This document shows, one piece after another, positions 1 to 64,000 of a stretch of 64,000 bases of DNA; position 1 is the first letter of the stretch; each line of letters begins with the position of its first letter. This DNA comes from Eledone cirrhosa (Eukaryota), in NCBI GenBank assembly GCA_964016885.1, contig OZ024740.1:374418001-374482000 (forward strand). The letters are read 5' to 3'. Under the pieces are notes generated by a model. The model made no database searches and had not been told where the DNA came from. It saw nothing but the letters and a program-made list of their open reading frames with translations. Both the position numbers and the translations under genes were made by a program.

Positions 1-2210
1 ATGAACTTTTTCTTCGGCCCATATCTTTTCCCAGAATTCTTGCACTTCCTCTTTGGGTCGTATTGATTTAGCAGTTATTGTTGACTTACCAATTTTTCTG
101 TAGAAGTTTCTTTGATTGTTTTTGAACATATTATTGTCCTTATAGGACCTAGATCGTTTTTCAAAGCGCCTTATACGAGCAGCTTTGGCCGACACTTTTT
201 GCTTGATTATTTCTATCAGCATGTCTATGTCACTTGTTGATTTTATACTGTACTTTCTTTTCAATTTTCTAAGTTTAGTTTGTTTAACATATTCACCTAC
301 TTTATAGTTTGTTAAAATTTCTATGACAGATCGGAGAAGTTTTATTTGGCGATTGATGTTCTCTTGCCAAGTAGATTTCTTGTGTGAATTCCTTTGTTTT
401 TTCATCTTCACTCCAAATAAGTGAGTGGTGACTTTAGCCGATGCATAAAAGAGATGATTTAAATCAGTAATGTTTAGTTTGTTTGTGATGATAATGTTTT
501 TGAGAATTATATTAATCTTGTGTATTATCTTTTGGTTCTGTTTGGAGTTCTGGATCTTAGGGAGGGTGTCTCGTTCCCCCATGTCACATTCTTTCATTTT
601 CGTCCATTCGATCATAATTTCATCCTTCAAGATGGCATGTTCATTCTCATTCATTTCTTTATCATTTACGATCTCATTGTTTTCATTTGGAGTTTCATCT
701 TGAGCATGCAATCCCTCCACTTTTTCGATCCTTTCTTTAATTTGTTCTGTTGTCAGTGATTCCGCCCCAACCCTGGGATTCGAAGTGTTACAATTTACCT
801 CGTTTTCACTGAAACATGTTTCATTTTCCCTTCGCTGACTGTGCTAATAGCTTGATCTGATCAATTTCTATATCAATTAGTAACTTTTCTTTTACAATAT
901 TTATTCGTATATTGGCTAGTTTGTTACTGTCAATATTGCCTCTATTTTCGGGATGTTTCTTTTTCAAGTTTATATATGTCTGATCTTTATTCGATGTATT
1001 TGATGGGTAGTACATGGAAGTGTAGAAAGACTCAAGTACTTCTTTATTATCATCCCTGGACCATTTTTCTCTCTTTTTCTTTGGATTTCTTGGTGGTGAG
1101 CATGGAGGATCAACAGTAGGAGTATTCCGGTGATGGGAGGTTTCCAGCTCCGAAGTGATGGGAAGGTTTGAACCATTAGCTGATTTTTCGACCCCAGTCT
1201 GGTTCCTCCCTGAGGGACGCGGCCCTTTTTGACCCGGGTGACGGCCGATCCGGTATGAGATTTTATCATTAGACATTTACTTTATATTGTCGCGTTTTAT
1301 CCTTATCCGCCAAGGGGTAATCATTTCGTGTTACCACTTCTAGGATGAGTGTCAACCAAGACTAGAGGGGTTGTCCTCCCGTAGATACACGGCTATTCGC
1401 CGCTGGCCGCCATCCCGGTATTTCTTGGTCACGGGGTTTTCTTTTTTGTTGTTTTTTATGTTGTTATTATCATGAGTGGTTCCTTAATGTGAGCATTGCA
1501 TGGCTTAAGAATGAAATTATTTATAATATAATATACTTTTTGCAGAAGTTGCCTGTTATTGTTGTTGGCTATCTCGGTGGTGGTGCTGGGGCTTTTTCTG
1601 TTGTTGGTGGGGAAGGGGGGAGCCAGCAGTGCCATAAGCGTTGACGTTTGGCCGATGGCCGTGTCACTAAGTCAATCTATTTATATATTTTGCTAGCTTC
1701 TCCCTTGTCTAGTGATACCGACACCTTCCCCTTTCTTAAGTTAACAGAAGATAATGGGGGAATAGTGGTGGTAGCAAGGAAGGAGTGGTGGCGGCAGTGA
1801 TGGGATAGTGGTAGCAATGATGAATGGAGTGGTGGCGGCGGTGACTATAGTGATGGCGTGTCGTTACTGAGTTTTGTTGAATGGACTGTAGATTTGTTTG
1901 ATCTGTGTATCTATGCGTTTGTCGCGTATGTTTAATATATGTGTTGACATATTCCCTTAATATTGGAATTAAACATTTTGTTAAAACTTGAGACAATAAT
2001 AATAGTAATTATTATTATTATGCTGGGATTGGTGGTGGTGGTGGTGAAATTACCGTTATCTGGCTGATGTATTTAGTGTACACAGAGGGGTGATTGTGTA
2101 GGTGGTGTATCTAGTTTCTGGTGTCGGTGAAATTGCTGTTACTTGGCTGTTCTATATAGTGTAGACAGAGGGGGTTTTCTTCCATTTATAACCATTTTCT
2201 TTTTTGAATA
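1..2210 (-). mobile_element. R4/Dong-like RLE non-LTR retrotransposon, family B, 5' part (runs off the window start); ORF frameshifted near 840
   Basis: ORF 821-1276 (MSNDKISYRIGRHPG...WSRDDNKEVLESFY) and the sequence down to base 1 are near-identical to the family B copy at 9550-11646. The 5' leader begins right after the (TTA)n tract at 2212-2236. Confidence 0.88.
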
Positions 2211-2236
2211 GTATTATTATTATTATTATTATTATT

Positions 2237-5200
2237 CTTTGAGTCTCAGTCATTGATGTTAGTTAACTGGAAAGTTTGTTGAAATGAATACCAAGCCACT
2301 ACCTGCAGCCTCAGATATTCAGGACGTATCGGAGGGTTCTTGCTGTTCCCAGCAAGCATGCCTTTTGAAGCGTTCCAAAAAACGTGAAGGGGCCAATTTT
2401 CTTTAACCATCCCTGGAAACTTTTTGAGATAGCACCTAGTGCGCCTAGGACAATCGGGACCACTTTGACTTCATGGCAGTTCCAAATCCTTTTTACCTCC
2501 CACTTTAAGTCCTGGTATCGGTTAATTTTCTCCCTGTCCTTCTCTAGCCCTCTCGTGTCGAATGGGCAGGCAACATCCACAATCAGGCACGATATTTTTT
2601 CTTTGTGCACAACTACCATGTCAGGTCTATTGTGTTCCAGTTTCTTGTCCGTCTGTATCCTAAAATCCCACAGCACCTTCACCTGATCGTTTTCTATCAC
2701 CGACTCTGGCTTATGCTCATACCACTTCTCACAATGTGGTAAATTGTTTACTTTGCATAGGTGCCATTGGATCACCCTTCCCATCACATTATGTCTCCAG
2801 CCCTTATAGTGAGTCTGGGCTAGGTGTTTACACTCGGATACAATGTGAGCCACAGTCTCCCCTCTCTCCACAGATCCTGCAGAGTGGGCTAGCCTCCTCC
2901 TTGTAAATATGGTGTTTCAACCACTTCGTTTTGAGGGCCTGCTCCTGCGCAGCCATTAACATTCCTTTTGTAGCCTTTTTAAGATCTCCTCTTTTCAACC
3001 AGTTCCATGTATGTGGATCTCTGAATTCAGTTTTCTCAAATAAGGTACTATGAAGGGATTTTTCCTGAAGGCTGCTCTATCTACTTGATGTTATTTCCTC
3101 CTTGGACATCCCCTGCTCTATTGTCCCCTCCTTCAGTACAGTTCTGAGCATTGGCTCCTTTCTATCAGTCACGTATTTGTGTAGGTTGATTTTCTTCATC
3201 TGAACTCAGTCCACTATGCTGATTATACCTCTTCCACCTTCAGATCTCCTTAAGTAGAGTCTATCGACATCACCCCTCTTGTGGAACATGTTGTAGAAAG
3301 TCAATAGATTCCTAGTCTTCCTATCCATTTCTTTTTGTTCAGCAACATTCCATCTCAGAATTCTCGCACGGTACCTAATAATATACACAGCTCGGGAATG
3401 TACTGCACTTATGGCATTCCTACTGTTCAGATGTGACTTTAATACGCCCCTTACTCTCCGAATGTATTCAGTTCTTATCTATTCCTTCATTTTTTTTTCT
3501 TGATGTCATCAGCCTCCAGAACACCCAAATACTTGTATCCTTCTTCAGAGTCAATTTCCTTTATCATCTCACCTGTTTGTACCTGGTTTTCATTACTTCT
3601 GCTCAATTTACCCCTCTTCATCACAAGGACTCCACACTTACTAATACCAAATTGCATACATATATCATTGCTGAAAATACGGACAGTGTCAACAAGCACA
3701 TCCAACTCCTTCTCACTCTTCCCGAAGAGCTTAAGTTCGTCCATGAAGAGGAGGTGATTGATGATAAGCCCTCCCATTCCCAACCTGTATCCTGCTCTCA
3801 CTTTTCGCAGTACACTGGTCATGGGCATCAGGGCAAGGACAAACAACAGAGGGGACAGACTATCTCCCTGGAAGATAACTCTCTTGATCTTCATGCTTCC
3901 CAAGGATTCTCCAGTTGATGTTAACTCTGTTTCCCAGGACTTCATACTTTTGCCCAACAACCGTCTGATGTTATCTGCCACCTTGAAGATCTCCAGGCTT
4001 TTGGTGATCCAAGAATGAGGCACCATGTCAAATGCCTTTTTGTAGTCCATCCATCCCATGCCAAGACCAGTGTGTCTCCTCTTGCAATTCCTCATTAGCA
4101 TCTTATCAGTAAGTAAATGGTCCTCTGTACCACGTGACTTCTTTCGGCATCCTTTCTGTTCGTCCGGTAAAAAGTTGTTTGTGTGGAGGTGATGGTAGAT
4201 TTCCTCAGACATAATGCTTGTCAACAGTTTCCACATTACGGACAGACATGTGATACGTCTATAGTTGGTAACATCATTACTCTTGATTAGGTCTATCATT
4301 ATCAGAACTGTGGTACCTTTTGTCAACCACTCTGGTACCTCACCTGACATCAAGCAGTCATTGAACATGGTTGTCAGTTTCGGGTGGAGGGATGTTATAT
4401 TTTTTAATCCAATACCCCTGCACACCATCTGGGCCTGGTGATTTCTAGTTGGTTAGTTTTTTGGCCTGCCCTTAAGAGTTTCAACTGTGATACTCAAATC
4501 AGTTTGTTGGTGTGCCTGTTCACTAATCTCCTTCTGTACTGTCTCAATCCACACTGCCTGGTCATTATGTTTAACATCCTGCTCCCATATTCCTCTCCAG
4601 AATGTTTTAGTTTGTTCCGCCTCAGGGATCAAGTCGTTGCCTCTTTCTTTCCCTTCAAGCTGTCCAAACAGCATCTTCTGGTTGTTGTCGAACATGCGGT
4701 TCTGTCTATACTGGCTGACCCTGTTCTCGTATCACCTGATTTTTGTACTCTTTGCTACAATGCGTTGCTTCAGTTCCTCTATGATAATATTTAGCTTTTT
4801 CCTCCTAGTTTTGTACTTTATTTCCAGTCTATTATACCAAGTAATTTCCTCACCGCATTTGCTGTTGCTTTAAGGATATTGTTGCACTGGTGAAGGCTCC
4901 TCGCCTCAAGGTATGGGATGACTTTCTTTAACTTAGCTGTTATTTTTTTTTACTTTTTCCTATCTACAAATCTTAGGTTCATAGGTTTCCCACTATCATT
5001 GTTCAATTCATCTACCACTAAGTTTAGGATATCAACCAAATCTAGTCCTAGCCTGTCAGCATTCATCTCCTCAGTGGCCGTACCTCTGTTCCAGGTATTA
5101 TTTATCTCAGCATTCAGATCATTGTCTACTTCGGGTGGTTCCTCCGTTCTCTCGACCTCTTCACCTTCATTTCCCACCGGCTCGTTTGACTGGCATACTC

Positions 5201-6961
5201 CACTCTCCATTTCCAAGCTAATCTCTCTGCTCAGTTCCTCCAGTTCCAGCTCGCTAATCCATTAGTTCTTATTACCCGAGCCTGCCCGGCCGATTTTTGT
5301 TCATCTAATTTAAATAGACCAATCTCGTTCCAGATGTTATGCATCCGTTTCCTATAGCCTTTCTCTTTGGGGTTACTCTTCAGGTAACATTGCATAACAG
5401 TTCTATTCAATACTTTCGTCCAGTTGGTTCTGGTCCCTTTCCTTCTTCTTCTTTTTCCGACACCAGCAGTATTGACAGCCAGGTCCCTGCTGCTGAGCCA
5501 GGGAGAATCTGTTAGGTGAGCGTCTGTCACATGACATTCTAGCCTCCATTTCACCGTTATTCGAACTGTTTAGTTCGACATTTAAACACTCTTATCGAGG
5601 ATTGGCGATTGTATTGTTACATAACCACCGGTTATTTCATCACATCCGGTGATTTCGTCACTCCCGGTGATTTTTGTGTGGCATTATCACGCTGTAGACG
5701 AACATAAATAAACAAGCAAACAAACACGCAAAAAAAAAAAAAAATGAATAAGCATAAGTTTCATTGTAATGTTTGTTTTTCTCTTCATTTTTCTTTTCTT
5801 TACGTTTTTCGTTGTTGCTGTGCTTCTTTGATTTTTATTTTTATTTATTTATTTTTTTTTGCCGGGTCATCAATTCAGTCTATTTATATATTTTGATGCC
5901 CTCCTCTTTTAGTGGGGACACTACGATGTACCAGGGGATAGTGGGAGAGAATAGCGGCGGTAGTGATAATGAGGCAGTCGTAGTGGTGGTGGTGTCGATG
6001 CTGTGCTAGTAGTACCTAGCAGGAGGTAGTGGGAGAGAATAGCGGCGGTAGCGATAATGAGGCAGTGGTGGTGGTGATGTGATCGTAGTAGTGTAGTGAT
6101 GGTGTTGAAGATGGAGTAGAAATAGTGGTTGAGGCAACTTGACGAGAGTTTTTAGCGTGGTAGTGGTGGTGGTGTTGGTTGTGAAATTATCTTTAGCTAT
6201 TTAGCTATTTAATAATTTTGCCATTTTTCTCCTTTTCGACTCTAACATTCCTGATCCGAAATTAAATATTAATATTGTTTATTAATATTGTCTAGTGATA
6301 CAGCGACCTTCCCCTTTCGTAAGTTAACAGAAGGTAATGGGGGAATAGCGGTGGTAGCAATGAAGGAGCGGTTGCGGCGGTGATGGGATAGTGGTGGCGG
6401 CGGTGACTGTAGTTATGGCGTTGTCCTTACTGAGTTTTGTTGAATAGACTGTATTTTTGTTTGATCGGTGAATCTATACGGTTAGTCGCGTATATGTGTT
6501 GATATATTTCCTTAATATTGGATTTAACATTTTGTGAAAACTTGAGACAATTATATTAGTAATTATAATTATTATGCTGAGATTGGTGGTGGTGAAATTG
6601 CCGTTATCTGGCTGTTGTATTTAGTGTACACAAAGGAATGATGAGGTACGTAGTGTATCTAGTTTGTGGTGTTTGTGAAATTGCTGTTATTTGTCTGTTC
6701 TATATAGTGTAGACAGAGAGGGCCTTCTTCCATTTATAACCATCTTCTTTTCTGAATGTAAAATGTATATTACAAAATTGAATATTTGAGCGGTATAACA
6801 ATATATTATGGATCCGAATTTTCCTGAGATTTGAGTCTGGTGCTTTATGCATCATTTGTACTAAGAATTGTTATTTCACAATATTTTTAAATATGCTAAA
6901 AATCAAAAACTTACGGGAGCGATTTCATGACCTTCTTTCCACCTTGTGCGTCTTCTTCCCT
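2237..6961 (-). mobile_element. R4/Dong-like RLE non-LTR retrotransposon, family A (A2 subfamily), near full-length, decayed
   Basis: Fragmented ORF 2311-5581 with RT motifs (QGDSLSPLLF, FMDE) and RLE motifs (HNRPDMVV, VDVACPFD, EKINRYQDL). It has an internal deletion near 4840 and (TTA)n tracts on both sides. Confidence 0.92.
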
Positions 6962-6963
6962 AT

Positions 6964-7066
<103 letters not shown>

Positions 7067-9627
7067 AGTTGCATATATCTTGCTTTATGTTCATACGAGT
7101 TATCACCAAGTCACAACCAGTGACCTCAAGAGACAACAAGGTCCGCCATGTTCAAGAAAGAACATACATATTCACACATGCATCCTTAGTGTTTAGACTT
7201 GTTATGTACTTATATTGACAGAATCTTCCTTAGTATATGGGCAGTTCCCATTAGTACTATCTTTTGTATTTCTCCTATACGCGGGTTTCCTGGGATTTGC
7301 GATATGTAATCATTAGACCCCAGAGCGCCTACAACCACTGGTATTGTTTTAGTTCTCAATTTCCACATTTTTACAATTTCTATCTCCCGGTCCTTATACT
7401 TGCTCAATTTTTCAAATGTGTTTATAGATACATTCTTGTCTATTGGAACAGACATATCAATTAGCAGGCATACCCTCTTTTGAAAGTATTTCAATATTAT
7501 ATCAGGTCTGTTTGCAACTATTTTTCGGTCTGTTTGGATGCTAAAGTTCCACAAGATTGAGATGTGATCTTTTTCAAGTATGGGAGGTGGTTGATGCTCC
7601 CACCAATTCTTTTGATGGGGCAGGTCAAAATGCTTACACTTTATCCAATGTATGTATTGTGCAGCTCTGTCATGCCTGTTAGGTATTCAGTTGGAGCTAT
7701 AGGACTGCACATTGAAATTATATGGTCAATGGTCTCTGGTTGTTTTTTGCATACACGGCATAATGGGCTGCACCCATTTTTTATTATGTTGGCTTGGTAA
7801 TTTTTTATTGGCAGACACTGATCTTGTGCCGATATAATCAGTCCTTCAGTCTCCGATTTCAGTCCAGAGGATGCCAACCACTGATGGGTTAACGTTTTGT
7901 CAACATCAGGATTGTTAGCTCGCTCTGGGTATTTTCCATACAGAGGCTTTTCTTGCCATTTCTTAGCCAGTTTCTGTAGCAGTTCTTTCTTTGCAGTTAC
8001 TTTTACCTGCTTTGCTTTTTCTGTGTTTTCAATTTCAGCAGTAAATGGGACTTCTGAAATGTGTAGTCCATTACTGTATCTTTGTGCATCTTTTGTAATG
8101 GAATATGATCTTTTGATGCTTTCGTGTTTCAAAACAAGTTTGATCATCCAATCATGCGATTCCCTTAGATATGTAGATAATCCAATTGTTGCGGTTTTCA
8201 ACGCAATGTCTAACTGGATTAACCCACGTCCTCCTTCTATCCTAGGGAGATATATTCTATCTATATCTGCCTTAGGGTCATGCATTCTGTGCATGGTTAA
8301 GAATTTTCTAATTTTTGTATCGAGCTTACGGATCTCTGTGCTTGACCAGTTGATGACATTGTAACTGTAGGTTACTACTGGTATGGCTAGCGTGTTTATG
8401 GCATCTATCCTATTCCTTGCATTCAATTCCGTTCTTAAGATTGCTCTTACTCTGCAGTAACATTCCTTCCTGATCCTTTCCCTCATTGTCGAGTGCTTGA
8501 TTCCGTCTCCTTCACAAACACCTAGATATTTGTAAGTTTTTTTTTGATCAAGTTCTCTTATCACGTTCCCCCGATCAAGAATAATGTCTGAACTCTTCAG
8601 CAGCTTTCCTCTGGTGAACGTTGCTTTGGCGCATTTATCTAGTCCAAACTCCATTTTAATGTCATCACTGAACTGCTTCACAGTGGATAATAGCCCTTGC
8701 AATTGTTCATCATTTTTTGCAAATAGTTTCAGGTCATCCATGTAGAACAGGTGATTAATGGTTTTGTCATAGACTTTATATCCATGTTTTGTTTCATTGA
8801 GCATTTTACTTAATGGTATAAGTGCGATGCAGAATAAAAGCGGTGATAAATTCCACAATGAATATTAACTTCTCCAGCTTCCAGTAATTTTGTTTCACTA
8901 TTCAAAAGGAGTGTCGTTTTCCATGTCTTCATACTGAATGACAAAAACCTCCTGGCAACAGGGGATACTTTGAAAATCTCTAAACAATTTTCAATCCAAC
9001 TGTGTGGCAAACTATCAAATGCTTTTTTATAATCTATCCAAGCAATCGATAGATTTTTGTGTCTATTATGACAATCTTCCAGTATGATTTTGTTAACCAG
9101 AAGCTGATCTTTACAGCCATATGAGCCTCGTTTACACCCTTTCTGCTCAATGGGAAATAGGTCATTTGTTATCAGGTGGTCATATGTGTATTCAGTTAGG
9201 ACTGATGTTAACATTTTATACATTGTGGTCAAGCAAGTTATCGGTCTGTAATTTTTGGGATTGTTTGTCTCATCATTCTTCGGAAGCAGGAATGTAATGC
9301 CGTTAAATAGCTATGAAGGTATCTTTTCTGGCTCCTTAACTATTTCATTGTAAAGTTGGGCTAACAGCTCATGAGACTCTGTGAAGGCATTTATCAAAAA
9401 GTTTTGTATTTTGTCTTTTCGTGGGGATTTCCATTTGCTGGTTTTTCTTAGAGAAAAGCGCAACTGTTCAACTGTTATATTTTCGCATGTTTGTACCTCA
9501 AGGTGAGCTGTATCTTTTATTTGTCTGTCTATCCATGGGGCATGTATGTTATGAACTTTTTCTTCGGCCCAGATCTTTTCCCAGAATTTTTGCACTTCCT
9601 CCTTGGGTTGTATTGATTTAGTAGTTA

Positions 9628-10445
9628 CTAGCAGTAAAGCCCGGCGTTGCTCGGGGTCGCTCAGTAGCTGTGTTAAAGTTACAATGTTAAGTTTCTTTCT
9701 TGGCTTAAAAACTGTAGTGTCTACTGTGCAGACTTGCATGTGGTGTTTTTGATTAATATTCCCTCAACCAACAATATGCCTTATGAAGTTAAGAAAACAT
9801 AACGATAACCCGAATGTTATAACAAAAGAGGATGCTGGGGATAGAAACTGCACTGGTTATTTATTAACAAAGATCGAAAATGTAAACACTGCAACGCAGA
9901 GAAAAACATTAGCGTAACCAAATTATCAGTTATGTCTGTCTGCACGCCTATATCACCTCTCTGCACGACTGTCTGTCTGCACGCCTGAAATATTTGCTTG
10001 TTTTACGTAGTCTTTAAATAGACTTGTTTTCAAGTAAAAATATTGTTTTAAAATGCTTTTAAATGGAAATGAAGCAAAACGGAAGCTTAGTGTTCGAACT
10101 GATGAATTTTGCAGGTCAATATTTTGCTGGCTCGACAACTGTCTGTTCGTGTATTGTGTTAATGTCATTTTAAACGCTGAGAAAGCCAGCGTAATTTTTT
10201 ACGTAAGACGCTCAATGTAAACAGAACAAAGGGAAATAACTGATAACTTACGCTCAAAAATCGATACATTATATTCGATTTCGTCACATAGGGTGGGTCA
10301 ATTTGAAATATTTTTTTCCGATGTCTTCGCTAGGGCTCAATGTACAAGTATAGCAATTTCGGTGCAATTCCGTGAGAGATTCTAAGAGGAGATGTGTGCC
10401 AAAAATCGATAGACAGACAGACAACCACAGTTTTATATATATAGA
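9628..10445 (-). mobile_element. Non-autonomous Helitron (818 bp) nested in the family B ORF
   Basis: On the minus strand it starts TC and ends CTAG. It sits between A and T with no TSD; the empty site agtta|ttgttg is visible in the other B copy near 73-83. Subterminal hairpin CCCGAGCAACGCCGGG and (GTCT)n near the 5' end. Confidence 0.92.
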
Positions 10446-11903
10446 TTGTTGATTTACCAATTTTTCTGTAGAAGTTTCTTTGGTTGTTTTTGAACATATT
10501 ATTATCCTTATAGAATCTAGATCGTTTTTCAAAGCGCCTTATACGAGCAGCTTTGGCCGACACTTTTTGCTTGATTATTTCTGTCAGCATGTCTATGTCA
10601 CATGTTGATTTTATACTGTACCTTTTTTTCAATTTTCTAAGTTTAGTTTGTTTAACATGTTCACCTACTTTATAGTTTGTTAAAATGTCTATGTCAGATC
10701 GTAGAAGGTTTATTTGGCGATTGATGTTCTCTTGCCAAGTAAATTTCCTGTGGGAATTCCTTTGTTTTTTCATCTTCACTCCACATAAGTGAGTGGTGAC
10801 TTTAGCCGATACATAATAGAGATGATTTAAATCAGTATTGTTTAGTTTGTTTGTGATGATAATGTTTTTGAGAATTATGTTAGTCTTGTGTATTATCTTT
10901 TGGTTCTGTTTGGAGTTCTGGATCTTAGGGAGGGTGTCTCGTTGCCCCATGTCAGATTTTTTCATTTTCATCCATTCGATCATAATTTCATCCTTCAAGT
11001 TGGCAAGTTCATTCTCATTCATTTCGTTATCATTTACGATCTCATTATTTTCATTTGGAGTTTCATCCTGAGCATGCACTCCCTCCACTTTTTCGATCCT
11101 TTCTTTAATTTGTTCTGTTGCAAGTGATTCCGCCCCAACCCTGGGATTCGAAGTGTTACAGTTTACCTCGTTTTCACTGACACATGTTTCATTTTCCCTT
11201 CGCTGACTTTGTGCTAATAGCTTGATCTGATCAATTTCTATATCAGTTAGTAACTTTTTTCTTACAATATTTCTTCGTATATTGGCTAGTTTGTTACTGT
11301 CAATATAGCCTCTGTTTTCGGTATGTTTCTTTTTCCAGTTGATATATGTCTGTTCTGTATTCGATGTATTTGATGGGTAGTACATGGCAGTGTAGAAAGC
11401 CTCAAGGACTTCTTTATTATCTTCCCTGGTCCATGTTTCTCTCTTTTTCTTTGGATTTCTTGGTGGTGAGCATGAAGGGCCAACAGTAGGAGTATTCCGG
11501 TTATGGGACGTCTCCAGCTCCGAAGTGATGGGAAGGTTTGAACCATTAGCTGATTTTTCGACCCCAGTCTGGTTCCTCTCTGAGCGACGCGGCCCTTTTT
11601 CACCCGGGTGACGGCCGATCCGGTATGAGATTTTATCATTAGACATTTACTTTATTTTTTCGCGTTTTATCCTTATCCGCCAAGGGGTAATCATTTCGTG
11701 TTACAACTTCTAGAACGAGTGTCAACCAAGACTAGAGGGGTCGTCCTCCCCTAGAGACAAGGCTATTCCCCGCCAGCCGCCATCCCGGTATTTCTTGGTC
11801 ACGGGGTTTTCTTTTTGTTGTTTTTTTTTTTTTTAATTGTTATTATTACGAGTGGTTCCTTAATGTGAGCATTGCGTGGCTTAAGAATGAAATTATTAAT
11901 AAT

Positions 11904-11948
11904 TGTCTCCACTCCAGGCACAAGGCCAGCAATCACCCAGTGCATTAC
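11904..11948 (-). mobile_element. 5'-truncated SINE 3' tail inserted in the family B 5' UTR
   Basis: The minus strand reads GTAATGCACTGGGTGATTGCTGGCCTTGTGCC, matching the 3' end of the SINE at 53208-53318. It is absent from the B copy near 1520 and is flanked by AATAAT on both sides. Confidence 0.75.
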
Positions 11949-12724
11949 AATAATATAATATACTTTTTGTTGTAGTTGGCTGTTATTGTTGTTGGCTATG
12001 TCGGTGGTGGTGCCGGGGCTTTTTATATTGTTGGTGAGGAAGGGGTGAGCCAGCAGTCGCATAGTTGTTGATGTTGACGTTCGGCCGTGGCTAGGTCACT
12101 AAGTCAATCTATTTATATCTTTTGCTAGCCTCTCCCTTGTCTAGTGATACCGCCACCTTCCCCTTTCTCTCTCAAGTTAACAGGGGAATAGTGTTGGTAG
12201 CATTGAAGGAGTGGTGGCGGCGGGGAGATGTGGGAGACAGTAGCGGCGGTATAGATACTGAGACAGTGGTGGTGGTGATGTCGATACCGAGGCAGTGGTG
12301 GCGGTGATGTGATCGTATTACTGTAGTGATGGTGTTGTAGCGGTGGTAGCAATGAAGGAGTGGTGGCGGCGATGATGGGATAGTGGTGGTAATGATGGCA
12401 GTAGTGAGTGATGGTGGTGAAATTGCCGTTATCTGGCTGTTGTGTTTAGTGTACACAGAGAGGTGATGGGTAAGCTGTTGTATCTAGTTTCTGGTGTTGT
12501 TTGGCTGTTCTATATAGCGTAGACAGAGGAGGGGGGGTTCTTCTTCCATTTATAGCCATTTTCTTTTTTTGAATATACAATGTACCATACAAAGTTGAAT
12601 ATTTGAATATTTGAGCCTTATAACAATATATTTTGGGTCCAAATTTTTTGGGGCTCAAGCCGGATGTTTTGCGTAGCATTTGTACTAAGAGTTGTTATTT
12701 CAAGGGTTCCCAAACTGTGGTACG

Positions 12725-12996
12725 CCCTCATCAGATAAAATACACATTTTATTTCATATATATTGACATATCCAGGAAGGAGATCTTAACGGTCCAAGTA
12801 TTTCCTCGATAGTAAGGTGTGGTAAAGAACCATATGGACCATAACGTACCAGAGTACTCAATACTTAGTGTAGTAGAGTGGGTAATAGGAAAAAGTTTGA
12901 CCCCAACGCCAGAGCTCAAGACGTTTCGATTGCTATTCCAGTCCAGAAATGGACTTCGAAACGGCTTGAGCTCTGCCGTCGGGGTCAAACTTTTTC
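12725..12996. repeat. Dispersed repeat ending in a 41-bp inverted repeat next to (TA)n; possible Penelope-like terminal-repeat remnant
   Basis: Arms 12889-12929 and 12956-12996 differ by 3 mismatches. Bases 12819-12888 recur at 63932-64000, also beside (TA)n. Confidence 0.6.
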
Positions 12997-14119
12997 ATAT
13001 ATATATATATATATATAAATGCGTGTGTGTATGTTTATATATATATACAAAATAGAGAGAGAGGTATGTTAAGGGGATGGAATTGTGTATTGAGTACAAG
13101 GGAATCTTTTTTTTTCTGTTTCAAGTCTGAGAAGAGTACCATTTGAGAAAACACATTTCCAATTTAGAGTTTATATTAACTTTCAGAACACCTTTTTTAA
13201 ATATAGAAGCTCGGTCACAGAAATAGCTGGAAAGTACATATAGGAATAGCAGCCAGTAGATAAATAGAATGGATAGTTAGATATAAAGGCAGATAAAAAT
13301 ATAGATAGATAAATAGATAGATAGAAAAATACATACATACAGTCATACATAAATACATACATGAATACATACATGATGGCTGCAAACTCTGCTAATAGTA
13401 TTGTAATCGCTTTATGCTACGGCGTAAAACACGAATCTGTAACAAAACCTGAACAAGCAATGCTTGTGCTTTGAAGGTTTTTTGTTTATTTGGTCTACAA
13501 ATCCCACTTTCTGAGCATCGAAAACACTATCCGAAACGGAGTACAGTTGAACAACATAGGATACTTCCGAAGGCGCGGGTTTTATTTTTTTCGGAGTTTG
13601 ACTCTCTCAGAAAGGCGTTTTAACAACAACTGGGGGCCTTTCAATCGCAGGTGAAAAAAAAAAGGAAAAGTACTATTTAGATGGCCGTTGACTTTGCTGA
13701 GTTCCTCAACCTCTTGTCGCGTCTTGTATTTCATTCTGCTTGGTTTCCAAATATCTCCCTCCTCGGCAATCAAGCTTGTTGGTTTGCCGGTTTAGTGACC
13801 AACGACCCAATCATGAAATAGGTTGCACTGAGTTACGTGTTACCAGGAGCACTCGACAGCGACATGACATACATACATACATACATACATACATACATAG
13901 ATACATACATATGTAGAGAAATGGAATCGGAATGTAATGCATTCATCAAAGAAAATATACACGAAATAACTGTAATTAACTTAAGTAAATCTAAAAAAAT
14001 AACTAACGATGGTTGGAGTCACAAACGAAAGTGTCAAAATAAGTAAAACATTCAAGCAACTTAACATAATATTCTGTAATAAATTAAAAATTAAATTGTA
14101 TGCATACATACACACACAC

Positions 14120-14177
<58 letters not shown>

Positions 14178-14526
14178 GGAGGGTCATATTGTTGTAATAA
14201 TATTGCAAGAATTAGTAACAGAACACACTCACTGTTTGGTTGGTTTTCGCTACTGTATCTTTCATATCAGTTAATTTATTCGGTCCTCAATATTTACCAC
14301 TGACTGACCAACGGTCAAAAATACAGATATAATATAGATATAAACACATATATATTGTCTAAAAAGTTCTTTCGTTGCAAAACTGCAACATCGTCAGTGG
14401 TGCTATTATATTCCTCCTGTTGTATTGTATATTTACGCCATCTTTATTTAATCTGTATAACAAAATTTGTTTCGACACACGATTTCATATCAAAAACTAC
14501 GCAAAACAAATATATATACATATATG

Positions 14527-16005
<1,479 letters not shown>

Positions 16006-18893
16006 TATATATATATATATTCACACACATAACCGCACACACATCCACAAAAAGATTCACGCACATTCGCAATTGTATATATGTATAAATAAATATCATA
16101 TTTATATATATATTTATAAATATCAAGAGAGGGTAGACACGAAAATGCGTGAGGAGAGTGCACCATGTAAAATACATTAGCCGTAGTACTAACATACCAC
16201 CTGTCACAGCAGGAGTGTATATAGAAGCGTATGCGAAATATTCATGTATGGTAAACATACGAGTCTCACCGTGAGTATTTAAAGTTGTGTGATCATAAGA
16301 CATTAAATAGTTCATAGTGAATCTCTTCTATATATATTTTATACACACATATATGTTATCCTTTCATGTGCACCTTTATCATGTATAGAGAAAGATTCCT
16401 CTGGATATGGTGAATGGTGATATACATTTTATTCACATGAGATTCTCCACTCAATTCTAAGGCAGAGTTTTGTGTTCAAATGGGGAGAAAAACGGAACTG
16501 AAACATGCCCTATATTTGGATCTTATGTTAGTATTTTATAACATTTTAAAGCAACTGGCATCGTTCAATCGCATTAGATCTCTTCTATGAGGGAATATGG
16601 CTAACATATAGCGGTCAAATATACGTAGGGGTGACAAAAACATTATGCACCTCTGATGTGGCAAAAATGTCAAGGTGCATGATGTATATGGTCTCGAAGA
16701 TTGAGTATAGCTTTTCTGAAAAAGAAAATCAAATTTACATTACGTTTGCTCAGATGTCCTAGAATATCTAATAATAATGTCATATGCCTGTTTCTGTCAC
16801 TTAACGGCAAGACCACATGCACTATATTATCTAAAAATATTCAAATAATTGGTGCAAGTCAGGCTATAAGAGTTCTCAGTTTAGCTAGCCTCTCTTTATT
16901 TGATACTCAGCCAGCAGCAGAAGGGTATTCTTTTACGAAGTATGACAGTGCCTCACTTTCACGATGAACCGGTAATAAGACGAGCTATCACAAACAAGAA
17001 GACACTATGCACACGATATGTTTGTACATTCCCAGCGTTCTCTCGAACAACTTTAGATTTATTTGCAAACAGCAACCTATATGTAATTCAAATGGATATC
17101 GATGGAACAGATCACATCTGTCGGGAATGTTTGTAATAGAAAAGATTTATGCTCATACATTTTTGAGCAATTAATAGTGCACAGAACCACAAAAAAATTG
17201 CTTCATGTGTAATATATTGTTACATATTTTGAGCAGTCTCAGTTGGGGAAACGGATAATTTGACATCAGAATTTCGAGGAACGGGACATAATAGCAAAAT
17301 ACATTTTGATTCTGCGCCTTGGTGATTCTGGTAATCACCCAACCATTGACTAACTAATATCATAAATAGAAAAAAATAAATTGGCCTGTACTTAATTTTA
17401 ATTCAAGAACAGCAAATCCATAAACTATAAAAAATAAATCATTGCAGATAATTAAACTCTTTGGCGAATCTCTGGTTTCATAAGGAAGCTAAACAGAGGA
17501 ATAATGTTATATGTCACACATTACGTCTGTCTCTAACAAACGAGGCGTCAGACAATCAGTTAAGAGTTAAAATTGCCCATTATTCTCTGAAATTTCGTCA
17601 CACTATAGTTTCTTTTATTCAGTTGACTTCCTTCTGTGAAAGCACATCAGTATACGGCTACAACTTATAGATTCCAACTTGTATTACTATGCGCAGGTGA
17701 GACGACTAGCTGTTATTTGTTGCCAATACAGAAAGCTCTGTAGATAGAATTCAATGTTTTTTTTTCCTACGACCATCACTAATCTGCATGAAATAAGCTG
17801 ACACATGATGAAAAAAACTAAAACAGGTTTCCTCTGAAATAAAGACAGATAATGGAACAGATACACAGAAAAGTCATGGAGGCTTTATTAGCCTGGACCG
17901 AGTTTTAGCCACTCGCCATAATTAAGTAAAAACATATAGCATCCTTGTTTTATATTCCCCCGGACAATATTCAATAACAATGCTTTTATTCATAAAATGA
18001 TTCAGTACTGTATAGGCTGAAACAATGATGTACTATTCAATGTGTTACAAAAGACGATTACGCATCAGCCAATGTAAATTAATCATGTGTATTACGGATG
18101 TAGACATTGTCATAATATAGAGGTTAGAAAATATGTTGTCTTACATGGCAATTTCTTTCAATGCAGTTTATGTTCATACGACACAGCTGAGTTCAGCTGT
18201 ATCATAAGAGGAAATTTTTCTTCTGAATGCATTACATGTCAATTTAACTACTGATCTACAGACCAATTCTAGAAAATTTCCATGATGCATAATTTTGTTT
18301 TCTGAATTATGGTTGAGGCCCAACCAAAATTGTCAACTTTCATTATCGTGCTATTTTTCTGGAAAGAAAAAAAAAAACTTAATTTGTAACACCAAACTCA
18401 CTGTCTTGGTTCGGTATTCGGCTCAAATCTTACCTACTCTCAGGAATGTTGAGTAATGTCTTTCAAACAAAGATAAATTCTTTTACGTTCAGTCTTAAGT
18501 TTACATCTTATTATCAATCTTCTTGTCACATTTTCTGAAATCTGTTAACTGGCAAAATTCCACAACATTTTTGAAACTTAATTACTGACTAGCCAGTTAT
18601 GACTGACATCAGATTTTCCCTTCAAAACACAAGTTAGGTGTAAAACCAAACTCACTGTCTTGGTTCGGTATTCGGCTCAAATCTTACCTACTGTCAGGAA
18701 TGTTGAGTAATGTCTTTAAGAATAAGATCACCAATACAAACCGGATCAATTGGAAAAGGTTTTTTCTACCAGGACTCACCTGCGTATCTGAGGACTCTTC
18801 CCCCATAACATTCCTAGGAATAAGTGGGCGTTGTATTAGTTGTAGAAGAAACATAAGAAGGAGCGGGGAGGAGGATGAGGGCGATGAGGTGGA

Positions 18894-19035
18894 GAAGAAG
18901 AAGAAGAAGAAGAAGAAGAAGAAGAAGAAGAAGAAGAAGAAGAAGAAGAAGAAGAAGAAGAAGAAGAAGAAGAAGAAGAAGAAGAAGAAGAAGAAGAAGA
19001 AGAAGAAGAAGAAGAAGAAGAAGAAGAAGAAGAAG

Positions 19036-19065
<30 letters not shown>
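18894..19065. repeat. (GAA)n microsatellite
   Basis: About 57 perfect GAA units; source of the spurious poly-K and poly-R ORFs. Confidence 0.98.
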
Positions 19066-19066
<1 letters not shown>

Positions 19067-20890
19067 TACATAGAAAATGCTATTAAAATATCAATTTATT
19101 AGGTTTCAATAAGTCTATGCTGCAGTTGTATATTAAATTTATTCAACTGGTTGTTTATAAAGATAACCAAAATATTTCAAATTTGTATTCCCTGTAAAAT
19201 CACTTTACCTTATTTCAAATATATTTTTATTTTGATCATTTGTTTTGTTATCTCATAATGTTCTATAATCTAATATTTATTCTGATGCATTTTTTATCAC
19301 ATAACTTCAATTTGATGCCATGTTTTATATTTATCTCTATATACGCCGGAACTGGTACATAGTATGTTGTTTACATTCTTATCTAATTGAATATTTAATT
19401 CATTTTAATCCACTTTTTGACGCCTTATAATCTTTCCTTTTCCAGCTTATATTCCACTGTATTCCATTTCGCATACTGCCCTATTCCATCAAGTAAAATA
19501 TTACTTGTTTTATTAATATATTTTCGATTTTTGAGATATTCCTTTATATAAGGACTTGTAACTTCCAAACATATCTGTTGTTAATATGGAACAATCCAGT
19601 GAGAACTGTTCATATTATTTAAATTTTACTATATGAAGATTTACAACTTGTGAACTTTTTTTGCCAGAATAGAAGCAATCGCAGCCCTTTACTATCTACA
19701 CGTTCTGGATTTGCTTATCATATTTGTATTTGTCTAATTTTCCGCAGAATTACTCATCAAACTTTGCCCTTGTTTTACGTCAAAAACTGCCTACACAAAT
19801 AAATTTATGTTTACTTTACTAGTACTACGCACTAACATACATCATATTGTTCTCAGTAACAAATTGGAGATTGGAAATTCAAATTTAAACTTTGCCGTTC
19901 AGAGAAAAGTTGCATTATTTGGGTACTGTGTGATGCTAAAGGTAAACATACCATTTGGATTTCTATTTACAATTAGAGTTACAGGGTGTTTTTTCTGAAA
20001 AACGGCTTTTGGACTATTCCTTATAAATTTATAATGAGCATGGATTTAGTTTCTACATTCAATTAATTTTAATGAAAATAATTAAATATAAATTTTTAAA
20101 ATGCCCTTTAAACGACGAAATATCTAAATTGTTTTAAACTAAAAAAATATTCTTTATAAGTTCTGCTAAAACCGTTCAACCATTATTTTCTTGTGTCCCC
20201 TGAAATCCGTTACTAACGAATTTTAAACAGTCTCATATTTTCATAAAACTGTAGACTAATCCCTATTATCACGCATATATTAAACTTTCCAGATGACCAC
20301 AAATCGTTCACCTATCAGCTTCCTTCAATATGATTAAACTTCCTTATACATCCTCCCGTTAATTGCATTTTGAACACAATGCCATTTTCAGCCTTTTTCT
20401 TGGTTATTTACATCATTAGAGCTAGTGTTTCAAAATAACTCAAACGCCGTATTTGATGAAATGTCGAAGTCTCTGTTACAATAAACATTTAAAATATAAC
20501 ACTGGTTCATGTATTGATTTCTTTATTCGGGCCAATGAAGGGAACTCTAACTTTTATATGTAGACATGAAACGAGAAACCTTATATTCATAAAATGTTTC
20601 TGTATTGGCTATTTTAATTCACTAAGACAAAGGCGTACTTTGAACACCTCTTTGACTTTCGGGGACTCCAAAGCTAGAAGATAGATGTAAATTATAATTG
20701 GAACGTAGAATATTCTTCCGAAATCTGTACAAAAACACAAAACTCCCACATAGAGGTCTGGGACCAGCATTGGATTAAATATTACAAACTTATTAATACA
20801 TTGGATGATTTAATCATCTTTATTCTATTTCGAAGCTAAAGATGTGGAATGTTTTAATTATAAATAGAAAACAATAATAAATATAATAAT

Positions 20891-20920
20891 GATTTCTTTA
20901 TTGGCCACAAGGGCTGACCA
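20891..20920 (-). mobile_element. 30-nt 5'-truncated Tx1-like insertion with an 18-bp TSD
   Basis: The minus strand TGGTCAGCCCTTGTGGCCAATAAAGAAATC resembles the 3' ends at 25915 and 38474. AATAATAAATATAATAAT flanks it at 20873-20890 and 20921-20938. Confidence 0.8.
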
Positions 20921-20974
20921 AATAATAAATATAATAATATCAATATTATTATAATACTTATTGTCTATAATAAC

Positions 20975-21027
<53 letters not shown>

Positions 21028-24000
21028 GGGAAGAAGACGCACGAGGTGACGGAGGTCATGAAATCGCTCCCGTAAGTTTTGAATTTTTAACATATTTAAA
21101 TCATTTGTGAAATAACAACTCTTAGTACAAATGCTACGTAAAGCACCCGGCTTGAGCCCCAAAAGATTCGGACCCAAAATATATTGTTATAAGGCTCAAA
21201 TATTCAAATATTCAACTTTGTATTGTACACTGTATATCCCCAAAAAAATGGCTATAAATGGAAGAAGAAGAACCCCCCCCCCTCCTCTCCTCTGGCTACA
21301 CTATATAGGACAGCTAAACTCACCAACACCAGAAACTAGATACACCGCCCACCCCATCATCTGTGTACACTAAACACAACAGCATTTTCACCTTCACCGC
21401 CACCGCTCACTACGGCCATCATTACCACCACTATCCCATCACCGCCGCCACCACCCCTTGACTCCTTCACTGCTGCTGCCACCGCTACAGCACCATCACT
21501 ACAGTAATACGGCTCAAATATTCAAATATTCAACTTTGTATTGTACACTGTATAGCCAAAAAAAAAAAAATAAAATGGCTATAAATGGAAGAAGAAGAAC
21601 CCCCCCCCCCTCCTCTCCTCTGGCTACACTATATAGGACAGCGAAACTCACCAACACCAGAAACTAGATACACCACCCACCCCATCATCTGTGTACACTA
21701 AACACAACAGCATTTTCACCTTCACCGCCACCGCTCACTACGGCCATCATTACCACCACTATCCCATCACCGCCGCCACCACCCCCTGACTCCTTCACTG
21801 CTGCTGCCACCGCTACAGCACCATCACTACAGTAATACGGTCGCATCACCGCCACCACTGCCTCGGTATCGACATCACCGCCACCACTGATCAGTATCGC
21901 CAACGCCGCTAGTCTCTGCTGGCTACCACTTCCACATTATAGAATTCCTACTACTAACAAAGAGGAAGGCATCAAAATATATAGATAGACTCAAAAGAAA
22001 AAAGAAAAAACAAACAACAAAAGCAGCACAGCAACAACAGTAAAAAACGAGAAAAACAGAGAAAAACAAAAACAAAAAAAGAAACCCCAAAAACGTAAAG
22101 AAAATAAGAATGAAGAGAGAAGCAGGCGGACGGACAGAGAAGAGGGGGGAAAAAGTAAAACTTAAAAAACAAAAACTAAGTCAGACATTCGAATACTACA
22201 TTACAATGAAACTTATGCTTATTCATTTTTGGGGCCCTTTCTGCCCGTGTGTTTGTTTGTTTATGTGTGTCCGTATACAGCGTGGTGATAATGCCACACA
22301 AGGGCCAAGTGGGATGGCGGATCCACAGATGGCTATGTAAACATACATTCGCCAATCCTCGATAAGAGTGTTTAAATATCGAACATAAACAGTTCGAATA
22401 ACGGTGAAATGGAGACTAGAACGTCATGTGACAGACTCTCACCCAACAGGTGCCCCCTGGCTCAGCAGCAGGAACCTGACTGTCAACGAAATACTGCTGA
22501 TGTTGGAGGAAGAAGAAGAAGGAAAGGGGCCAGAACCAACTGGACGAAAGAATTGAATAGAACTGTTATGCAATGCTACCTGAAAAGTAACCACAAGGAG
22601 AGGGGCTACAGGAGACGGATGCATAACATCTGGAACGAGATTGGTTTATTTAAATTAGATGAACAAAAATTGGCCGGGCAGGCTCGGGTAATAAGAACTA
22701 ATGGGTGGATAAGCGAGCTGGAACTGGAGGAACTGAGCAGAGAGAATGGCTTGGAGATGGCGGGTGTAGTATGCCAGACAAGCGAGCCGGCGGGAAATGA
22801 AGGTGAGGAGGTCCTGAGAGCGGAGGAACCACCCGAAGCAGACAATGATCTGAATACTGAGATAAATAATACCTGGAACAGAGATACGGCCACTGAGGAG
22901 ATGAATGCTGACGGGCTAGGACAAGATTCGGTTGACATCCTAAATTTAGTGGTAGATGAGTTGAACAATGATAGTGGGAGACCTATGAACCTAAGATTTG
23001 TAGACAGGAAAAAGTTAAAAGAAACAACAGCTAAGGTAAACAAAGTCATCCCATACCTTGAGGCGAGGAGTCTTCACCAGTGCAACAATATCCTCAAAGC
23101 AACAGCAAATACGGTGAGGAAACTACTTGGTATAAAAGCGAGAGGAAACAACAGACAAGAAAGAGCAGAGCCGTGGTGGAAGAAGCGACTGAGTGGGCAA
23201 ATCGGGGAAATGAGAAATGACATAGGAAAGTTTGAGTCACTACTGAATGGGACACTAAAAAACATAGGCACTAAAAATAGACTGGAAATAAAATACAAAA
23301 CTAGGAGTAAAAAGCTAAATATTATCATAGAGGAATTGAAGCAACGCATTGTAGCAAAGAGTGCCAAAATCAGGCGATACGAGAACAGAGTCAGTCAGTA
23401 TAAACAGAACCGCATGTTCGACAACAACCAGAAGATGCTGTTTGGACAGCTTGAGGGGAAAGAAAGAGGCACCGACTTGATCCCTGGGGCGGAACAAGCT
23501 AAAACATTCTGGAGAGGAATATGGGAGCAGGATGTTAGACACAATGCCCAGGCAGGGTGGATTGAGACAGTACAGAGGGAGATCGGTGAGCAGGCACAGC
23601 AACAGACTGATTTGAGTATCACAGTTGAAACTCTTAAGGGGCAAGCCAAAAAACTAACCAACTGGAAATCACCAGGCCCAGATGGTGTGCAGGGGTATTG
23701 GATTAAACATTTAACATCCCTCCACCCGAAGCTGACGGCCATGTTCAATGACTGCTTGGTGTCGGGTGAGGTGCCAGAGTGGTTGACAAAAGGTTCCACA
23801 GTTCTGATAATGAAAGACCGAATCAAGGGTAATGATGTTACCAACTATAGACCTATCACATGTCTGCCCGTAATGTGGAAACTGTTGACGAGCATTGTGT
23901 CTGAGGAAATCTACCATCACCTCCACACAAACAACTTGTTGCCGGACGAACAGAAAGGATGCCGAAAGAAGTCACGTGGTACAAAGGACCAGTTGCTTAT

Positions 24001-25875
24001 TGATAAGATGGTAATGGGGAATTGCAGGAGGAGACACACTGATCTTGCCATGGGATGGATAGACTACAGAAAGGCATTTGACATGGTGCCTCATTCCTGG
24101 ATCACCAAAAGCCTGGAGATCTTCAGGGTGGCAGATAACATCAGACAGTTGCTGGGCAGGAGTATGGGGTCCTGGGAGACAGAGTTGACATCAACTGGAG
24201 TATCCTTGGGAAGCGTGAAGATCAAGAGAGGTATCTTCCAGGGAGATAGCCTGTCCCCTCTGTTGTTTGTCCTTGCCCTGATGCCCTTGACCATTATGCT
24301 GCGAAAAGTGAGAGCAGGATACAAGTTGGGAAGGGGAGAGCTTACCATCAATCACCTCCTCTTCATGGACGATCTTAAGCTCTTCGGGAAAAGTGAGAAG
24401 GAGTTGGATGTGCTTGTTGACACTGTCCGTATTTTCAGCAGTGATATATGTATGCAGTTTGGTATTGGTAAATGTGGAGTCATTGTGATGAGGAGGGGTA
24501 GGTTGAGCAGAAGTAACGGGATCCAGATACCAACAGGTGAGATGATAAAGGAAATTGACTCTGAGGAAGGATACAAGTATTTGGGCGTTCTGGAGGCTGA
24601 TGGCATAAAGAACAAAAAAATGAAGGAATTGTTAAGAACTGAATACATTCGGAGAGTAAGGAGCGTATTGAAGTCACATCTGAACAGCAGAAATGCCATA
24701 AGCGCAGTAAATTCCCGAGCTGTGTCTATTATTAGGTACAGTGCGGGAATTCTGAGATGGAATGTTGCTGAACAAAAAGAAATGGATAGGAAGACTAGGA
24801 AGCTATTGACTATCTACAACATGTTCCACAAGAGGAGTGATGTCGATAGACTCTACCTAAGGAGATCTGAGGGTGGAAGAGGTCTTATCAGCATAGAGGA
24901 CTGTGTTCAGATGGAGAAAAACAACCTATACAAATACGTGACCTATAGTAAGGAGCCAATGCTCAGAGCTGTACTGAAGGAGGGGACAGTAGGCCAGGGG
25001 ATACCCAAGGAGGAAATAACATCAAGGAGGAAGAGCAGCCTTAAGGGAAAATCCCTTCATAGTACCTTCTTTGAGAAAACTGAATTTAGAGATCCATAGA
25101 CATGGAACTGGTTGAGAAGAGGAGACCTCAAAAAGGCTACAGAAGGAATGCTAATGGCTGCACAGGAGCAGGCCCTCAAAACGAAGTGGTTGAAGCACCA
25201 TATCTACAAGGAGGAGGCTAGCCCACTGTGCAGGATCTGTGGAGAGAGAGAGGAGACTGTGGCTCACATTGTGTCCGAGTGTAAACACCTAGCCCAGACC
25301 CACTATAAGGGCTGGAGACACGATGTGATGGGCAGGGTGATCCACTGGCACCTGTGCAAAGTAAACAATCTACCACATTCTGAGAAATGGTATGAGCATA
25401 GGCCAGAGGCGGTGATGGAGAACAGTCAGGTGAAGGTGCTGTGGGATTTTAGGATACAGACGGACAAAAAACTGGAACACAATAGACCTGACCTGGTGGT
25501 TGTGGACAAAGAAAAAAGATCGTGCCTGATTGTGGATGTGGCCTGCCCGTTCGACACGAGAGTGCAAGAGAAGGAGAGGGAGAAAATTAACCGATACCAG
25601 GACCTAAAGTGGGAGGTGAAAAGGATTTGGAACTGCCATGAAGTCAAAGTGATCCCGATTGTCATAGGCGCACTGGGGACTATCTCCAAAGGTTTCCAGG
25701 GATGGTTAAAGAAAATCGGCCCCTTCACGCTTTTTGGAACGCTTCAAAAGGCATGCTTGCTTGGAACGGCAAGAACCCTCCGATACGTCCTGAATATCTG
25801 AGGCTGCAGGTAGTGGCTTGATATTCAATCCAACGGACTTTCCAGTTGACCAACATCAATGACTGAGATTCAAGG
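21028..25875 (+). mobile_element. R4/Dong-like RLE non-LTR retrotransposon, family A (A1 subfamily), full-length, young
   Basis: (TAA)n on both flanks, a 1.4-kb leader with the same 5' start as the copy ending at 6961, a single long ORF and a 75-nt 3' UTR. Confidence 0.95.
22409..25801 (+). pseudogene. Family A polyprotein (Myb-like N-terminus, RT, CCHC, RLE; 1130 codons) with one premature stop at 25097-25099
   Basis: ORFs 22409-25099 and 25112-25801 are in the same frame, and the TAG corresponds to CAG in the 45-48 kb copy. Motifs: YRPITCL, DYRKAFD, QGDSLSP, FMDD, CRIC-x8-H-x4-C, RHD, RPD, D-VACP, EKINRY. Confidence 0.93.
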
Positions 25876-26168
25876 AATAACAATAACAATAATAATAATA
25901 ATAATAATAATAATGTTTTCTTTATTAACCACAAGGGTTTACATAAAGTAGACATTAAGGACAGTACAGGACAATACAGGACAATACAGGACGGTACAAA
26001 TGGGCATTTCTGCGTGTAAAAAAAACAGCGGATGAAATAAAATAACAAAGAAAAATTCCCCAATAGGGGGGAGACTTCCGATGGACATTTGTGGAGAAAG
26101 CCCATTAAAAGACCACAGTGGCCCTGACCACCAGGGCAAGTGCCCTCTCCCAGTTTTCCACCTTCAAT

Positions 26169-29100
26169 TTACAGACACATACTCAGAGAAGGCCCATTCA
26201 TTCGGGCCATACTTGCTTCTCTCACCCATCTTTTAACAAAATGCTGGGAAGAGAGCACTTCCCTCTCTACCCTGATTTTCCTTTTCAAATGAAATTTGAA
26301 AAAGTTAATCAGGGCATCACCGAAGAGGTAAGTGCTCCGTCTTCAGCCCTTTCAAACGTGTCCACCATACTATCTCTTTCGCCATGGCCACCAGACAGAT
26401 AAACACTGCCTGCCCTTCCCGGCTAAAGGAAGGGGGCGGGGCAACCCTCACGATGGACTCAGCTGATAGCTGGATCCGTCCTACATGTGACAGCAGGTGT
26501 TCGACATAAACCCACAAGTCAGCAATGCTCGGACACTGGACGAGTGCGTGCAGGACGGTTTCGTCGCCCTGTGCGCATCTCGGACATGCCCGACTGACGC
26601 CACCTCCATACCTGTAAAGTTTATCCCGAACTGGCAAAGCACCCCGGTAGCACTGCCAGGCCATGGATTTCTGGAAGTTGTCCATAGGCCCCGGCCCGAA
26701 AGTCCTTCCTAAGAGATTGGCTAGTTGTTTCTCGTCGACGCCTAGAGTTTCTCCAAGTACGTCGTCGCTCTTCCCCTCCACTAATCCCCTATAGAACGCC
26801 AAGGTGTAGTTTCCACCGATCACATTGCCCGATTGGTCGAGGGCTGTGAGCGCCTGGAGACATTCCAGTCTCCAAGCGCTCCCTCTCGGTCTTCCCTTGA
26901 CCCAGGACTGCAGCTCCGTCAAGGAGACGAGCTGGGGAAAAACGTGTCTAGCAAACGGCGATCACACCTGATCATCGTCGAGGAAGAGGTGGAGATGTCG
27001 TAGCCTGAGCGCGTGTCTGCGCATCATCAGCCACGGCATGCCCAGCCCTCCACGTACCGGGTGTTGACAGCAGATGGACCGCCTGACCATCGGAGCGCGT
27101 TCCTTCCACAAGCAGCGAAAGAGCAAACGCTCCAGCGCAGTCAGGCGGGGCTTATGACAAGGTACGACGGTCAGGCGGTAGTAGATGACGGACGCGATGT
27201 ACGCGTTAGCCACCTCCGCTCGACCTTTCAGGGATAGCTTCCTCTCGGCCCATTTCTGGGTGAGAGAAGCCACCCTGCTCGTCACCTCGTCCCAGTTTCT
27301 ATCCGTCTGGAGGTCTGGACCGAACCAGACCCCTAGCAATTTAACCGGTCCGTCTGTCCAGCGCCCGGCGACGCTGTTGGACGGCATGGACCTGCTTGTC
27401 CAGGTGCCGAGCTGCAGGCCCACTGACTTTTCCAGGTTGATCATTGCTCCTGTCACCGCTTCGTATTCTCTTAGTTTAGTGCCGATCGCCTCGATGTGTT
27501 TGGCGTTCGACACACACTACGGTGACATCGTCGGCATATGCTGACACGGATCTTCCGCATCCTAGTTCGCGCGGGATCCCCCTCAACGTCTCCAGTTTCT
27601 GCAGTAATGGCTCGAGAGTCAATACGTACAATAGGGACGAGAGGGGACATCCTTGGCGGACCGAGCGCATGATGTTGAACGGTTCCGAAAGGTGACCGTT
27701 CACTCTCACTACAGAGCAGATGTTGCTGTGCATGGCAGCGATCCAGCATCTGAAGACGGGCCCAAAGCCAGCCGCCCTCAGGACTGCCTCTTGGTAACGA
27801 TGGTCGACCCTATCGAAGGCTTTCGACTTATCTAAATTGATCAAAGACCCACCCGTGCCAGGTTCCCTAGCTACCCTCTCTACGATGTATCGGATGAGGT
27901 GGAGGTTGTCGTGGATGGATCTGTCGGGAATGGCGCATGTCTGTGCCTCTCCCACCAGACCACCAACGACAAGCGCCAACCTCTTTCCTTGCACCTTGGC
28001 CAAAATCTTGAACTCTGTGTTTAGCAGAGTTATGGGCCTAAAATTATCTATGTTATCCCCCTGTTCGGATCCTTTCTCAGCAGCGCCACCGCTCCTCGGC
28101 TCACAGAGCTGGGAATTCTCCCGTTCTGTTGCCAGTTGCAGTAGACATCCGCCAAGAGGCCTCCGAACAAGTTTGGCATTTGTACGTAAAGTTCATATGG
28201 CAGACCATCCAAACCAGGCGATTTACCCCTTGTGCAACTAGTCATTGCATCCCGTACTTCAGCGGTTGTTATCGGCTTTTCGCAACACTCCGCCTCAGTG
28301 GCCGAAAGCCGCGGCAGTCCGTCGAGGTAGACACTAAAGTCCATCCCTCGATCCGGCCCGCCACTGCCCCCGAACAGTTGAGCGAAGTGTCGCTGAAAAG
28401 CTTCACACATTTGCCCGGGATCGAGTAGCATGCGCCCGTCGTTGCCCACCAAAGACCGGATCGTGGCTTTGTTGCCACGGCGCGCCTCCGCCACTCGGGC
28501 CCATTGAACGGCTTTCGTCCCCTCGTGTCTGAGAGCACGCACCCTAGCTCTGACAACGCAGCCTTCGTGCTTTGCATTGACGAATTGGTCAAGGGCCAAT
28601 TTCGCCGCAAGTACGTCGGTCGCGATGCCTTTGCTAAGCGCCTCATCTAATTTTCTAACTAATTCTCCCTCTGCTCTATTTTTCTCTATTGCTAAAGTCT
28701 TACTAAACCTAATGGACTCTATTCTAATTGCTCTTTTCAGAGGAAACCACCACTTGTTGTCGACGATGGCCCCCGTCAACGCCCGCTTAACTAGTTCGCT
28801 AATCAGGTCTCTGTAGGCCTTGTGCGCTGGTAAGGACGCGTTTAGCTTCCAGTAGCCGGGTCCTCGTCTATGAAGCCTATCTAAGTCAAGCACACAGATC
28901 ACGAATTTGTGGTCCGTGTAGCTGACTATCTTGAATTGTGGACAGCCTATGCTAGACCTATCTATTTCCCTACAAAATACTCTATCTAGATATGATCTGG
29001 ATGACCCAATGCGATTTAACCAAGTCCACATTGGTACATTCGGGAAATCCATTCGGTACCTGTCAGACAGTTCAAAACGTCTGAGCAGGTTGGTGAGTCT

Positions 29101-29591
29101 CTTGCACCCTCCTTCCATATCCACTAATCCCACACAATCCCAGCATGCATCTAAGATCCCTATCCAGTCGCCCACTAACACTAAAGAGCGGGACGTTCCA
29201 AGAAAGGTCTCCAGGCGCCGGAAGAAATCAGGCCGCCCTACTCCTGTCGGGGCATAGACGGCCACTGATCTGAAAGCTTGGCCGTCTCCGCTGGTCACGT
29301 CCAGCACCACCAACTTACCTTCTGGGTCCAGGAAGATGGCCCGTATAGCAAGATCCAAACCTCTCCGAAAAAGCACAGCAACTCCCCCCCCCCCGATCCC
29401 GGACGGCTGGGAGATGCGTACACATCGTAGCCGCCGAAGATCGGTGCTAAAACCTGTGCTTCGGAGATTCTGGTCTCGCTGATGGCCACTACAACTATGT
29501 TTAGTGACCTGAGGTCGTTGAGCAGGTGGCCCTGCTTCCATGACGACCCCAAGCCACGCGCATTTATGCTGCCTATTCTGAGTGAGGTCAT
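26169..29591 (-). pseudogene. Tx1a ORF2 (AP endonuclease, RT, C-terminal Cys/His motif), frameshifted
   Basis: Motifs SINARGL, ISETR, VGDW, YLDRVF, TDHK, PGYWKLN, KSPGLDGLP, KAFDRVDH, RQGCPLS, YADD and CPRC...ETVLHALVQC. Confidence 0.92.
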
Positions 29592-29625
29592 GTTGAAAAG
29601 GAGTGGAAAAGATGGGAAAGACCAC

Positions 29626-31479
29626 TTACCTTACTTCTCGTAGGGGAAGGACGGTTTTTCCATCCTTTTCACTGCTTGTGGCCTCCTCAGGAAGGATGTC
29701 CTTATAAATCCTCCTGGAGAGTGCTTGTCGGAAGTCTCCGATGTCTTTGGGGAATTTTTGTTTTAGTGTCATGTACGTTTTCTGTGTGATGCGAGTGATT
29801 TGTATGTGTGGAGTTGGTGTGAATTTTGGGGTTGTTGTGTAGTCTTTTTCTGTGATGCTGGTATTGTGTTGGATGTAGTGTAATAATTGCTTGTTGTTCA
29901 AATTTAATGCTGTGTAGTGTGTATCGTTTTGGTTGTTTTGTTTTGTTTGCGTTTGTTGTGGGTTTGTTTCTGTTTCGCATTTTGGTGACTTTTGTGGTGT
30001 AGGTGATGGTGGTGTTGGGGTTAATGATGGTGATGGTGTTGGTGTTTGGGTTGATGGGGTTGGTGATGCTGGTGTGGATGGTGGCATATCTGTCCTAACT
30101 TTTTTGTTTCTTAATTTATTTGTTTCCCTCTGTATTTTCTTTTTGGAGGGGGAAGGAAGAGAATTTTTTTTTTTTTTTTTTCCGGATATCGTTTCCCACT
30201 CCTCGTCGTCACAATCTGTCTCCAGTTGTGATAGGCCGGGGAGTGGAAAATCCTCCACAGCCGTTAGTTTTGGTTGTGGCGTGGTGGATGGTGTAGGCGC
30301 TGGTGCTATTCTGAAGTGTTGGGTGGTGGTGGTGTTGGTTTTGCTGGTGGTGGTGGTGGTGTTGGTTTTGCTACTGTTGCTGGGGTTGTTGCTGTTATAG
30401 TTGCTTCTCTTGTTGCTGCTACAGTTGTTGCTGCCATCTCTGCTACTGGTGGTGTTGATGGTTGTGTCACTGGGGTGGGTAGGAGAGGTGGCCTCAACCT
30501 TTTAGCCTGAGGGCAGAAAGCCCTTAGGTGGGTTCCTTCACCACAAACGACACACCTAGGTCTTCTGCCCTCGACAATTACCGTGAGGTGGCTGCCGTGA
30601 GTGAGGTCTATTACCTCTGGGAACTCCTCAATGCTTTTTTGGTCCGCTTGGATCAGGAGCTCCATCCCAGATCCGGACCAGTTCTCCTTGTTTTCTTTTG
30701 CTATTGCTATTATTTTCGTGTTGGCTTCGATGCCGGCGAGGACAGCCGCTATTAGCCAGGGAATTTCGATGGCCGGTGGAACGTGGGTCACCGTGATCTT
30801 TACGAGTCTCAGGCCACAATAGCTTGGGACGAGTGTGAAGTCGTCACTTCTTAATGGGGGCCATGGAGTGTTCTCTAGACTCCTCTGGTGCTTCAAAGAA
30901 CACGTCCACGGTTCCATACTTTTGCCCACGTCTGATGTGGGTTTTCCTTGCCCACACATGTCCCAAAGCTTTTTGGATTTGGGACTCGGATGCCCGTTCC
31001 ACTCGGCGCGATTTTACATTTATTGTTCCATACGACACGGTGCATAGGCGCCGATGCTCCATTTTATTAGGTGAGGGGGGGGGGGTGAGGCTGACCCTGT
31101 ACCCATCTTTCTTTACCATTTGTTTGGCATTTTCTAAATCCTCCTGAGTTACCGTAAATGCTTCGAACTGTTTTGCTACTCTGGCGAAACTGAGGGGGGT
31201 GGTGTTTATAATGTCATTGTTGTTGTTCTTGCTTTCGTTAATATTAATTTTAGTTTCAGTTGTGGTGGTGGTGACATCAGTCGTCTTTGGTGGGGAAGAG
31301 TCCATTTTGCTTGATTTCATTTCGACATCACGAGTTAATTTATTTTTTTCTTCTTTTGTTTCTGTTGTCGCGGTGGTGGTGGTGGTGGTGGTGGTGGTTG
31401 TCGCGGTGGTGGTGGTGGTGGAGGCTTTAACACCTGCAGTCATTGGTAATGGCGGGAAATGAATGTCTGCCTGAGACAA
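29626..31479 (-). pseudogene. Tx1a ORF1 (gag-like, one CX2CX4HX4C knuckle, Pro/Thr-rich linker), in three frameshifted pieces
   Basis: ORFs 30844-31479, 30306-30959 (CVVCGEGTHLRAFC) and 29626-30258. Collinear similarity to ORF1 at 42.2-44.3 kb, e.g. RVERASESQIQKALG versus RVERATEAQIQKALG. Confidence 0.85.
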
Positions 31480-31820
31480 ATTTAAAATATTGCTAGTGCT
31501 TATATTTTTTTTGTGTTGGCAAATGTAGTAACATTTACGATGGTGGTGTCGGTGTGAGGTGTTAATTTGTGAGGGAGGCTTTCAGCTGCTTCGTGCAGAG
31601 GTGAAATAGCCATTTTTTTCAAAGAAATTTTTTTGATAATAATAAAAGTTTAATTTTGGGCACAAGGCCCCAATCTATTTGGGTGTCCTTTTCGGAAAAC
31701 GATGTATGTGCGCTTATAAACAGTTAACAATAAAATTTTCCATAAATGACAATTTTTAACAAACCGAAATAACAAAACTTTGCGGAGCTCACGATGATAC
31801 GAGTTACTACGTAGGTCGCC

Positions 31821-31874
<54 letters not shown>

Positions 31875-31953
31875 TAATATTAATTGTGGAATTTTTCATA
31901 ATAATAAATATAATAATATCAATATTATTATAATACTTGTTGTCTATAATAAA

Positions 31954-32012
<59 letters not shown>

Positions 32013-32013
<1 letters not shown>

Positions 32014-33530
32014 TAATATTAATTGTGGAATTTTTCAGGGTGACTCTTTATCACCGCTTTTATTCTGGATCGCACTTATACCATTAAGTAAAATGGTCAA
32101 TGAAACAAAACATGGATATAAAATATATGACAAAACCATTAATCACTTGTTCTACATGGATGACCTGAAACTATTTGCAAAAAATGATGAACAATTGCAA
32201 GGGCTATTATCCACTGTGAAGCAGTTCAGTGATGACATTAAAATGGAGTTTGGACTAGACAAATGCGCCAAAGCAACGTTCACCAGAGGAAAGCTGCTGA
32301 AGAGTTCAGACATTAATCTTGATCGGGGGAACGTGATAAGAGAACTTGATCAGGAAAAAACTTACAAATACCTAGGTGTTTGTGAAGGAGACGGAATCAA
32401 GCACTCGACAATGAGGGAAAGGATAAGGAAGGAATGTTACCGCAGAGTAAGAGCAATCTTAAGAACAGAATTGAAAGCAAGGAATAGGATCGATGCCATA
32501 AACACGCTAGCCATACCAGTAGTAACCTACAGTTACAATGTCATCAAAAGGTCAAGCACAGAGATCCGTAGGCTCGATACACAAATTCGAAAACTCTTAA
32601 CCATGCACAGACTGCATCACCCTAAGGCAGATATAGATAGAATATATCTCCCTAGGATAGAAGGAGGACGTGGGTTAATCCAGTTAGACATTGCGTTGAA
32701 AACTGCAACAATTGGATTATCTACATATCTAAGGGAATCACATGGATGGATGATCAAACTCTTTTGAAACACGAAAGCATCAAAAGATCATATTCCATTA
32801 CAAAAGATGCACAAAGATACAGTAATGGACTACAAATTTCAGAAGTCCCATTTACTGCTGAAATGGAAAACACAGAAAAAGCAAAGCAGGTAAAAGTAAC
32901 TGCAAAGAAAGAACTGCTACAGAAACTGGCTAAGAAATGGCAAGAAAAGCCTCTGTATGGAAAATACCCAGAGCGTGCTAACAATCCTGATGTTGACAAA
33001 ACTTTAACCCATCAGTGGTTGGCATCCTCTGGACTGAAATCGGAGACTGAAGGACTGATTATATCCGCACAAGATCAGTGTCTGCCAACAAAAAATTACC
33101 AAGCCAACATAATAAAACATGGATGCAGCCCGTTATGCCGTGTATGCAAAAAAACAACCAAAAAACAACCAAAATTGAGCAAGTATAAGGACCTGGAGAT
33201 AGAAATTGGAAAAATGTGGAAATTGAGAACTAAAACAATACCAGTGGTTGTAGGCGCTCTGGGAATGATACCTAAGGGGTCTAATGATTACATATCGCAA
33301 ATCCCAGGAAACCCGCGTATAGGAGAAATACAAAAGATAGTACTAATGGGAACTGCCCATATACTAAGGAAGATTCTGTCAATATAAGTACATCACAAGT
33401 CTAAACACTAAAGATGCATGTGTGAATATGTATGTTCTTTCTTGAACATGGCGGACCTTGTTGTCTCTTGAGGTCACTGGTTGTGACTTGGTGATAACTC
33501 GTATGAACATAAAGCAAGATAAATGCAACT

Positions 33531-33531
<1 letters not shown>
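32013..33531 (+). mobile_element. Family B 5'-truncated copy (starts in RT), with a frameshift and a deletion in the RLE region
   Basis: ORFs 31937-32767 and 32746-33387 match 7210-8870. CRVCKK is joined almost directly to LSKYKDL, and the 3' end runs into (TAA)n. Confidence 0.92.
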
Positions 33532-33583
<52 letters not shown>

Positions 33584-33584
<1 letters not shown>

Positions 33585-33818
33585 TCAAAGAGATCCCGAT
33601 TGTCATAGGCGCACTAGAGACTATCACAAACAGTTTCCAGGGATGGTTAAAGAAAATTGGCCCCTTCACGCTTTTTGGAACGCTTCAAAAGGCATGCTTG
33701 CTGGGAACAGTAATAACCCTCCGATACGTCCTGAATATCTGAGGCTGCAGGTAGTGGCTTGATATTCATTTCAACAAACTTTCCATTTAACTAACATCAA
33801 TGACTGAGATTCAAAGAG
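33584..33818 (+). mobile_element. Family A 3'-terminal fragment (about 235 bp)
   Basis: Encodes VKEIPIVIGAL...LRYVLNI* plus the A 3' UTR, between TAA tracts. Confidence 0.9.
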
Positions 33819-33883
33819 TAATAATAATAATAATAATATTGTTATACTTTGGGAGGGTCATGTTGCCAATAATAATAATGTTT

Positions 33884-36800
33884 AATGTTTAAATCCAATA
33901 TTAAGGGAATATGTCAACACATATATTAAACATACGCGACAAACCTCATAGATACACCGATCAAACAAACTACAGTCTATTCAACAAGACTCAGTATCGA
34001 CAACGCCATCACTATAGTCACCGCCGCCACCACTCCACCCATCATTGCTACCACTATCCCATCACCGCCGCCACCACACCTTCATTGCTATCACTACTAT
34101 TCCCCCATTACCTTCTGTTAACTTACGAAAGGGGAAGGTGGCGGTATCACTAGACAATATCAATATTTAATTTTGGATCAGGAATGTTATAGTCGAAAAG
34201 GTGGAAAATGGCAAAATGGCTAAATAGCTAAATAGCTAAATGGTTAAGTGGACAGAGAAGATAATTTCACCACCAACACCACCACCACCACTACCACGCT
34301 AAAACCTCTAGTCAAGTTACCTCAACTTCTATTTCTACTTCAACTTCACTACAGTACTGCGATCACAGCACACCACCACTGCCTCATTATCGCCACCGCC
34401 GCTATTCTCTCCCACTACATCCTGCTAGGTACTAGTAGCACAGCACCACCACCACCACCTCCTCATTATCACTACCGCCGCTATTCTCTCCCACTACATC
34501 CTGCTAAGACATGCATCGTAGTGTCCCCACTAAAAGAAGAAGGCATCAAAATATATAAATAGACTGACTTGATGACCCGGTCAAAAAATTAAAAAAACAA
34601 AAATCAAAATCAAAGCAGCACAGAAACAACGAAAAACGTAAAGAAAAGAAAAATGAAGACAAAATCAAAAAGACGGACGGAGAGGGGGAAGGGGAAAAAC
34701 TAAGTCAGACATTCAAACATTACATTACAATGAAACTTATGCTTATTCTTTTTTGGTTTGTTTTTCGCCTGTTTGTTTGTTTGTTTGTTTATGTTAGTCT
34801 ACAGCGTGATAGTGCTACACACAAATCACCGGGAGTGATGAAATCACGGGAGGTCATGAAATCACCGGTGGTTATGTAACCATACATCACCAATCCTCGA
34901 TAAGAGTATTTAAATGTCGAACCTAAACAATTCGAATAACGATGAATTGGAGACTAGAATGTCATGTGACATACTCTCACCCAGCAGATGCTCCCTGGCA
35001 CAGCAGCAGGGACCTGGCTGTCATCCAAATACTGCTGGTGTCGGAGGAAGAAGAAGAAGGAAAAGGACCAGAACCAATTGGACGAAAGAATTGAATAGAA
35101 CTGTTTTGCAATGTTACCTGAAGAGTAACCCCAAGGAGAAAGGCTATAGGAAACGGATGCATAACATCTGGAACGAGATCGGTCTATTTAAATTAGATGA
35201 ACAAAAATTGGTCGGTCAGGCTCGGGTAAAAAGAACTAATGGAAGGATAAGCGAGCTGGAACTGGAGGAACTGAGCAGACAGATTAGCTTGGAGATGAAG
35301 AGTGGAGTATGCCAGGCAAACGAGCCAGTAGGAAATGAAGGTGAAGAGGTCGAAAGAAAGGATGAACCATCCGAAGCAGACAATGATCTGAATGCTGAAA
35401 TAAATAATACCTGGAACAAAGATCCGGCCACTGAGGAGATGAATGCTGACGGGCTAGGACAAGATTTGGTTGATATCCTAAACTTAGTGGCAGATGAATT
35501 GAACAATGATAGTGGCAAACCTATGAACCTAAGATTTGTAGACAGGAAAAAGTTAAAAGAAACAAAAGCTAAGGTAAACAAAGTAATCCCATAGCTTGAG
35601 GCGAAGAGCCTTCACCAGTGCAACAATATCCTCAAAGCAACAGCAAATGCGGTGAGGAAATTACTTGGTATAAAAGCGAGAGGAAACAACAAACAAGAAA
35701 GATCAGAGCCTTGGTGGAAGAAACGACTGAATGGTCAAATCAGGGAAATGAGAAATGACATTGGAAAGCTTGAGTCCCTACTGAATGTGACACTAAAAAA
35801 ACATAGACACTAAAAATAGACTGGAAATAAAGTACAAAACTAGGAGGAAAAGGCTAAATATTATCATAGAGGAACTGAAGCAACATTGTAGCAAAGGGTG
35901 CAAACATTAGGCGATAAGAGAGCAGTGTCAGTCAGTATAGACAGAACCGCATGTTTGACAACAACCAGACGATGCTGTTTGGACAGCTTGAAGGGAAAGA
36001 AAGTGGCAACAACTTGATCCCTGAGGCGAAACAAACGGAAACATTCTGGAGAGGAATATGGGAGCAGGATGTTAAACATAATGACCAGGCAGTGTGGATT
36101 GAGACAGTACAGAAGGAGATTAGTGAACAGGCACACCAACAAACTGACTTGAGTATCACAGTTGAAACTCTTAAGGGGCAGGCTAAAAAACTAACCAACT
36201 GGAAATCACCAGGCCCAGATGGTGTGCAGGGGTATTGGATTAAAAATATAACATCCCTCCACCCGAAACTGACAACCATGTTCAATGAGTGTTTGATGTC
36301 AGGTGAGGTACCAGAGAGGTTGACAAAAGGTACAACAGTTCTGGTAATGAAAGACCGAATCAAGAGTAATGATGTTACCAACTATAGACCTATCACATGT
36401 CTGTCTGTAATATGGAAACTGTTGACAAGCATTATGTCTGAGGAAATCTACCATCACCTCCACACAAACAACTTGTTACCGGACGAACAGAAAGGATGCC
36501 GAAAGAAGTCACGTGGTACAAAGGACCAGTTACTTACTGAAAAGATGGTAATTAGGAATTGCAAGAGGAGACACACTGGTCTTGCCATGGGATGGATAGA
36601 CTACAAAAAGGCATTTGACATGGTACCTCATTCTTGGATCACCAAAAGCCTAGAGATCTTCAAGGTGGCAGATAACATCAGACAGTTGTTGGGCAAAAGT
36701 ATGAAGTCCTGGAAAACAGAGTTAACATCAGCTGGAGAATCCTTGGGAGGCGTGAAGATCAAGAGTGGTATCTTCCAGGGAGATAGTCTGTCCCCTCTGT

Positions 36801-38413
36801 TGTTTGTCCTTGCCCTGATGCCCCTGACCATTATACTGCGAAATGTGAGAGCCAGATACAAGTTGGGAAAGGGAGAGCTTACCATCAATCACCTCCTCTT
36901 CATGGATTATCTTAAGCTCTTCGGGAAGAGTAAGAAGGGGTTGGATGTGTTTGTTGACACTGTCCGTATTTTCAGCAATGATATATGTATGCAATTTGGT
37001 ATTAGTAAGTGTGGAGTCCTTGTGATGAAGAGTGGTAAATTGAGCAGAAGCAAAGGAATCCGGGTACCAACAGGTGAGATGATAAAGGAAATTGACACTG
37101 AAGAAGGATACAAGTATTTGGGTGTTCTGGTGGCTGATGACATCAAGAACAAAAAACATGAAGGAATTGATAAGATCTGAATACATTAGGAGAGTATGGA
37201 GCGTATTAAAGTCACATCTGAACTGTAGGAATGCCATAAGTGCAGTAAATTCCCGAGCTGTGTCTATTATTAGGTACAGTGCGGGAATTCTGAGATGGAA
37301 TGTTGCTGAACAAAAAGAAATGGATAGGAAGACTAGGAAGCTATTGACTATCTACAACATGTTCCACAAGAGGAGTGATGTAGTTAGATTCTACTTAAGG
37401 AAATTTGAAGGTGGAAGAGGTCTTATCAGCATAGAGGACTAGTTACGATGGAGAAAAATAACCTACACAACTACGTGACTGATAGTAAGGAGCCAATGCT
37501 CAGAACTGTACTGAAGGAGAGGACAATAGACCTGGGAATGTCCAATGACGAAATAACAACAAGGAGAAAGAACAGCCTTCAGGAAAAAATCCCTTCATAG
37601 TACCTTCTTTGAGAAAACGGAATTCAGAGATCCACAGACATGGAACTGGTTGAAAAGAGGAGACCTTTAAAAGGCTACAGAAGGAATGTTAATGGCTGCG
37701 CAAGAGCAGGCCCCCACAACGAAGTGTTTGAGACACCATATTTACAAGAAGGAGGCTAGCCCACTGTGCAGGATCTGTGTAGAGAGAGAGGAGACTGTGG
37801 CTCACATTGTATCCGAGTGTAAATACCTAGCCCAGACTCACTATAAGGGCTGGAGACATGATGTGATGGGCAGGGTGATACACTGGCACATATGCAAAGT
37901 AAACAATTTACCACATTGTGAGAAGTGGTATGAGCATAAGCCAGACTCTGTGATAAAAAACGATCAGGTGAAGATTCTGTGGGATTTTAGGATACAGACG
38001 GACAAGAAACTGGAACACAATAGACCTGACCTGGTGGTTTTGGACAAAGAAAAAAGATCGTGCCTGATTGAGGATGTGGCCTGCCCATTCGACACGAGAG
38101 TGCAAGAGAAGGAGAGGGAGAAAATTAACCGATACCAGGACTTACAGTGGGAGGTAAAAAGGATTTGGAACTGCCATGAAGTCAAAGTGGTCCCGATTGT
38201 CATAGGCACACTAGGTACTATCTCAAAATGTTTCCAGGGATGGTTAAAGAAAATTGGCCCCTTCACGCTGTTTGGAACGCTGCAAAAGGCATGCTTGCTG
38301 GGAATAGCAAGAACCCTCCGATACGTCCTCAATAGCTAAGGCTGCAGGTAGTGGCTTGATATTCATTTCAACAAACTTTCCAGTTAACTAACATCAATGA
38401 CTGAGACTCAAAG
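33884..38413 (+). mobile_element. Family A (A2 subfamily) copy, leader partly truncated, ORF 34914-38339 with several stops and frameshifts
   Basis: ORF pieces 34914-35594, 35951-37180, 37092-37442 and 37686-38339 are collinear with 22409-25801; TAA tail. Confidence 0.93.
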
Positions 38414-38416
38414 AAC

Positions 38417-38469
<53 letters not shown>

Positions 38470-38473
38470 TAAT

Positions 38474-41400
38474 GATATATTTATTGGCCACCAGGGCTGA
38501 CATCAAGAAGAACATTAAAGACGGCACAGGATGGTACGATGTGGGTTTTGTGCGTGTAAATATTTTTATTGTTTATATAAGAAAAGAAAAAAATAACATA
38601 AAACATATATATATATATAAACAATAAAAATGAAAATTGAAACAATGAAAAATTCCTCAATAGAGGGGAAACCTCCGAGGGTTACTCGTGGCGTAAACCA
38701 CACAAAAGACAACGGCCACCATGACCACCAGGGCAAGCGCCCTCTCAATGTTTCCATCTCTCAAACTACAGACGTATATTCATAGTGGTCCCGTTCACTC
38801 GGACCGTTCTGGCTACATTCACCCACCGTTCAACAAACTTGCTAGAAAGCAGCACTTGCCTCTCCACCATGAATTTCCTCTTCAAGTGAAACTTTAAAAA
38901 GTTAATTTGGGATTCGCCGAAGATGAAAGTGTTTGTCTGTAATCCTTTTAACCTTGTCCACCACACAATCTCTTTCGCCATGGCCACCAGGCAGATGAAA
39001 ACCGCCTGCCCTTCCTCTTCGAAGGAAGACGGCGAGACCATCTGCACAATGGACTCAGGCGATAACTGGATCAGTCCTACACCAGACAGCAACTGTTTGA
39101 CATAGCTCCACAAGTCAGCAATGCTCGGGCACTGAACGAGTGCGTGCACGAAGGTTTCGTCGCTCTGCGCGCATCTCGGACAGGCTCGGCTGACGGCACT
39201 TCGGGGCTTGTAGAGCTTATCTCGAACCGGCAGCGCTCCCCGGTAGCACTGCCAGGCCAGGGATTTTTGGAAGTTATCCATAGGCCCCGGGCTGAAAGTT
39301 CTCTGGAAGAGAGCAAGCAGCTGATCTTCTTCGACGCCCAGGATCTCTCCGAGAACGTCGACGCATCTCCCCTCCAATAGTCCTCTATAGAACGCCGAGG
39401 TGGATGTTCCACCGATACTGGTGCCCAACTGGAAGAGGGCAGTGAGCGCCTGGAGACATTCTAGTTTCCAAGCGCTATCCCTCGGTCTTTTTCTGATCCA
39501 GGACTGCAGCTCCATCAAGGAAACGAGCTGTGGGAAAACGTGCTTGGCGAACGGCGTCCACACCCGTTCACCATCAAGGAAGCACCAGAGATATCGCAGC
39601 CTCAACGCATGTTTGTGCATCATCAGCCATGGCATGCCCAGTTCTCCACGCAACGGGTGTTGGCAGCAGATGGATCGTCTGACCATGAGAGCGCGTCCCT
39701 TCCACAAAAAGCGGAAGAGGAGGCGCTCCATTTTGGTGAGAGTTGGGCTGGAGCAAGGGACGACGGCGAGGCGGTAGCAGATGACGAATGCTATGTACGC
39801 ATTCGCCACTTCCGTCCGGCCTTTTAGGGACAGCTTCCTCTCAGCCCATTTCTGGGTGAGGGAGGCGACCCTGCTCGTCACCTCGTTCCAGTTTTTCTCC
39901 ATCTGGAGGTCCGGTCCGAACCAGACCCCGAGCAATTTAACCCGTCCGTTCCTCCAACGCTCCACGACGCTGTCGGACGGCATGGACTTGCCTCTCCAGG
40001 TGCCGAGCTGCAAGCCCACCGACTTTTCCTGGTTTATGTTTGCTCCTGCCACCGCTGCGTATTCCTTGAGAGCGGTGCCGAGCATCTGGACGTGTCTGGT
40101 GCTCGATACCACCACTGTGACGTCGTCAGCGTAATCCGACTCGGATATCCCGCATCCTAGTTCGCGTGGGACGCCCCTCGTCGTCCCCAGTTTGTGCAGT
40201 AACGGCTCCAGAGTCAATACGTACAAGAGGGACGAGAGGGGACAACCCCTGCGGACTGAGCGCATGATGCTGAACGGCCGCGACAGGTGACCGTTCACCC
40301 TCACAACTCAGCAGACATGGCTGTACATTGCTGCGATACAACCCCTGAAAACCGTCCCGAAACCGTCTGCCTTGAGGACCGCTGCCAGGTACCGATGGTC
40401 TACCCTATCGAATGCTTTCGTTTGATCCAAGTTGATCAGGGCCCCATCCTTGCCATGTTCTTTAACCAGCCTCTCTATGATGTATCGCATGAGGTGGATG
40501 TTGTCGTGTATGGATCTGTCAGGAATGGCGCATGTCTGCGCCTCTCCCACCAGACCCTTGACGACAAGCGCCAACCTCGTAGCTAACACCTCCGCCAAAA
40601 TCATGAACTCTGCGTTTAGCAGGGTTATGGGCCGGAAATTATCCATAACATCCCCCTTGTTCGGGTCTTTTCTCAGCAGCCCAAAAGCTCCCCAGCTCAC
40701 AAAACTGGGAATGCTCCCGTTCTGCTGCCAATTGCAGTAGACGTCTGCCAAGACGTCACCGAACAAGTCTGGCATAATTGCATAAAGCTCGTAGGGAAGA
40801 CCATCTAAACCTTATCCCCTTGTGCAGTTAGCCGTCGCTTCCCGTATTTCACCGGCTGATATTGTCTTTTCGCAACACTGTGCTGCGGTCGTCGAGAGCC
40901 GAGGCAGTCCGTCGATGTATGCACTGAAGTCCATGCCTCGATCCGGGCCGCCGCCGCTCGCGAACAGTTCAGCAAATTGCTGCTGAAAACCTTCACACAT
41001 CCGCTCGGGTTCGAGCATCACACACCCGATTTGGTCAGACAAAGACCGAATTGTGGCTTTGTACCCACGTCGCGCCTCTGCCACCCGGGCCCACTGGACG
41101 GCTTTTGTCCCCTCGTGTTTCAGAGCAGGCGCTCTAGCTCTGGCAACGCAGCCTTCTTTTTTTGCGTTGAAGAATTGGTCGAGTGCCAATCTCTCGCAAG
41201 CACGTCGGTTGCGATGCCTGTCCTAAACGCCTCTTCTAGCTTTCTGACTAGCTCTCCCTCTACTCTATTTTCCTCTATCACTACTCCTTTGCTAAACCTA
41301 ATCGACTCTACTTCAATTGCCCTTTTCAGGGCGAAACACCACCTGTTGTTGACGACCGCTCCCGTCAACGCCCGCTTAACTAATACGCTAACCCGGTCTC

Positions 41401-44400
41401 TGTAGGCTTTGCGCGCCGGGAAAGACGCGTTCAGCTTCCAGTAACCAGGCCCTTGTCTATGAAGTATGTCTATGTTGATCTCACAGATCACAAATTTGTG
41501 GTCTGTGTAGTCGACTATTTTAAATTGTGGACAACTTATCCTAGCCTTATCTAGTTCTCTGCAGAAAACCCTATCGAGACACGATCTGGATGACCCGATG
41601 CGGTTTGTCCATGTCCACATTGGCACATTCGGGTGATCCAGTCGATACCTGTCAGACAGTTCAAAACGTCTGAGCAGGTTGGTGAGCCTATTGCACCCTC
41701 CTCCCCTATCCACTAACCCCAGACGATCCCACCGTGCATCCAAGATACCGTTCCAGTCGCCCACTAACACTAAAGAGCGGGACGTTCGAAGAAAGGTCTC
41801 TAGACGTCTGAAGAAATCTGGCCGTCCTGCCCCTGTTGGGACGTAGACGGCTACTAGCCTGAAAGCATTGCCTTCGCTGCCGGTCACGTCCAGCACCACC
41901 GACTTACCTTCTGGGTCCAGGAAGATGGCCCGTATCGCGAGATCCAAGCCTCTCCGAAAAAGGACGACAACCCCTCCCCCGATCCTGGACGGCTGGGAGA
42001 TGCGTATACATCGTAGCGGCCGAAGATCGGTGAGAAGGCCTGTGCCTCGGAGATTCTGGTTTCACTGATGGCCACCAAATCCATGCTTAGTGGCCTGAGG
42101 TCATTGAGCAAGTGACCCTGCTTCAAAGATGACCTCAGGCAACGTGCATTTATACTGCCTGTGTACAGCCATGTTGGATGAGAAACGGGCCATGTGAGAA
42201 AGGGTCACTTACCTTGTTGGTGTGGTGAAGGGACAGTAGAACCGTCCCTTTCGCTGGTCATGGGTGTTTCCAAGAGGATGTCAGTGTATATCCTCTTTGG
42301 TAACCGACCATCTGAAGTCTCCAACTGCGTTGGGGAATTTTTGTTTTAAAGGTTTTTACTGTTCTATTGAGATTTCGATTATGCTTATGTTTGTCGGGAG
42401 AGTTCTTGGTGTTGGTGGGGTATAGTAGTTTCTTTTCTGTGATATCTGTGTGCTGCTTTATATATTGTATGAGTTCTTTTTTTGCCATGTTTATGGCTGT
42501 GTACTTTTTGGGGGGAGGGGTGATTTTGTTGCTGTTTTCTTCTTGTTGCTGTATGCTGTGTTTGTCTTGTTGTGTTTGCGTTGTTGGTGTTTGTGGTGGT
42601 GATGGTGGTGGGGTTGCTGCAAGTTTCTTTGCTGCCTTTACCCCTCTTTGTATGCCTTCGCTTTTGGAGGGTGAATTTAAGGTTTTTTTTTGTTTTTTGT
42701 TTTTTTGTGGCAGGCTCTTTGCCACTTCACTCCCGCCTCAAACTCCATGTCGGATTCTGTGGCGTCTGGGAGGGGTATGTGCTCCACGGTTGTTGGTGGT
42801 GGTAGTGGAGCCCTCTTCGGCAATGTTGTTGCTGGTGTAGCTACTTTAAATGTAGCTATTGGTGTTGCCGCTACTGACGATGCTGCTTTAGTTATCCGTG
42901 GCCTTCTTACGGGTGCTACGGACGTTGCTCTCCTACTCAGTGGAAGGGGCTTCTTCGTTTGTTGCCTGTCCTGCTCTTGGTAGCAGCGGACCAGGTATTG
43001 GAAAGAAAGGGGCTCTCTTCGCTGTCTTCTGCGGGCAAAGGTCCCTGAGGTTACCCTTCGACCCACAGTGATAACATTTTGGCCGTCTTCCTTCTACACT
43101 TATAGGGGGTTGGAGTCCTTCCTCGATGTATATGATATCGGGGATAGCCTCGATACGTTCCTTGTCAGTTTGTATAAGCATTTGCGTGCCTATACCTGAC
43201 CAGTTCTCTCTCCCTATTTTTTCTACTTTCAGCATGGTCGCCCTGTTCTCAATTCCAGCAAGGACAGACGCGGCCAGCCAAGGTATGGGCACGTCGGGTG
43301 GGACCTGGGTCACTTTGACCCTCACAATTTTCTGCCCGCAGTAGGAGGGCACCAAGACTATCTCCTCACTCTTTAGGGTTTCCAAAGAGTGAGACTTTGC
43401 TTCCTGGGGGTGGCGAAAATTACGTCTAATATGGCGTACTTTCTGCCTCGGGTGATGTGGGTTTTGCGTAGCCAGACGCACCCCAAGGCCTTTTGGATTT
43501 GAGCCTCTGTGGCTCTCTCCACTCGATGTGAGATTTTGCTTACGGTGCGGTAAGTCACCGTCCATAGCTGCTGGTCCTTGAAAAAATCGGGTGGAGGTTT
43601 CAGGGAAACTCTATTTGCGCTTCTTGTCACCATGACCCTTGCGACTGCCATCTCCTCCTCTGTGACTAACACTGTCTCGATATTTCGGGCGACCCTGCAA
43701 AAGAAGTGGTCTCTTTTTCAGCAGGACCACTATTGCTGCCGCTACTGGTCTTACTGGTGGTGCTTAGGTTGCTATTACAGGTATCGGTGTCATTGTTATT
43801 GTTTACGCTGGTACAGTTGTTGGTGTTGTTGTTGTTGTTTTCGTTGATACTGTTGCTGTTGTTACTGTTATTGTGGCTGTTTTTATTATTGTTGTTTTTG
43901 TTGATACTGTTCCTACTATTATTGTTGATGTGGCTGTTGTTATTGTCCTTATTATTGTCGTTCTCGACCTTACCGCTGTTATTTTTGTTATTGTCGTTCT
44001 CGACCTTACCGCTGTTATTTTTATTATTGCCGTTCTCGACTTTACCGCTGTTATTTTTGGTGTTGTTGTTGGTGTTGCTGTTGGTGTTATTGTTGGTGTT
44101 GTTTGTGTTAGGAATATTTGGTAATTTTAAATCTGTAACAATCTTTTTTCCTTTGTAATATTTCCGTTTATATTTACCTCCGCTGGAACGCTGTCTTGTT
44201 GACATACTGATAATGGTTCCCTCTCTCTGTCTTGTCTGACAGCGCTCTCTCTCTTTCTTGTGTATCCATGTTGAAATTAAAAAAATATGTATAGTTTTAC
44301 ACAAATACGAATACGACACCCCGTAAAGGGGTGCCGTATTATTTACTAGTGAACCCCTGTATTAGGTCGGTCACTTCTTCTAAACTTTTCTCAAATTTAA

Positions 44401-44482
44401 AACTTGAATAAAAGGTTTAGAACGGTTGAAAAAGAGGTAAAACGTTGAAAAAAACTGGAGGCGATAAGAACGTGGCTTCACC
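38474..44482 (-). mobile_element. L1/Tx1-clade non-LTR retrotransposon, family Tx1b, full-length, frameshifted
   Basis: ORF1 at about 42205-44269 (Asn-rich N-terminus with three 33-bp repeats at 43955-44060; CYHCGSKGNLRDLC). ORF2 at 38766-42172 (VGDWN, TDHK, KAFDRVDH, YADD, CPRC). The 3' end is AATAAA then (ATT)n, with the microsatellite on both sides. Confidence 0.92.
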
Positions 44483-44491
44483 AACAATAAC

Positions 44492-44559
<68 letters not shown>

Positions 44560-44580
44560 TAATAATAATAATAATAATAA

Positions 44581-47500
44581 TCTGCTAAAAAAGAGGAAGG
44601 CATCAAAATTATAGAATCCCTACTGCTAAAAAAGAGGAAGGCATCAAAATATATAGATAGACTCAAAAGAAAAAAGAAAAAACAAACAACAAAACCAAAG
44701 CAGCACAGCAACAACAGCAAAAAACGAGAAAAACAAACAGAGAAAAACAAAAACAAAAAAAAACCCCCCAAAACGTAAAGAAAATAAGAATGAAGAGAGA
44801 AGCAGGCGGACGGACAGAGAAGAGGGGGGAAAAACTAAAACTAAAAAAACAAAAACTAAGTCAAACATTCGAACACTACATTACAATGAAACTTATGCTT
44901 ATTCATTTTTGGGGCCCTTTCTGCCTGTGTGTTTGTTTGTTTATGTGTGTTCGTATACAGCGTGGTGATAATGCCACACAAGGGCCAAGTGGAATGGCGG
45001 ATCCACAGACGGCTATGTAACCATACATTCGCCAATCCTCGATAAGAGTGTTTAAATATCGAACATAAACAGTTCGAATAACGGTGAAATGGAGACTAGA
45101 ACGTCATGTGACAGACTCTCACCCAACAGGTGCCCCCTGGCTCAGCAGCAGGAACCTGACTGTCAACCAAATACTGCTGATGTTGGAGGAAGGAGAAGAA
45201 GGAAAGGGGCCAGAACCAACTGGACGAAAGAATTGAATAGAACTGTTATGCAATGTTACCTGAAAAGTAACCACAAGGAGAGGGGCTACAGGAGACGGAT
45301 GCATAACATCTGGAACGAGATTGGTTTATTTAAATTAGATGAACAAACATTGGCCGGGCAGGCTCGGGTAATAAGAACTAATGGGTGGATAAGCGAGCTG
45401 GAACTGGAGGAACTGAGCAGAGAGAATGGCTTGGAGATGGCGGGTGTAGTATGCCAGACAAGCGAGCCAGTGGGAAATGAAGGTGAAGAGGTCCTGAGAA
45501 CGGAGGAACCACCCGAAGCAGACAATGAACTGAATACTGAGATAAATAATACCTGGAACAGAGATACGGCCACTGAGGAGATGAATGCTGACGGGCTAGG
45601 ACAAGATTCGGTTGACATCCTAAATTTAGTGGTAGATGAATTGAACAATGATAGTGGGAGACCTATGAACCTAAGATTTGTAAACAGGAAAAAGTTAATA
45701 GAAACAACAGCTAAGGTAAACAAAGTCATCCCATACCTTGAGGCGAGGAGCCTTCACCAGTGCAACAATATCCTCAAAGCAACAGCAAATACGGTGAGGA
45801 AACTACTTGGTATAAAAGCGAGAGGAAACAACAGACAAGAAAGAGCAGAGCCATGGTGGAATAAGCGACTGAGTGGGCAAATCGGGGAAATGAGAAATGA
45901 CATAGGAAAGCTTGAGTCACTACTGAATGGGACAATAAAAACATAGGCACTAAAAATAGACTGGAAATAAAATACAAAACTAGGAGGAAAAAGCTAAATA
46001 TTATCATAGAGGAACTGAAGCAACGCATTGTAGCAAAGAGTGCAAAAATCAGGCGATACGAGAACAGAGTCAGTCAGTATAAACAGAACCGCATGTTCGA
46101 CAACAACCAGAAGATGCTGTTTGGACAGCTTGAGGGGAAAGAAAGAGGCAACGACTTGATCCCTGGGGCGGAGCAAACCAAAACATTCTGGAGAGGAATA
46201 TGGGAGCAGGATGTTAGACATAATTTCCAGGCAGGGTGGATTGAGACAGTACAGAGGGAGATCGGTGAGCAGGCACAACAACAGACTGATTTGAGTATCA
46301 CAGTTGAAACTCTTAAGGGGCAGGCCAAAAAACTAACCAACTGGAAATCACCAGGCCCAGATGGTGTGCAGGGGTATTGGATTAAACATTTAACATCCCT
46401 CCACCCGAAGCTGACGGCCATGTTCAATGACTGCTTGGTGTCGGGTGAGGTGCCAGAGTGGTTGACAAAAGGTACCACAGTTCTGATAATGAAAGACCGA
46501 ATCAAGGGTAATGATGTTACCAACTATAGACCTATCACATGTCTGTCCGTAATGTGGAAACTGTTGACGAGCATTGTGTCTAAGGAAATCTACCATCACC
46601 TCCACACAAACAACTTGTTACCGGACGAACAGAAAGGATGCCGAAAGAAGTCACGTGGTACAAAGGACCAGTTACTTATTGATAAGATGGTAATGGGGAA
46701 TTGCAGGAGGAGACACACTGATCTTGCCATGGGATGGATAGACTACAGAAAGGCATTTGACATGGTGCCTTATTCTTGGATCACCAAAAGCCTGGAGATC
46801 TTCAGGGTGGCAGATAACATCAGACAGTTGCTGGGCAGGAGTATGGGGTCCTGGGAGACAGAGTTGACATCAACTGGAGTATCCTTGGGAAGCGTGAAGA
46901 TCAAGAGAGGTATCTTCCAGGGAGATAGCCTGTCCCCTCTGTTGTTTGTCCTTGCCCTGATGCCATTGACCATCATGCTGCGAAAAGTGAGAGCAGGATA
47001 CAAGTTGGGAAGGGGAGAGCTTACCATCAATCACCTCCTCTTCATGGACGATCTTAAGCTCTTCGGGAAAAGTGAGAAGGAGTTGGATGTGCTTGTTGAC
47101 ACTGTCCGTATTTTCAGCAGTGATATATGTATGCAGTTTGGTATTGGTAAATGTGGAGTCATTGTGATGAGGAGGGGTAGGTTGAGCAGAAGTAACGGGA
47201 TCCAGATACCAACAGGTGAGATGATAAAGGAAATTGACTCTGGGGAAGGATACAAGTATTTGGGCGTTCTGGAGGCTGATGGCATAAAGAACAAAAAAAT
47301 GAAGGAATTGTTAAGAACTGAATACATTCGGAGAGTAAGGAGCGTATTGAAGTCACATCTGAACAGCAGAAATGCCATAAGCGCAGTAAATTCCCGAGCT
47401 GTGTCTATTATTAGGTACAGTGCGGGAATTCTGAGATGGAATGTTGCTGAACAAAAAGAAATGGATAGGAAGACTAGGAAGCTATTGACTATCTACAACA

Positions 47501-48553
47501 TGTTCCACAAGCGGAGTGATGTCGATAGACTCTACCTAAGGAGATCTGAGGGTGGAAGAGGTCTTATCAGCATAGAGGACTGTGTTCAGATGGAGAAAAA
47601 CAACCTATACAAATACGTGACCTATAGTAAGGAGCCAATGCTCAGAGCTGTACTGAAGGAGGGGACAGTAGGCCAGGGGATGTCCAAGGAGGAAATAACA
47701 TCAAGGAGGAAGAGCAGCCTTAAGGGAAAATCCCTTCATAGTACCTTCTTTGAGAAAACTGAATTTAGAGATCCACAGACATGGAACTGGTTGAGAAGAG
47801 GAGACCTCAAAAAGGCTACAGAAGGAATGCTGATGGCTGCGCATGAGCAGGCCCTCAAAACGAAGTGGTTGAAGCACCATATTTACAAGGAGGAGGCTAG
47901 CCCACTGTGCAAGATCTGTGGAGAGAGAGAGGAGACTGTGGCTCACATTGTGTCCGAGTATAAACACCTAGCCCAGACACACTATAAGGGCTGGAGACAC
48001 GATGTGATGGGCAGGGTGATCCACTGGCACCTGTGCAAAGTAAACAATTTACCACATTCTGAGAAATGGTATGAGCATAGGCCAGAGGCGGTGATGGAGA
48101 ACAATCAGGTGAAGGTGCTGTGGGATTTTGGGATACAGACGGACAAAAAACTGGAACACAATAGACCTGACCTGTTGGTTGTGGACAAAGAAAAAAGATC
48201 GTGTCTGATTGTGGATGTGGCCTGCCCGTTCGACACGAGAGTGCAAGAGAAGGAGAGGGAGAAAATGAACCACTACCAGGACCTAAAGTGGGAGGTGAAA
48301 AGGATTTGGCACTGCCATGAAGTCAAAGTGATCCCCATTGTCATAGGCGCACTGGGGACTATCTCCAAAAGTTTCCAGGGATGGTTAAAGAAAATCGGCC
48401 CCTTCACGCTTTTTGGAACGCTTCAAAAGGCATGCTTGCTTGGAACAGCAAGAACCCTCCGATACGTCATGAATATCTGAGGCTGCAGGTAATGGCTTGA
48501 TATTCAATCCAACGGACTTTCCAGTTAACCAACATCAATGACTGAGATTCAAG

Positions 48554-48554
<1 letters not shown>
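44581..48554 (+). mobile_element. Family A (A1 subfamily) copy, truncated within the leader, young
   Basis: Near-identical to 21940-25875 and flanked by (TAA)n. Confidence 0.95.
45089..48480 (+). pseudogene. Family A polyprotein with one 1-nt deletion near 45935-45941
   Basis: ORFs 45089-45946 and 46093-48480. The sequence reads gacaataaaaacatagg versus gacactaaaaaacatagg in the 22-kb copy. Confidence 0.92.
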
Positions 48555-48583
<29 letters not shown>

Positions 48584-48585
<2 letters not shown>

Positions 48586-49468
48586 GGCCAGGGGATGTCC
48601 AAGGAGGAAATAACAACAAGGAGAACGAGCAACCTTCATGAAAAATCCCTTCATAGTACCTTCTTTGAGAAAACGGAATTCAGAGATCCACAGACATGGA
48701 ACTGGTTTAGAAGACGAGACATTAAAAAGGCTACAGAATGAATGCTAATGGCTGCGCAAGAGCGGGCCCTCAAAACGAAGTGGCTGAAACACCATATTTA
48801 CATGGAGGAGGCTAGCCCACTCTGCAGGATCTGTGGAGAGAGAGAGGACACTGTGGCTCACATTGTATCCGAGTGTAAACACCTAGCCTAGACTCACTAT
48901 AAAGGCTGGAGACATGATGTGATGGGCAGGGTGAACCACTGGCACCTATGCAAAGTAAACAAGTTACCACATTCTGAGAAGTAGTATGAGCATAAGTCAG
49001 AGTCGGTGATTGAAAACGATCAGGTGAAGGTGCTATGGGATTTTAGGATACAGACGGACAAGAAACTGGAACACAATAGACCTGACCTGGTGGTTTTGAA
49101 CAAGGAAAAAAGATCGTGCCTGATTGAGGATGTGGCCTGCCCATTCGACACGAGAGTGCAAGAGAAGGAGAGGGAGAAAATTAACCGATACCAGGACTTA
49201 AAGTGGGAGGTAAAAAGGATTTGGAACTGCCATGAAGTCAAAGTGGTCCCGATTGTCATAGGCACACTAGGTACTATCTCAAAAAGTCTCGCCGGATGGT
49301 TAAAGAAAATTGGCCCGCCCCGCTTTTTGTAACACTTCAAAAGGCATGCTTTCTTGGAACAGCAAGAACCCTCCGATACGTCCTGAATATATGAGGCTGC
49401 AGGCAGTGGCTTGATATTAATTTCAACAAACTTTCCAGTTAACTAACATCAATGACTGAGACTCAAAG
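48584..49468 (+). mobile_element. Family A 5'-truncated decayed copy (about 885 bp; CCHC-RLE region)
   Basis: Starts at GQGMSKEE directly after (TAA)n, contains internal stops, and ends with the A 3' UTR and TAA tail. Confidence 0.92.
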
Positions 49469-49500
49469 AACAATAATAATAATATTAATAATAATTATTA

Positions 49501-49787
49501 TTTCTGTATTAACCACAAGGGTTTACACCTAGTAAGACATTATAGACAGTACAGGACAATACATGACAATACAGGACGGTATAAATAGGCATTTCTGCGT
49601 GTAAAAAAAACAAAATCAGAGGATGTAATAAAAAAGGAACAATGAAAAATTCCCCAATAGTGTTAAGACTTCCGAGGGCCATCGTGGAGAAAGCCCATTA
49701 AAAAAAGCCACAGTGACCCTGACCACCAGGCCAAGTGTTCTCTCCCAGTTTTCCACTTTTAATTTACAGGCACATACTCAGAGTAGG
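49501..49787 (-). mobile_element. Tx1a-like 3'-terminal fragment (about 285 bp)
   Basis: Matches 25917-26190 (attaaccacaagggtttaca...acaggacaataca...ccctgaccaccagg) and has TAA-rich flanks. Confidence 0.88.
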
Positions 49788-50739
49788 AAAATAATAATTG
49801 TAATAAAAGTAACAACAACAACAACAAAAACAAAATTAGTTATAAGAAGTAAACACTTATCCATTAAGATGCTACATATTTATTAACGACAGACAAACGT
49901 ATTCAAAAGTAGAAGTTGAAGAACACCGACCTCTTCAAAGAAGATTATGAGGTTAGGGTGCATTTTATAAAGTATGGTTCTATAGAAACCTGTCTGTTAT
50001 GATGTTCACAGTGATGTATTCTTTAGTCTTATAAAATCGTTCACACAATGTCTTATCTAATATATCTCTCTATGTCAGAATCTATTGGCTTCTAGAACGT
50101 TTGTCTTACAGTGTGTAAGACATTTGAAAGAAAATGTATGATCAATGTAAAACATGAAAGTAAATACAACTGACATTTTGGTCTCGCAATAACGAAAGTG
50201 GGGAAAGAAGAGGTAGAGTGTAAGAAGGGGACAGAGAAAGGGACATAGTGCGAGACAATATGTTAAAAGAAAACAACCAAAAATATATATTCAAAACAAC
50301 AACAACGCAGTGTTCAAGACCTAAAATCAATTGACATGCAGTGAAGTGGGATGTCTAAGAACATACATTGGTACTGTAGATTGATGAGCTAAGAATGAAA
50401 ATAAATTTATATTTGCGATTACATGCTGTTCTCATAATACAATTTTTCAGACACACCTAACCATTTACATATGTATGTTTTTATGGTTTTACAATTTTAT
50501 AAAATTTTCCCAATAGAGAGTGACTCCGTTTCTAACATAGATAAAATACTCTCTCATTCACACACCATTACCTCGGTAGATATATATATACATGTATGCA
50601 TGCATGCATGTGTTTCCAGGTATGGATGTTATTATATGTGTGGATGTATATGTTTTGATTTATATGTGTGCATCTCTATATACTTTGTATCTGTACATGC
50701 GCACATGCAGTTATTAGATGCAACATTTTCGGAATGTTT

Positions 50740-51175
50740 TACATATTTTTACTGTTGGATTTTACATTTACTTTCCTAACTAGTCGTGTTCTTTCTGTTT
50801 CTGTGAAACCTAGCTTCTCAAGATTTGTACTGAAGCAGTTACTAATATATCCCAGTGACCCAATATTCACAGGTATAAATGATGTCATCATTGGACAGCT
50901 TCTTATGATATGGGTGACATCTTCAATTTTAATTCAAGCATTTTTTTCACAACTAGGTGTTTTGCCCATATCTATTTTGTGAATCAGGTATTTTGTTTTG
51001 ATTTCATGTTCTTGGAATGCAAAAGCCTATCCTTCAAAGTGGGAGCCAATATAGCGGATGTTGGTCCAAGATAGACTACTTTGCTTATCTATATTGCCCT
51101 CATTCAGGAGCCTCCTGGCAACATATCTACGCTTGATTCTATGCTGATAACATGCAGCTTTTCATCCATGGTTTC
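50740..51175 (-). mobile_element. Old relic of a third RLE-type non-LTR element (C-terminal region, internally deleted)
   Basis: A minus frame reads IEDVTHIIRSCPMM..FIPVNIGSLGYISNCFSTNLEKLGF, resembling the ExxxHIxSxC and PIVIGALG motifs of RLE elements. Confidence 0.6.
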
Positions 51176-51278
51176 GCTGTATTTATGTATGTATGTATAT
51201 GTATATATTGTATATACATACACACGCACACAAAACATACGCACACACACACACACACACACACACCAACACACACAA

Positions 51279-51330
<52 letters not shown>

Positions 51331-51332
<2 letters not shown>

Positions 51333-51715
51333 TATTCCGGGTTCAATCGGGGATAACTACAGTAAGTAAGGTAATCAATATATAGCAGAGTATAAATGTT
51401 TAACATAGAAAAGCTTCGACAGGATAAGAACTGTTTCATTCGTCAGATATCATCAGGAAGCTGACTGTCCAAGTAAATATGGTGTTAATTATATATTTTC
51501 TGGTGGTAGGAGAGAGTGGAGATGTGGATGGGTTGAGGTAATTTGTTAATGGGTTTAAAGTAAAGGGAATTCTTTAAAAGCTAATTCTTTAAAGTTGTAT
51601 TTAGAGTGACAAAAGCAAAAAGAATTATATAAACAGCTTCAGATTTGAGGTGCCCCTCCTCATTGTTAAGTTTCTCTTAAGCTATATTTCAGTTGTCTTC
51701 AACCACATTCTCCTT
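51331..51715 (-). mobile_element. Penelope-like element 3' end between TA/CA microsatellites
   Basis: A minus frame has LNNEEG (compare the C-terminal LNRDEG-type motif of Penelope-like elements), followed by a hammerhead motif. Confidence 0.55.
51412..51462 (-). ncRNA. Type I hammerhead ribozyme motif
   Basis: AGCUUC-CUGAUGA-UAUCUGACGAAU-GAA-ACAG(UUCUUAUC)CUGU-C-GAAGCU: 6-bp stem I, 4-bp stem III, GUC triplet; stem II is imperfect. Confidence 0.78.
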
Positions 51716-51804
<89 letters not shown>

Positions 51805-52166
51805 TTTTAATTAAGCATAAAGTGTATTGCAAAATACATTATATATACATCCATATATATATTACTATTTCAGAGCTCCAATTCTAATTTTTAATTGTTG
51901 CCTGACCAACAACCGCTCTGCATAATCAGCTCCTGATTATTTACTAGATTTCTATAAGAATATAACATCATTGATCTCAGTAGACAGGCGGGGTAGTTGG
52001 CCTTGATAAGCTTCAACAAAAGCGAAACATGTAATGTCGGCTTATCTCCCCTGTTTGCTGAGATCAAAGTGAGTGAATTTGTCACTACTTTAAAACAATA
52101 GCTTACGGTCTTCAAAATGCTTTTAATTAAGCATAAAGTGTATTGAAAAATACATTATATATACAT

Positions 52167-52219
<53 letters not shown>

Positions 52220-52238
52220 CATATAAAAACACATATAC

Positions 52239-52291
<53 letters not shown>

Positions 52292-52404
52292 CATATAAAA
52301 TTAAATCAAACATTTTTTAACACTACAAGTGAAATCATTATTTCCCTTCTTTTCAAATATGCCAAGCTTCACACACATGTTCCAATATATATATATATAT
52401 ATAT

Positions 52405-52494
<90 letters not shown>

Positions 52495-52497
<3 letters not shown>

Positions 52498-53600
52498 GGC
52501 GCACGAAGAATAAAAACCTGTTGAGAAAGCGATGCATTGTTCGATCAGTATACCAAAAGCAGTATACCAAAAGCAGACTATTATTGATTTAGGTGTTGCA
52601 GAAACCCAATTTCGGAGTATTCCATTACCGCGAGGGTCCGGGTAACTATTTCAATCATAACTTATTTTGTTTGACCCGTTTAGCTTGTTCGCTTTTTGGG
52701 CTAAGGTGGTTAATGGCTTCTTAACCATCGTCTCAGTGTGAAGGACCATTTTAACTTATGTTTATAGCTCTGGTATCTTCATATCCATGTAGCGCTTGTC
52801 TGCACAATACGGAAGTTGGGCTTCACTAATTTCTACGCGCCGAAATGCGATTCTCGCTAAATTTATATTTGTATTAATCTCCCAAGTCAAGCGATTAACC
52901 AATTACTTTTTGGGGGCTTTTTAGTTAATTCTATTGAATGATTAATCGCTTAGATTTATTCAAAAAACAACTCTGTCGGGAGCTTAATTCGTTTTGTGCG
53001 CTCTTTGCAAATGTTTGCAATAACTACACAGGCTGAATTTACCGGCCAAAAGAGGGGTGTTCTCCCCTTAGAACCTCACATGTGCTTTCATAACTTGTGA
53101 TATTCTGGCGTACGAAGAACAAAAACCTGTTGAGAAAGCGATGCCTTGTTCGATCATTATACCAAATGCTTATTTTTTATAAGCAGACAGTATTATTGAT
53201 TTAGGTGAGTTCAAATCCCGCCAAGGTTAACTTTACCTTTCATCCTTACGGGGTCGATAAAATAAAGTACCAGTAATACACTGGGTAGTTGCTGGCCTTG
53301 TGCCAAATGTAGAAACACTTATTGATTTAGGTGTTACAGAAACCCAATTTCGGAGTATTCCATCTCTCCCGAGGGTCCGGGTAACTATTTCAATCATATC
53401 TTATTTTGTTTGACCCGTTTAGCTTGTTCGCTTTTTTGGCTAAGGTGGTTAATGGCTTCTTAACCGTCGTCTCAGTGTGTATGACCATTTTAACTAATGT
53501 TTATAGCTCTGGTATCTTCATATCCATGGAGCGCTTGTCTTCACAATATGGAAGTTGCGTCTCGCTAATTTCTACCCGCCGAAATGCGAATCTCGCTAAA
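52495..53600. repeat. Unclassified partial-tandem repeat (unit about 610 bp, about 1.6 copies) between (GA)n and (TA)n
   Basis: 52497-52861 is repeated at 53106-53600, and the second copy carries a SINE. Confidence 0.8.
53208..53318 (+). mobile_element. 5'-truncated tRNA-derived SINE with a 15-bp TSD
   Basis: TSD TTATTGATTTAGGTG at 53193-53207 and 53319-53333; B-box GAGTTCAAATCC; core CCTTTCATCCTTACGGGGTCGATAAAATA shared with 62720-62901. Confidence 0.9.
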
Positions 53601-53614
53601 TATATATTTATATA

Positions 53615-53702
<88 letters not shown>

Positions 53703-53734
53703 TACACACATACATGTATATATATATATATACA

Positions 53735-54410
53735 TAAAAACAGTGCCTGATGACAAAATTAAATAATCCTACTACCTCCGCATCCAATGCTCGGACGGGA
53801 GCTTTGTGCAACTGCCAAAATACGGAAGCCTGCCCACTTGAAAGCAACAAATGCCTTACAAATGACATCGTATACAAATGTAATGTCATCTCAGGCACTA
53901 ATGAAAACAACAAAAAGACTTACATAGACATGTCTTCCAACAATTTTAAGACCCGGTGGTATACCCATACCCACACTTTCAGAAGACCGGGCAAATCAAA
54001 TCAGACAACACTCGCCCCCTATGCCTGGGACCTCAAGAGGAACTCCACCCCTTTCACGCTTAAATGGAAAATACTCCAGAAGCGCGCTCATACAAGGGAG
54101 GATACAAGTGCTGCGACCTTTGTATTTCAAAGAGCTACGAAATACTATTTGCCAAAGGCCCGAAACAGAACAAACTCTCTGAACACTGCCGGAGTTGCAT
54201 GCATAAAAACTTTGAAAATTTCAAATATCATAAGCCAGATATATTAATGCCAGATGGCTAAAAAACATTTCCTACTAAAAAACCCCATCCGATAAAATAT
54301 CCCCTCCACCTCCATAACACCCAAATCCGACCCCATTGCGACCCGCCTCAAGGTACTATGGTTATGTAAGTACTTCTCACCTAGCTGCTTTTTCCACACG
54401 TATAAGGTAC
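53735..54410 (+). mobile_element. Penelope-like element fragment encoding a GIY-YIG endonuclease (frameshifted)
   Basis: ORF 53750-54247 (CNCQNTEACPLESNKCLTNDIVYKC...TYIDMSSNNFKTRWYTH...TTLAPYAWDLK...WKIL) continues in 54064-54261 (KCCDLCISKSYEI...CMH). Confidence 0.85.
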
Positions 54411-54533
54411 TTCATTGTATGCATGTATATAAGTACGTGTATATATGTATGTGTGTGTGTATTTGTTTATGTATACATATGTATATGATTATGTATGTGT
54501 ATATGTATGTGTATATGTATGTGTATACATTTG

Positions 54534-54565
<32 letters not shown>

Positions 54566-55143
54566 ATGTAGGAGGTGAGTTTTATTGTAGCACAATAAAG
54601 CAATGCAAATATCGGATAAGTAGCACTCAACAGTTTATAGGACTGGATTATAAATAATATAACATCAAAAGATGCTTAAAATTGTTCCATGTAATTTATT
54701 ATGCGCATTTCAAAAACAAATATCATCATGGGATGATATTTGCGTTCTAATCAGATAAAATAGTGAGACATGATATGAAGCTTAAAAAGCACTTGCGAGC
54801 AGTGAAGTCATTTGATTTGTCGGACTTAATCCCACAAGATTCATTGACTTGTCTCTATTTTCCTCTCTTTACGTTGCATTACTAACTTGTTGTTTGTTTC
54901 CTTTCCTCTGTTTTCCTCTGTCACGATAACTTAATTTAGTTATCGCTCGCACTGATTTGAGGTATCTAGTCTTTAATGCGAAGAAATACCAATGATAATC
55001 GACAAGCTACTGATGAAGGACATTATTGTTTCTCGGTCTATTTTATTCATAAGTTAATATTCATAACACAGCGCTTTTCTTTTCATTCATATATATTTAT
55101 TTATATATGCGCATATATATGGATATGTATGTGTGCATGTATG

Positions 55144-55236
<93 letters not shown>

Positions 55237-55250
55237 ATATATATATATAT

Positions 55251-56155
55251 AAGTGGCTTCCTTGTGTCAATCATCTTACCAGAAGCCTGACAGTATTTAT
55301 GTAAACGGACGGTACTTGATTTAGGAGCCGCAGAAACCCAAATACTGGATTTTACCAACCTTCCAGGGGTCCGGGTAAATGTTCAATACCCGAATTACTT
55401 GATCGTTTTTTTTGGCTATGCGAATGATTTTTTAACCATCGTTTCAGTGTGTTTGGCCTTTAACGTTTGTTATAGCTCTGGTTCATCTGAATCATTGAGA
55501 ACTTGCCTCACATCTCGGAGGTTGTTTTTCGTTATTTCGTGGGCCGAAATGCGAATCTCGATAATTTATGTTTGTATTTATCTCCAGACTCTAGCTATTA
55601 ACCAGTTAATTTTCTTGATTTTTTAGTTGATTCTATTGACTTATGAATAGCTTATGTTAATGTTAACCCTTCTGTTGAGAACTCTATTCGATTTGTGATG
55701 CTTTTGCATTCTTGCAAAAATATAAACAACTGAATTTATTCGCCTGATATAAGGGCTGCCTCCCTTGCCGATCCCCACAAGGAGTCAGCAATAGTCAGTC
55801 CTTGTATTAACATTGAACTAAAACCTGTTGAGAAAGTGGCTTCCTTGTTCAATCATCTTACCAGAAGCCTGACATTATTATATGTAAGCGAACGGTACTT
55901 GATTTAGGAGCCGCAGAATCCCAAATACAGGATTTTACCAACCTTCCAGGGGTCCGGATAAATTTTCAATACGCGAATTACTTGATCGTTATTTTGGCTA
56001 TGCGAATGATTGTTAAACCATCGTCTCAGTGTGTTTGGCCTTTAACGGTTGTTATAGCTCTGGTTCATCTGAATCACTGAGCACTTGCCTCACATCTCGG
56101 AGGTTGTTTTTCGTTATTTCGTAGGCCGAAATGCGAATCTCGATAATTTATGTTT
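55251..56155. repeat. Second, diverged member of the partial-tandem repeat family (unit about 585 bp), flanked by (TA)n
   Basis: 55251-55575 is repeated at 55834-56155. It shares blocks with 52495-53600: aaaacctgttgagaaag, ttgatttagg, gggtccgg, ccatcgtctcagtgtg, tatagctctggt and gccgaaatgcgaatctcg. Confidence 0.8.
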
Positions 56156-56176
56156 GTATATATATATATGTATATC

Positions 56177-56293
<117 letters not shown>

Positions 56294-56386
56294 ATGTGTA
56301 TATGTATATTTGTATATGTATATATAGATGTGTTTATATGTGTGTATATGTGTGTATATGTATGTATGTGGGTGTACATGTATGTA

Positions 56387-56446
<60 letters not shown>

Positions 56447-56456
56447 TATGTATACG

Positions 56457-56502
<46 letters not shown>

Positions 56503-56708
56503 ATAAGAAACGGAGAATCAGTGTTTTGACGAATAAAATGTATTAGACATATTACAATCGTTTCTCTGGCGACTAGCTCGAGGCACGATCGACGCAATGA
56601 TTGAAACTGACTCTGAAATCGCAAGTTCTCAGATACGCAGCTTTGATCCTGTTGTTGTCATTCGATGAGTCAAGAATTGTACACATCATCGGTATTTTTT
56701 ACCACTAA

Positions 56709-57037
56709 TAGCCGTCGTATATTTGGTTTCATTCATTTGCCACCTGTCAGTTGTTTAAAAATTATTTCTAAGTATTCGCTGCACATTCAATATTTACTGT
56801 GATTGTCGCATATACTACAGTTGCTGGTGTGTATGGGATCGATGTGGGTGTATAAGTGCCCATATTTATCACGCCTGCCTGAAAACATGGACACGGATGC
56901 CGGCTCCTACAGGTTGAGAAGGCTGCGACAGGGCGCGAGCGGTTCAAAACCCCTTACTTCCTACAGTAGTAATTGCGATTTAAGAAACCACTTTGATTGA
57001 CAGGTGGCAAAAAAAGGAACCAAATATACGACGGCCA
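56709..57037. mobile_element. MITE with about 40-bp imperfect terminal inverted repeats and a TAA TSD (PIF/Harbinger, Tourist-like)
   Basis: TRGCCGTCGTATATTTGGTT...TTTGCCACCTGTCA at 56709-56749 and inverted at 56998-57037; TAA at 56706-56708 and 57038-57040. Confidence 0.78.
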
Positions 57038-60000
57038 TAATATTTTCCTTCCACTATGTTATCGTAATGATAATACATAACCTATATATATGGAATATAA
57101 TCTATCACACAACGAATGCACATTAAATTTCATTGGAATTAAGGAGGGGAAAAATATACAAGCATAAATCTAGAAACAATAAAGCAAGAAAGGTTGAGTC
57201 ATTCTGTCCAGGCACTTTCAAAACATACCAAGTACATCTTTAATATAGTCAGGAAATACTTCCCACGTTCACACATGTAATGACAACTATAAAACGAAGT
57301 CATTATCTGTTTCTTACTATACGATCGAAAACACCGCTCAATATTTCTCCAACATCATTTGCAGAAAAGGCTTCATTATGTATATAAAAACAAATGAGAA
57401 ACAATGGGCAAAACTAAGAGTAAGACAAATATTCTAAGGAAGTATTACCAAATAATTTTGAAGAATTTTAGCTGTTACGTTTCCAACACCTTACCCAATG
57501 CGATTGAGAAGCCAATTATTTCATAGTAACACAAATGCTGCATGCAAAAACTGATGGGATGACTACTCCCTTACACATCACAGTTGACTCTGATCTGCTG
57601 TATGCAAGTAATGAAAGAAGTGTCTCCTAACACAAGCACTATATAAGAAAAAGTATCGATCTCGCCTGTGGCTGTCATTGTGTAACCGGGGGGGGGGGGG
57701 CTTGAATGAGCCAAGGTATGTTCAAATATATTCTAAACAGTGATAACTTATCAGTCATTCATATAGTGCTTAACATTAACTACACCATAAAACGTATTTT
57801 CCCCTCTTGAAAACACTAGTGCATAATGTTTAATTACATATATTCGAATGATGAAAATAATTCGAATCATCTTTGGCGGGCTTTGAATTAAAAGGTAACT
57901 GGGTGTTGAGTGAATAAGACAAGATATATGTCCACAAATTTGTGAAATATGCCCACAAATTTGTGCAATGTTCCATTAAATTATGCGCCGGAGTTAATAG
58001 GTTTAAGGATGTAACGAACGCAAACGGACAAAAGGGCAAATATGAATTCAGAAGAGAGAAAGCTGGACCAAATCCCAGGAGGTCTTTCATCCGACGATCA
58101 TCCGATGTAGTGACGCATCATCCTCAAAGCATTAATGTTTTCTAACTTAGCCGCATTCATTACTAAGACATCGCTACTTGAACACGGGTTATTTTATCAA
58201 TCCTCGTGCGGAAAAATAAACCACCAGTCTGGCAAAATTCGAGTATGTGAAGTAAAGGATTACAACTAAATGAATCAAAGCATTTTACTAGCTATTTTAT
58301 ATTTCCTGACACTAAAGCAATGCTAAAAATACAGTGAGAGAAAAAAACCCCTACTAAATTTGGAGATATCTGTATTCCCTAAAAGAGAAAGACTTACATG
58401 TAATTAAGTTACAGCAACATGTATTAACATTTTCTTACGTACATATATAATTCAAAAGAGATAAATTATAGAAGCGTGTAACTAAAGGAAACTCCTTATG
58501 GAATAGAAATGAATGTGAAGGAAAGTCGAATGATAAATACCCAGCAACAACTTGCCAAAATAGATAGTAAAATAAAGAGAAGGCAAATTGAACAGAAAGA
58601 AAAGATCTAACACGTTGGTTATATTGCAGTAAATAAACGCCCGTGTGTGTGTTAATTTCATAAACAGTCTGTGTAACAGGAAGGAATACATCAAATCTTC
58701 AATTAAGTTTAATGAACAGTGATTTTTTTACCACAGAAATACTAAGCAGACATTTTAAAACATAAACATTGTACACTGCCCCGGCATGGACTCAGCCAGT
58801 TGGTTGGAACAGGTAAACGAATAAAGGAGTAATTGTTCGTACGCATTTCACGACATATTGCAAATAATATGAAAAATGGTCATGTCCGTCTCTATGAATT
58901 CATCACCAACAAAACTATCCTTAGAAAAGTTTGCTTAACAAGGCCCCCAAAATTATAACAGAATTACACAACTAAAATCAACTTGAAATAATTTTGTATT
59001 GCAATGGAAAAATACCTGACAATGAGAAACAAACGTTCAATAATATCGAAGAAGGATACACAACTACTATCAACAATAAAGAATATGAACACACAAAATC
59101 TGTCGAAATTCACCACCAGAATCTGCTAGTGGCTGGATTGCTAATTCATCCGCATACTTGTGATCTTGTTCCTCCAGAATAACATGTGTGTATTCTATAC
59201 AGATTGTGACGCCATTGATACGACCACCACCATTACTATTCCTACATCGATTCCTCCTCCACCTCTTACTACTACTACTACTACTACAAGACTTTCCTTT
59301 CAGCGTTACGAGAACATGTCCGTTATATATGTGAGGTGCCGGTCAGGTCATTACTTCAACGTACAATGTTCCTGCCATTTTAGAAATGTTTCAGTCTCGT
59401 TTTGACTTCAGGTTTACGACTTAGTTTCCAATATTACGGAAGATATACAAATACTCACGCATCATATTCCTGCATATTGCATGTGATTTGCTCATAGAGT
59501 GTACTTGAAAATATCTCTTAAAAAGCTAACGTTATATGGCACTCCCCAGGAAACAGATACATGGAAACATCTAGCGTTGTTAAAGGAACAGAAGCAAAAT
59601 TAGTAGATAATATTGCTGACTTAAGCAGCAACTGCCCCTCAGGGGAAGAAAACATCTAAATCCTTTTTTTTTTAAAGTGGATCTTTTCAGCTCTCTTCAG
59701 TCTCGAGCCATTTCGCAAACCATTGTTAAATTTGGTTATCTACTTACCTTTATACACAGTCCACTGGAACATCATCTCTTCTTCTCAAGATACGCTCTTT
59801 GAAAATATCTAAATCACGAAATGAAAGTGATTTATGTTGACTGTTTTACAATTTTCAACGTACCTATCTATATTCAGTATACCGCTTTCTCTTATGCTTT
59901 GACGTCATTCCTGCTGTAGATTTGTTATCTTTGGTGCTGCATGTTTCTGTTGCTGTAATATTTTACATGTCACCGTTGCTCTGTTGCCGATAATGTTTTA

Positions 60001-62097
60001 GCTGCTGTTGCTTGAGAAGCTCCTACTGTGGCTACTGAATTAGCATTATTAACATCACCTAGAATAGTAGCGTAGTTGTTAATGTCAGAATAGTTGCTAC
60101 ATTTCTCATTACAAATGCTGTTATTGCATGAATCATTGCTACTCGTTGTAATTGATCTTTCCTTCTCCGAGAATACTAGTGATTCCATTGTTATCGTTTT
60201 TACGCACAAGTCTGTCTTGAATGAGCTGACCGAAGATCAAAGACGATTCAACGTTGATTATTCACCTGTTTCTTTCTTAAATGTAGATTAGCGACTTTAT
60301 ACTCTTAATGGGGAACGTTTGCGTCATTGTGATTTGAGATCATAGAAATGGTAGTGTCATGCACCCTGGATGTCCTACAGAGCGGCTCCTTTGTTGATCT
60401 GCAGGCATTCCAATTATTTAAGCTGTGCCTCTGGTAAAATGCGCATCACCACATTTTCTAACACGGACCTATCCATTTTCTCTTATTTCGCCAAATTATC
60501 TCGTATGGATAACACCGGACATCATGCTCAGTTTATGTCAGGATTTAAATTCAGGAGGTAATGCAATGCAGTTTTGTTGGCCTGATACTGTTTGCAAGAA
60601 CAATGATGAATAGAGCATAAAACTACTAAAACATTTTGGCATAAGAATTATTATCTTGATTGGTACAAAACTTAAGGAAGCAGATGGGATATGATATTGA
60701 AGCAGTTTCACGATAAGGCTCTTATTAATAAAGTTAACAGTTCAGATCCATTTCTCAATGATGTTCGCTGAATCATATCCTTCTTTTTTATTGGAAACTT
60801 ATCAATAAATTAGGCAGATTCATGGACAAATTTATTTATATATCATCGAATATGAAACATATACTAAATACAGATAGTGCAGATGACATCATGCTAGAAA
60901 ATTAACACGTATGAGATTTCAACATGTCCGTTTATGGAAAAAATATTTAAAGAATGCATCAAATAAGCTGTTTGGTAATATGTTTCGGAATTCAGCAAAT
61001 ACCACATTCCAAAGTACTGTATTTGAGCCAATGTTTCTTGATGCTGAAATTCTGAGCACCCGTAAAATACTCCGAAATGAAGAAAAATCTATTTCTGCTA
61101 TTATGTCATACGTCTCGTTAACATATTATCAATACATAGAACAATTAATCTAAGTGAAAATAACCATTACTGTTCCCCTTCCAATTATTGAAAAACAAGA
61201 GGCGTTTCATTGTGATGTTTTTTAAAAACATTATATCATCGTTTTGCTGACTAATAAAGTCATTTCTGCCACCTCATGTGTGATGGTACATTACATTTGA
61301 TTACACATTGGAATCATTTTTCTCTTTTGAAACCATATATGTTCGCTTAAAAAAATATTCTTACATGAGAAGTTTTTAATTGGAAGTCGTTGTCCAAACT
61401 CTGAAGAGATACATCCTTAATTTGAATTACACATTCTGCAGTAGTGCTTAGGATTTGAACCATGATTAAGTATTAGCATGGAATGACATTGTCTTTAATA
61501 AGATAAGTTGCTTAATCTATAAGTAGGAATCTAGTCGGTTATGTTCGAAGTAATTCAATAAAACATACGAGCATGAAACAGCAACTTCTGAAAAAGTATT
61601 AAAATATTATAATGCAAACATAAAACAGCTCTTTATATGTATTTATATATGCTTAATGATACGTCTATGTCTGGAGGTTTCGCGTAAACCTGAATCGATT
61701 ATGCTGAGAATGTATATATGATTCATATATATATGCATTAAGTTGGTGGCTCCACTGTATATTATGAATATAATCAGGATTATATTGGGGAGAATGTGTA
61801 ATTTTGCGCTGAAGTTTCATTTTAACTTTTACAAATATCACATTGTGTCATCAGTCTCAGCATATTCCATCCTATTTCTTGTTTCCTCCCTTTGTTCAGG
61901 ATTTTTCTGGATAGTATATTATGCTCCATTGGAAGTTATTAATGAGAGGACATTCTTTCACTGTTGCAAAAAGTTTGCTAGGTCCTTCAGTCTTTGTTTT
62001 GCACAATCTATATCTATTTTCAAATAATGGCTACGCTCTTGTTTGCACTGAAGAGAGACCTGACATATATACACATACATACATTTTTGGAAACATA

Positions 62098-62700
62098 TTA
62101 TAGTCAGATTGGGCTACATCAGGAGAATCAGGAGGGGATCAACCAGATTAAAGCCAACGACACACACAGAAGTCATTAAAACCAATGACCTGTGTGCTGG
62201 AGCATTGTCTTGCCTTGGGGTTTTTCTGGATGGCTGTTTGTAACTCCTCAGTAAGTTGGGTTAGCATTCCCTATTGATGACGGAGCTTGAACAATGTCAG
62301 AGTTTGTCCTGATGTGATCAAAGTGGTGAGCATTTGAGATGGTGTCAACAAACGTGGGAGGCTCTAAAGATAAATCTTTGTCATGCCAAGATCATGGTGC
62401 AGATTATTCTCAATTTCCTCGCGAGATATGCGTATAACAATGATTATTTGATTGGTAGTGAATAGTCTCTCATTCGTCACCATTTGGTGAAAATGTTCAA
62501 TGTCTACCACGGTGGTGGAAGTTGCAGTCATTTACAACACTCTTCCATTCCCCACCTAAATTCAGCAGCTTAATTTAGCATGCCTTCCTTTAATGTAGCA
62601 TTCGTGTCAGTATCAATGATTTTGTCCAATTGCAAGTGTTATTAGTTAGTTTTTGTTTGTTTTCTTTTGAAATGTCAGATGTCAGTTTACCTGGAGAGAA
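62098..62700 (-). mobile_element. Decayed mariner transposase relic with internal deletions
   Basis: Minus translation: ISREEIENNLHHDLGMTK..LPRLLTP (WVPRLL-like); QDNAPAHRSLV...GFNLVD; PPDSPDVAQSD (YSPDLAPSD-like). Confidence 0.85.
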
Positions 62701-62719
62701 ACAATGCCGTTATTAATAA

Positions 62720-62901
62720 GTGTTTCTACTTTAGGCACAAGGCAGGCAATAACAGTACATTAGTGGTACTGTATTTTATCGACCCCGTAAGGATGAAAGG
62801 CAAAGTTAACCTCGGTGGGATTTGAACTCAGACTGTAACGGGACGTAACTATGCTAGAAAGCAAGGCGTCCAAACCTCTACCGATACTGCCAATTCTCCG
62901 C
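62720..62901 (-). mobile_element. Full-length tRNA-derived SINE (182 bp) with an 18-bp TSD
   Basis: TSD CAATGCCGTTATTAATAA at 62702-62719 and 62902-62919; A-box TGGCAGTATCGG; B-box GAGTTCAAATCC; 3' end GCCTTGTGCCTAAAGTAGAAACAC. Confidence 0.92.
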
Positions 62902-63226
62902 CAATGCCGTTATTAATAATAGAAGTTGAAATTATCGCATGCAAGATGTCACACCTCAAGCCTCAATTGTTCATAGTTATCCTACATATATTTCATCACA
63001 CGCTCGTATATATATATACTTTAAAAATGATAGCGCAAGGTCTTCAAAATGTTTTTAATTAAACATATGGTATATTGCCAAATATACTATACATACATTC
63101 ATGTATACATCGCTATTTCAGAGCACCAATCCTTATATATATATATATATATATGTATATATGTAGTAATAATAAATTTGAAGACTAAAATCCAAAGAGG
63201 GCTCGATAAGGATAAATATATATCAA

Positions 63227-63500
63227 ATGACAATTGAAACCTGGAACTTTACAACTCTTGCAGATAAAGAGCAGGAACTATTGGAATAGGTAGATCCTAC
63301 CGCCTAGATATAGTCGAGCTTTCTTCAAAAAAGCTTTATTGATTATGATTCTGTAGAATAGAATTGGATAGAGGATGGAATTTCATTACTCAGGTGTGAC
63401 TCCAGAAATCACAACACAGCTGAGAGTAGGGTTGCTCACAATTGCCTGGCTGTCAGGATAAGTCTTCGACATGTTCCCATTGGAAGGGAGTATATGCCTG
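63227..63500 (+). mobile_element. RTE-clade LINE AP-endonuclease N-terminal relic
   Basis: Broken frames read MTIETWNFTTLADKEQELLE..SYRLDIVELSS..LDRGWNF..YSGV..VGLLT, resembling the start of RTE/Expander-type APE domains. Confidence 0.7.
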
Positions 63501-63529
63501 AAAGACAGCTATATTTACATATATATATT

Positions 63530-63587
<58 letters not shown>

Positions 63588-63848
63588 TCCTTTAACTTAA
63601 ATCTGCCTTTCTAACAAATCATCACCGAACGATTATTTAACACGCTCACAGGATCGATATTTTAAGACGCCCCTTAATAATGGGTTTTTAAACCCGAATA
63701 TATTTTGGATTGTTAAATTTGGTAAGGTAAGATTTTACTGTTATCGTAGAAATCTTAATTTTCTACGCGATTGTATGGTTTTCAAAATTATTTATAATTG
63801 TGTCTTCTATTCAACAATGCTCTAAAGAAAGTACAACATCGTGATTTA

Positions 63849-63921
<73 letters not shown>

Positions 63922-64000
63922 CAAAGGAGATGTGGTAAGGACCCAGATGGCCATAACGCACCGGACTACTCAATACTTAGGGTAGTAGAGTGGGAAACAG

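Follow-up and report, generated by a model that had tools for sequence, protein, structure and literature searches.

Dong/R4-like and L1/Tx1-type retrotransposons occupy TAA microsatellites in opposite polarity in Eledone cirrhosa

The window, a 64,000-nt stretch of the Eledone cirrhosa assembly (GCA_964016885.1, contig OZ024740.1, positions 374,418,001 to 374,482,000), contains a nest of ten retrotransposon insertions between 20891 and 49787. Self-BLAST, library annotation and inspection of the spacers identified six as Dong/R4-like RLE elements (families A and B, all on the plus strand) and four as L1/Tx1-type APE-RT elements (Tx1a and Tx1b, all on the minus strand). The order is exactly that given in the first-pass annotation, and its statement that no element is nested in another also stands (0 of 10 insertions interrupt another). 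Each of the six A/B copies has a (TAA)n end, and all four Tx1 copies terminate in (ATT)n or ATT-type sequence, both as had been claimed. The leftmost insertion is a 30-bp Tx1b 3′ tip (20891..20920, −), 100% identical to other Tx1b 3′ ends. It sits in AT-rich flank, 56 bp left of the tract, between the left copy (20873..20890, +) and right copy (20921..20938) of a perfect 18-bp target-site duplication (TSD); the pre-insertion site reads AATAAT^ATC. The AT-rich flank, unit X, and (TAA)17 (20921..21027, +) are followed by a full-length A1 (21028..25876, +), the youngest copy at 99.75% to its best relative, and by a full-length Tx1a (25915..31820, −). The next spacer (31821..32012, +) comprises (TAA)17, 25 bp repeated from the 5′ junction of B, a second unit X and (TAA)19; about 130 bp are locally duplicated here, the flank unit 20922..20976 being found again at 31901..31952. 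Beyond it lie a 5′-truncated and internally deleted B (32013..33531, +) and an A 3′ tip (33584..33817, +). The spacer after this tip contains 30 bp of an abundant, unrelated repeat (33838..33867, no strand assigned), itself flanked by two short TAA runs. A near-full-length A2 of an older A subfamily, its ORF broken (33881..38412, +), and a full-length Tx1b (38477..44480, −) follow. The TAA tract at 44481..44580 (+) links the 5′ ends of Tx1b and of a 5′-truncated A1 (44581..48554, +); it is the 3′ tail of neither neighbour and is thus a target remnant. The nest closes with a 5′-truncated A (48583..49470, +) and an older Tx1a 3′ tip of 287 bp (49501..49787, −), 86% identical to its best relative. 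Copies sharing the one array thus differ in age, with best-relative identities from 86 to 99.75%. Separation by TAA only, as previously described, holds for almost all spacers; one tip lies outside the tract and two spacers carry non-TAA pieces. A separate second nest of opposite polarity (1..12702, −) consists of A/B members only, in the order B, A, B, with a further B about 4 kb to the left of the window.

The full-length A1 has a single ORF (22409..25801) with RT, CCHC and an RLE-type motif and one internal stop. This single-ORF RT-CCHC-PD..D RLE layout without APE, expected of the Dong/R4 clade, is found in both A and B. In Pfam the A/B proteins match RVT_1 and, weakly, zf-RVT, and Exo_endo_phos is absent; the CCHC and RPD..D..K motifs were read by eye in the translations. 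Their closest solved relatives are R2 proteins, with L1 behind; the homologs listed, at least 120, almost all lack a name. The N-terminal part of the ORF shows a W-rich motif by eye, and Pfam gave no match here to the SANT/Myb-like domain that was sought. From RT to RLE, A and B are 37–42% identical in amino acid sequence, and these divergent families have one 5′ UTR head in common. No HDV-like ribozyme, a feature described for Dong and R4, was found in A/B by Rfam or by a crude descriptor of our own, the latter run without a positive control. (TAA)n lies on both sides of the elements, which are in sense to TAA, as for the Dong/R4 target. An exact pattern search of the genome located the B 3′ end at 2,321 sites. 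The shared head occurs at 1,237 sites overall; at the 100 listed, TAA precedes it by eye in about 89, and the opposite strand in 0. Truncated A/B fragments have a tract of at least 12 nt on the 5′ side in 58 of 91 cases, many of the others being internal breaks. Neither a TSD nor a nick phase was resolvable for A/B in pure tracts. The domain layout and the TAA target suggest that A and B are Dong/R4-like.

In the Tx1a copy, ORF1 carries a zinc-knuckle-like motif and ORF2 is APE-RT-zf; both are broken. The two-ORF plan of the L1 group, in which ORF2 consists of APE, RT and a C-terminal zinc finger, is found in Tx1a, Tx1b and Tx1c (Pfam Exo_endo_phos, RVT_1 and zf-RVT), and the protein matches L1 ORF2p at E 1e-43 versus R2 at E 1e-21. 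Undamaged natural ORF2 copies with the APE catalytic motifs retained exist, so that assays are feasible. Tx1b is about 79% identical to Tx1a in DNA over ORF2, and the 5′ halves differ. Tx1a has a CUUGU hairpin at its 3′ end, and its 5′ UTR has a second one with a short ATT run (31646..31682). Tx1a/b/c also have a target-sequence preference, as expected of the Tx1 clade. The named homologs are cephalopod and fish hypothetical proteins, with no named Tx1 reference among them. A longer endonuclease β-hairpin of the Tx1L type is absent, the loop being gapless against L1 and having two gaps against an LTX graft. We note that this hairpin is a feature of Xenopus Tx1L and is not established as defining the Tx1 clade. 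Eighty metagenome relatives showed no consistent ATT flanks; they are distant (mostly 25–36%) and so uninformative on close relatives. By domain layout and target preference, Tx1a/b/c are L1/Tx1-type and candidate members of the Tx1 clade.

Polarity is fixed well beyond this locus. Among distinct listed Tx1a 5′ ends, AATAATAA follows at 52 of 52 in the antisense view (840 forward-strand sites genome-wide). In the best-match sets, each counting the copy in the window among its members, TAA in fixed polarity adjoins the 5′ ends of 30/30 Tx1a and 30/30 Tx1b copies; the check on ATT specificity and strand bias proposed for the Tx1 junctions therefore came out as anticipated. A positional sample of 53 Tx1a/c copies has 3′ ends that finish at TAAT in 49 and match (AAT)5 at 13 or more of 15 positions in 44. 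Counted by eye in this sample, a 5′ tract is present in all 23 resolved full-length copies, and among 23 truncated or rearranged copies, 15 show either a tract (9) or a short AAT or TSD (6) at the 5′ junction; the remaining 8 of 23 truncated copies are without 5′ AAT in the expected polarity. The sites of Tx1a/c also include short TAAT motifs and tracts of three other triplets, (GAA)n, (TAG)n and (CAA)n. A junction census, with identical junctions collapsed, loci chosen for holding these elements and subfamily Tx1d left out, gave 195 TAA, 2 TTA and 47 neither for A/B (n = 244), and 167 TTA, 2 TAA and 43 neither for Tx1a/b/c (n = 212). Ends bearing a tract were thus concordant in polarity in 362 cases and discordant in 4, which contradicts random orientation within TAA tracts, an outcome the first-pass annotation had named as fatal to its reading; its opposite-strand interpretation is supported. 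Five further nests, of 12 to >33 kb each, lie inside 37 Mb, and the nest in the window is therefore not unique. Opposite polarity is a genome-wide rule and not the property of a special locus. In 20 fixed-position control regions, tracts of (TAA)≥4 make up 216 of 200,000 bases. As this is only about 0.1% of control DNA, the pile-up of elements in TAA exceeds chance.

The Tx1-side breakpoint is constant at TAAT^purine, with duplications of 9–20 bp. AAT terminates the TSDs of three Tx1 copies, the window tip (18 bp) and two others (16 bp and 11 bp). These duplications point to the TAA strand, and within it to TAAT^R, as the place of the Tx1-type nick. Tx1-type elements target a short TAAT^R motif, which is enriched in tracts but also present elsewhere. 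Of the opposite-strand nicking first proposed, the Tx1 side is supported by TSDs, while the Dong side is deduced only from TPRT.

A SINE-like element of about 190 bp, which accounts for 1.5% of bases in the control regions (≥80% identity), bears on the nick. Its 3′ tail and that of Tx1 share an invariant CCTTGTG core and a covarying stem with a CUUGU loop, about 12 nt from the 3′ end. Both sides of the hairpin change in 3 of 4 pairs, and the covariation of 0.514 was reached in 0 of 500 shuffles, for 11 hand-picked related tails, and related rows can outscore shuffles. TSDs were informative in 26 of 60 rows (24 distinct), against a mean of 1.6 and maximum of 6 for shuffled pairs; every informative row has T at −1 and a purine at +1, and the median length is 13 bp. 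The query opened with seven tract bases, a possible motif bias, and in a recount that dropped query-selected copies the motif held (TAAT at 73/85 3′ ends, AAT terminating 16/17 TSDs). Copies lie mainly outside tracts (in tracts 26/85; controls 1/8), the usual site being a short AATAAT. The insertion signature matches that of Tx1 in polarity and in the TAAT^R breakpoint, TSD lengths overlap and confinement to tracts is weaker. A-box-like and B-box-like motifs are visible by eye in the head, and ARAGORN and Rfam found no tRNA match. Since hairpin, polarity and nick are common to both, the SINE-like element is likely mobilised by Tx1.

In thousands of tracts, Dong/R4-like elements lie in sense and L1/Tx1-type elements in antisense to the TAA strand, and we consider it probable that this comes about through nicking of opposite strands. 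The same SINE raises the main alternative, that only a preference for the short motif TAAT^R exists, tracts being motif-dense and long copies elsewhere having been purged, which would make the arrays partly passive graveyards. The nick-sharing SINE outside tracts fits this, as do Tx1 copies in tracts of other triplets or at short TAAT sites, and with most SINE copies outside tracts, something more than the nuclease may be needed to explain tract confinement. We nevertheless regard it as unlikely: Tx1 tips of SINE-like length are often in tracts too, about 0.1% of control DNA holds 44 of 53 Tx1 3′ ends, and the youngest copies follow the same pattern. It is less likely still that RNA-tail annealing sets the polarity, with each enzyme able to cut either strand and priming restricted to the nick that pairs with the (AUU) or (UAA) end. 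The primer end AAT-3′ is indeed complementary to the Tx1 3′ flank, and the available text of PMC7265360 and PMC6007223 describes annealing effects for SART1 and RTE; the invariant +1 purine, however, lies outside the primer and points to nuclease specificity. A Dong-like tail faces 21 of the 53 sampled Tx1 3′ ends, as would be seen if Tx1-type elements inserted at random, added an ATT tail and were later joined by Dong filling that tail. This reading, whose random-insertion part had been named in advance as the other adverse outcome, is very improbable: the microsatellite also adjoins 5′ ends, in full-length as in truncated copies, TSDs include pre-existing AATAAT, and tails are very short in several copies. 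Finally, although long repeats assemble poorly, the nest is known from the assembly alone and a local duplication is present, an assembly artefact or tandem segmental duplication is scarcely credible given a window without N, clean TSDs, the spread of identities to best relatives, differing truncation points and the same grammar at other loci.

Returning to opposite-strand nicking, the Tx1-type APE would likely nick the TAA strand at TAAT^R and the Dong RLE the TTA strand, the latter as expected from TPRT. Each nick would then likely prime reverse transcription on the matching RNA end, (AUU) or (UAA), by RNA–DNA annealing. An insertion may split one tract into two usable ones and partly duplicate tract sequence, so renewing the target, and Dong may supply fresh TAA tails; arrays could grow in this way without disruption of one element by another. 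The SINE-like element would likely borrow the Tx1 proteins. More tentatively, it is possible that a hitherto undescribed, TAAT^R-nicking Tx1-type lineage evolved to exploit Dong TAA tails, drives the abundant octopus SINE via the CUUGU hairpin and, with Dong, builds genome-wide, two-polarity, self-renewing and largely non-nested arrays that produce many long TAA microsatellites.

Comparisons with published systems refer to the available portions of the papers cited. Dong targeting of TAA is already known. A and B resemble Dong (R4 clade, RLE) in the single ORF with RT, CCHC and RLE-type motif and in having (TAA)n on either side; here two divergent families carry one 5′ UTR head, and the HDV-like ribozyme of silkworm Dong (PMC3774820) was not recovered by our descriptor or Rfam. 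For Octopus vulgaris, PMC13282606 lists Dong-R4 families with recent activity. The Tx1 families Kibi at (TC)n, Koshi at (TTC)n and those of crocodilians at (TTCC)n/(TTTC)n are likewise two-ORF, APE-RT and microsatellite-targeted; TAAT^R in (TAA)n, used jointly with an RLE clade, is not among the targets given in those portions (PMC3812793, PMC4494074). TRAS1 and SART1 likewise insert as two families in opposite directions into one simple repeat, telomeric (TTAGG)n, with the TRAS1 nick falling between T and A (PMC7265360); the two belong to a single APE clade and are telomeric, whereas here APE and RLE clades meet on dispersed interstitial microsatellites. For SINEU and Tx1-Mar of crocodilians, mobilisation of a SINE by Tx1 has similarly been deduced from a common target preference (PMC4494074); here SINE and LINE additionally share a covarying 3′ hairpin, and insertion is into a TAAT motif instead of a transposon. 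The SaTar arrays of guayule and rice are also linear, non-nested, microsatellite-targeted and composed of unrelated elements (PMC5907723), but these are small non-autonomous MULE DNA transposons, whereas the arrays described here span tens of kb, consist of autonomous non-LTR retrotransposons and follow a two-polarity rule.

Within the literature searched, Repbase lying outside that search, we found no TAA/ATT-targeting Tx1-type family, and the new target extends the small set recorded for APE retrotransposons with site specificity. APE and RLE clades that occupy the same dispersed microsatellite in opposite orientations form a natural pair for weighing nuclease against RNA tail in setting orientation. 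An abundant SINE-like element gains a likely autonomous partner and a recognition hairpin. The arrays may also offer a mechanism for some octopus TE hotspots, which are mapped but unexplained in the available text of PMC13282606.

Self-comparison and annotation of the window (C1:374418001-374482000 of a 3.0 Gb assembly) reproduced, at 20891-49787, the ten insertions of the first-pass annotation in their order and orientation. Its statement that only TAA tracts separate them mostly holds, with three departures: the left Tx1 tip, a short 3′-end fragment, sits in AT-rich flank 56 bp off the tract and has an 18-bp duplication whose two copies match perfectly; the spacer separating Tx1a from B contains about 130 bp of locally duplicated sequence; and the one separating the A tip from A2 contains 30 bp of a different repeat. 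Best-relative identity within the nest runs from 86% (Tx1a tip) to 99.75% (A1), B being left out of the scoring, a range showing that the array was built up stepwise. The 30-bp motif (33838-33867; also 14712-14741) derives from an abundant repeat seen at L311, L322, L327, L334, L340 and L342 and in 4/20 control regions. Its copies often lie as inverted pairs, 0.4-1 kb from each other and with an (AT)n tract adjoining one of them, and it is possibly part of an (AT)n-associated element. A perfect (AGA)57 tract at 18893-19065 has none of the A, B, Tx1 or SINE elements adjoining it.

A and B each carry a single ORF encoding RT, a CCHC finger and an RLE-type motif, their best solved relatives being R2 proteins; Tx1a and Tx1b have two ORFs (APE-RT-zf), with L1 ORF2p as the nearest relative. 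Architecture and target, rather than a tree, would place the former in R4 and, likewise, the latter in the Tx1 clade. The Tx1-type endonuclease loop has the length found in L1, not that of Tx1L. The Tx1-type ORF2 has named protein relatives in Argonauta (70%), in Octopus and in a cuttlefish, which makes an octopod the likely host; two distant fish homologs (P0236, P0237) carry consecutive locus tags in runs on a single contig, hinting at an array-forming relative. Although their proteins share only 37-42% identity, A and B have a 5′ UTR head and modules in common (12702-11880, 2209-1504; L133, L150, L152, L215), which suggests 5′ UTR exchange. Tx1c (L251, L266, L267, L271, L275, L277) combines the ORF2 of Tx1a, intact in several copies, with a different ORF1 and 5′ UTR, the switch point being the ORF1/ORF2 boundary; another kind of Tx1-type 5′ end occurs at L128, L181, L213, L287 and L290. 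The Tx1a 5′ UTR opens with a module of about 175 bp (31646-31820, minus strand) at whose end stand a short run of ATT and the CUUGU hairpin also seen at Tx1 3′ ends, an arrangement that would fit capture of an upstream nest neighbour.

The possibility, raised in the first pass, that orientation within TAA tracts is random is contradicted by a census over sampled loci, in which identical junctions were merged and the class with neither repeat takes in internal breaks. A/B ends (n = 244) adjoin TAA in 195 cases, TTA in 2 and neither in 47; Tx1a/b/c ends (n = 212) adjoin TTA in 167, TAA in 2 and neither in 43. The head common to full-length A and B has 1,237 exact sites, with TAA upstream, judged by eye, at about 89 of 100 listed and the other strand at none. 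Exact 3′ motifs number 2,321 for B and 3,930 on the forward strand for Tx1a/c, whose reverse-strand count is inflated by the pattern's variable gap.

Tx1 duplications at imperfect sites (L284, 16 bp; L265, 11 bp; the window tip, 18 bp) end in AAT at the 3′ junction. A SINE-like element of about 190 bp, detected between nest members, gave informative duplications in 26/60 rows (24 distinct), where shuffling the flank pairs would yield 1.6; each has T at −1 and a purine at +1, and the median length is 13 bp. The SINE query included a few tract bases, and a recount was therefore made minus the selected copies: 73/85 have the 3′ end at TAAT and 16/17 duplications end in AAT. Target-primed reverse transcription characteristically keeps the 3′ breakpoint constant while the 5′ one varies, and the first nick of the Tx1-type elements is thus likely at TAAT^R (R, purine) on the TAA strand. 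Duplications were also sought for A and B and none was resolvable; their presumed nick on the TTA strand is deduced from orientation. The opposite-strand nicking proposed earlier is backed by duplications on the Tx1 side and by orientation on the Dong-like side.

The SINE-like element and four Tx1-type subfamilies (Tx1a, Tx1b, Tx1c and a fourth) have a CUUGU-loop hairpin that stops about 12 nt short of the 3′ end. Of the four stem pairs, three vary on both sides, and covariation in 11 hand-picked, related rows was 0.514, reached in 0/500 shuffles and above every slid control. Tx1 is the likely mobiliser of the SINE-like element, because hairpin, polarity and nick are common to both. A/B-box-like motifs seen by eye in its head are the basis for a tRNA origin; ARAGORN and Rfam returned nothing for the head. 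A 52-bp SINE 3′ fragment lies within a B 5′ UTR (11897-11948), likewise in other B copies (L133, L215), and L009 holds tandem 3′ fragments of about 77 bp with TAATAAT between units.

We think it probable that the endonucleases of the two groups, which are unrelated, act on opposite strands of one TAA repeat; every insertion would leave target at either side, so that the array could continue to grow. A nuclease reading a short motif, with the tract confinement of the LINE added by selection or RNA annealing, is unlikely but kept alive by the weak confinement of the SINE-like element, found in tracts in 26/85 copies (controls, 1/8), much less than Tx1. That annealing of the tail fixes orientation seems doubtful.

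That the Tx1-type element merely adds an ATT tail, with no microsatellite on the 5′ side, is very improbable: TAA tracts also occur at 5′ junctions, truncated copies included, and the ATT is target rather than tail. Among best matches, TAA adjoins 30/30 Tx1a 3′ ends (antisense view; only briefly in two) and, the window's own copy being in each set, 30/30 Tx1a and 30/30 Tx1b 5′ ends. When Tx1a 5′ ends were sought by exact pattern, with matches in order of position and hence free of score selection, AATAATAA followed in 52/52 of the distinct sites listed. Because the RNA of full-length copies might itself include ATT at the 5′ end, the first 53 Tx1a/c 3′ sites by position were examined (23 full-length, 23 truncated or rearranged, 7 without clear class). 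Scored by eye, a 5′ tract is present in 23/23 full-length copies; the truncated or rearranged ones show a tract (9), short AAT or target-site duplication (6), GAA tract (2), unrelated sequence (5) or inverted tract (1). On the 3′ side, 49/53 lie at TAAT and 44/53 within a tract; tracts of at least 4 units make up 216 of 200,000 control bases. A full-length Tx1c at L297 is flanked on the 3′ side by (GAA)n and on the 5′ side by a long TAA tract, which could mean that the RNA brings 5′ ATT units along.

The chance that the array is an artefact is negligible. Five further arrays (about 12, 15, 21, 25 and >33 kb) in the first 37 Mb of C1, in regions chosen for clustered matches, keep the polarity rule, 1/20 fixed-position 10-kb controls falls inside a nest, and the main nest is not special. 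A second nest of about 17 kb (window 1-12702 plus L304:5976-10000) contains only A/B copies in the opposite polarity to the main one; its full-length B holds an unrelated insertion of about 800 bp (9627-10445), and an imperfect palindrome of about 116 bp (12885-13000) lies immediately to its right. The 53 Tx1 3′ ends face a Dong-like tail (21), another Tx1-type 5′ end (9), a SINE (2) or no element of the annotation library (21). Non-nesting is the general rule and not absolute elsewhere, Tx1 ORF1 being interrupted by SINE copies at AAT sites.

In the accessible text of the sources, Dong at (TAA)n is already known, mollusks included (PMC7998251, PMC3812793), and Tx1 targets comprise TC, TTC, TTCC/TTTC, U2 snRNA and transposons (PMC4494074), the TAA/ATT target found here being absent among them. 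TRAS1/SART1 likewise insert in opposite directions into one repeat (PMC7265360), and plant MULEs build non-nested arrays via microsatellites (PMC5907723). Octopus repeat papers name Dong-R4 and L1-Tx1 families, with no target analysis in the parts available (PMC13282606, PMC8967140, PMC9115989); others, as far as accessible, give context only (PMC4640811, PMC4758252, PMC4824008, PMC5786205, PMC11481361, PMC3774820, PMC6007223). The literature searched, which took in neither Repbase nor Kojima and Fujiwara 2004 and only a minority of subscription papers, contained no TAA/ATT-targeting Tx1-type family and no octopus SINE with a Tx1 partner. The original observation is confirmed and its interpretation supported, with refinements; the value lies in a genome-wide rule, a mapped nick and a SINE partner, each at the strength given here, rather than in a single locus.

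Follow-up and report, generated by a model that had tools for sequence, protein, structure and literature searches.

A conserved splice-donor motif at the ORF1 stop codon of Tx1-type LINEs in Eledone cirrhosa

A Tx1-type LINE on the minus strand

The window analyzed in this study is the whole stretch of 64,000 nucleotides of Eledone cirrhosa DNA at positions 374,418,001 to 374,482,000 of contig OZ024740.1, and its minus strand carries a copy of a LINE that we refer to as family A. The features of this copy are listed below in window positions, with a slash marking the cut of a putative splice site.

25915..31820, minus strand: family A LINE copy, full-length but broken, about 5.9 kb, with (ATT)n on both sides and both ends located
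29626..31613, minus strand: ORF1, about 660 aa in open copies, with a CCHC knuckle CVVCGEGTHLRAFC; 3 frameshifts in the window copy
29624..29632, minus strand: conserved splice-donor motif AAG/GTAAGT holding the ORF1 stop TAA (29628-29626)
29595..29621, minus strand: pyrimidine-rich inter-ORF spacer, present in the families of genome G000, absent from family M
29589..29595, minus strand: CAAC ATG start of ORF2, with an ATG at this place in 11/11 lineage representatives
29578..29580, minus strand: acceptor CAG of the preliminary description, within ORF2 codons CTC AGA (Leu4-Arg5); weak and not kept as YAG
29313..29321, minus strand: second AAG/GTAAGT, located in the endonuclease at codons E-G-K-L; of the seven elements scored, family A alone has it in perfect form
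26169..29591, minus strand: ORF2 (APE, RT, zf-RVT), 1,139 aa in the copy L035; 4 frameshifts in the window copy
26010..26031, minus strand: 3' UTR site with the T-tract ACACGCAG/AAATG, the highest-scoring acceptor downstream in family A and a candidate partner of the donor; rank 1/265, shuffle p 0.09
25915..25926, minus strand: AATAAA and then the (ATT)n tail of the copy

Family A is an ordinary L1-group LINE of Tx1 type, where the name Tx1 is our presumption for it and its relatives, and the RT tree holds unnamed relatives only. The window copy is 96% identical to the natural copy L035 over an alignment of 5,998 columns and is dead, owing to its frameshifts in both ORFs. ORF2 of L035 matches the Pfam families Exo_endo_phos, RVT_1 and zf-RVT, all above the cut-off, and the closest PDB match of the family A ORF2 is human L1 ORF2p (E 1e-51). 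The CCHC motif of the family A ORF1 is visible by eye, yet it has no Pfam match; ORF1 of family M (see below) contains a zf-CCHC above the cut-off. Using a 26-nt pattern covering the unspliced donor, we counted at least 2,189 copies of family A in genome G000, often in tandem at about 5.9 kb. The repeated insertion target of this LINE group is seen in its (ATT)n or (TATC)n flanks and in tandem arrays with a spacing of 5.8-5.95 kb.

Several other observations were made on family A. An A-run in ORF1 differs in length among copies (window about 30170; L007, L008, L013), which shifts the frame near -535 in many of them and is due either to slippage or to assembly error. The window copy adjoins another RT-encoding LINE on the plus strand (22376-25801), with frames of 907 and 233 aa and one stop between them. 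Hairpin-like motifs (GAGAGGG..CCCT; CCCTATTG.GG) are common to the 3' UTRs of families A, B, Cp, C2 and D (window 26160-26050), and are candidates for recognition by ORF2. In addition, an Octopus sinensis protein model (P0057, tectonic-3-like) contains a 66%-identical piece of the family A ORF2, which stops at FLDPE, coinciding with the endonuclease-internal AAG/GTAAGT (window 29321-29313); this is either an exonisation or a gene-model artefact.

The linker between ORF1 and ORF2

As stated in the preliminary description, the linker on the minus strand contains a 52-nt GT...AG interval (29629-29578, GTAAGT...CTCAG, preceded by GTAAG). Its consensus donor holds the stop codon of ORF1, which ends in LREVR*, and removal of the 52 nt joins ORF1 and ORF2 in one open frame, with the predicted junction GAAGTAAG/AATAGGCA. 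The CAACATG start described for ORF2 is present as well, its ATG at 29591 opening MTSLRIGSINARG. The linker is identical in 30/30 best-matching copies, which were picked for their identity. An AG-free pyrimidine tract ending in CAG had also been described: AG is indeed absent between +6 and the CAG, but the tract adjoins the donor rather than the AG, as the C/T content is 93% at +9..+35 versus 60% in the 15 nt before the acceptor AG. The interval has GT-AG ends and a strong donor, as spliceosomal introns do. However, according to splice-site scores computed for donors and acceptors alike with approximate weights, the CAG at +52 ranks 23rd among 265 downstream AGs, i.e., no better than chance, and this rank together with the tract on the donor side speaks against a strong acceptor with an adjoining tract at this place. 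As to the length of 52 nt, the papers searched gave no minimum intron size for a cephalopod. Among the 15 matches listed out of 614 between L034 and the contigs of four out of six sequencing runs of unrecorded kind, no linker joint was found, and one 2,370-nt contig of X5, also a run of unrecorded kind, crosses the linker unspliced; neither result counts for or against splicing.

Conservation of the donor motif among LINE families

A copy of a sister family in the window carries the same donor:

38480..44485, minus strand: family B copy, same donor (GT at 42212), phase 1

We compared 11 lineages, namely ten in G000 (A, A2, F, G, B, C, Cp, C2, D and E, of which E, F and G are represented by one damaged copy each) and family M. 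The ten G000 lineages fall into three clades, with a fourfold-site identity of 0.43-0.62 between clades and 9/42 fourfold-site columns invariant over all ten; each has an ORF1-end donor, a pyrimidine spacer and an ATG 25-54 nt further on. Of the conservation of donor, acceptor and phase, to which the preliminary description had pointed as a check, that of the donor holds: G(-1) and the following G, T and A are invariant in 11/11 lineages, and the +5 G and +6 T are found in 10/11, while positions -4..-15 and +7..+9 around it vary. The acceptor and the phase are not conserved. The donor is in phase 2 in A, A2, F, G, D and E and in phase 1 in B, C, Cp and C2, and the motif survives these frame changes, ORF1 ending in R* or G* in phase 2 and in GK* in phase 1. 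Moreover, the ORF1-end donor is the top or tied-top one among about 300 GT sites in 7/7 full elements. It is beyond chance at the ORF1 stop: of the other stop-like triplets in five elements, 1,074 in all, only 3 lie within 6 nt of a donor with a score of at least 10. Judging from these comparisons, the donor is likely a conserved RNA-level signal, one that is wider than a single window could reveal to the preliminary description. Two other ideas about the linker were discarded: a fixed +1 frameshift at AGG-TAA is ruled out, as the frame offset between ORF1 and ORF2 differs among families, and a U12-type AC acceptor was set aside on inspection by eye.

The most distant lineage with the motif is family M, whose ORF2 is 41% identical to those of the G000 families. 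It forms tandem arrays, at least 63 copies in total, on contigs of a GTDB bacterial MAG (L279-L320, G001); these contigs are probably contaminating animal host DNA. The linker of M reads GAG TAA G/GTAAGT, lacks the pyrimidine tract and has the ATG 13 nt on, in 55/55 matches in overlapping loci. In the phylogenetic tree, M, N (L311) and P0003 form a sister clade of the G000 families with a support of 95/96. Family N has no ORF1-end donor, and shows a TAATG stop-start overlap instead. No donor above 8.5 was seen near the ORF junction in the other 20 loci scored, nothing was found in viral contigs or in the first metagenome scan, and a search for M-like families in G000 returned only an unrelated repeat and one C-type copy.

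Two side observations concern young families and 5' UTRs. Family C2 (L205, L206; G000:C1:423.36-423.42 Mb and others) is very young with both ORFs open, has its copies arranged head to tail, up to ten per array and spaced at 5,840 bp, and shows a strong acceptor CCTGCCAG/C directly 5' of the ORF2 ATG, 36 nt from the donor. Donor-like motifs are also located 30-90 nt from the 5' end in the 5' UTRs of L206, L221, L208 and L292, where they come after a GCTCC that is common to these 5' UTRs near +26-30; the ORF1 ATG is preceded by a palindromic hairpin.

Search for spliced genomic copies

The preliminary description had proposed to look for genomic copies lacking exactly the 52 nt. Allowing up to one mismatch, we found 0 junction matches versus 2,189 unspliced copies of family A. 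When only the exon side was fixed, 16 places deviated from GTAA versus the same 2,189, and none of them is spliced (14 linker variants, one chance match and one deletion without an AG). Similarly, there were 0 deviants versus 343 donor-side matches in C2-type elements, and 6 deviants versus 88 in family D, none of them spliced. The search in family B, which covered only exons starting with A or G and then non-T and for which no denominator was counted, yielded five places, none spliced, two being variants and three lying within an unrelated 59-bp satellite. As the junction patterns end in a variable gap plus T, some junctions can be missed by them. The search from a weaker donor located 5 nt upstream returned 8 places, each a point variant, and the acceptor side in the 3' UTR gave 196 matches, with no join to ORF1 among the 100 matches listed.

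The candidates rejected as junction copies include L130 and L204, which are chance matches outside the element, and L141, a deletion reaching +347 with no AG. L096, L122 and L150 are internally deleted copies in which the 5' UTR or part of ORF1 is joined to the ORF2 ATG; they were rejected as spliced copies since the deletions apparently arose at short microhomologies. The 59-bp tandem satellite is itself at least 10 kb long (L344, L345; G000:C28:106.68 and 112.52 Mb).

Candidate acceptors and a second donor

The best-scoring downstream acceptor is located in the 3' UTR in four of seven elements (A, D, M and M2), and late in ORF2 in B, Cp and C2. Taken singly, the 3' UTR acceptors of A, D, M, M2 and N score hardly better than shuffled sequences (p 0.04-0.19), that of family D is present in 1/3 copies, and among the eight elements scored a good 3' UTR acceptor is absent in B, Cp and C2. 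No acceptor is conserved among the elements scored. We found a second donor 0-40 nt past the ORF2 stop in 5/8 elements (Cp, D, M, M2 and N; shuffle p <=0.03) and none there in A, B and C2; M, M2 and N have full donor and acceptor pairs and intron-like stretches of about 140-250 nt in the 3' UTR. An exon junction within about 50 nt past a stop codon escapes nonsense decay, and by this rule of thumb the ORF2-end donors fall inside the decay-avoiding zone.

Interpretation of the ORF1-end donor

Taken together, these data make a conserved regulatory donor likely and an ORF1-ORF2 fusion unlikely. The motif at the ORF1 stop is conserved with free phase, the ORF2 AUG is conserved, and no spliced copies were found. 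The explanation that we put first, tentatively and on grounds of sequence and analogy, is that the ORF1-end AG/GTAAGT serves as a U1-binding donor and that some of the transcripts are spliced from it to an acceptor far downstream, which would remove ORF2 and give an ORF1-only mRNA. U1 would bind the donor at the ORF1 stop, and a fraction of the RNA would be spliced to a distal acceptor, leaving an ORF1-only mRNA whose junction would be near enough to the stop to escape nonsense decay. The unspliced RNA would provide ORF2 from its own AUG by re-initiation, and would also serve as the template. U1 binding, splicing, the acceptor and a purpose, namely an excess of ORF1 protein over ORF2, are inferences from the sequence. 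The spliced RNA could escape copying because it would lack ORF2 and, in family A, the hairpin-like motifs of the 3' UTR, as we propose.

Several results bear on splicing to an ORF1-only mRNA. The free phase, together with a stop just before or after the cut, fits a product in which ORF1 is brought to its end, and the second donors at the ORF2 end and the 3' UTR acceptors in 4/7 elements count for it as well. Counted against it are the lack of a conserved acceptor and of a spliced copy of any kind, given that spliced RNA mobilized in trans might leave some copies, and the lack of the ORF1-end donor in N and of the ORF2-end donor in A, B and C2. A broader version, in which the whole LINE clade would use the host spliceosome through donors at both ORF stops, is doubtful. 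Three RNAs would then arise, namely an ORF1-only mRNA, an mRNA spliced in the 3' UTR and the unspliced template, of which only the last would be copied, and family A might make a fusion as well.

Alternatively, the motif might bind U1 snRNP without splicing and govern 3'-end formation, such that cryptic poly(A) sites are suppressed to obtain full-length RNA, and the ORF2-end donor might damp the terminal signal. In favor of such a role, the donor is conserved with neither a conserved acceptor nor a spliced copy, AATAAA or ATTAAA occurs within 700 nt upstream of the donor in 5/7 elements, several 5' UTRs have donor-like sites too, and U1 plays such a role in the Arabidopsis element EVD, according to the parts of that report consulted (PMC5580714). 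However, no poly(A) signal is conserved just downstream of the donor, one near +1150 being found in B, Cp and C2 only; the closeness of the site to stop codons is left unexplained; and M, M2 and N have their complete donor and acceptor pairs in the 3' UTR. We regard U1 binding without splicing as rather unlikely.

It is quite improbable that the motif is merely donor-like and serves translation, for instance as a stop context or a hairpin aiding re-initiation at the ORF2 AUG. It does always lie at the ORF1 stop, 13-54 nt 5' of the conserved AUG, family N has the TAATG overlap in its place, termination-reinitiation is known for SART1 and L1 (PMC5972666, consulted in part), and in the C clade a hairpin covers the motif (fold z -1.8 to -3.8). 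Nevertheless, the invariant bases are those of the U1 consensus, the motif is retained even though the position of the stop varies, between 4 nt on the 5' side of the cut and 5 nt on its 3' side, no hairpin at the donor is common to all lineages (z +0.5 to -3.8), and the same motif recurs past ORF2, where nothing is left to re-initiate.

The preliminary description had suggested that splicing out of the linker may make a Gag-Pol-like ORF1-ORF2 fusion. Such an intron of 50-68 nt, as a minor or the main route to the polymerase, is distinctly unlikely, and our results do not support the fusion as the purpose of the donor, although a minor isoform of this kind may occur in family A. Going downstream from the donor, the first AG at a distance of 45 nt or more keeps the frame in 3/11 lineages (A, A2 and D), in C, Cp and C2 the frame is kept by the first YAG more than 45 nt away, and some in-phase AG occurs at 45-70 nt in 9/11 lineages, where G is counted by phase since its copy is damaged. 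However, the R-[IV]-G codons supply AGs in both phases anyway, the AG is an AAG in C, Cp, C2, D and E and is missing at that site in the G copy, the donor-AG distance in E would be 39 nt, and the pyrimidine tract is on the donor side. In family M the ORF1 stop is upstream of the cut, and therefore no acceptor can fuse ORF1 to ORF2. Furthermore, genomic copies should be left by a fusion mRNA, as it would provide ORF2 in cis, and there are none versus 2,189; in human L1, 131/6,609 full-length elements (about 2%) are spliced copies, according to the parts of the source consulted (PMC5860796).

Finally, shared ancestry plus chance without function is the least probable reading, for although TAR is a stop codon in six lineages, about 1/5 of the fourfold sites are invariant among the G000 families anyway, and neither N nor the more distant scored elements carry the motif, it has persisted despite shifts of the frame, despite lying outside coding sequence in M and over a divergence of roughly one substitution per RT site, against the low background rate given above.

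Comparison with known systems

The elements described here resemble other L1-group Tx1 LINEs in having two ORFs, an ORF1 with a CCHC knuckle, an ORF2 with APE, RT and a zinc motif, and an ORF2 AUG of its own after a short spacer, as well as in their insertion in (ATT)n or (TATC)n and their tandem arrays, the clade being a microsatellite-targeting one. They differ in the clade-wide perfect donor at the ORF1 stop, of which we found no description. In Octopus vulgaris, 13 recently active L1-Tx1 families are reported (PMC13282606, consulted in part), and neither 'splic' nor 'intron' occurs in the main text of that paper. In the parts of the literature consulted we found no conserved ORF1-end donor or ORF1-only spliced mRNA in any LINE, and Repbase notes or supplements could describe the motif.

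The way in which LINEs set their ratio of ORF1 to ORF2 protein is known for few elements, and is explained by re-initiation on one RNA. In this respect SART1 and L1, with their termination-reinitiation, are similar to our elements in the separate ORF2 AUG near the ORF1 stop, to which the TAATG of family N corresponds, but no donor motif is mentioned there, as far as the consulted parts of the source go (PMC5972666). Human L1 SpIREs likewise involve splice sites inside a bicistronic L1 RNA, located in the 5' UTR and ORF1, and their spliced copies are termed dead ends in the parts consulted (PMC5860796), in line with the general view of L1 splicing as a dead end. In contrast, the donor described here is conserved across families and leaves no spliced copy. 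Its retention at the ORF1 stop across families that share 41% ORF2 identity suggests that U1 binding or regulated splicing is under selection in a LINE, and strong donors by the thousand in this genome could also affect the splicing of host genes.

A further parallel is the Ty1/Copia element EVD of Arabidopsis, in which a spliced GAG-only mRNA (shGAG) is made from a conserved U1-type donor, and U1 also blocks early termination, according to the parts of the report consulted (PMC5580714). Both systems have a conserved U1-type donor at the boundary of the structural protein and the polymerase. However, EVD belongs to the LTR elements and encodes GAG and POL in a single frame; its short intron includes an acceptor, and a poly(A) site is located just downstream. 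The LINEs, in comparison, contain two ORFs and lack both a conserved acceptor and a poly(A) signal nearby. EVD has a full-length unspliced and a short spliced RNA, whose LINE counterparts are predictions. Should the broader, clade-wide use of the spliceosome prove true, a non-LTR element would switch between RNA isoforms in the manner of retroviruses or copia.

Follow-up and report, generated by a model that had tools for sequence, protein, structure and literature searches.

Does a conserved splice-donor sequence at the boundary between the two open reading frames of an octopus LINE serve to remove a tiny intron and fuse ORF1 to ORF2, or is it kept for another use? The question is raised by a locus within the window analyzed here, a 64,000-nucleotide stretch of the Eledone cirrhosa genome (contig OZ024740.1, positions 374,418,001 to 374,482,000, assembly GCA_964016885.1), in which a sequence-only reading had proposed an in-frame mini-intron in a decayed copy referred to as Tx1b. 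The relevant features are:

42159..42212, minus strand: 54-nt GT..AG segment, covering the linker between ORF1 and ORF2 and the opening codons of ORF2 in the decayed Tx1b copy
42207..42215, minus strand (GT at 42212-42211): AAG/GTAAGT 5' splice-site consensus in phase 1 of ORF1, reaching from its final codons into the first stop-codon base
42205..42207, minus strand: ORF1 stop codon TGA of Tx1b
42170..42172, minus strand: ORF2 start ATG in CCAACATGG context, in frame in sibling copies and off frame in the window copy
42205..44361, minus strand: frameshifted remains of Tx1b ORF1 with a zinc-knuckle-like motif and a conserved C-terminal domain
38766..42172, minus strand: frameshifted remnant of Tx1b ORF2, which in intact relatives encodes APE endonuclease, RT and zf-RVT
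38417..38509, minus strand: Tx1b 3' end with acceptor-like TTCTTGATGTCAG (38509-38497, candidate distal acceptor), AATAAA (38485-38480) and an (ATT)n tail
41902..41910 (Tx1b) and 29313-29321 (Tx1a), minus strand: second perfect donor-like 9-mer, within ORF2, codons E-G-K

The element is an L1-clade non-LTR retrotransposon. An intact ORF2 of the related subfamily Tx1a matches PF03372, PF00078 and PF13966 (APE endonuclease, RT and zf-RVT), has human L1 ORF2p as its best PDB match (E 1e-51) and is 85% identical to the Tx1b ORF2, and the elements carry a separate upstream ORF1, a poly(A) signal and a 3' tail and have no LTRs. The name Tx1 is the label given in the sequence-only reading; the RT tree was built without named Tx1 references and the listed homologs carry no Tx1 name. 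A zf-CCHC match in the Tx1b ORF1 (E 0.0066) falls below the curated cut-off, and no zf-CCHC match was obtained for the Tx1a ORF1. Named homologs come from Octopus sinensis and Argonauta hians, and the host genome measures 3.0 Gb. One Octopus sinensis gene model annotated as 'tectonic-3-like' (P0004) includes a segment that matches a portion of ORF2 at 66% identity and is probably a transposable element piece that was mis-joined or exonised. Tx1 copies at L068 and L069 and in the window (25888-31874 and 38417-44581) end in AATAAA and (ATT)n, adjoin (ATT)n runs and form head-to-tail arrays with a unit of about 5.9 kb; a preference of these copies for (ATT)n targets is possible. Many Tx1 families typically show target-sequence preference. 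The Tx1 copies are surrounded by several copies of other, RT-bearing LINEs (window 2311-11646, 22376-25801, 31934-38339 and 45056-48480), the C-terminal motif of which is presumably a restriction-like endonuclease. In total, five octopus subfamilies were recovered, namely Tx1a, Tx1b, Tx1c, Tx1e and Tx1f. The last of these (L140-L169) is very young, with all 40 listed matches rounding to 100% identity over 501 nt, and many of its copies have open ORF1 and ORF2.

The features attributed to the 54-nt segment are all present in the window copy. Read from 42212 to 42159 on the minus strand, it starts with GTAAGTG after CAA G, contains no internal AG and ends in CAG; its donor lies in phase 1 of the ORF1-homologous frame (...PHQQGK-stop) and its excision yields ...PHQQ-GSINARCL. 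The linker ATG (42172) is, as had been stated, off the ORF2 frame. Comparison with 29 sibling loci (93-94% identity to the window copy) places a 5-nt gap in the window copy: the missing bases are present in 28 siblings, while the 29th (L020) has a different, 9-nt loss. The distance from the donor to the ATA-AAT codons is therefore 59 nt in the window copy compared with 64 nt in 26 of the 29 siblings, the other three being L020 and two loci with point-mutated donors that were left uncalled (L015 and L029). Siblings read GTACTCAGAATAGGCAG where the window copy reads GTACACAGGCAG, and the lost 5 nt correspond to the stretch from the first to the second AG. None of the 100 sibling matches listed first (of 369), with spans of 87 or 86 nt, showed this shortened spacing. 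In the siblings, ORF1 ends in ...PHEQGK-stop and ORF2 has an in-frame ATG of its own (MAVLRIGS). Use of the first AG (54 nt) as acceptor leads to a stop one codon later, and the fusion is in frame only with the second AG (59 nt). Both peculiarities of the window copy, the in-frame fusion and the off-frame linker ATG, thus go back to the missing 5 nt between the two AGs.

The 54-nt segment is therefore nothing other than the usual linker between ORF1 and ORF2, in a decayed copy of an L1-clade (Tx1-like) element, and it is in frame solely via the 5-nt loss. It has the GT..AG ends and the donor consensus of a mini-intron, whereas neither acceptor nor frame is conserved within the family or in relatives, and an in-frame outcome beyond chance was not borne out. 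The proposal that this copy independently supports a fusion, its first AG having shifted to match the donor phase, fails because the in-frame outcome rests on a private deletion and the first AG leads to a stop in siblings. The odds of 1 in 9 given for both copies being in frame do not apply either, as Tx1a and Tx1b share ancestry and the AGs within 65 nt of the donor span two of the three frames; their 4-fold-site identity is 0.69-0.72 (here and below, 4-fold values leave out the frameshifted copy c1).

The linker of the second subfamily in the window is as follows:

29578..29632, minus strand: Tx1a linker with donor AAG/GTAAGT in phase 2 and stop TAA inside it, ORF2 ATG at 29591-29589 in frame, first AG ending at 29578 (52 nt)

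Across subfamilies, a conserved ORF1-ORF2 fusion is largely refuted. Removal of an intron of 52-59 nt would join the two proteins in frame at the first AG in Tx1a and Tx1e, which represent one linker type among the five subfamilies, and at a later AG in Tx1b (59 nt) and Tx1f (50 and 53 nt), but the first AG is out of frame in Tx1b, Tx1c and Tx1f, the window copy owes its in-frame first AG to its private loss, and Tx1c has no in-frame AG within 100 nt of the donor. Every family has also kept its own ORF2 ATG. As a fusion RNA would encode RT in cis, intron-less genomic copies are expected; about 2% of full-length human L1 (L1PA1-6) are reported to be spliced retrocopies (PMC5860796). Searches with Tx1b and Tx1a patterns, allowing a gap of 0-30 nt between the flanks, returned no such copy against 369 unspliced copies of Tx1b and 1041 of Tx1a (0 of 1410 anchored copies). 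Further, a homolog search using aligned ORF1 C-termini, a weak test, revealed no longer or fused ORF1 protein at E <= 0.01 among 7999 scored. In a distant family described below, the donor lies downstream of the ORF1 stop. The fusion intron is very improbable.

What has been conserved is the donor, and on this point the sequence-only reading was borne out far more widely than it could have seen, namely in a linker survey covering all five octopus subfamilies and the distant family. G/GTAAGT is found 37-40 nt upstream of the ORF2 ATG in 5/5 octopus subfamilies, in phase 2 with the stop TAA inside (Tx1a and Tx1e), in phase 1 followed by TGA (Tx1b and Tx1c) or in phase 1 followed by TAA (Tx1f). 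As the donor was kept through changes of phase and stop codon, the constraint acts on bases and not on residues. It also outlasts a change of the ORF1 tail and forms an invariant island amid variable flanks in the linker alignment, with a Tx1a-Tx1f 4-fold-site identity of 0.53-0.56; a CTTTC downstream of the donor is likewise invariant in octopus linkers. The E-G-K 9-mer within ORF2, which serves as a control, is found in some Tx1a, Tx1b and Tx1c copies and is not kept in Tx1e or Tx1f.

The distant family was identified on contigs of a GTDB metagenome-assembled genome (MAG). Its ORF2 is 42% identical and its 4-fold identity of 0.22-0.31 corresponds to saturated silent sites. The linker reads TAA, then G/GTAAGT, then 13 nt to the ATG in 27/27 distinct contexts, with position +7 free. 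As this donor follows the ORF1 stop, fusion of ORF1 and ORF2 is impossible there. A second donor lies 14 nt past the ORF2 stop and is always GTRAGT (13 GTAAGT and 6 GTGAGT of 19), and the 3' UTR contains a pyrimidine-tract/TAG site in 19/19 contexts. Assuming that a perfect donor arises by chance about once per 6 kb, we estimate a probability of roughly 0.5% per independent family for one to fall within 20 nt of the stop. Conservation of a splice-donor motif at the ORF1 end is well supported by sequence comparison. A literature search of limited coverage (titles and abstract openings) yielded no account of Tx1 or L1 elements with a conserved donor where ORF1 ends, and the excerpts available of three sources on L1-Tx1 context contain nothing on such a donor (PMC13282606, PMC11203168 and PMC5203782).

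Several further observations concern these relatives. The GTDB genome labeled 'uncultured Arenicella sp.' (CAXXMW01; L215-L252, L259 and L260) contains 16 contigs of tandem eukaryotic Tx1-like LINE arrays, and these LINE-bearing contigs are evidently host eukaryote contamination of the MAG. The 3' UTR intron-like unit of the main distant family is kept unspliced in 19/19 contexts, and a donor consensus 14-40 nt past the ORF2 stop with an acceptor-like site about 250 nt further on is found at L234, L240, L219 and L215. The sister family L215/L216 has no donor at the ORF1 end and carries one only after ORF2; a TAATG stop/start overlap is found at the boundary instead (L215:5990-6006), in frame with ORF2 and suggestive of translational coupling. 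The distant loci L253 and L258 are also without an ORF1-end donor. A first metagenome scan for relatives gave no match, and a second one gave 18 distant loci at 29-37% identity, among which the three with readable junctions (L196, L197 and L199) have no such donor at the ORF1 stop. Viral contigs yielded only endonuclease-like matches at 20-26% identity, or none.

Such conservation could also reflect a cis-acting element that only resembles a donor, functioning in ORF1 termination and ORF2 re-initiation or as a protein-binding hairpin, in which case the chimeric subfamily Tx1e discussed below would stem from template switching or from deletion at a 2-nt AG microhomology. The fixed 37-40 nt spacing to the ATG and the invariant CTTTC of the octopus linkers would suit an element of this kind, but the spacing shrinks to 13 nt in the distant family, where the pyrimidine tract is missing. 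The donor-less family has its TAATG coupling at the same place, and G-K-stop codons readily spell AGGTAAGT; however, a repeat of the motif lies after the ORF2 stop, a position without any re-initiation, and its variation there is confined to GTRAGT. A shared hairpin is at odds with the linkers having no common fold (consensus energy -1.8 kcal/mol), and microhomology joining would have to place the Tx1e join at the exact exon end. We therefore regard a non-splice element as unlikely. A 9-bp hairpin between donor and linker is predicted in Tx1b and Tx1c (L062:4738-4823 and L076:188-273; z -1.1 and -2.3) and is not common to Tx1a, Tx1e and Tx1f.

If the donor is used for splicing, candidate acceptors are to be sought far downstream, one of them in the Tx1a 3' UTR:

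26010..26019, minus strand: Tx1a 3' UTR acceptor-like site, a T-run plus ACACGCAG, candidate distal acceptor

By a crude score, acceptor-like sites occur near the 3' end in 15/16 family representatives, and no linker AG passes. They are positioned at about +3167 and +3580 in Tx1a/e, about +3680 in Tx1b/c, +3155 in Tx1f, and +3177 and +3730 in the distant family, and none is homologous across all families. The last ~170 nt of the Tx1f 3' UTR are free of AG, and one Tx1c copy lacks any acceptor site that scores. Genomic copies in which the donor is joined to a 3' UTR AG were found neither among 54 Tx1a/e matches followed by non-G nor among 14 further matches and 21 Tx1b/c matches in which the next base is A or C, screens that partly cover exons with other first bases. 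The absence of such copies is expected because an ORF1-only product would encode no RT, and no support is gained from it. Four odd matches among the 14 were rejected as spliced copies, as they matched sites without element sequence, and were treated as chance. In a comparison of L066 with contigs from three of the four sequencing runs of one study of unspecified kind, none of the 15 joints listed of about 1007 is a GT..AG joint at either linker; this result was counted for neither side.

A conserved donor without a conserved acceptor would also be expected of a U1 snRNP site that acts without splicing, shielding a long intronless RNA from premature cleavage and polyadenylation within ORF2 or stabilizing or licensing the RNA, with Tx1e then being the result of a rare accidental splice. 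The donor is unspliced in every copy, including the post-ORF2 donor of the distant family (19/19), the splicing of which would be inherited in cis, and in Tx1b and Tx1c it is predicted to be paired in the 9-bp hairpin; U1 is also reported to have this second role at the donor of the Arabidopsis element EVD (PMC5580714). Against this, a matching acceptor-like site has been kept in 19/19 contexts of the distant family, and placement at ORF stops would suit the production of a clean monocistronic RNA more than general protection. U1 action without splicing is, in our view, rather unlikely.

A possible fossil of donor use is found in Tx1e, the Tx1a-derived half of which starts next to the following site:

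29672..29682, minus strand: Tx1a ORF1-tail site GCCACAAGCAG; the next base after its AG is the start of the Tx1a-derived half of Tx1e

From -82 onward, Tx1e and Tx1a share 95.5% identity as far as the 3' end; upstream of -82 Tx1e has no Tx1a match and is about 90% identical to Tx1c (ORF1). The join falls exactly at CAAG/GT of Tx1c, which continues as GTAAGT, and directly after CAG of Tx1a. The parents are joined out of register, with the ORF1 tail present twice. Among 88 junctions from 160 sequences (re-fetched loci removed), 36 show this join, and of the other 52 one fits GT..AG and none fits GTRAG..AG. The 36 loci represent a single ancestral event, and Tx1e is an amplified subfamily with open ORFs. 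Since the copies lie in head-to-tail arrays, a read-through transcript could supply both partners. The parents share a 2-nt AG at the join and the Tx1a acceptor has a poor pyrimidine tract; the join fits both a splice junction and AG-microhomology joining. If viable breakpoints span about 125 nt, the chance of a breakpoint at the donor is about 2-3% by our estimate. No two-step intermediate was seen among the fetched loci. Separately, a single-locus Tx1f/Tx1a chimera (L214:1400-1420) is joined at non-splice positions (+438 to -148).

Overall, we hypothesize, with a probability of about 0.45, that the ORF1-end donor likely binds U1 snRNP and likely causes a small share of transcripts to be spliced to an acceptor far downstream. 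An ORF1-only mRNA would result, as the sequence-only reading had suggested as its alternative to fusion. The acceptor could lie in the 3' end of ORF2, in the 3' UTR or in the next copy of a tandem array, and the benefit would be an excess of ORF1p over ORF2p. Unspliced RNA would remain the template for ORF2 translation and retrotransposition, while the ORF1-only RNA, lacking RT coding capacity, would leave almost no retrocopies. If splicing occasionally reached the next copy along and landed upstream of that copy's linker, a viable chimera such as Tx1e could arise. The sequence comparisons show that the 5-nt loss is private, that ORF2 has its own in-frame ATG, that no in-frame acceptor is conserved, that the donor is retained across frame, stop and tail changes and lies past the stop in the distant family, and that a chimeric subfamily is joined at the donor. 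The proposal is supported by the conservation of the donor, the post-ORF2 donor and 3' UTR site of the distant family, the Tx1e join and the acceptor-like sites near the 3' end. Counted against it are the lack of an acceptor common to the families, the absence of donor-to-3' UTR joins among the screened copies, the donor-less family L215/L216, the origin of Tx1e in a single event with a weak acceptor and a shared AG, the non-splice chimera L214 and the donor 9-mer within ORF2.

More tentatively, an animal lineage of Tx1-like LINEs may have kept an ORF1-end donor across silent-site saturation, may make an ORF1-only subgenomic mRNA and may swap ORF1s by splicing across tandem arrays, with Tx1e as the record. 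To our knowledge, how two-ORF LINEs set their ORF1p:ORF2p ratio or gain new ORF1s is an open question. If true, this scenario would provide a concrete, testable mechanism for both, parallel to the Gag RNA of Copia elements; the in-frame fusion intron originally claimed matters little, as it does not hold. Splicing has usually been seen as harmful to LINEs (PMC5860796).

The octopus elements resemble other L1-clade/Tx1 LINEs in having two ORFs, an ORF2 with APE, RT and zf-RVT and its own ATG, a short linker, a poly(A) signal and a simple-repeat tail, and differ from them by the presence of a perfect 5' splice site conserved where ORF1 ends. Recent activity in Octopus vulgaris is listed for L1-Tx1 elements (PMC13282606, Table 1). 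In Drosophila TART, splice sites including those of 53-66 nt introns are likewise found in a non-LTR element, but these introns are antisense, non-coding and RNA-supported and lie away from the sense-strand ORF1/ORF2 boundary (PMC1636488). The closest parallel is shGAG of the Arabidopsis Ty1/Copia element EVD, the donor of which permits a short RNA and protects the full-length RNA (PMC5580714). As in the octopus elements, a conserved U1-type donor sits at the boundary between structural and enzymatic genes and is proposed to raise the level of structural protein; however, EVD is an LTR element with a single ORF in which a short intron and premature polyadenylation were shown experimentally (PMC5580714), whereas the octopus element is non-LTR and has two ORFs and candidate acceptors. 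Spliced LINE RNA that was retrotransposed, with junctions at donor or acceptor ends as inferred for Tx1e, is reported for human L1 SpIREs (PMC5860796) and for mRNA/L1 chimeras, in which donor-ended exons were spliced onto L1 before retrotransposition (PMC13174262). SpIREs arise from donors in the 5' UTR and are for the most part dead ends (PMC5860796), and mRNA/L1 chimeras add host exons (PMC13174262). Unlike either, splicing in Tx1e would have exchanged the ORF1 of one LINE family for that of another and given rise to an amplified subfamily.
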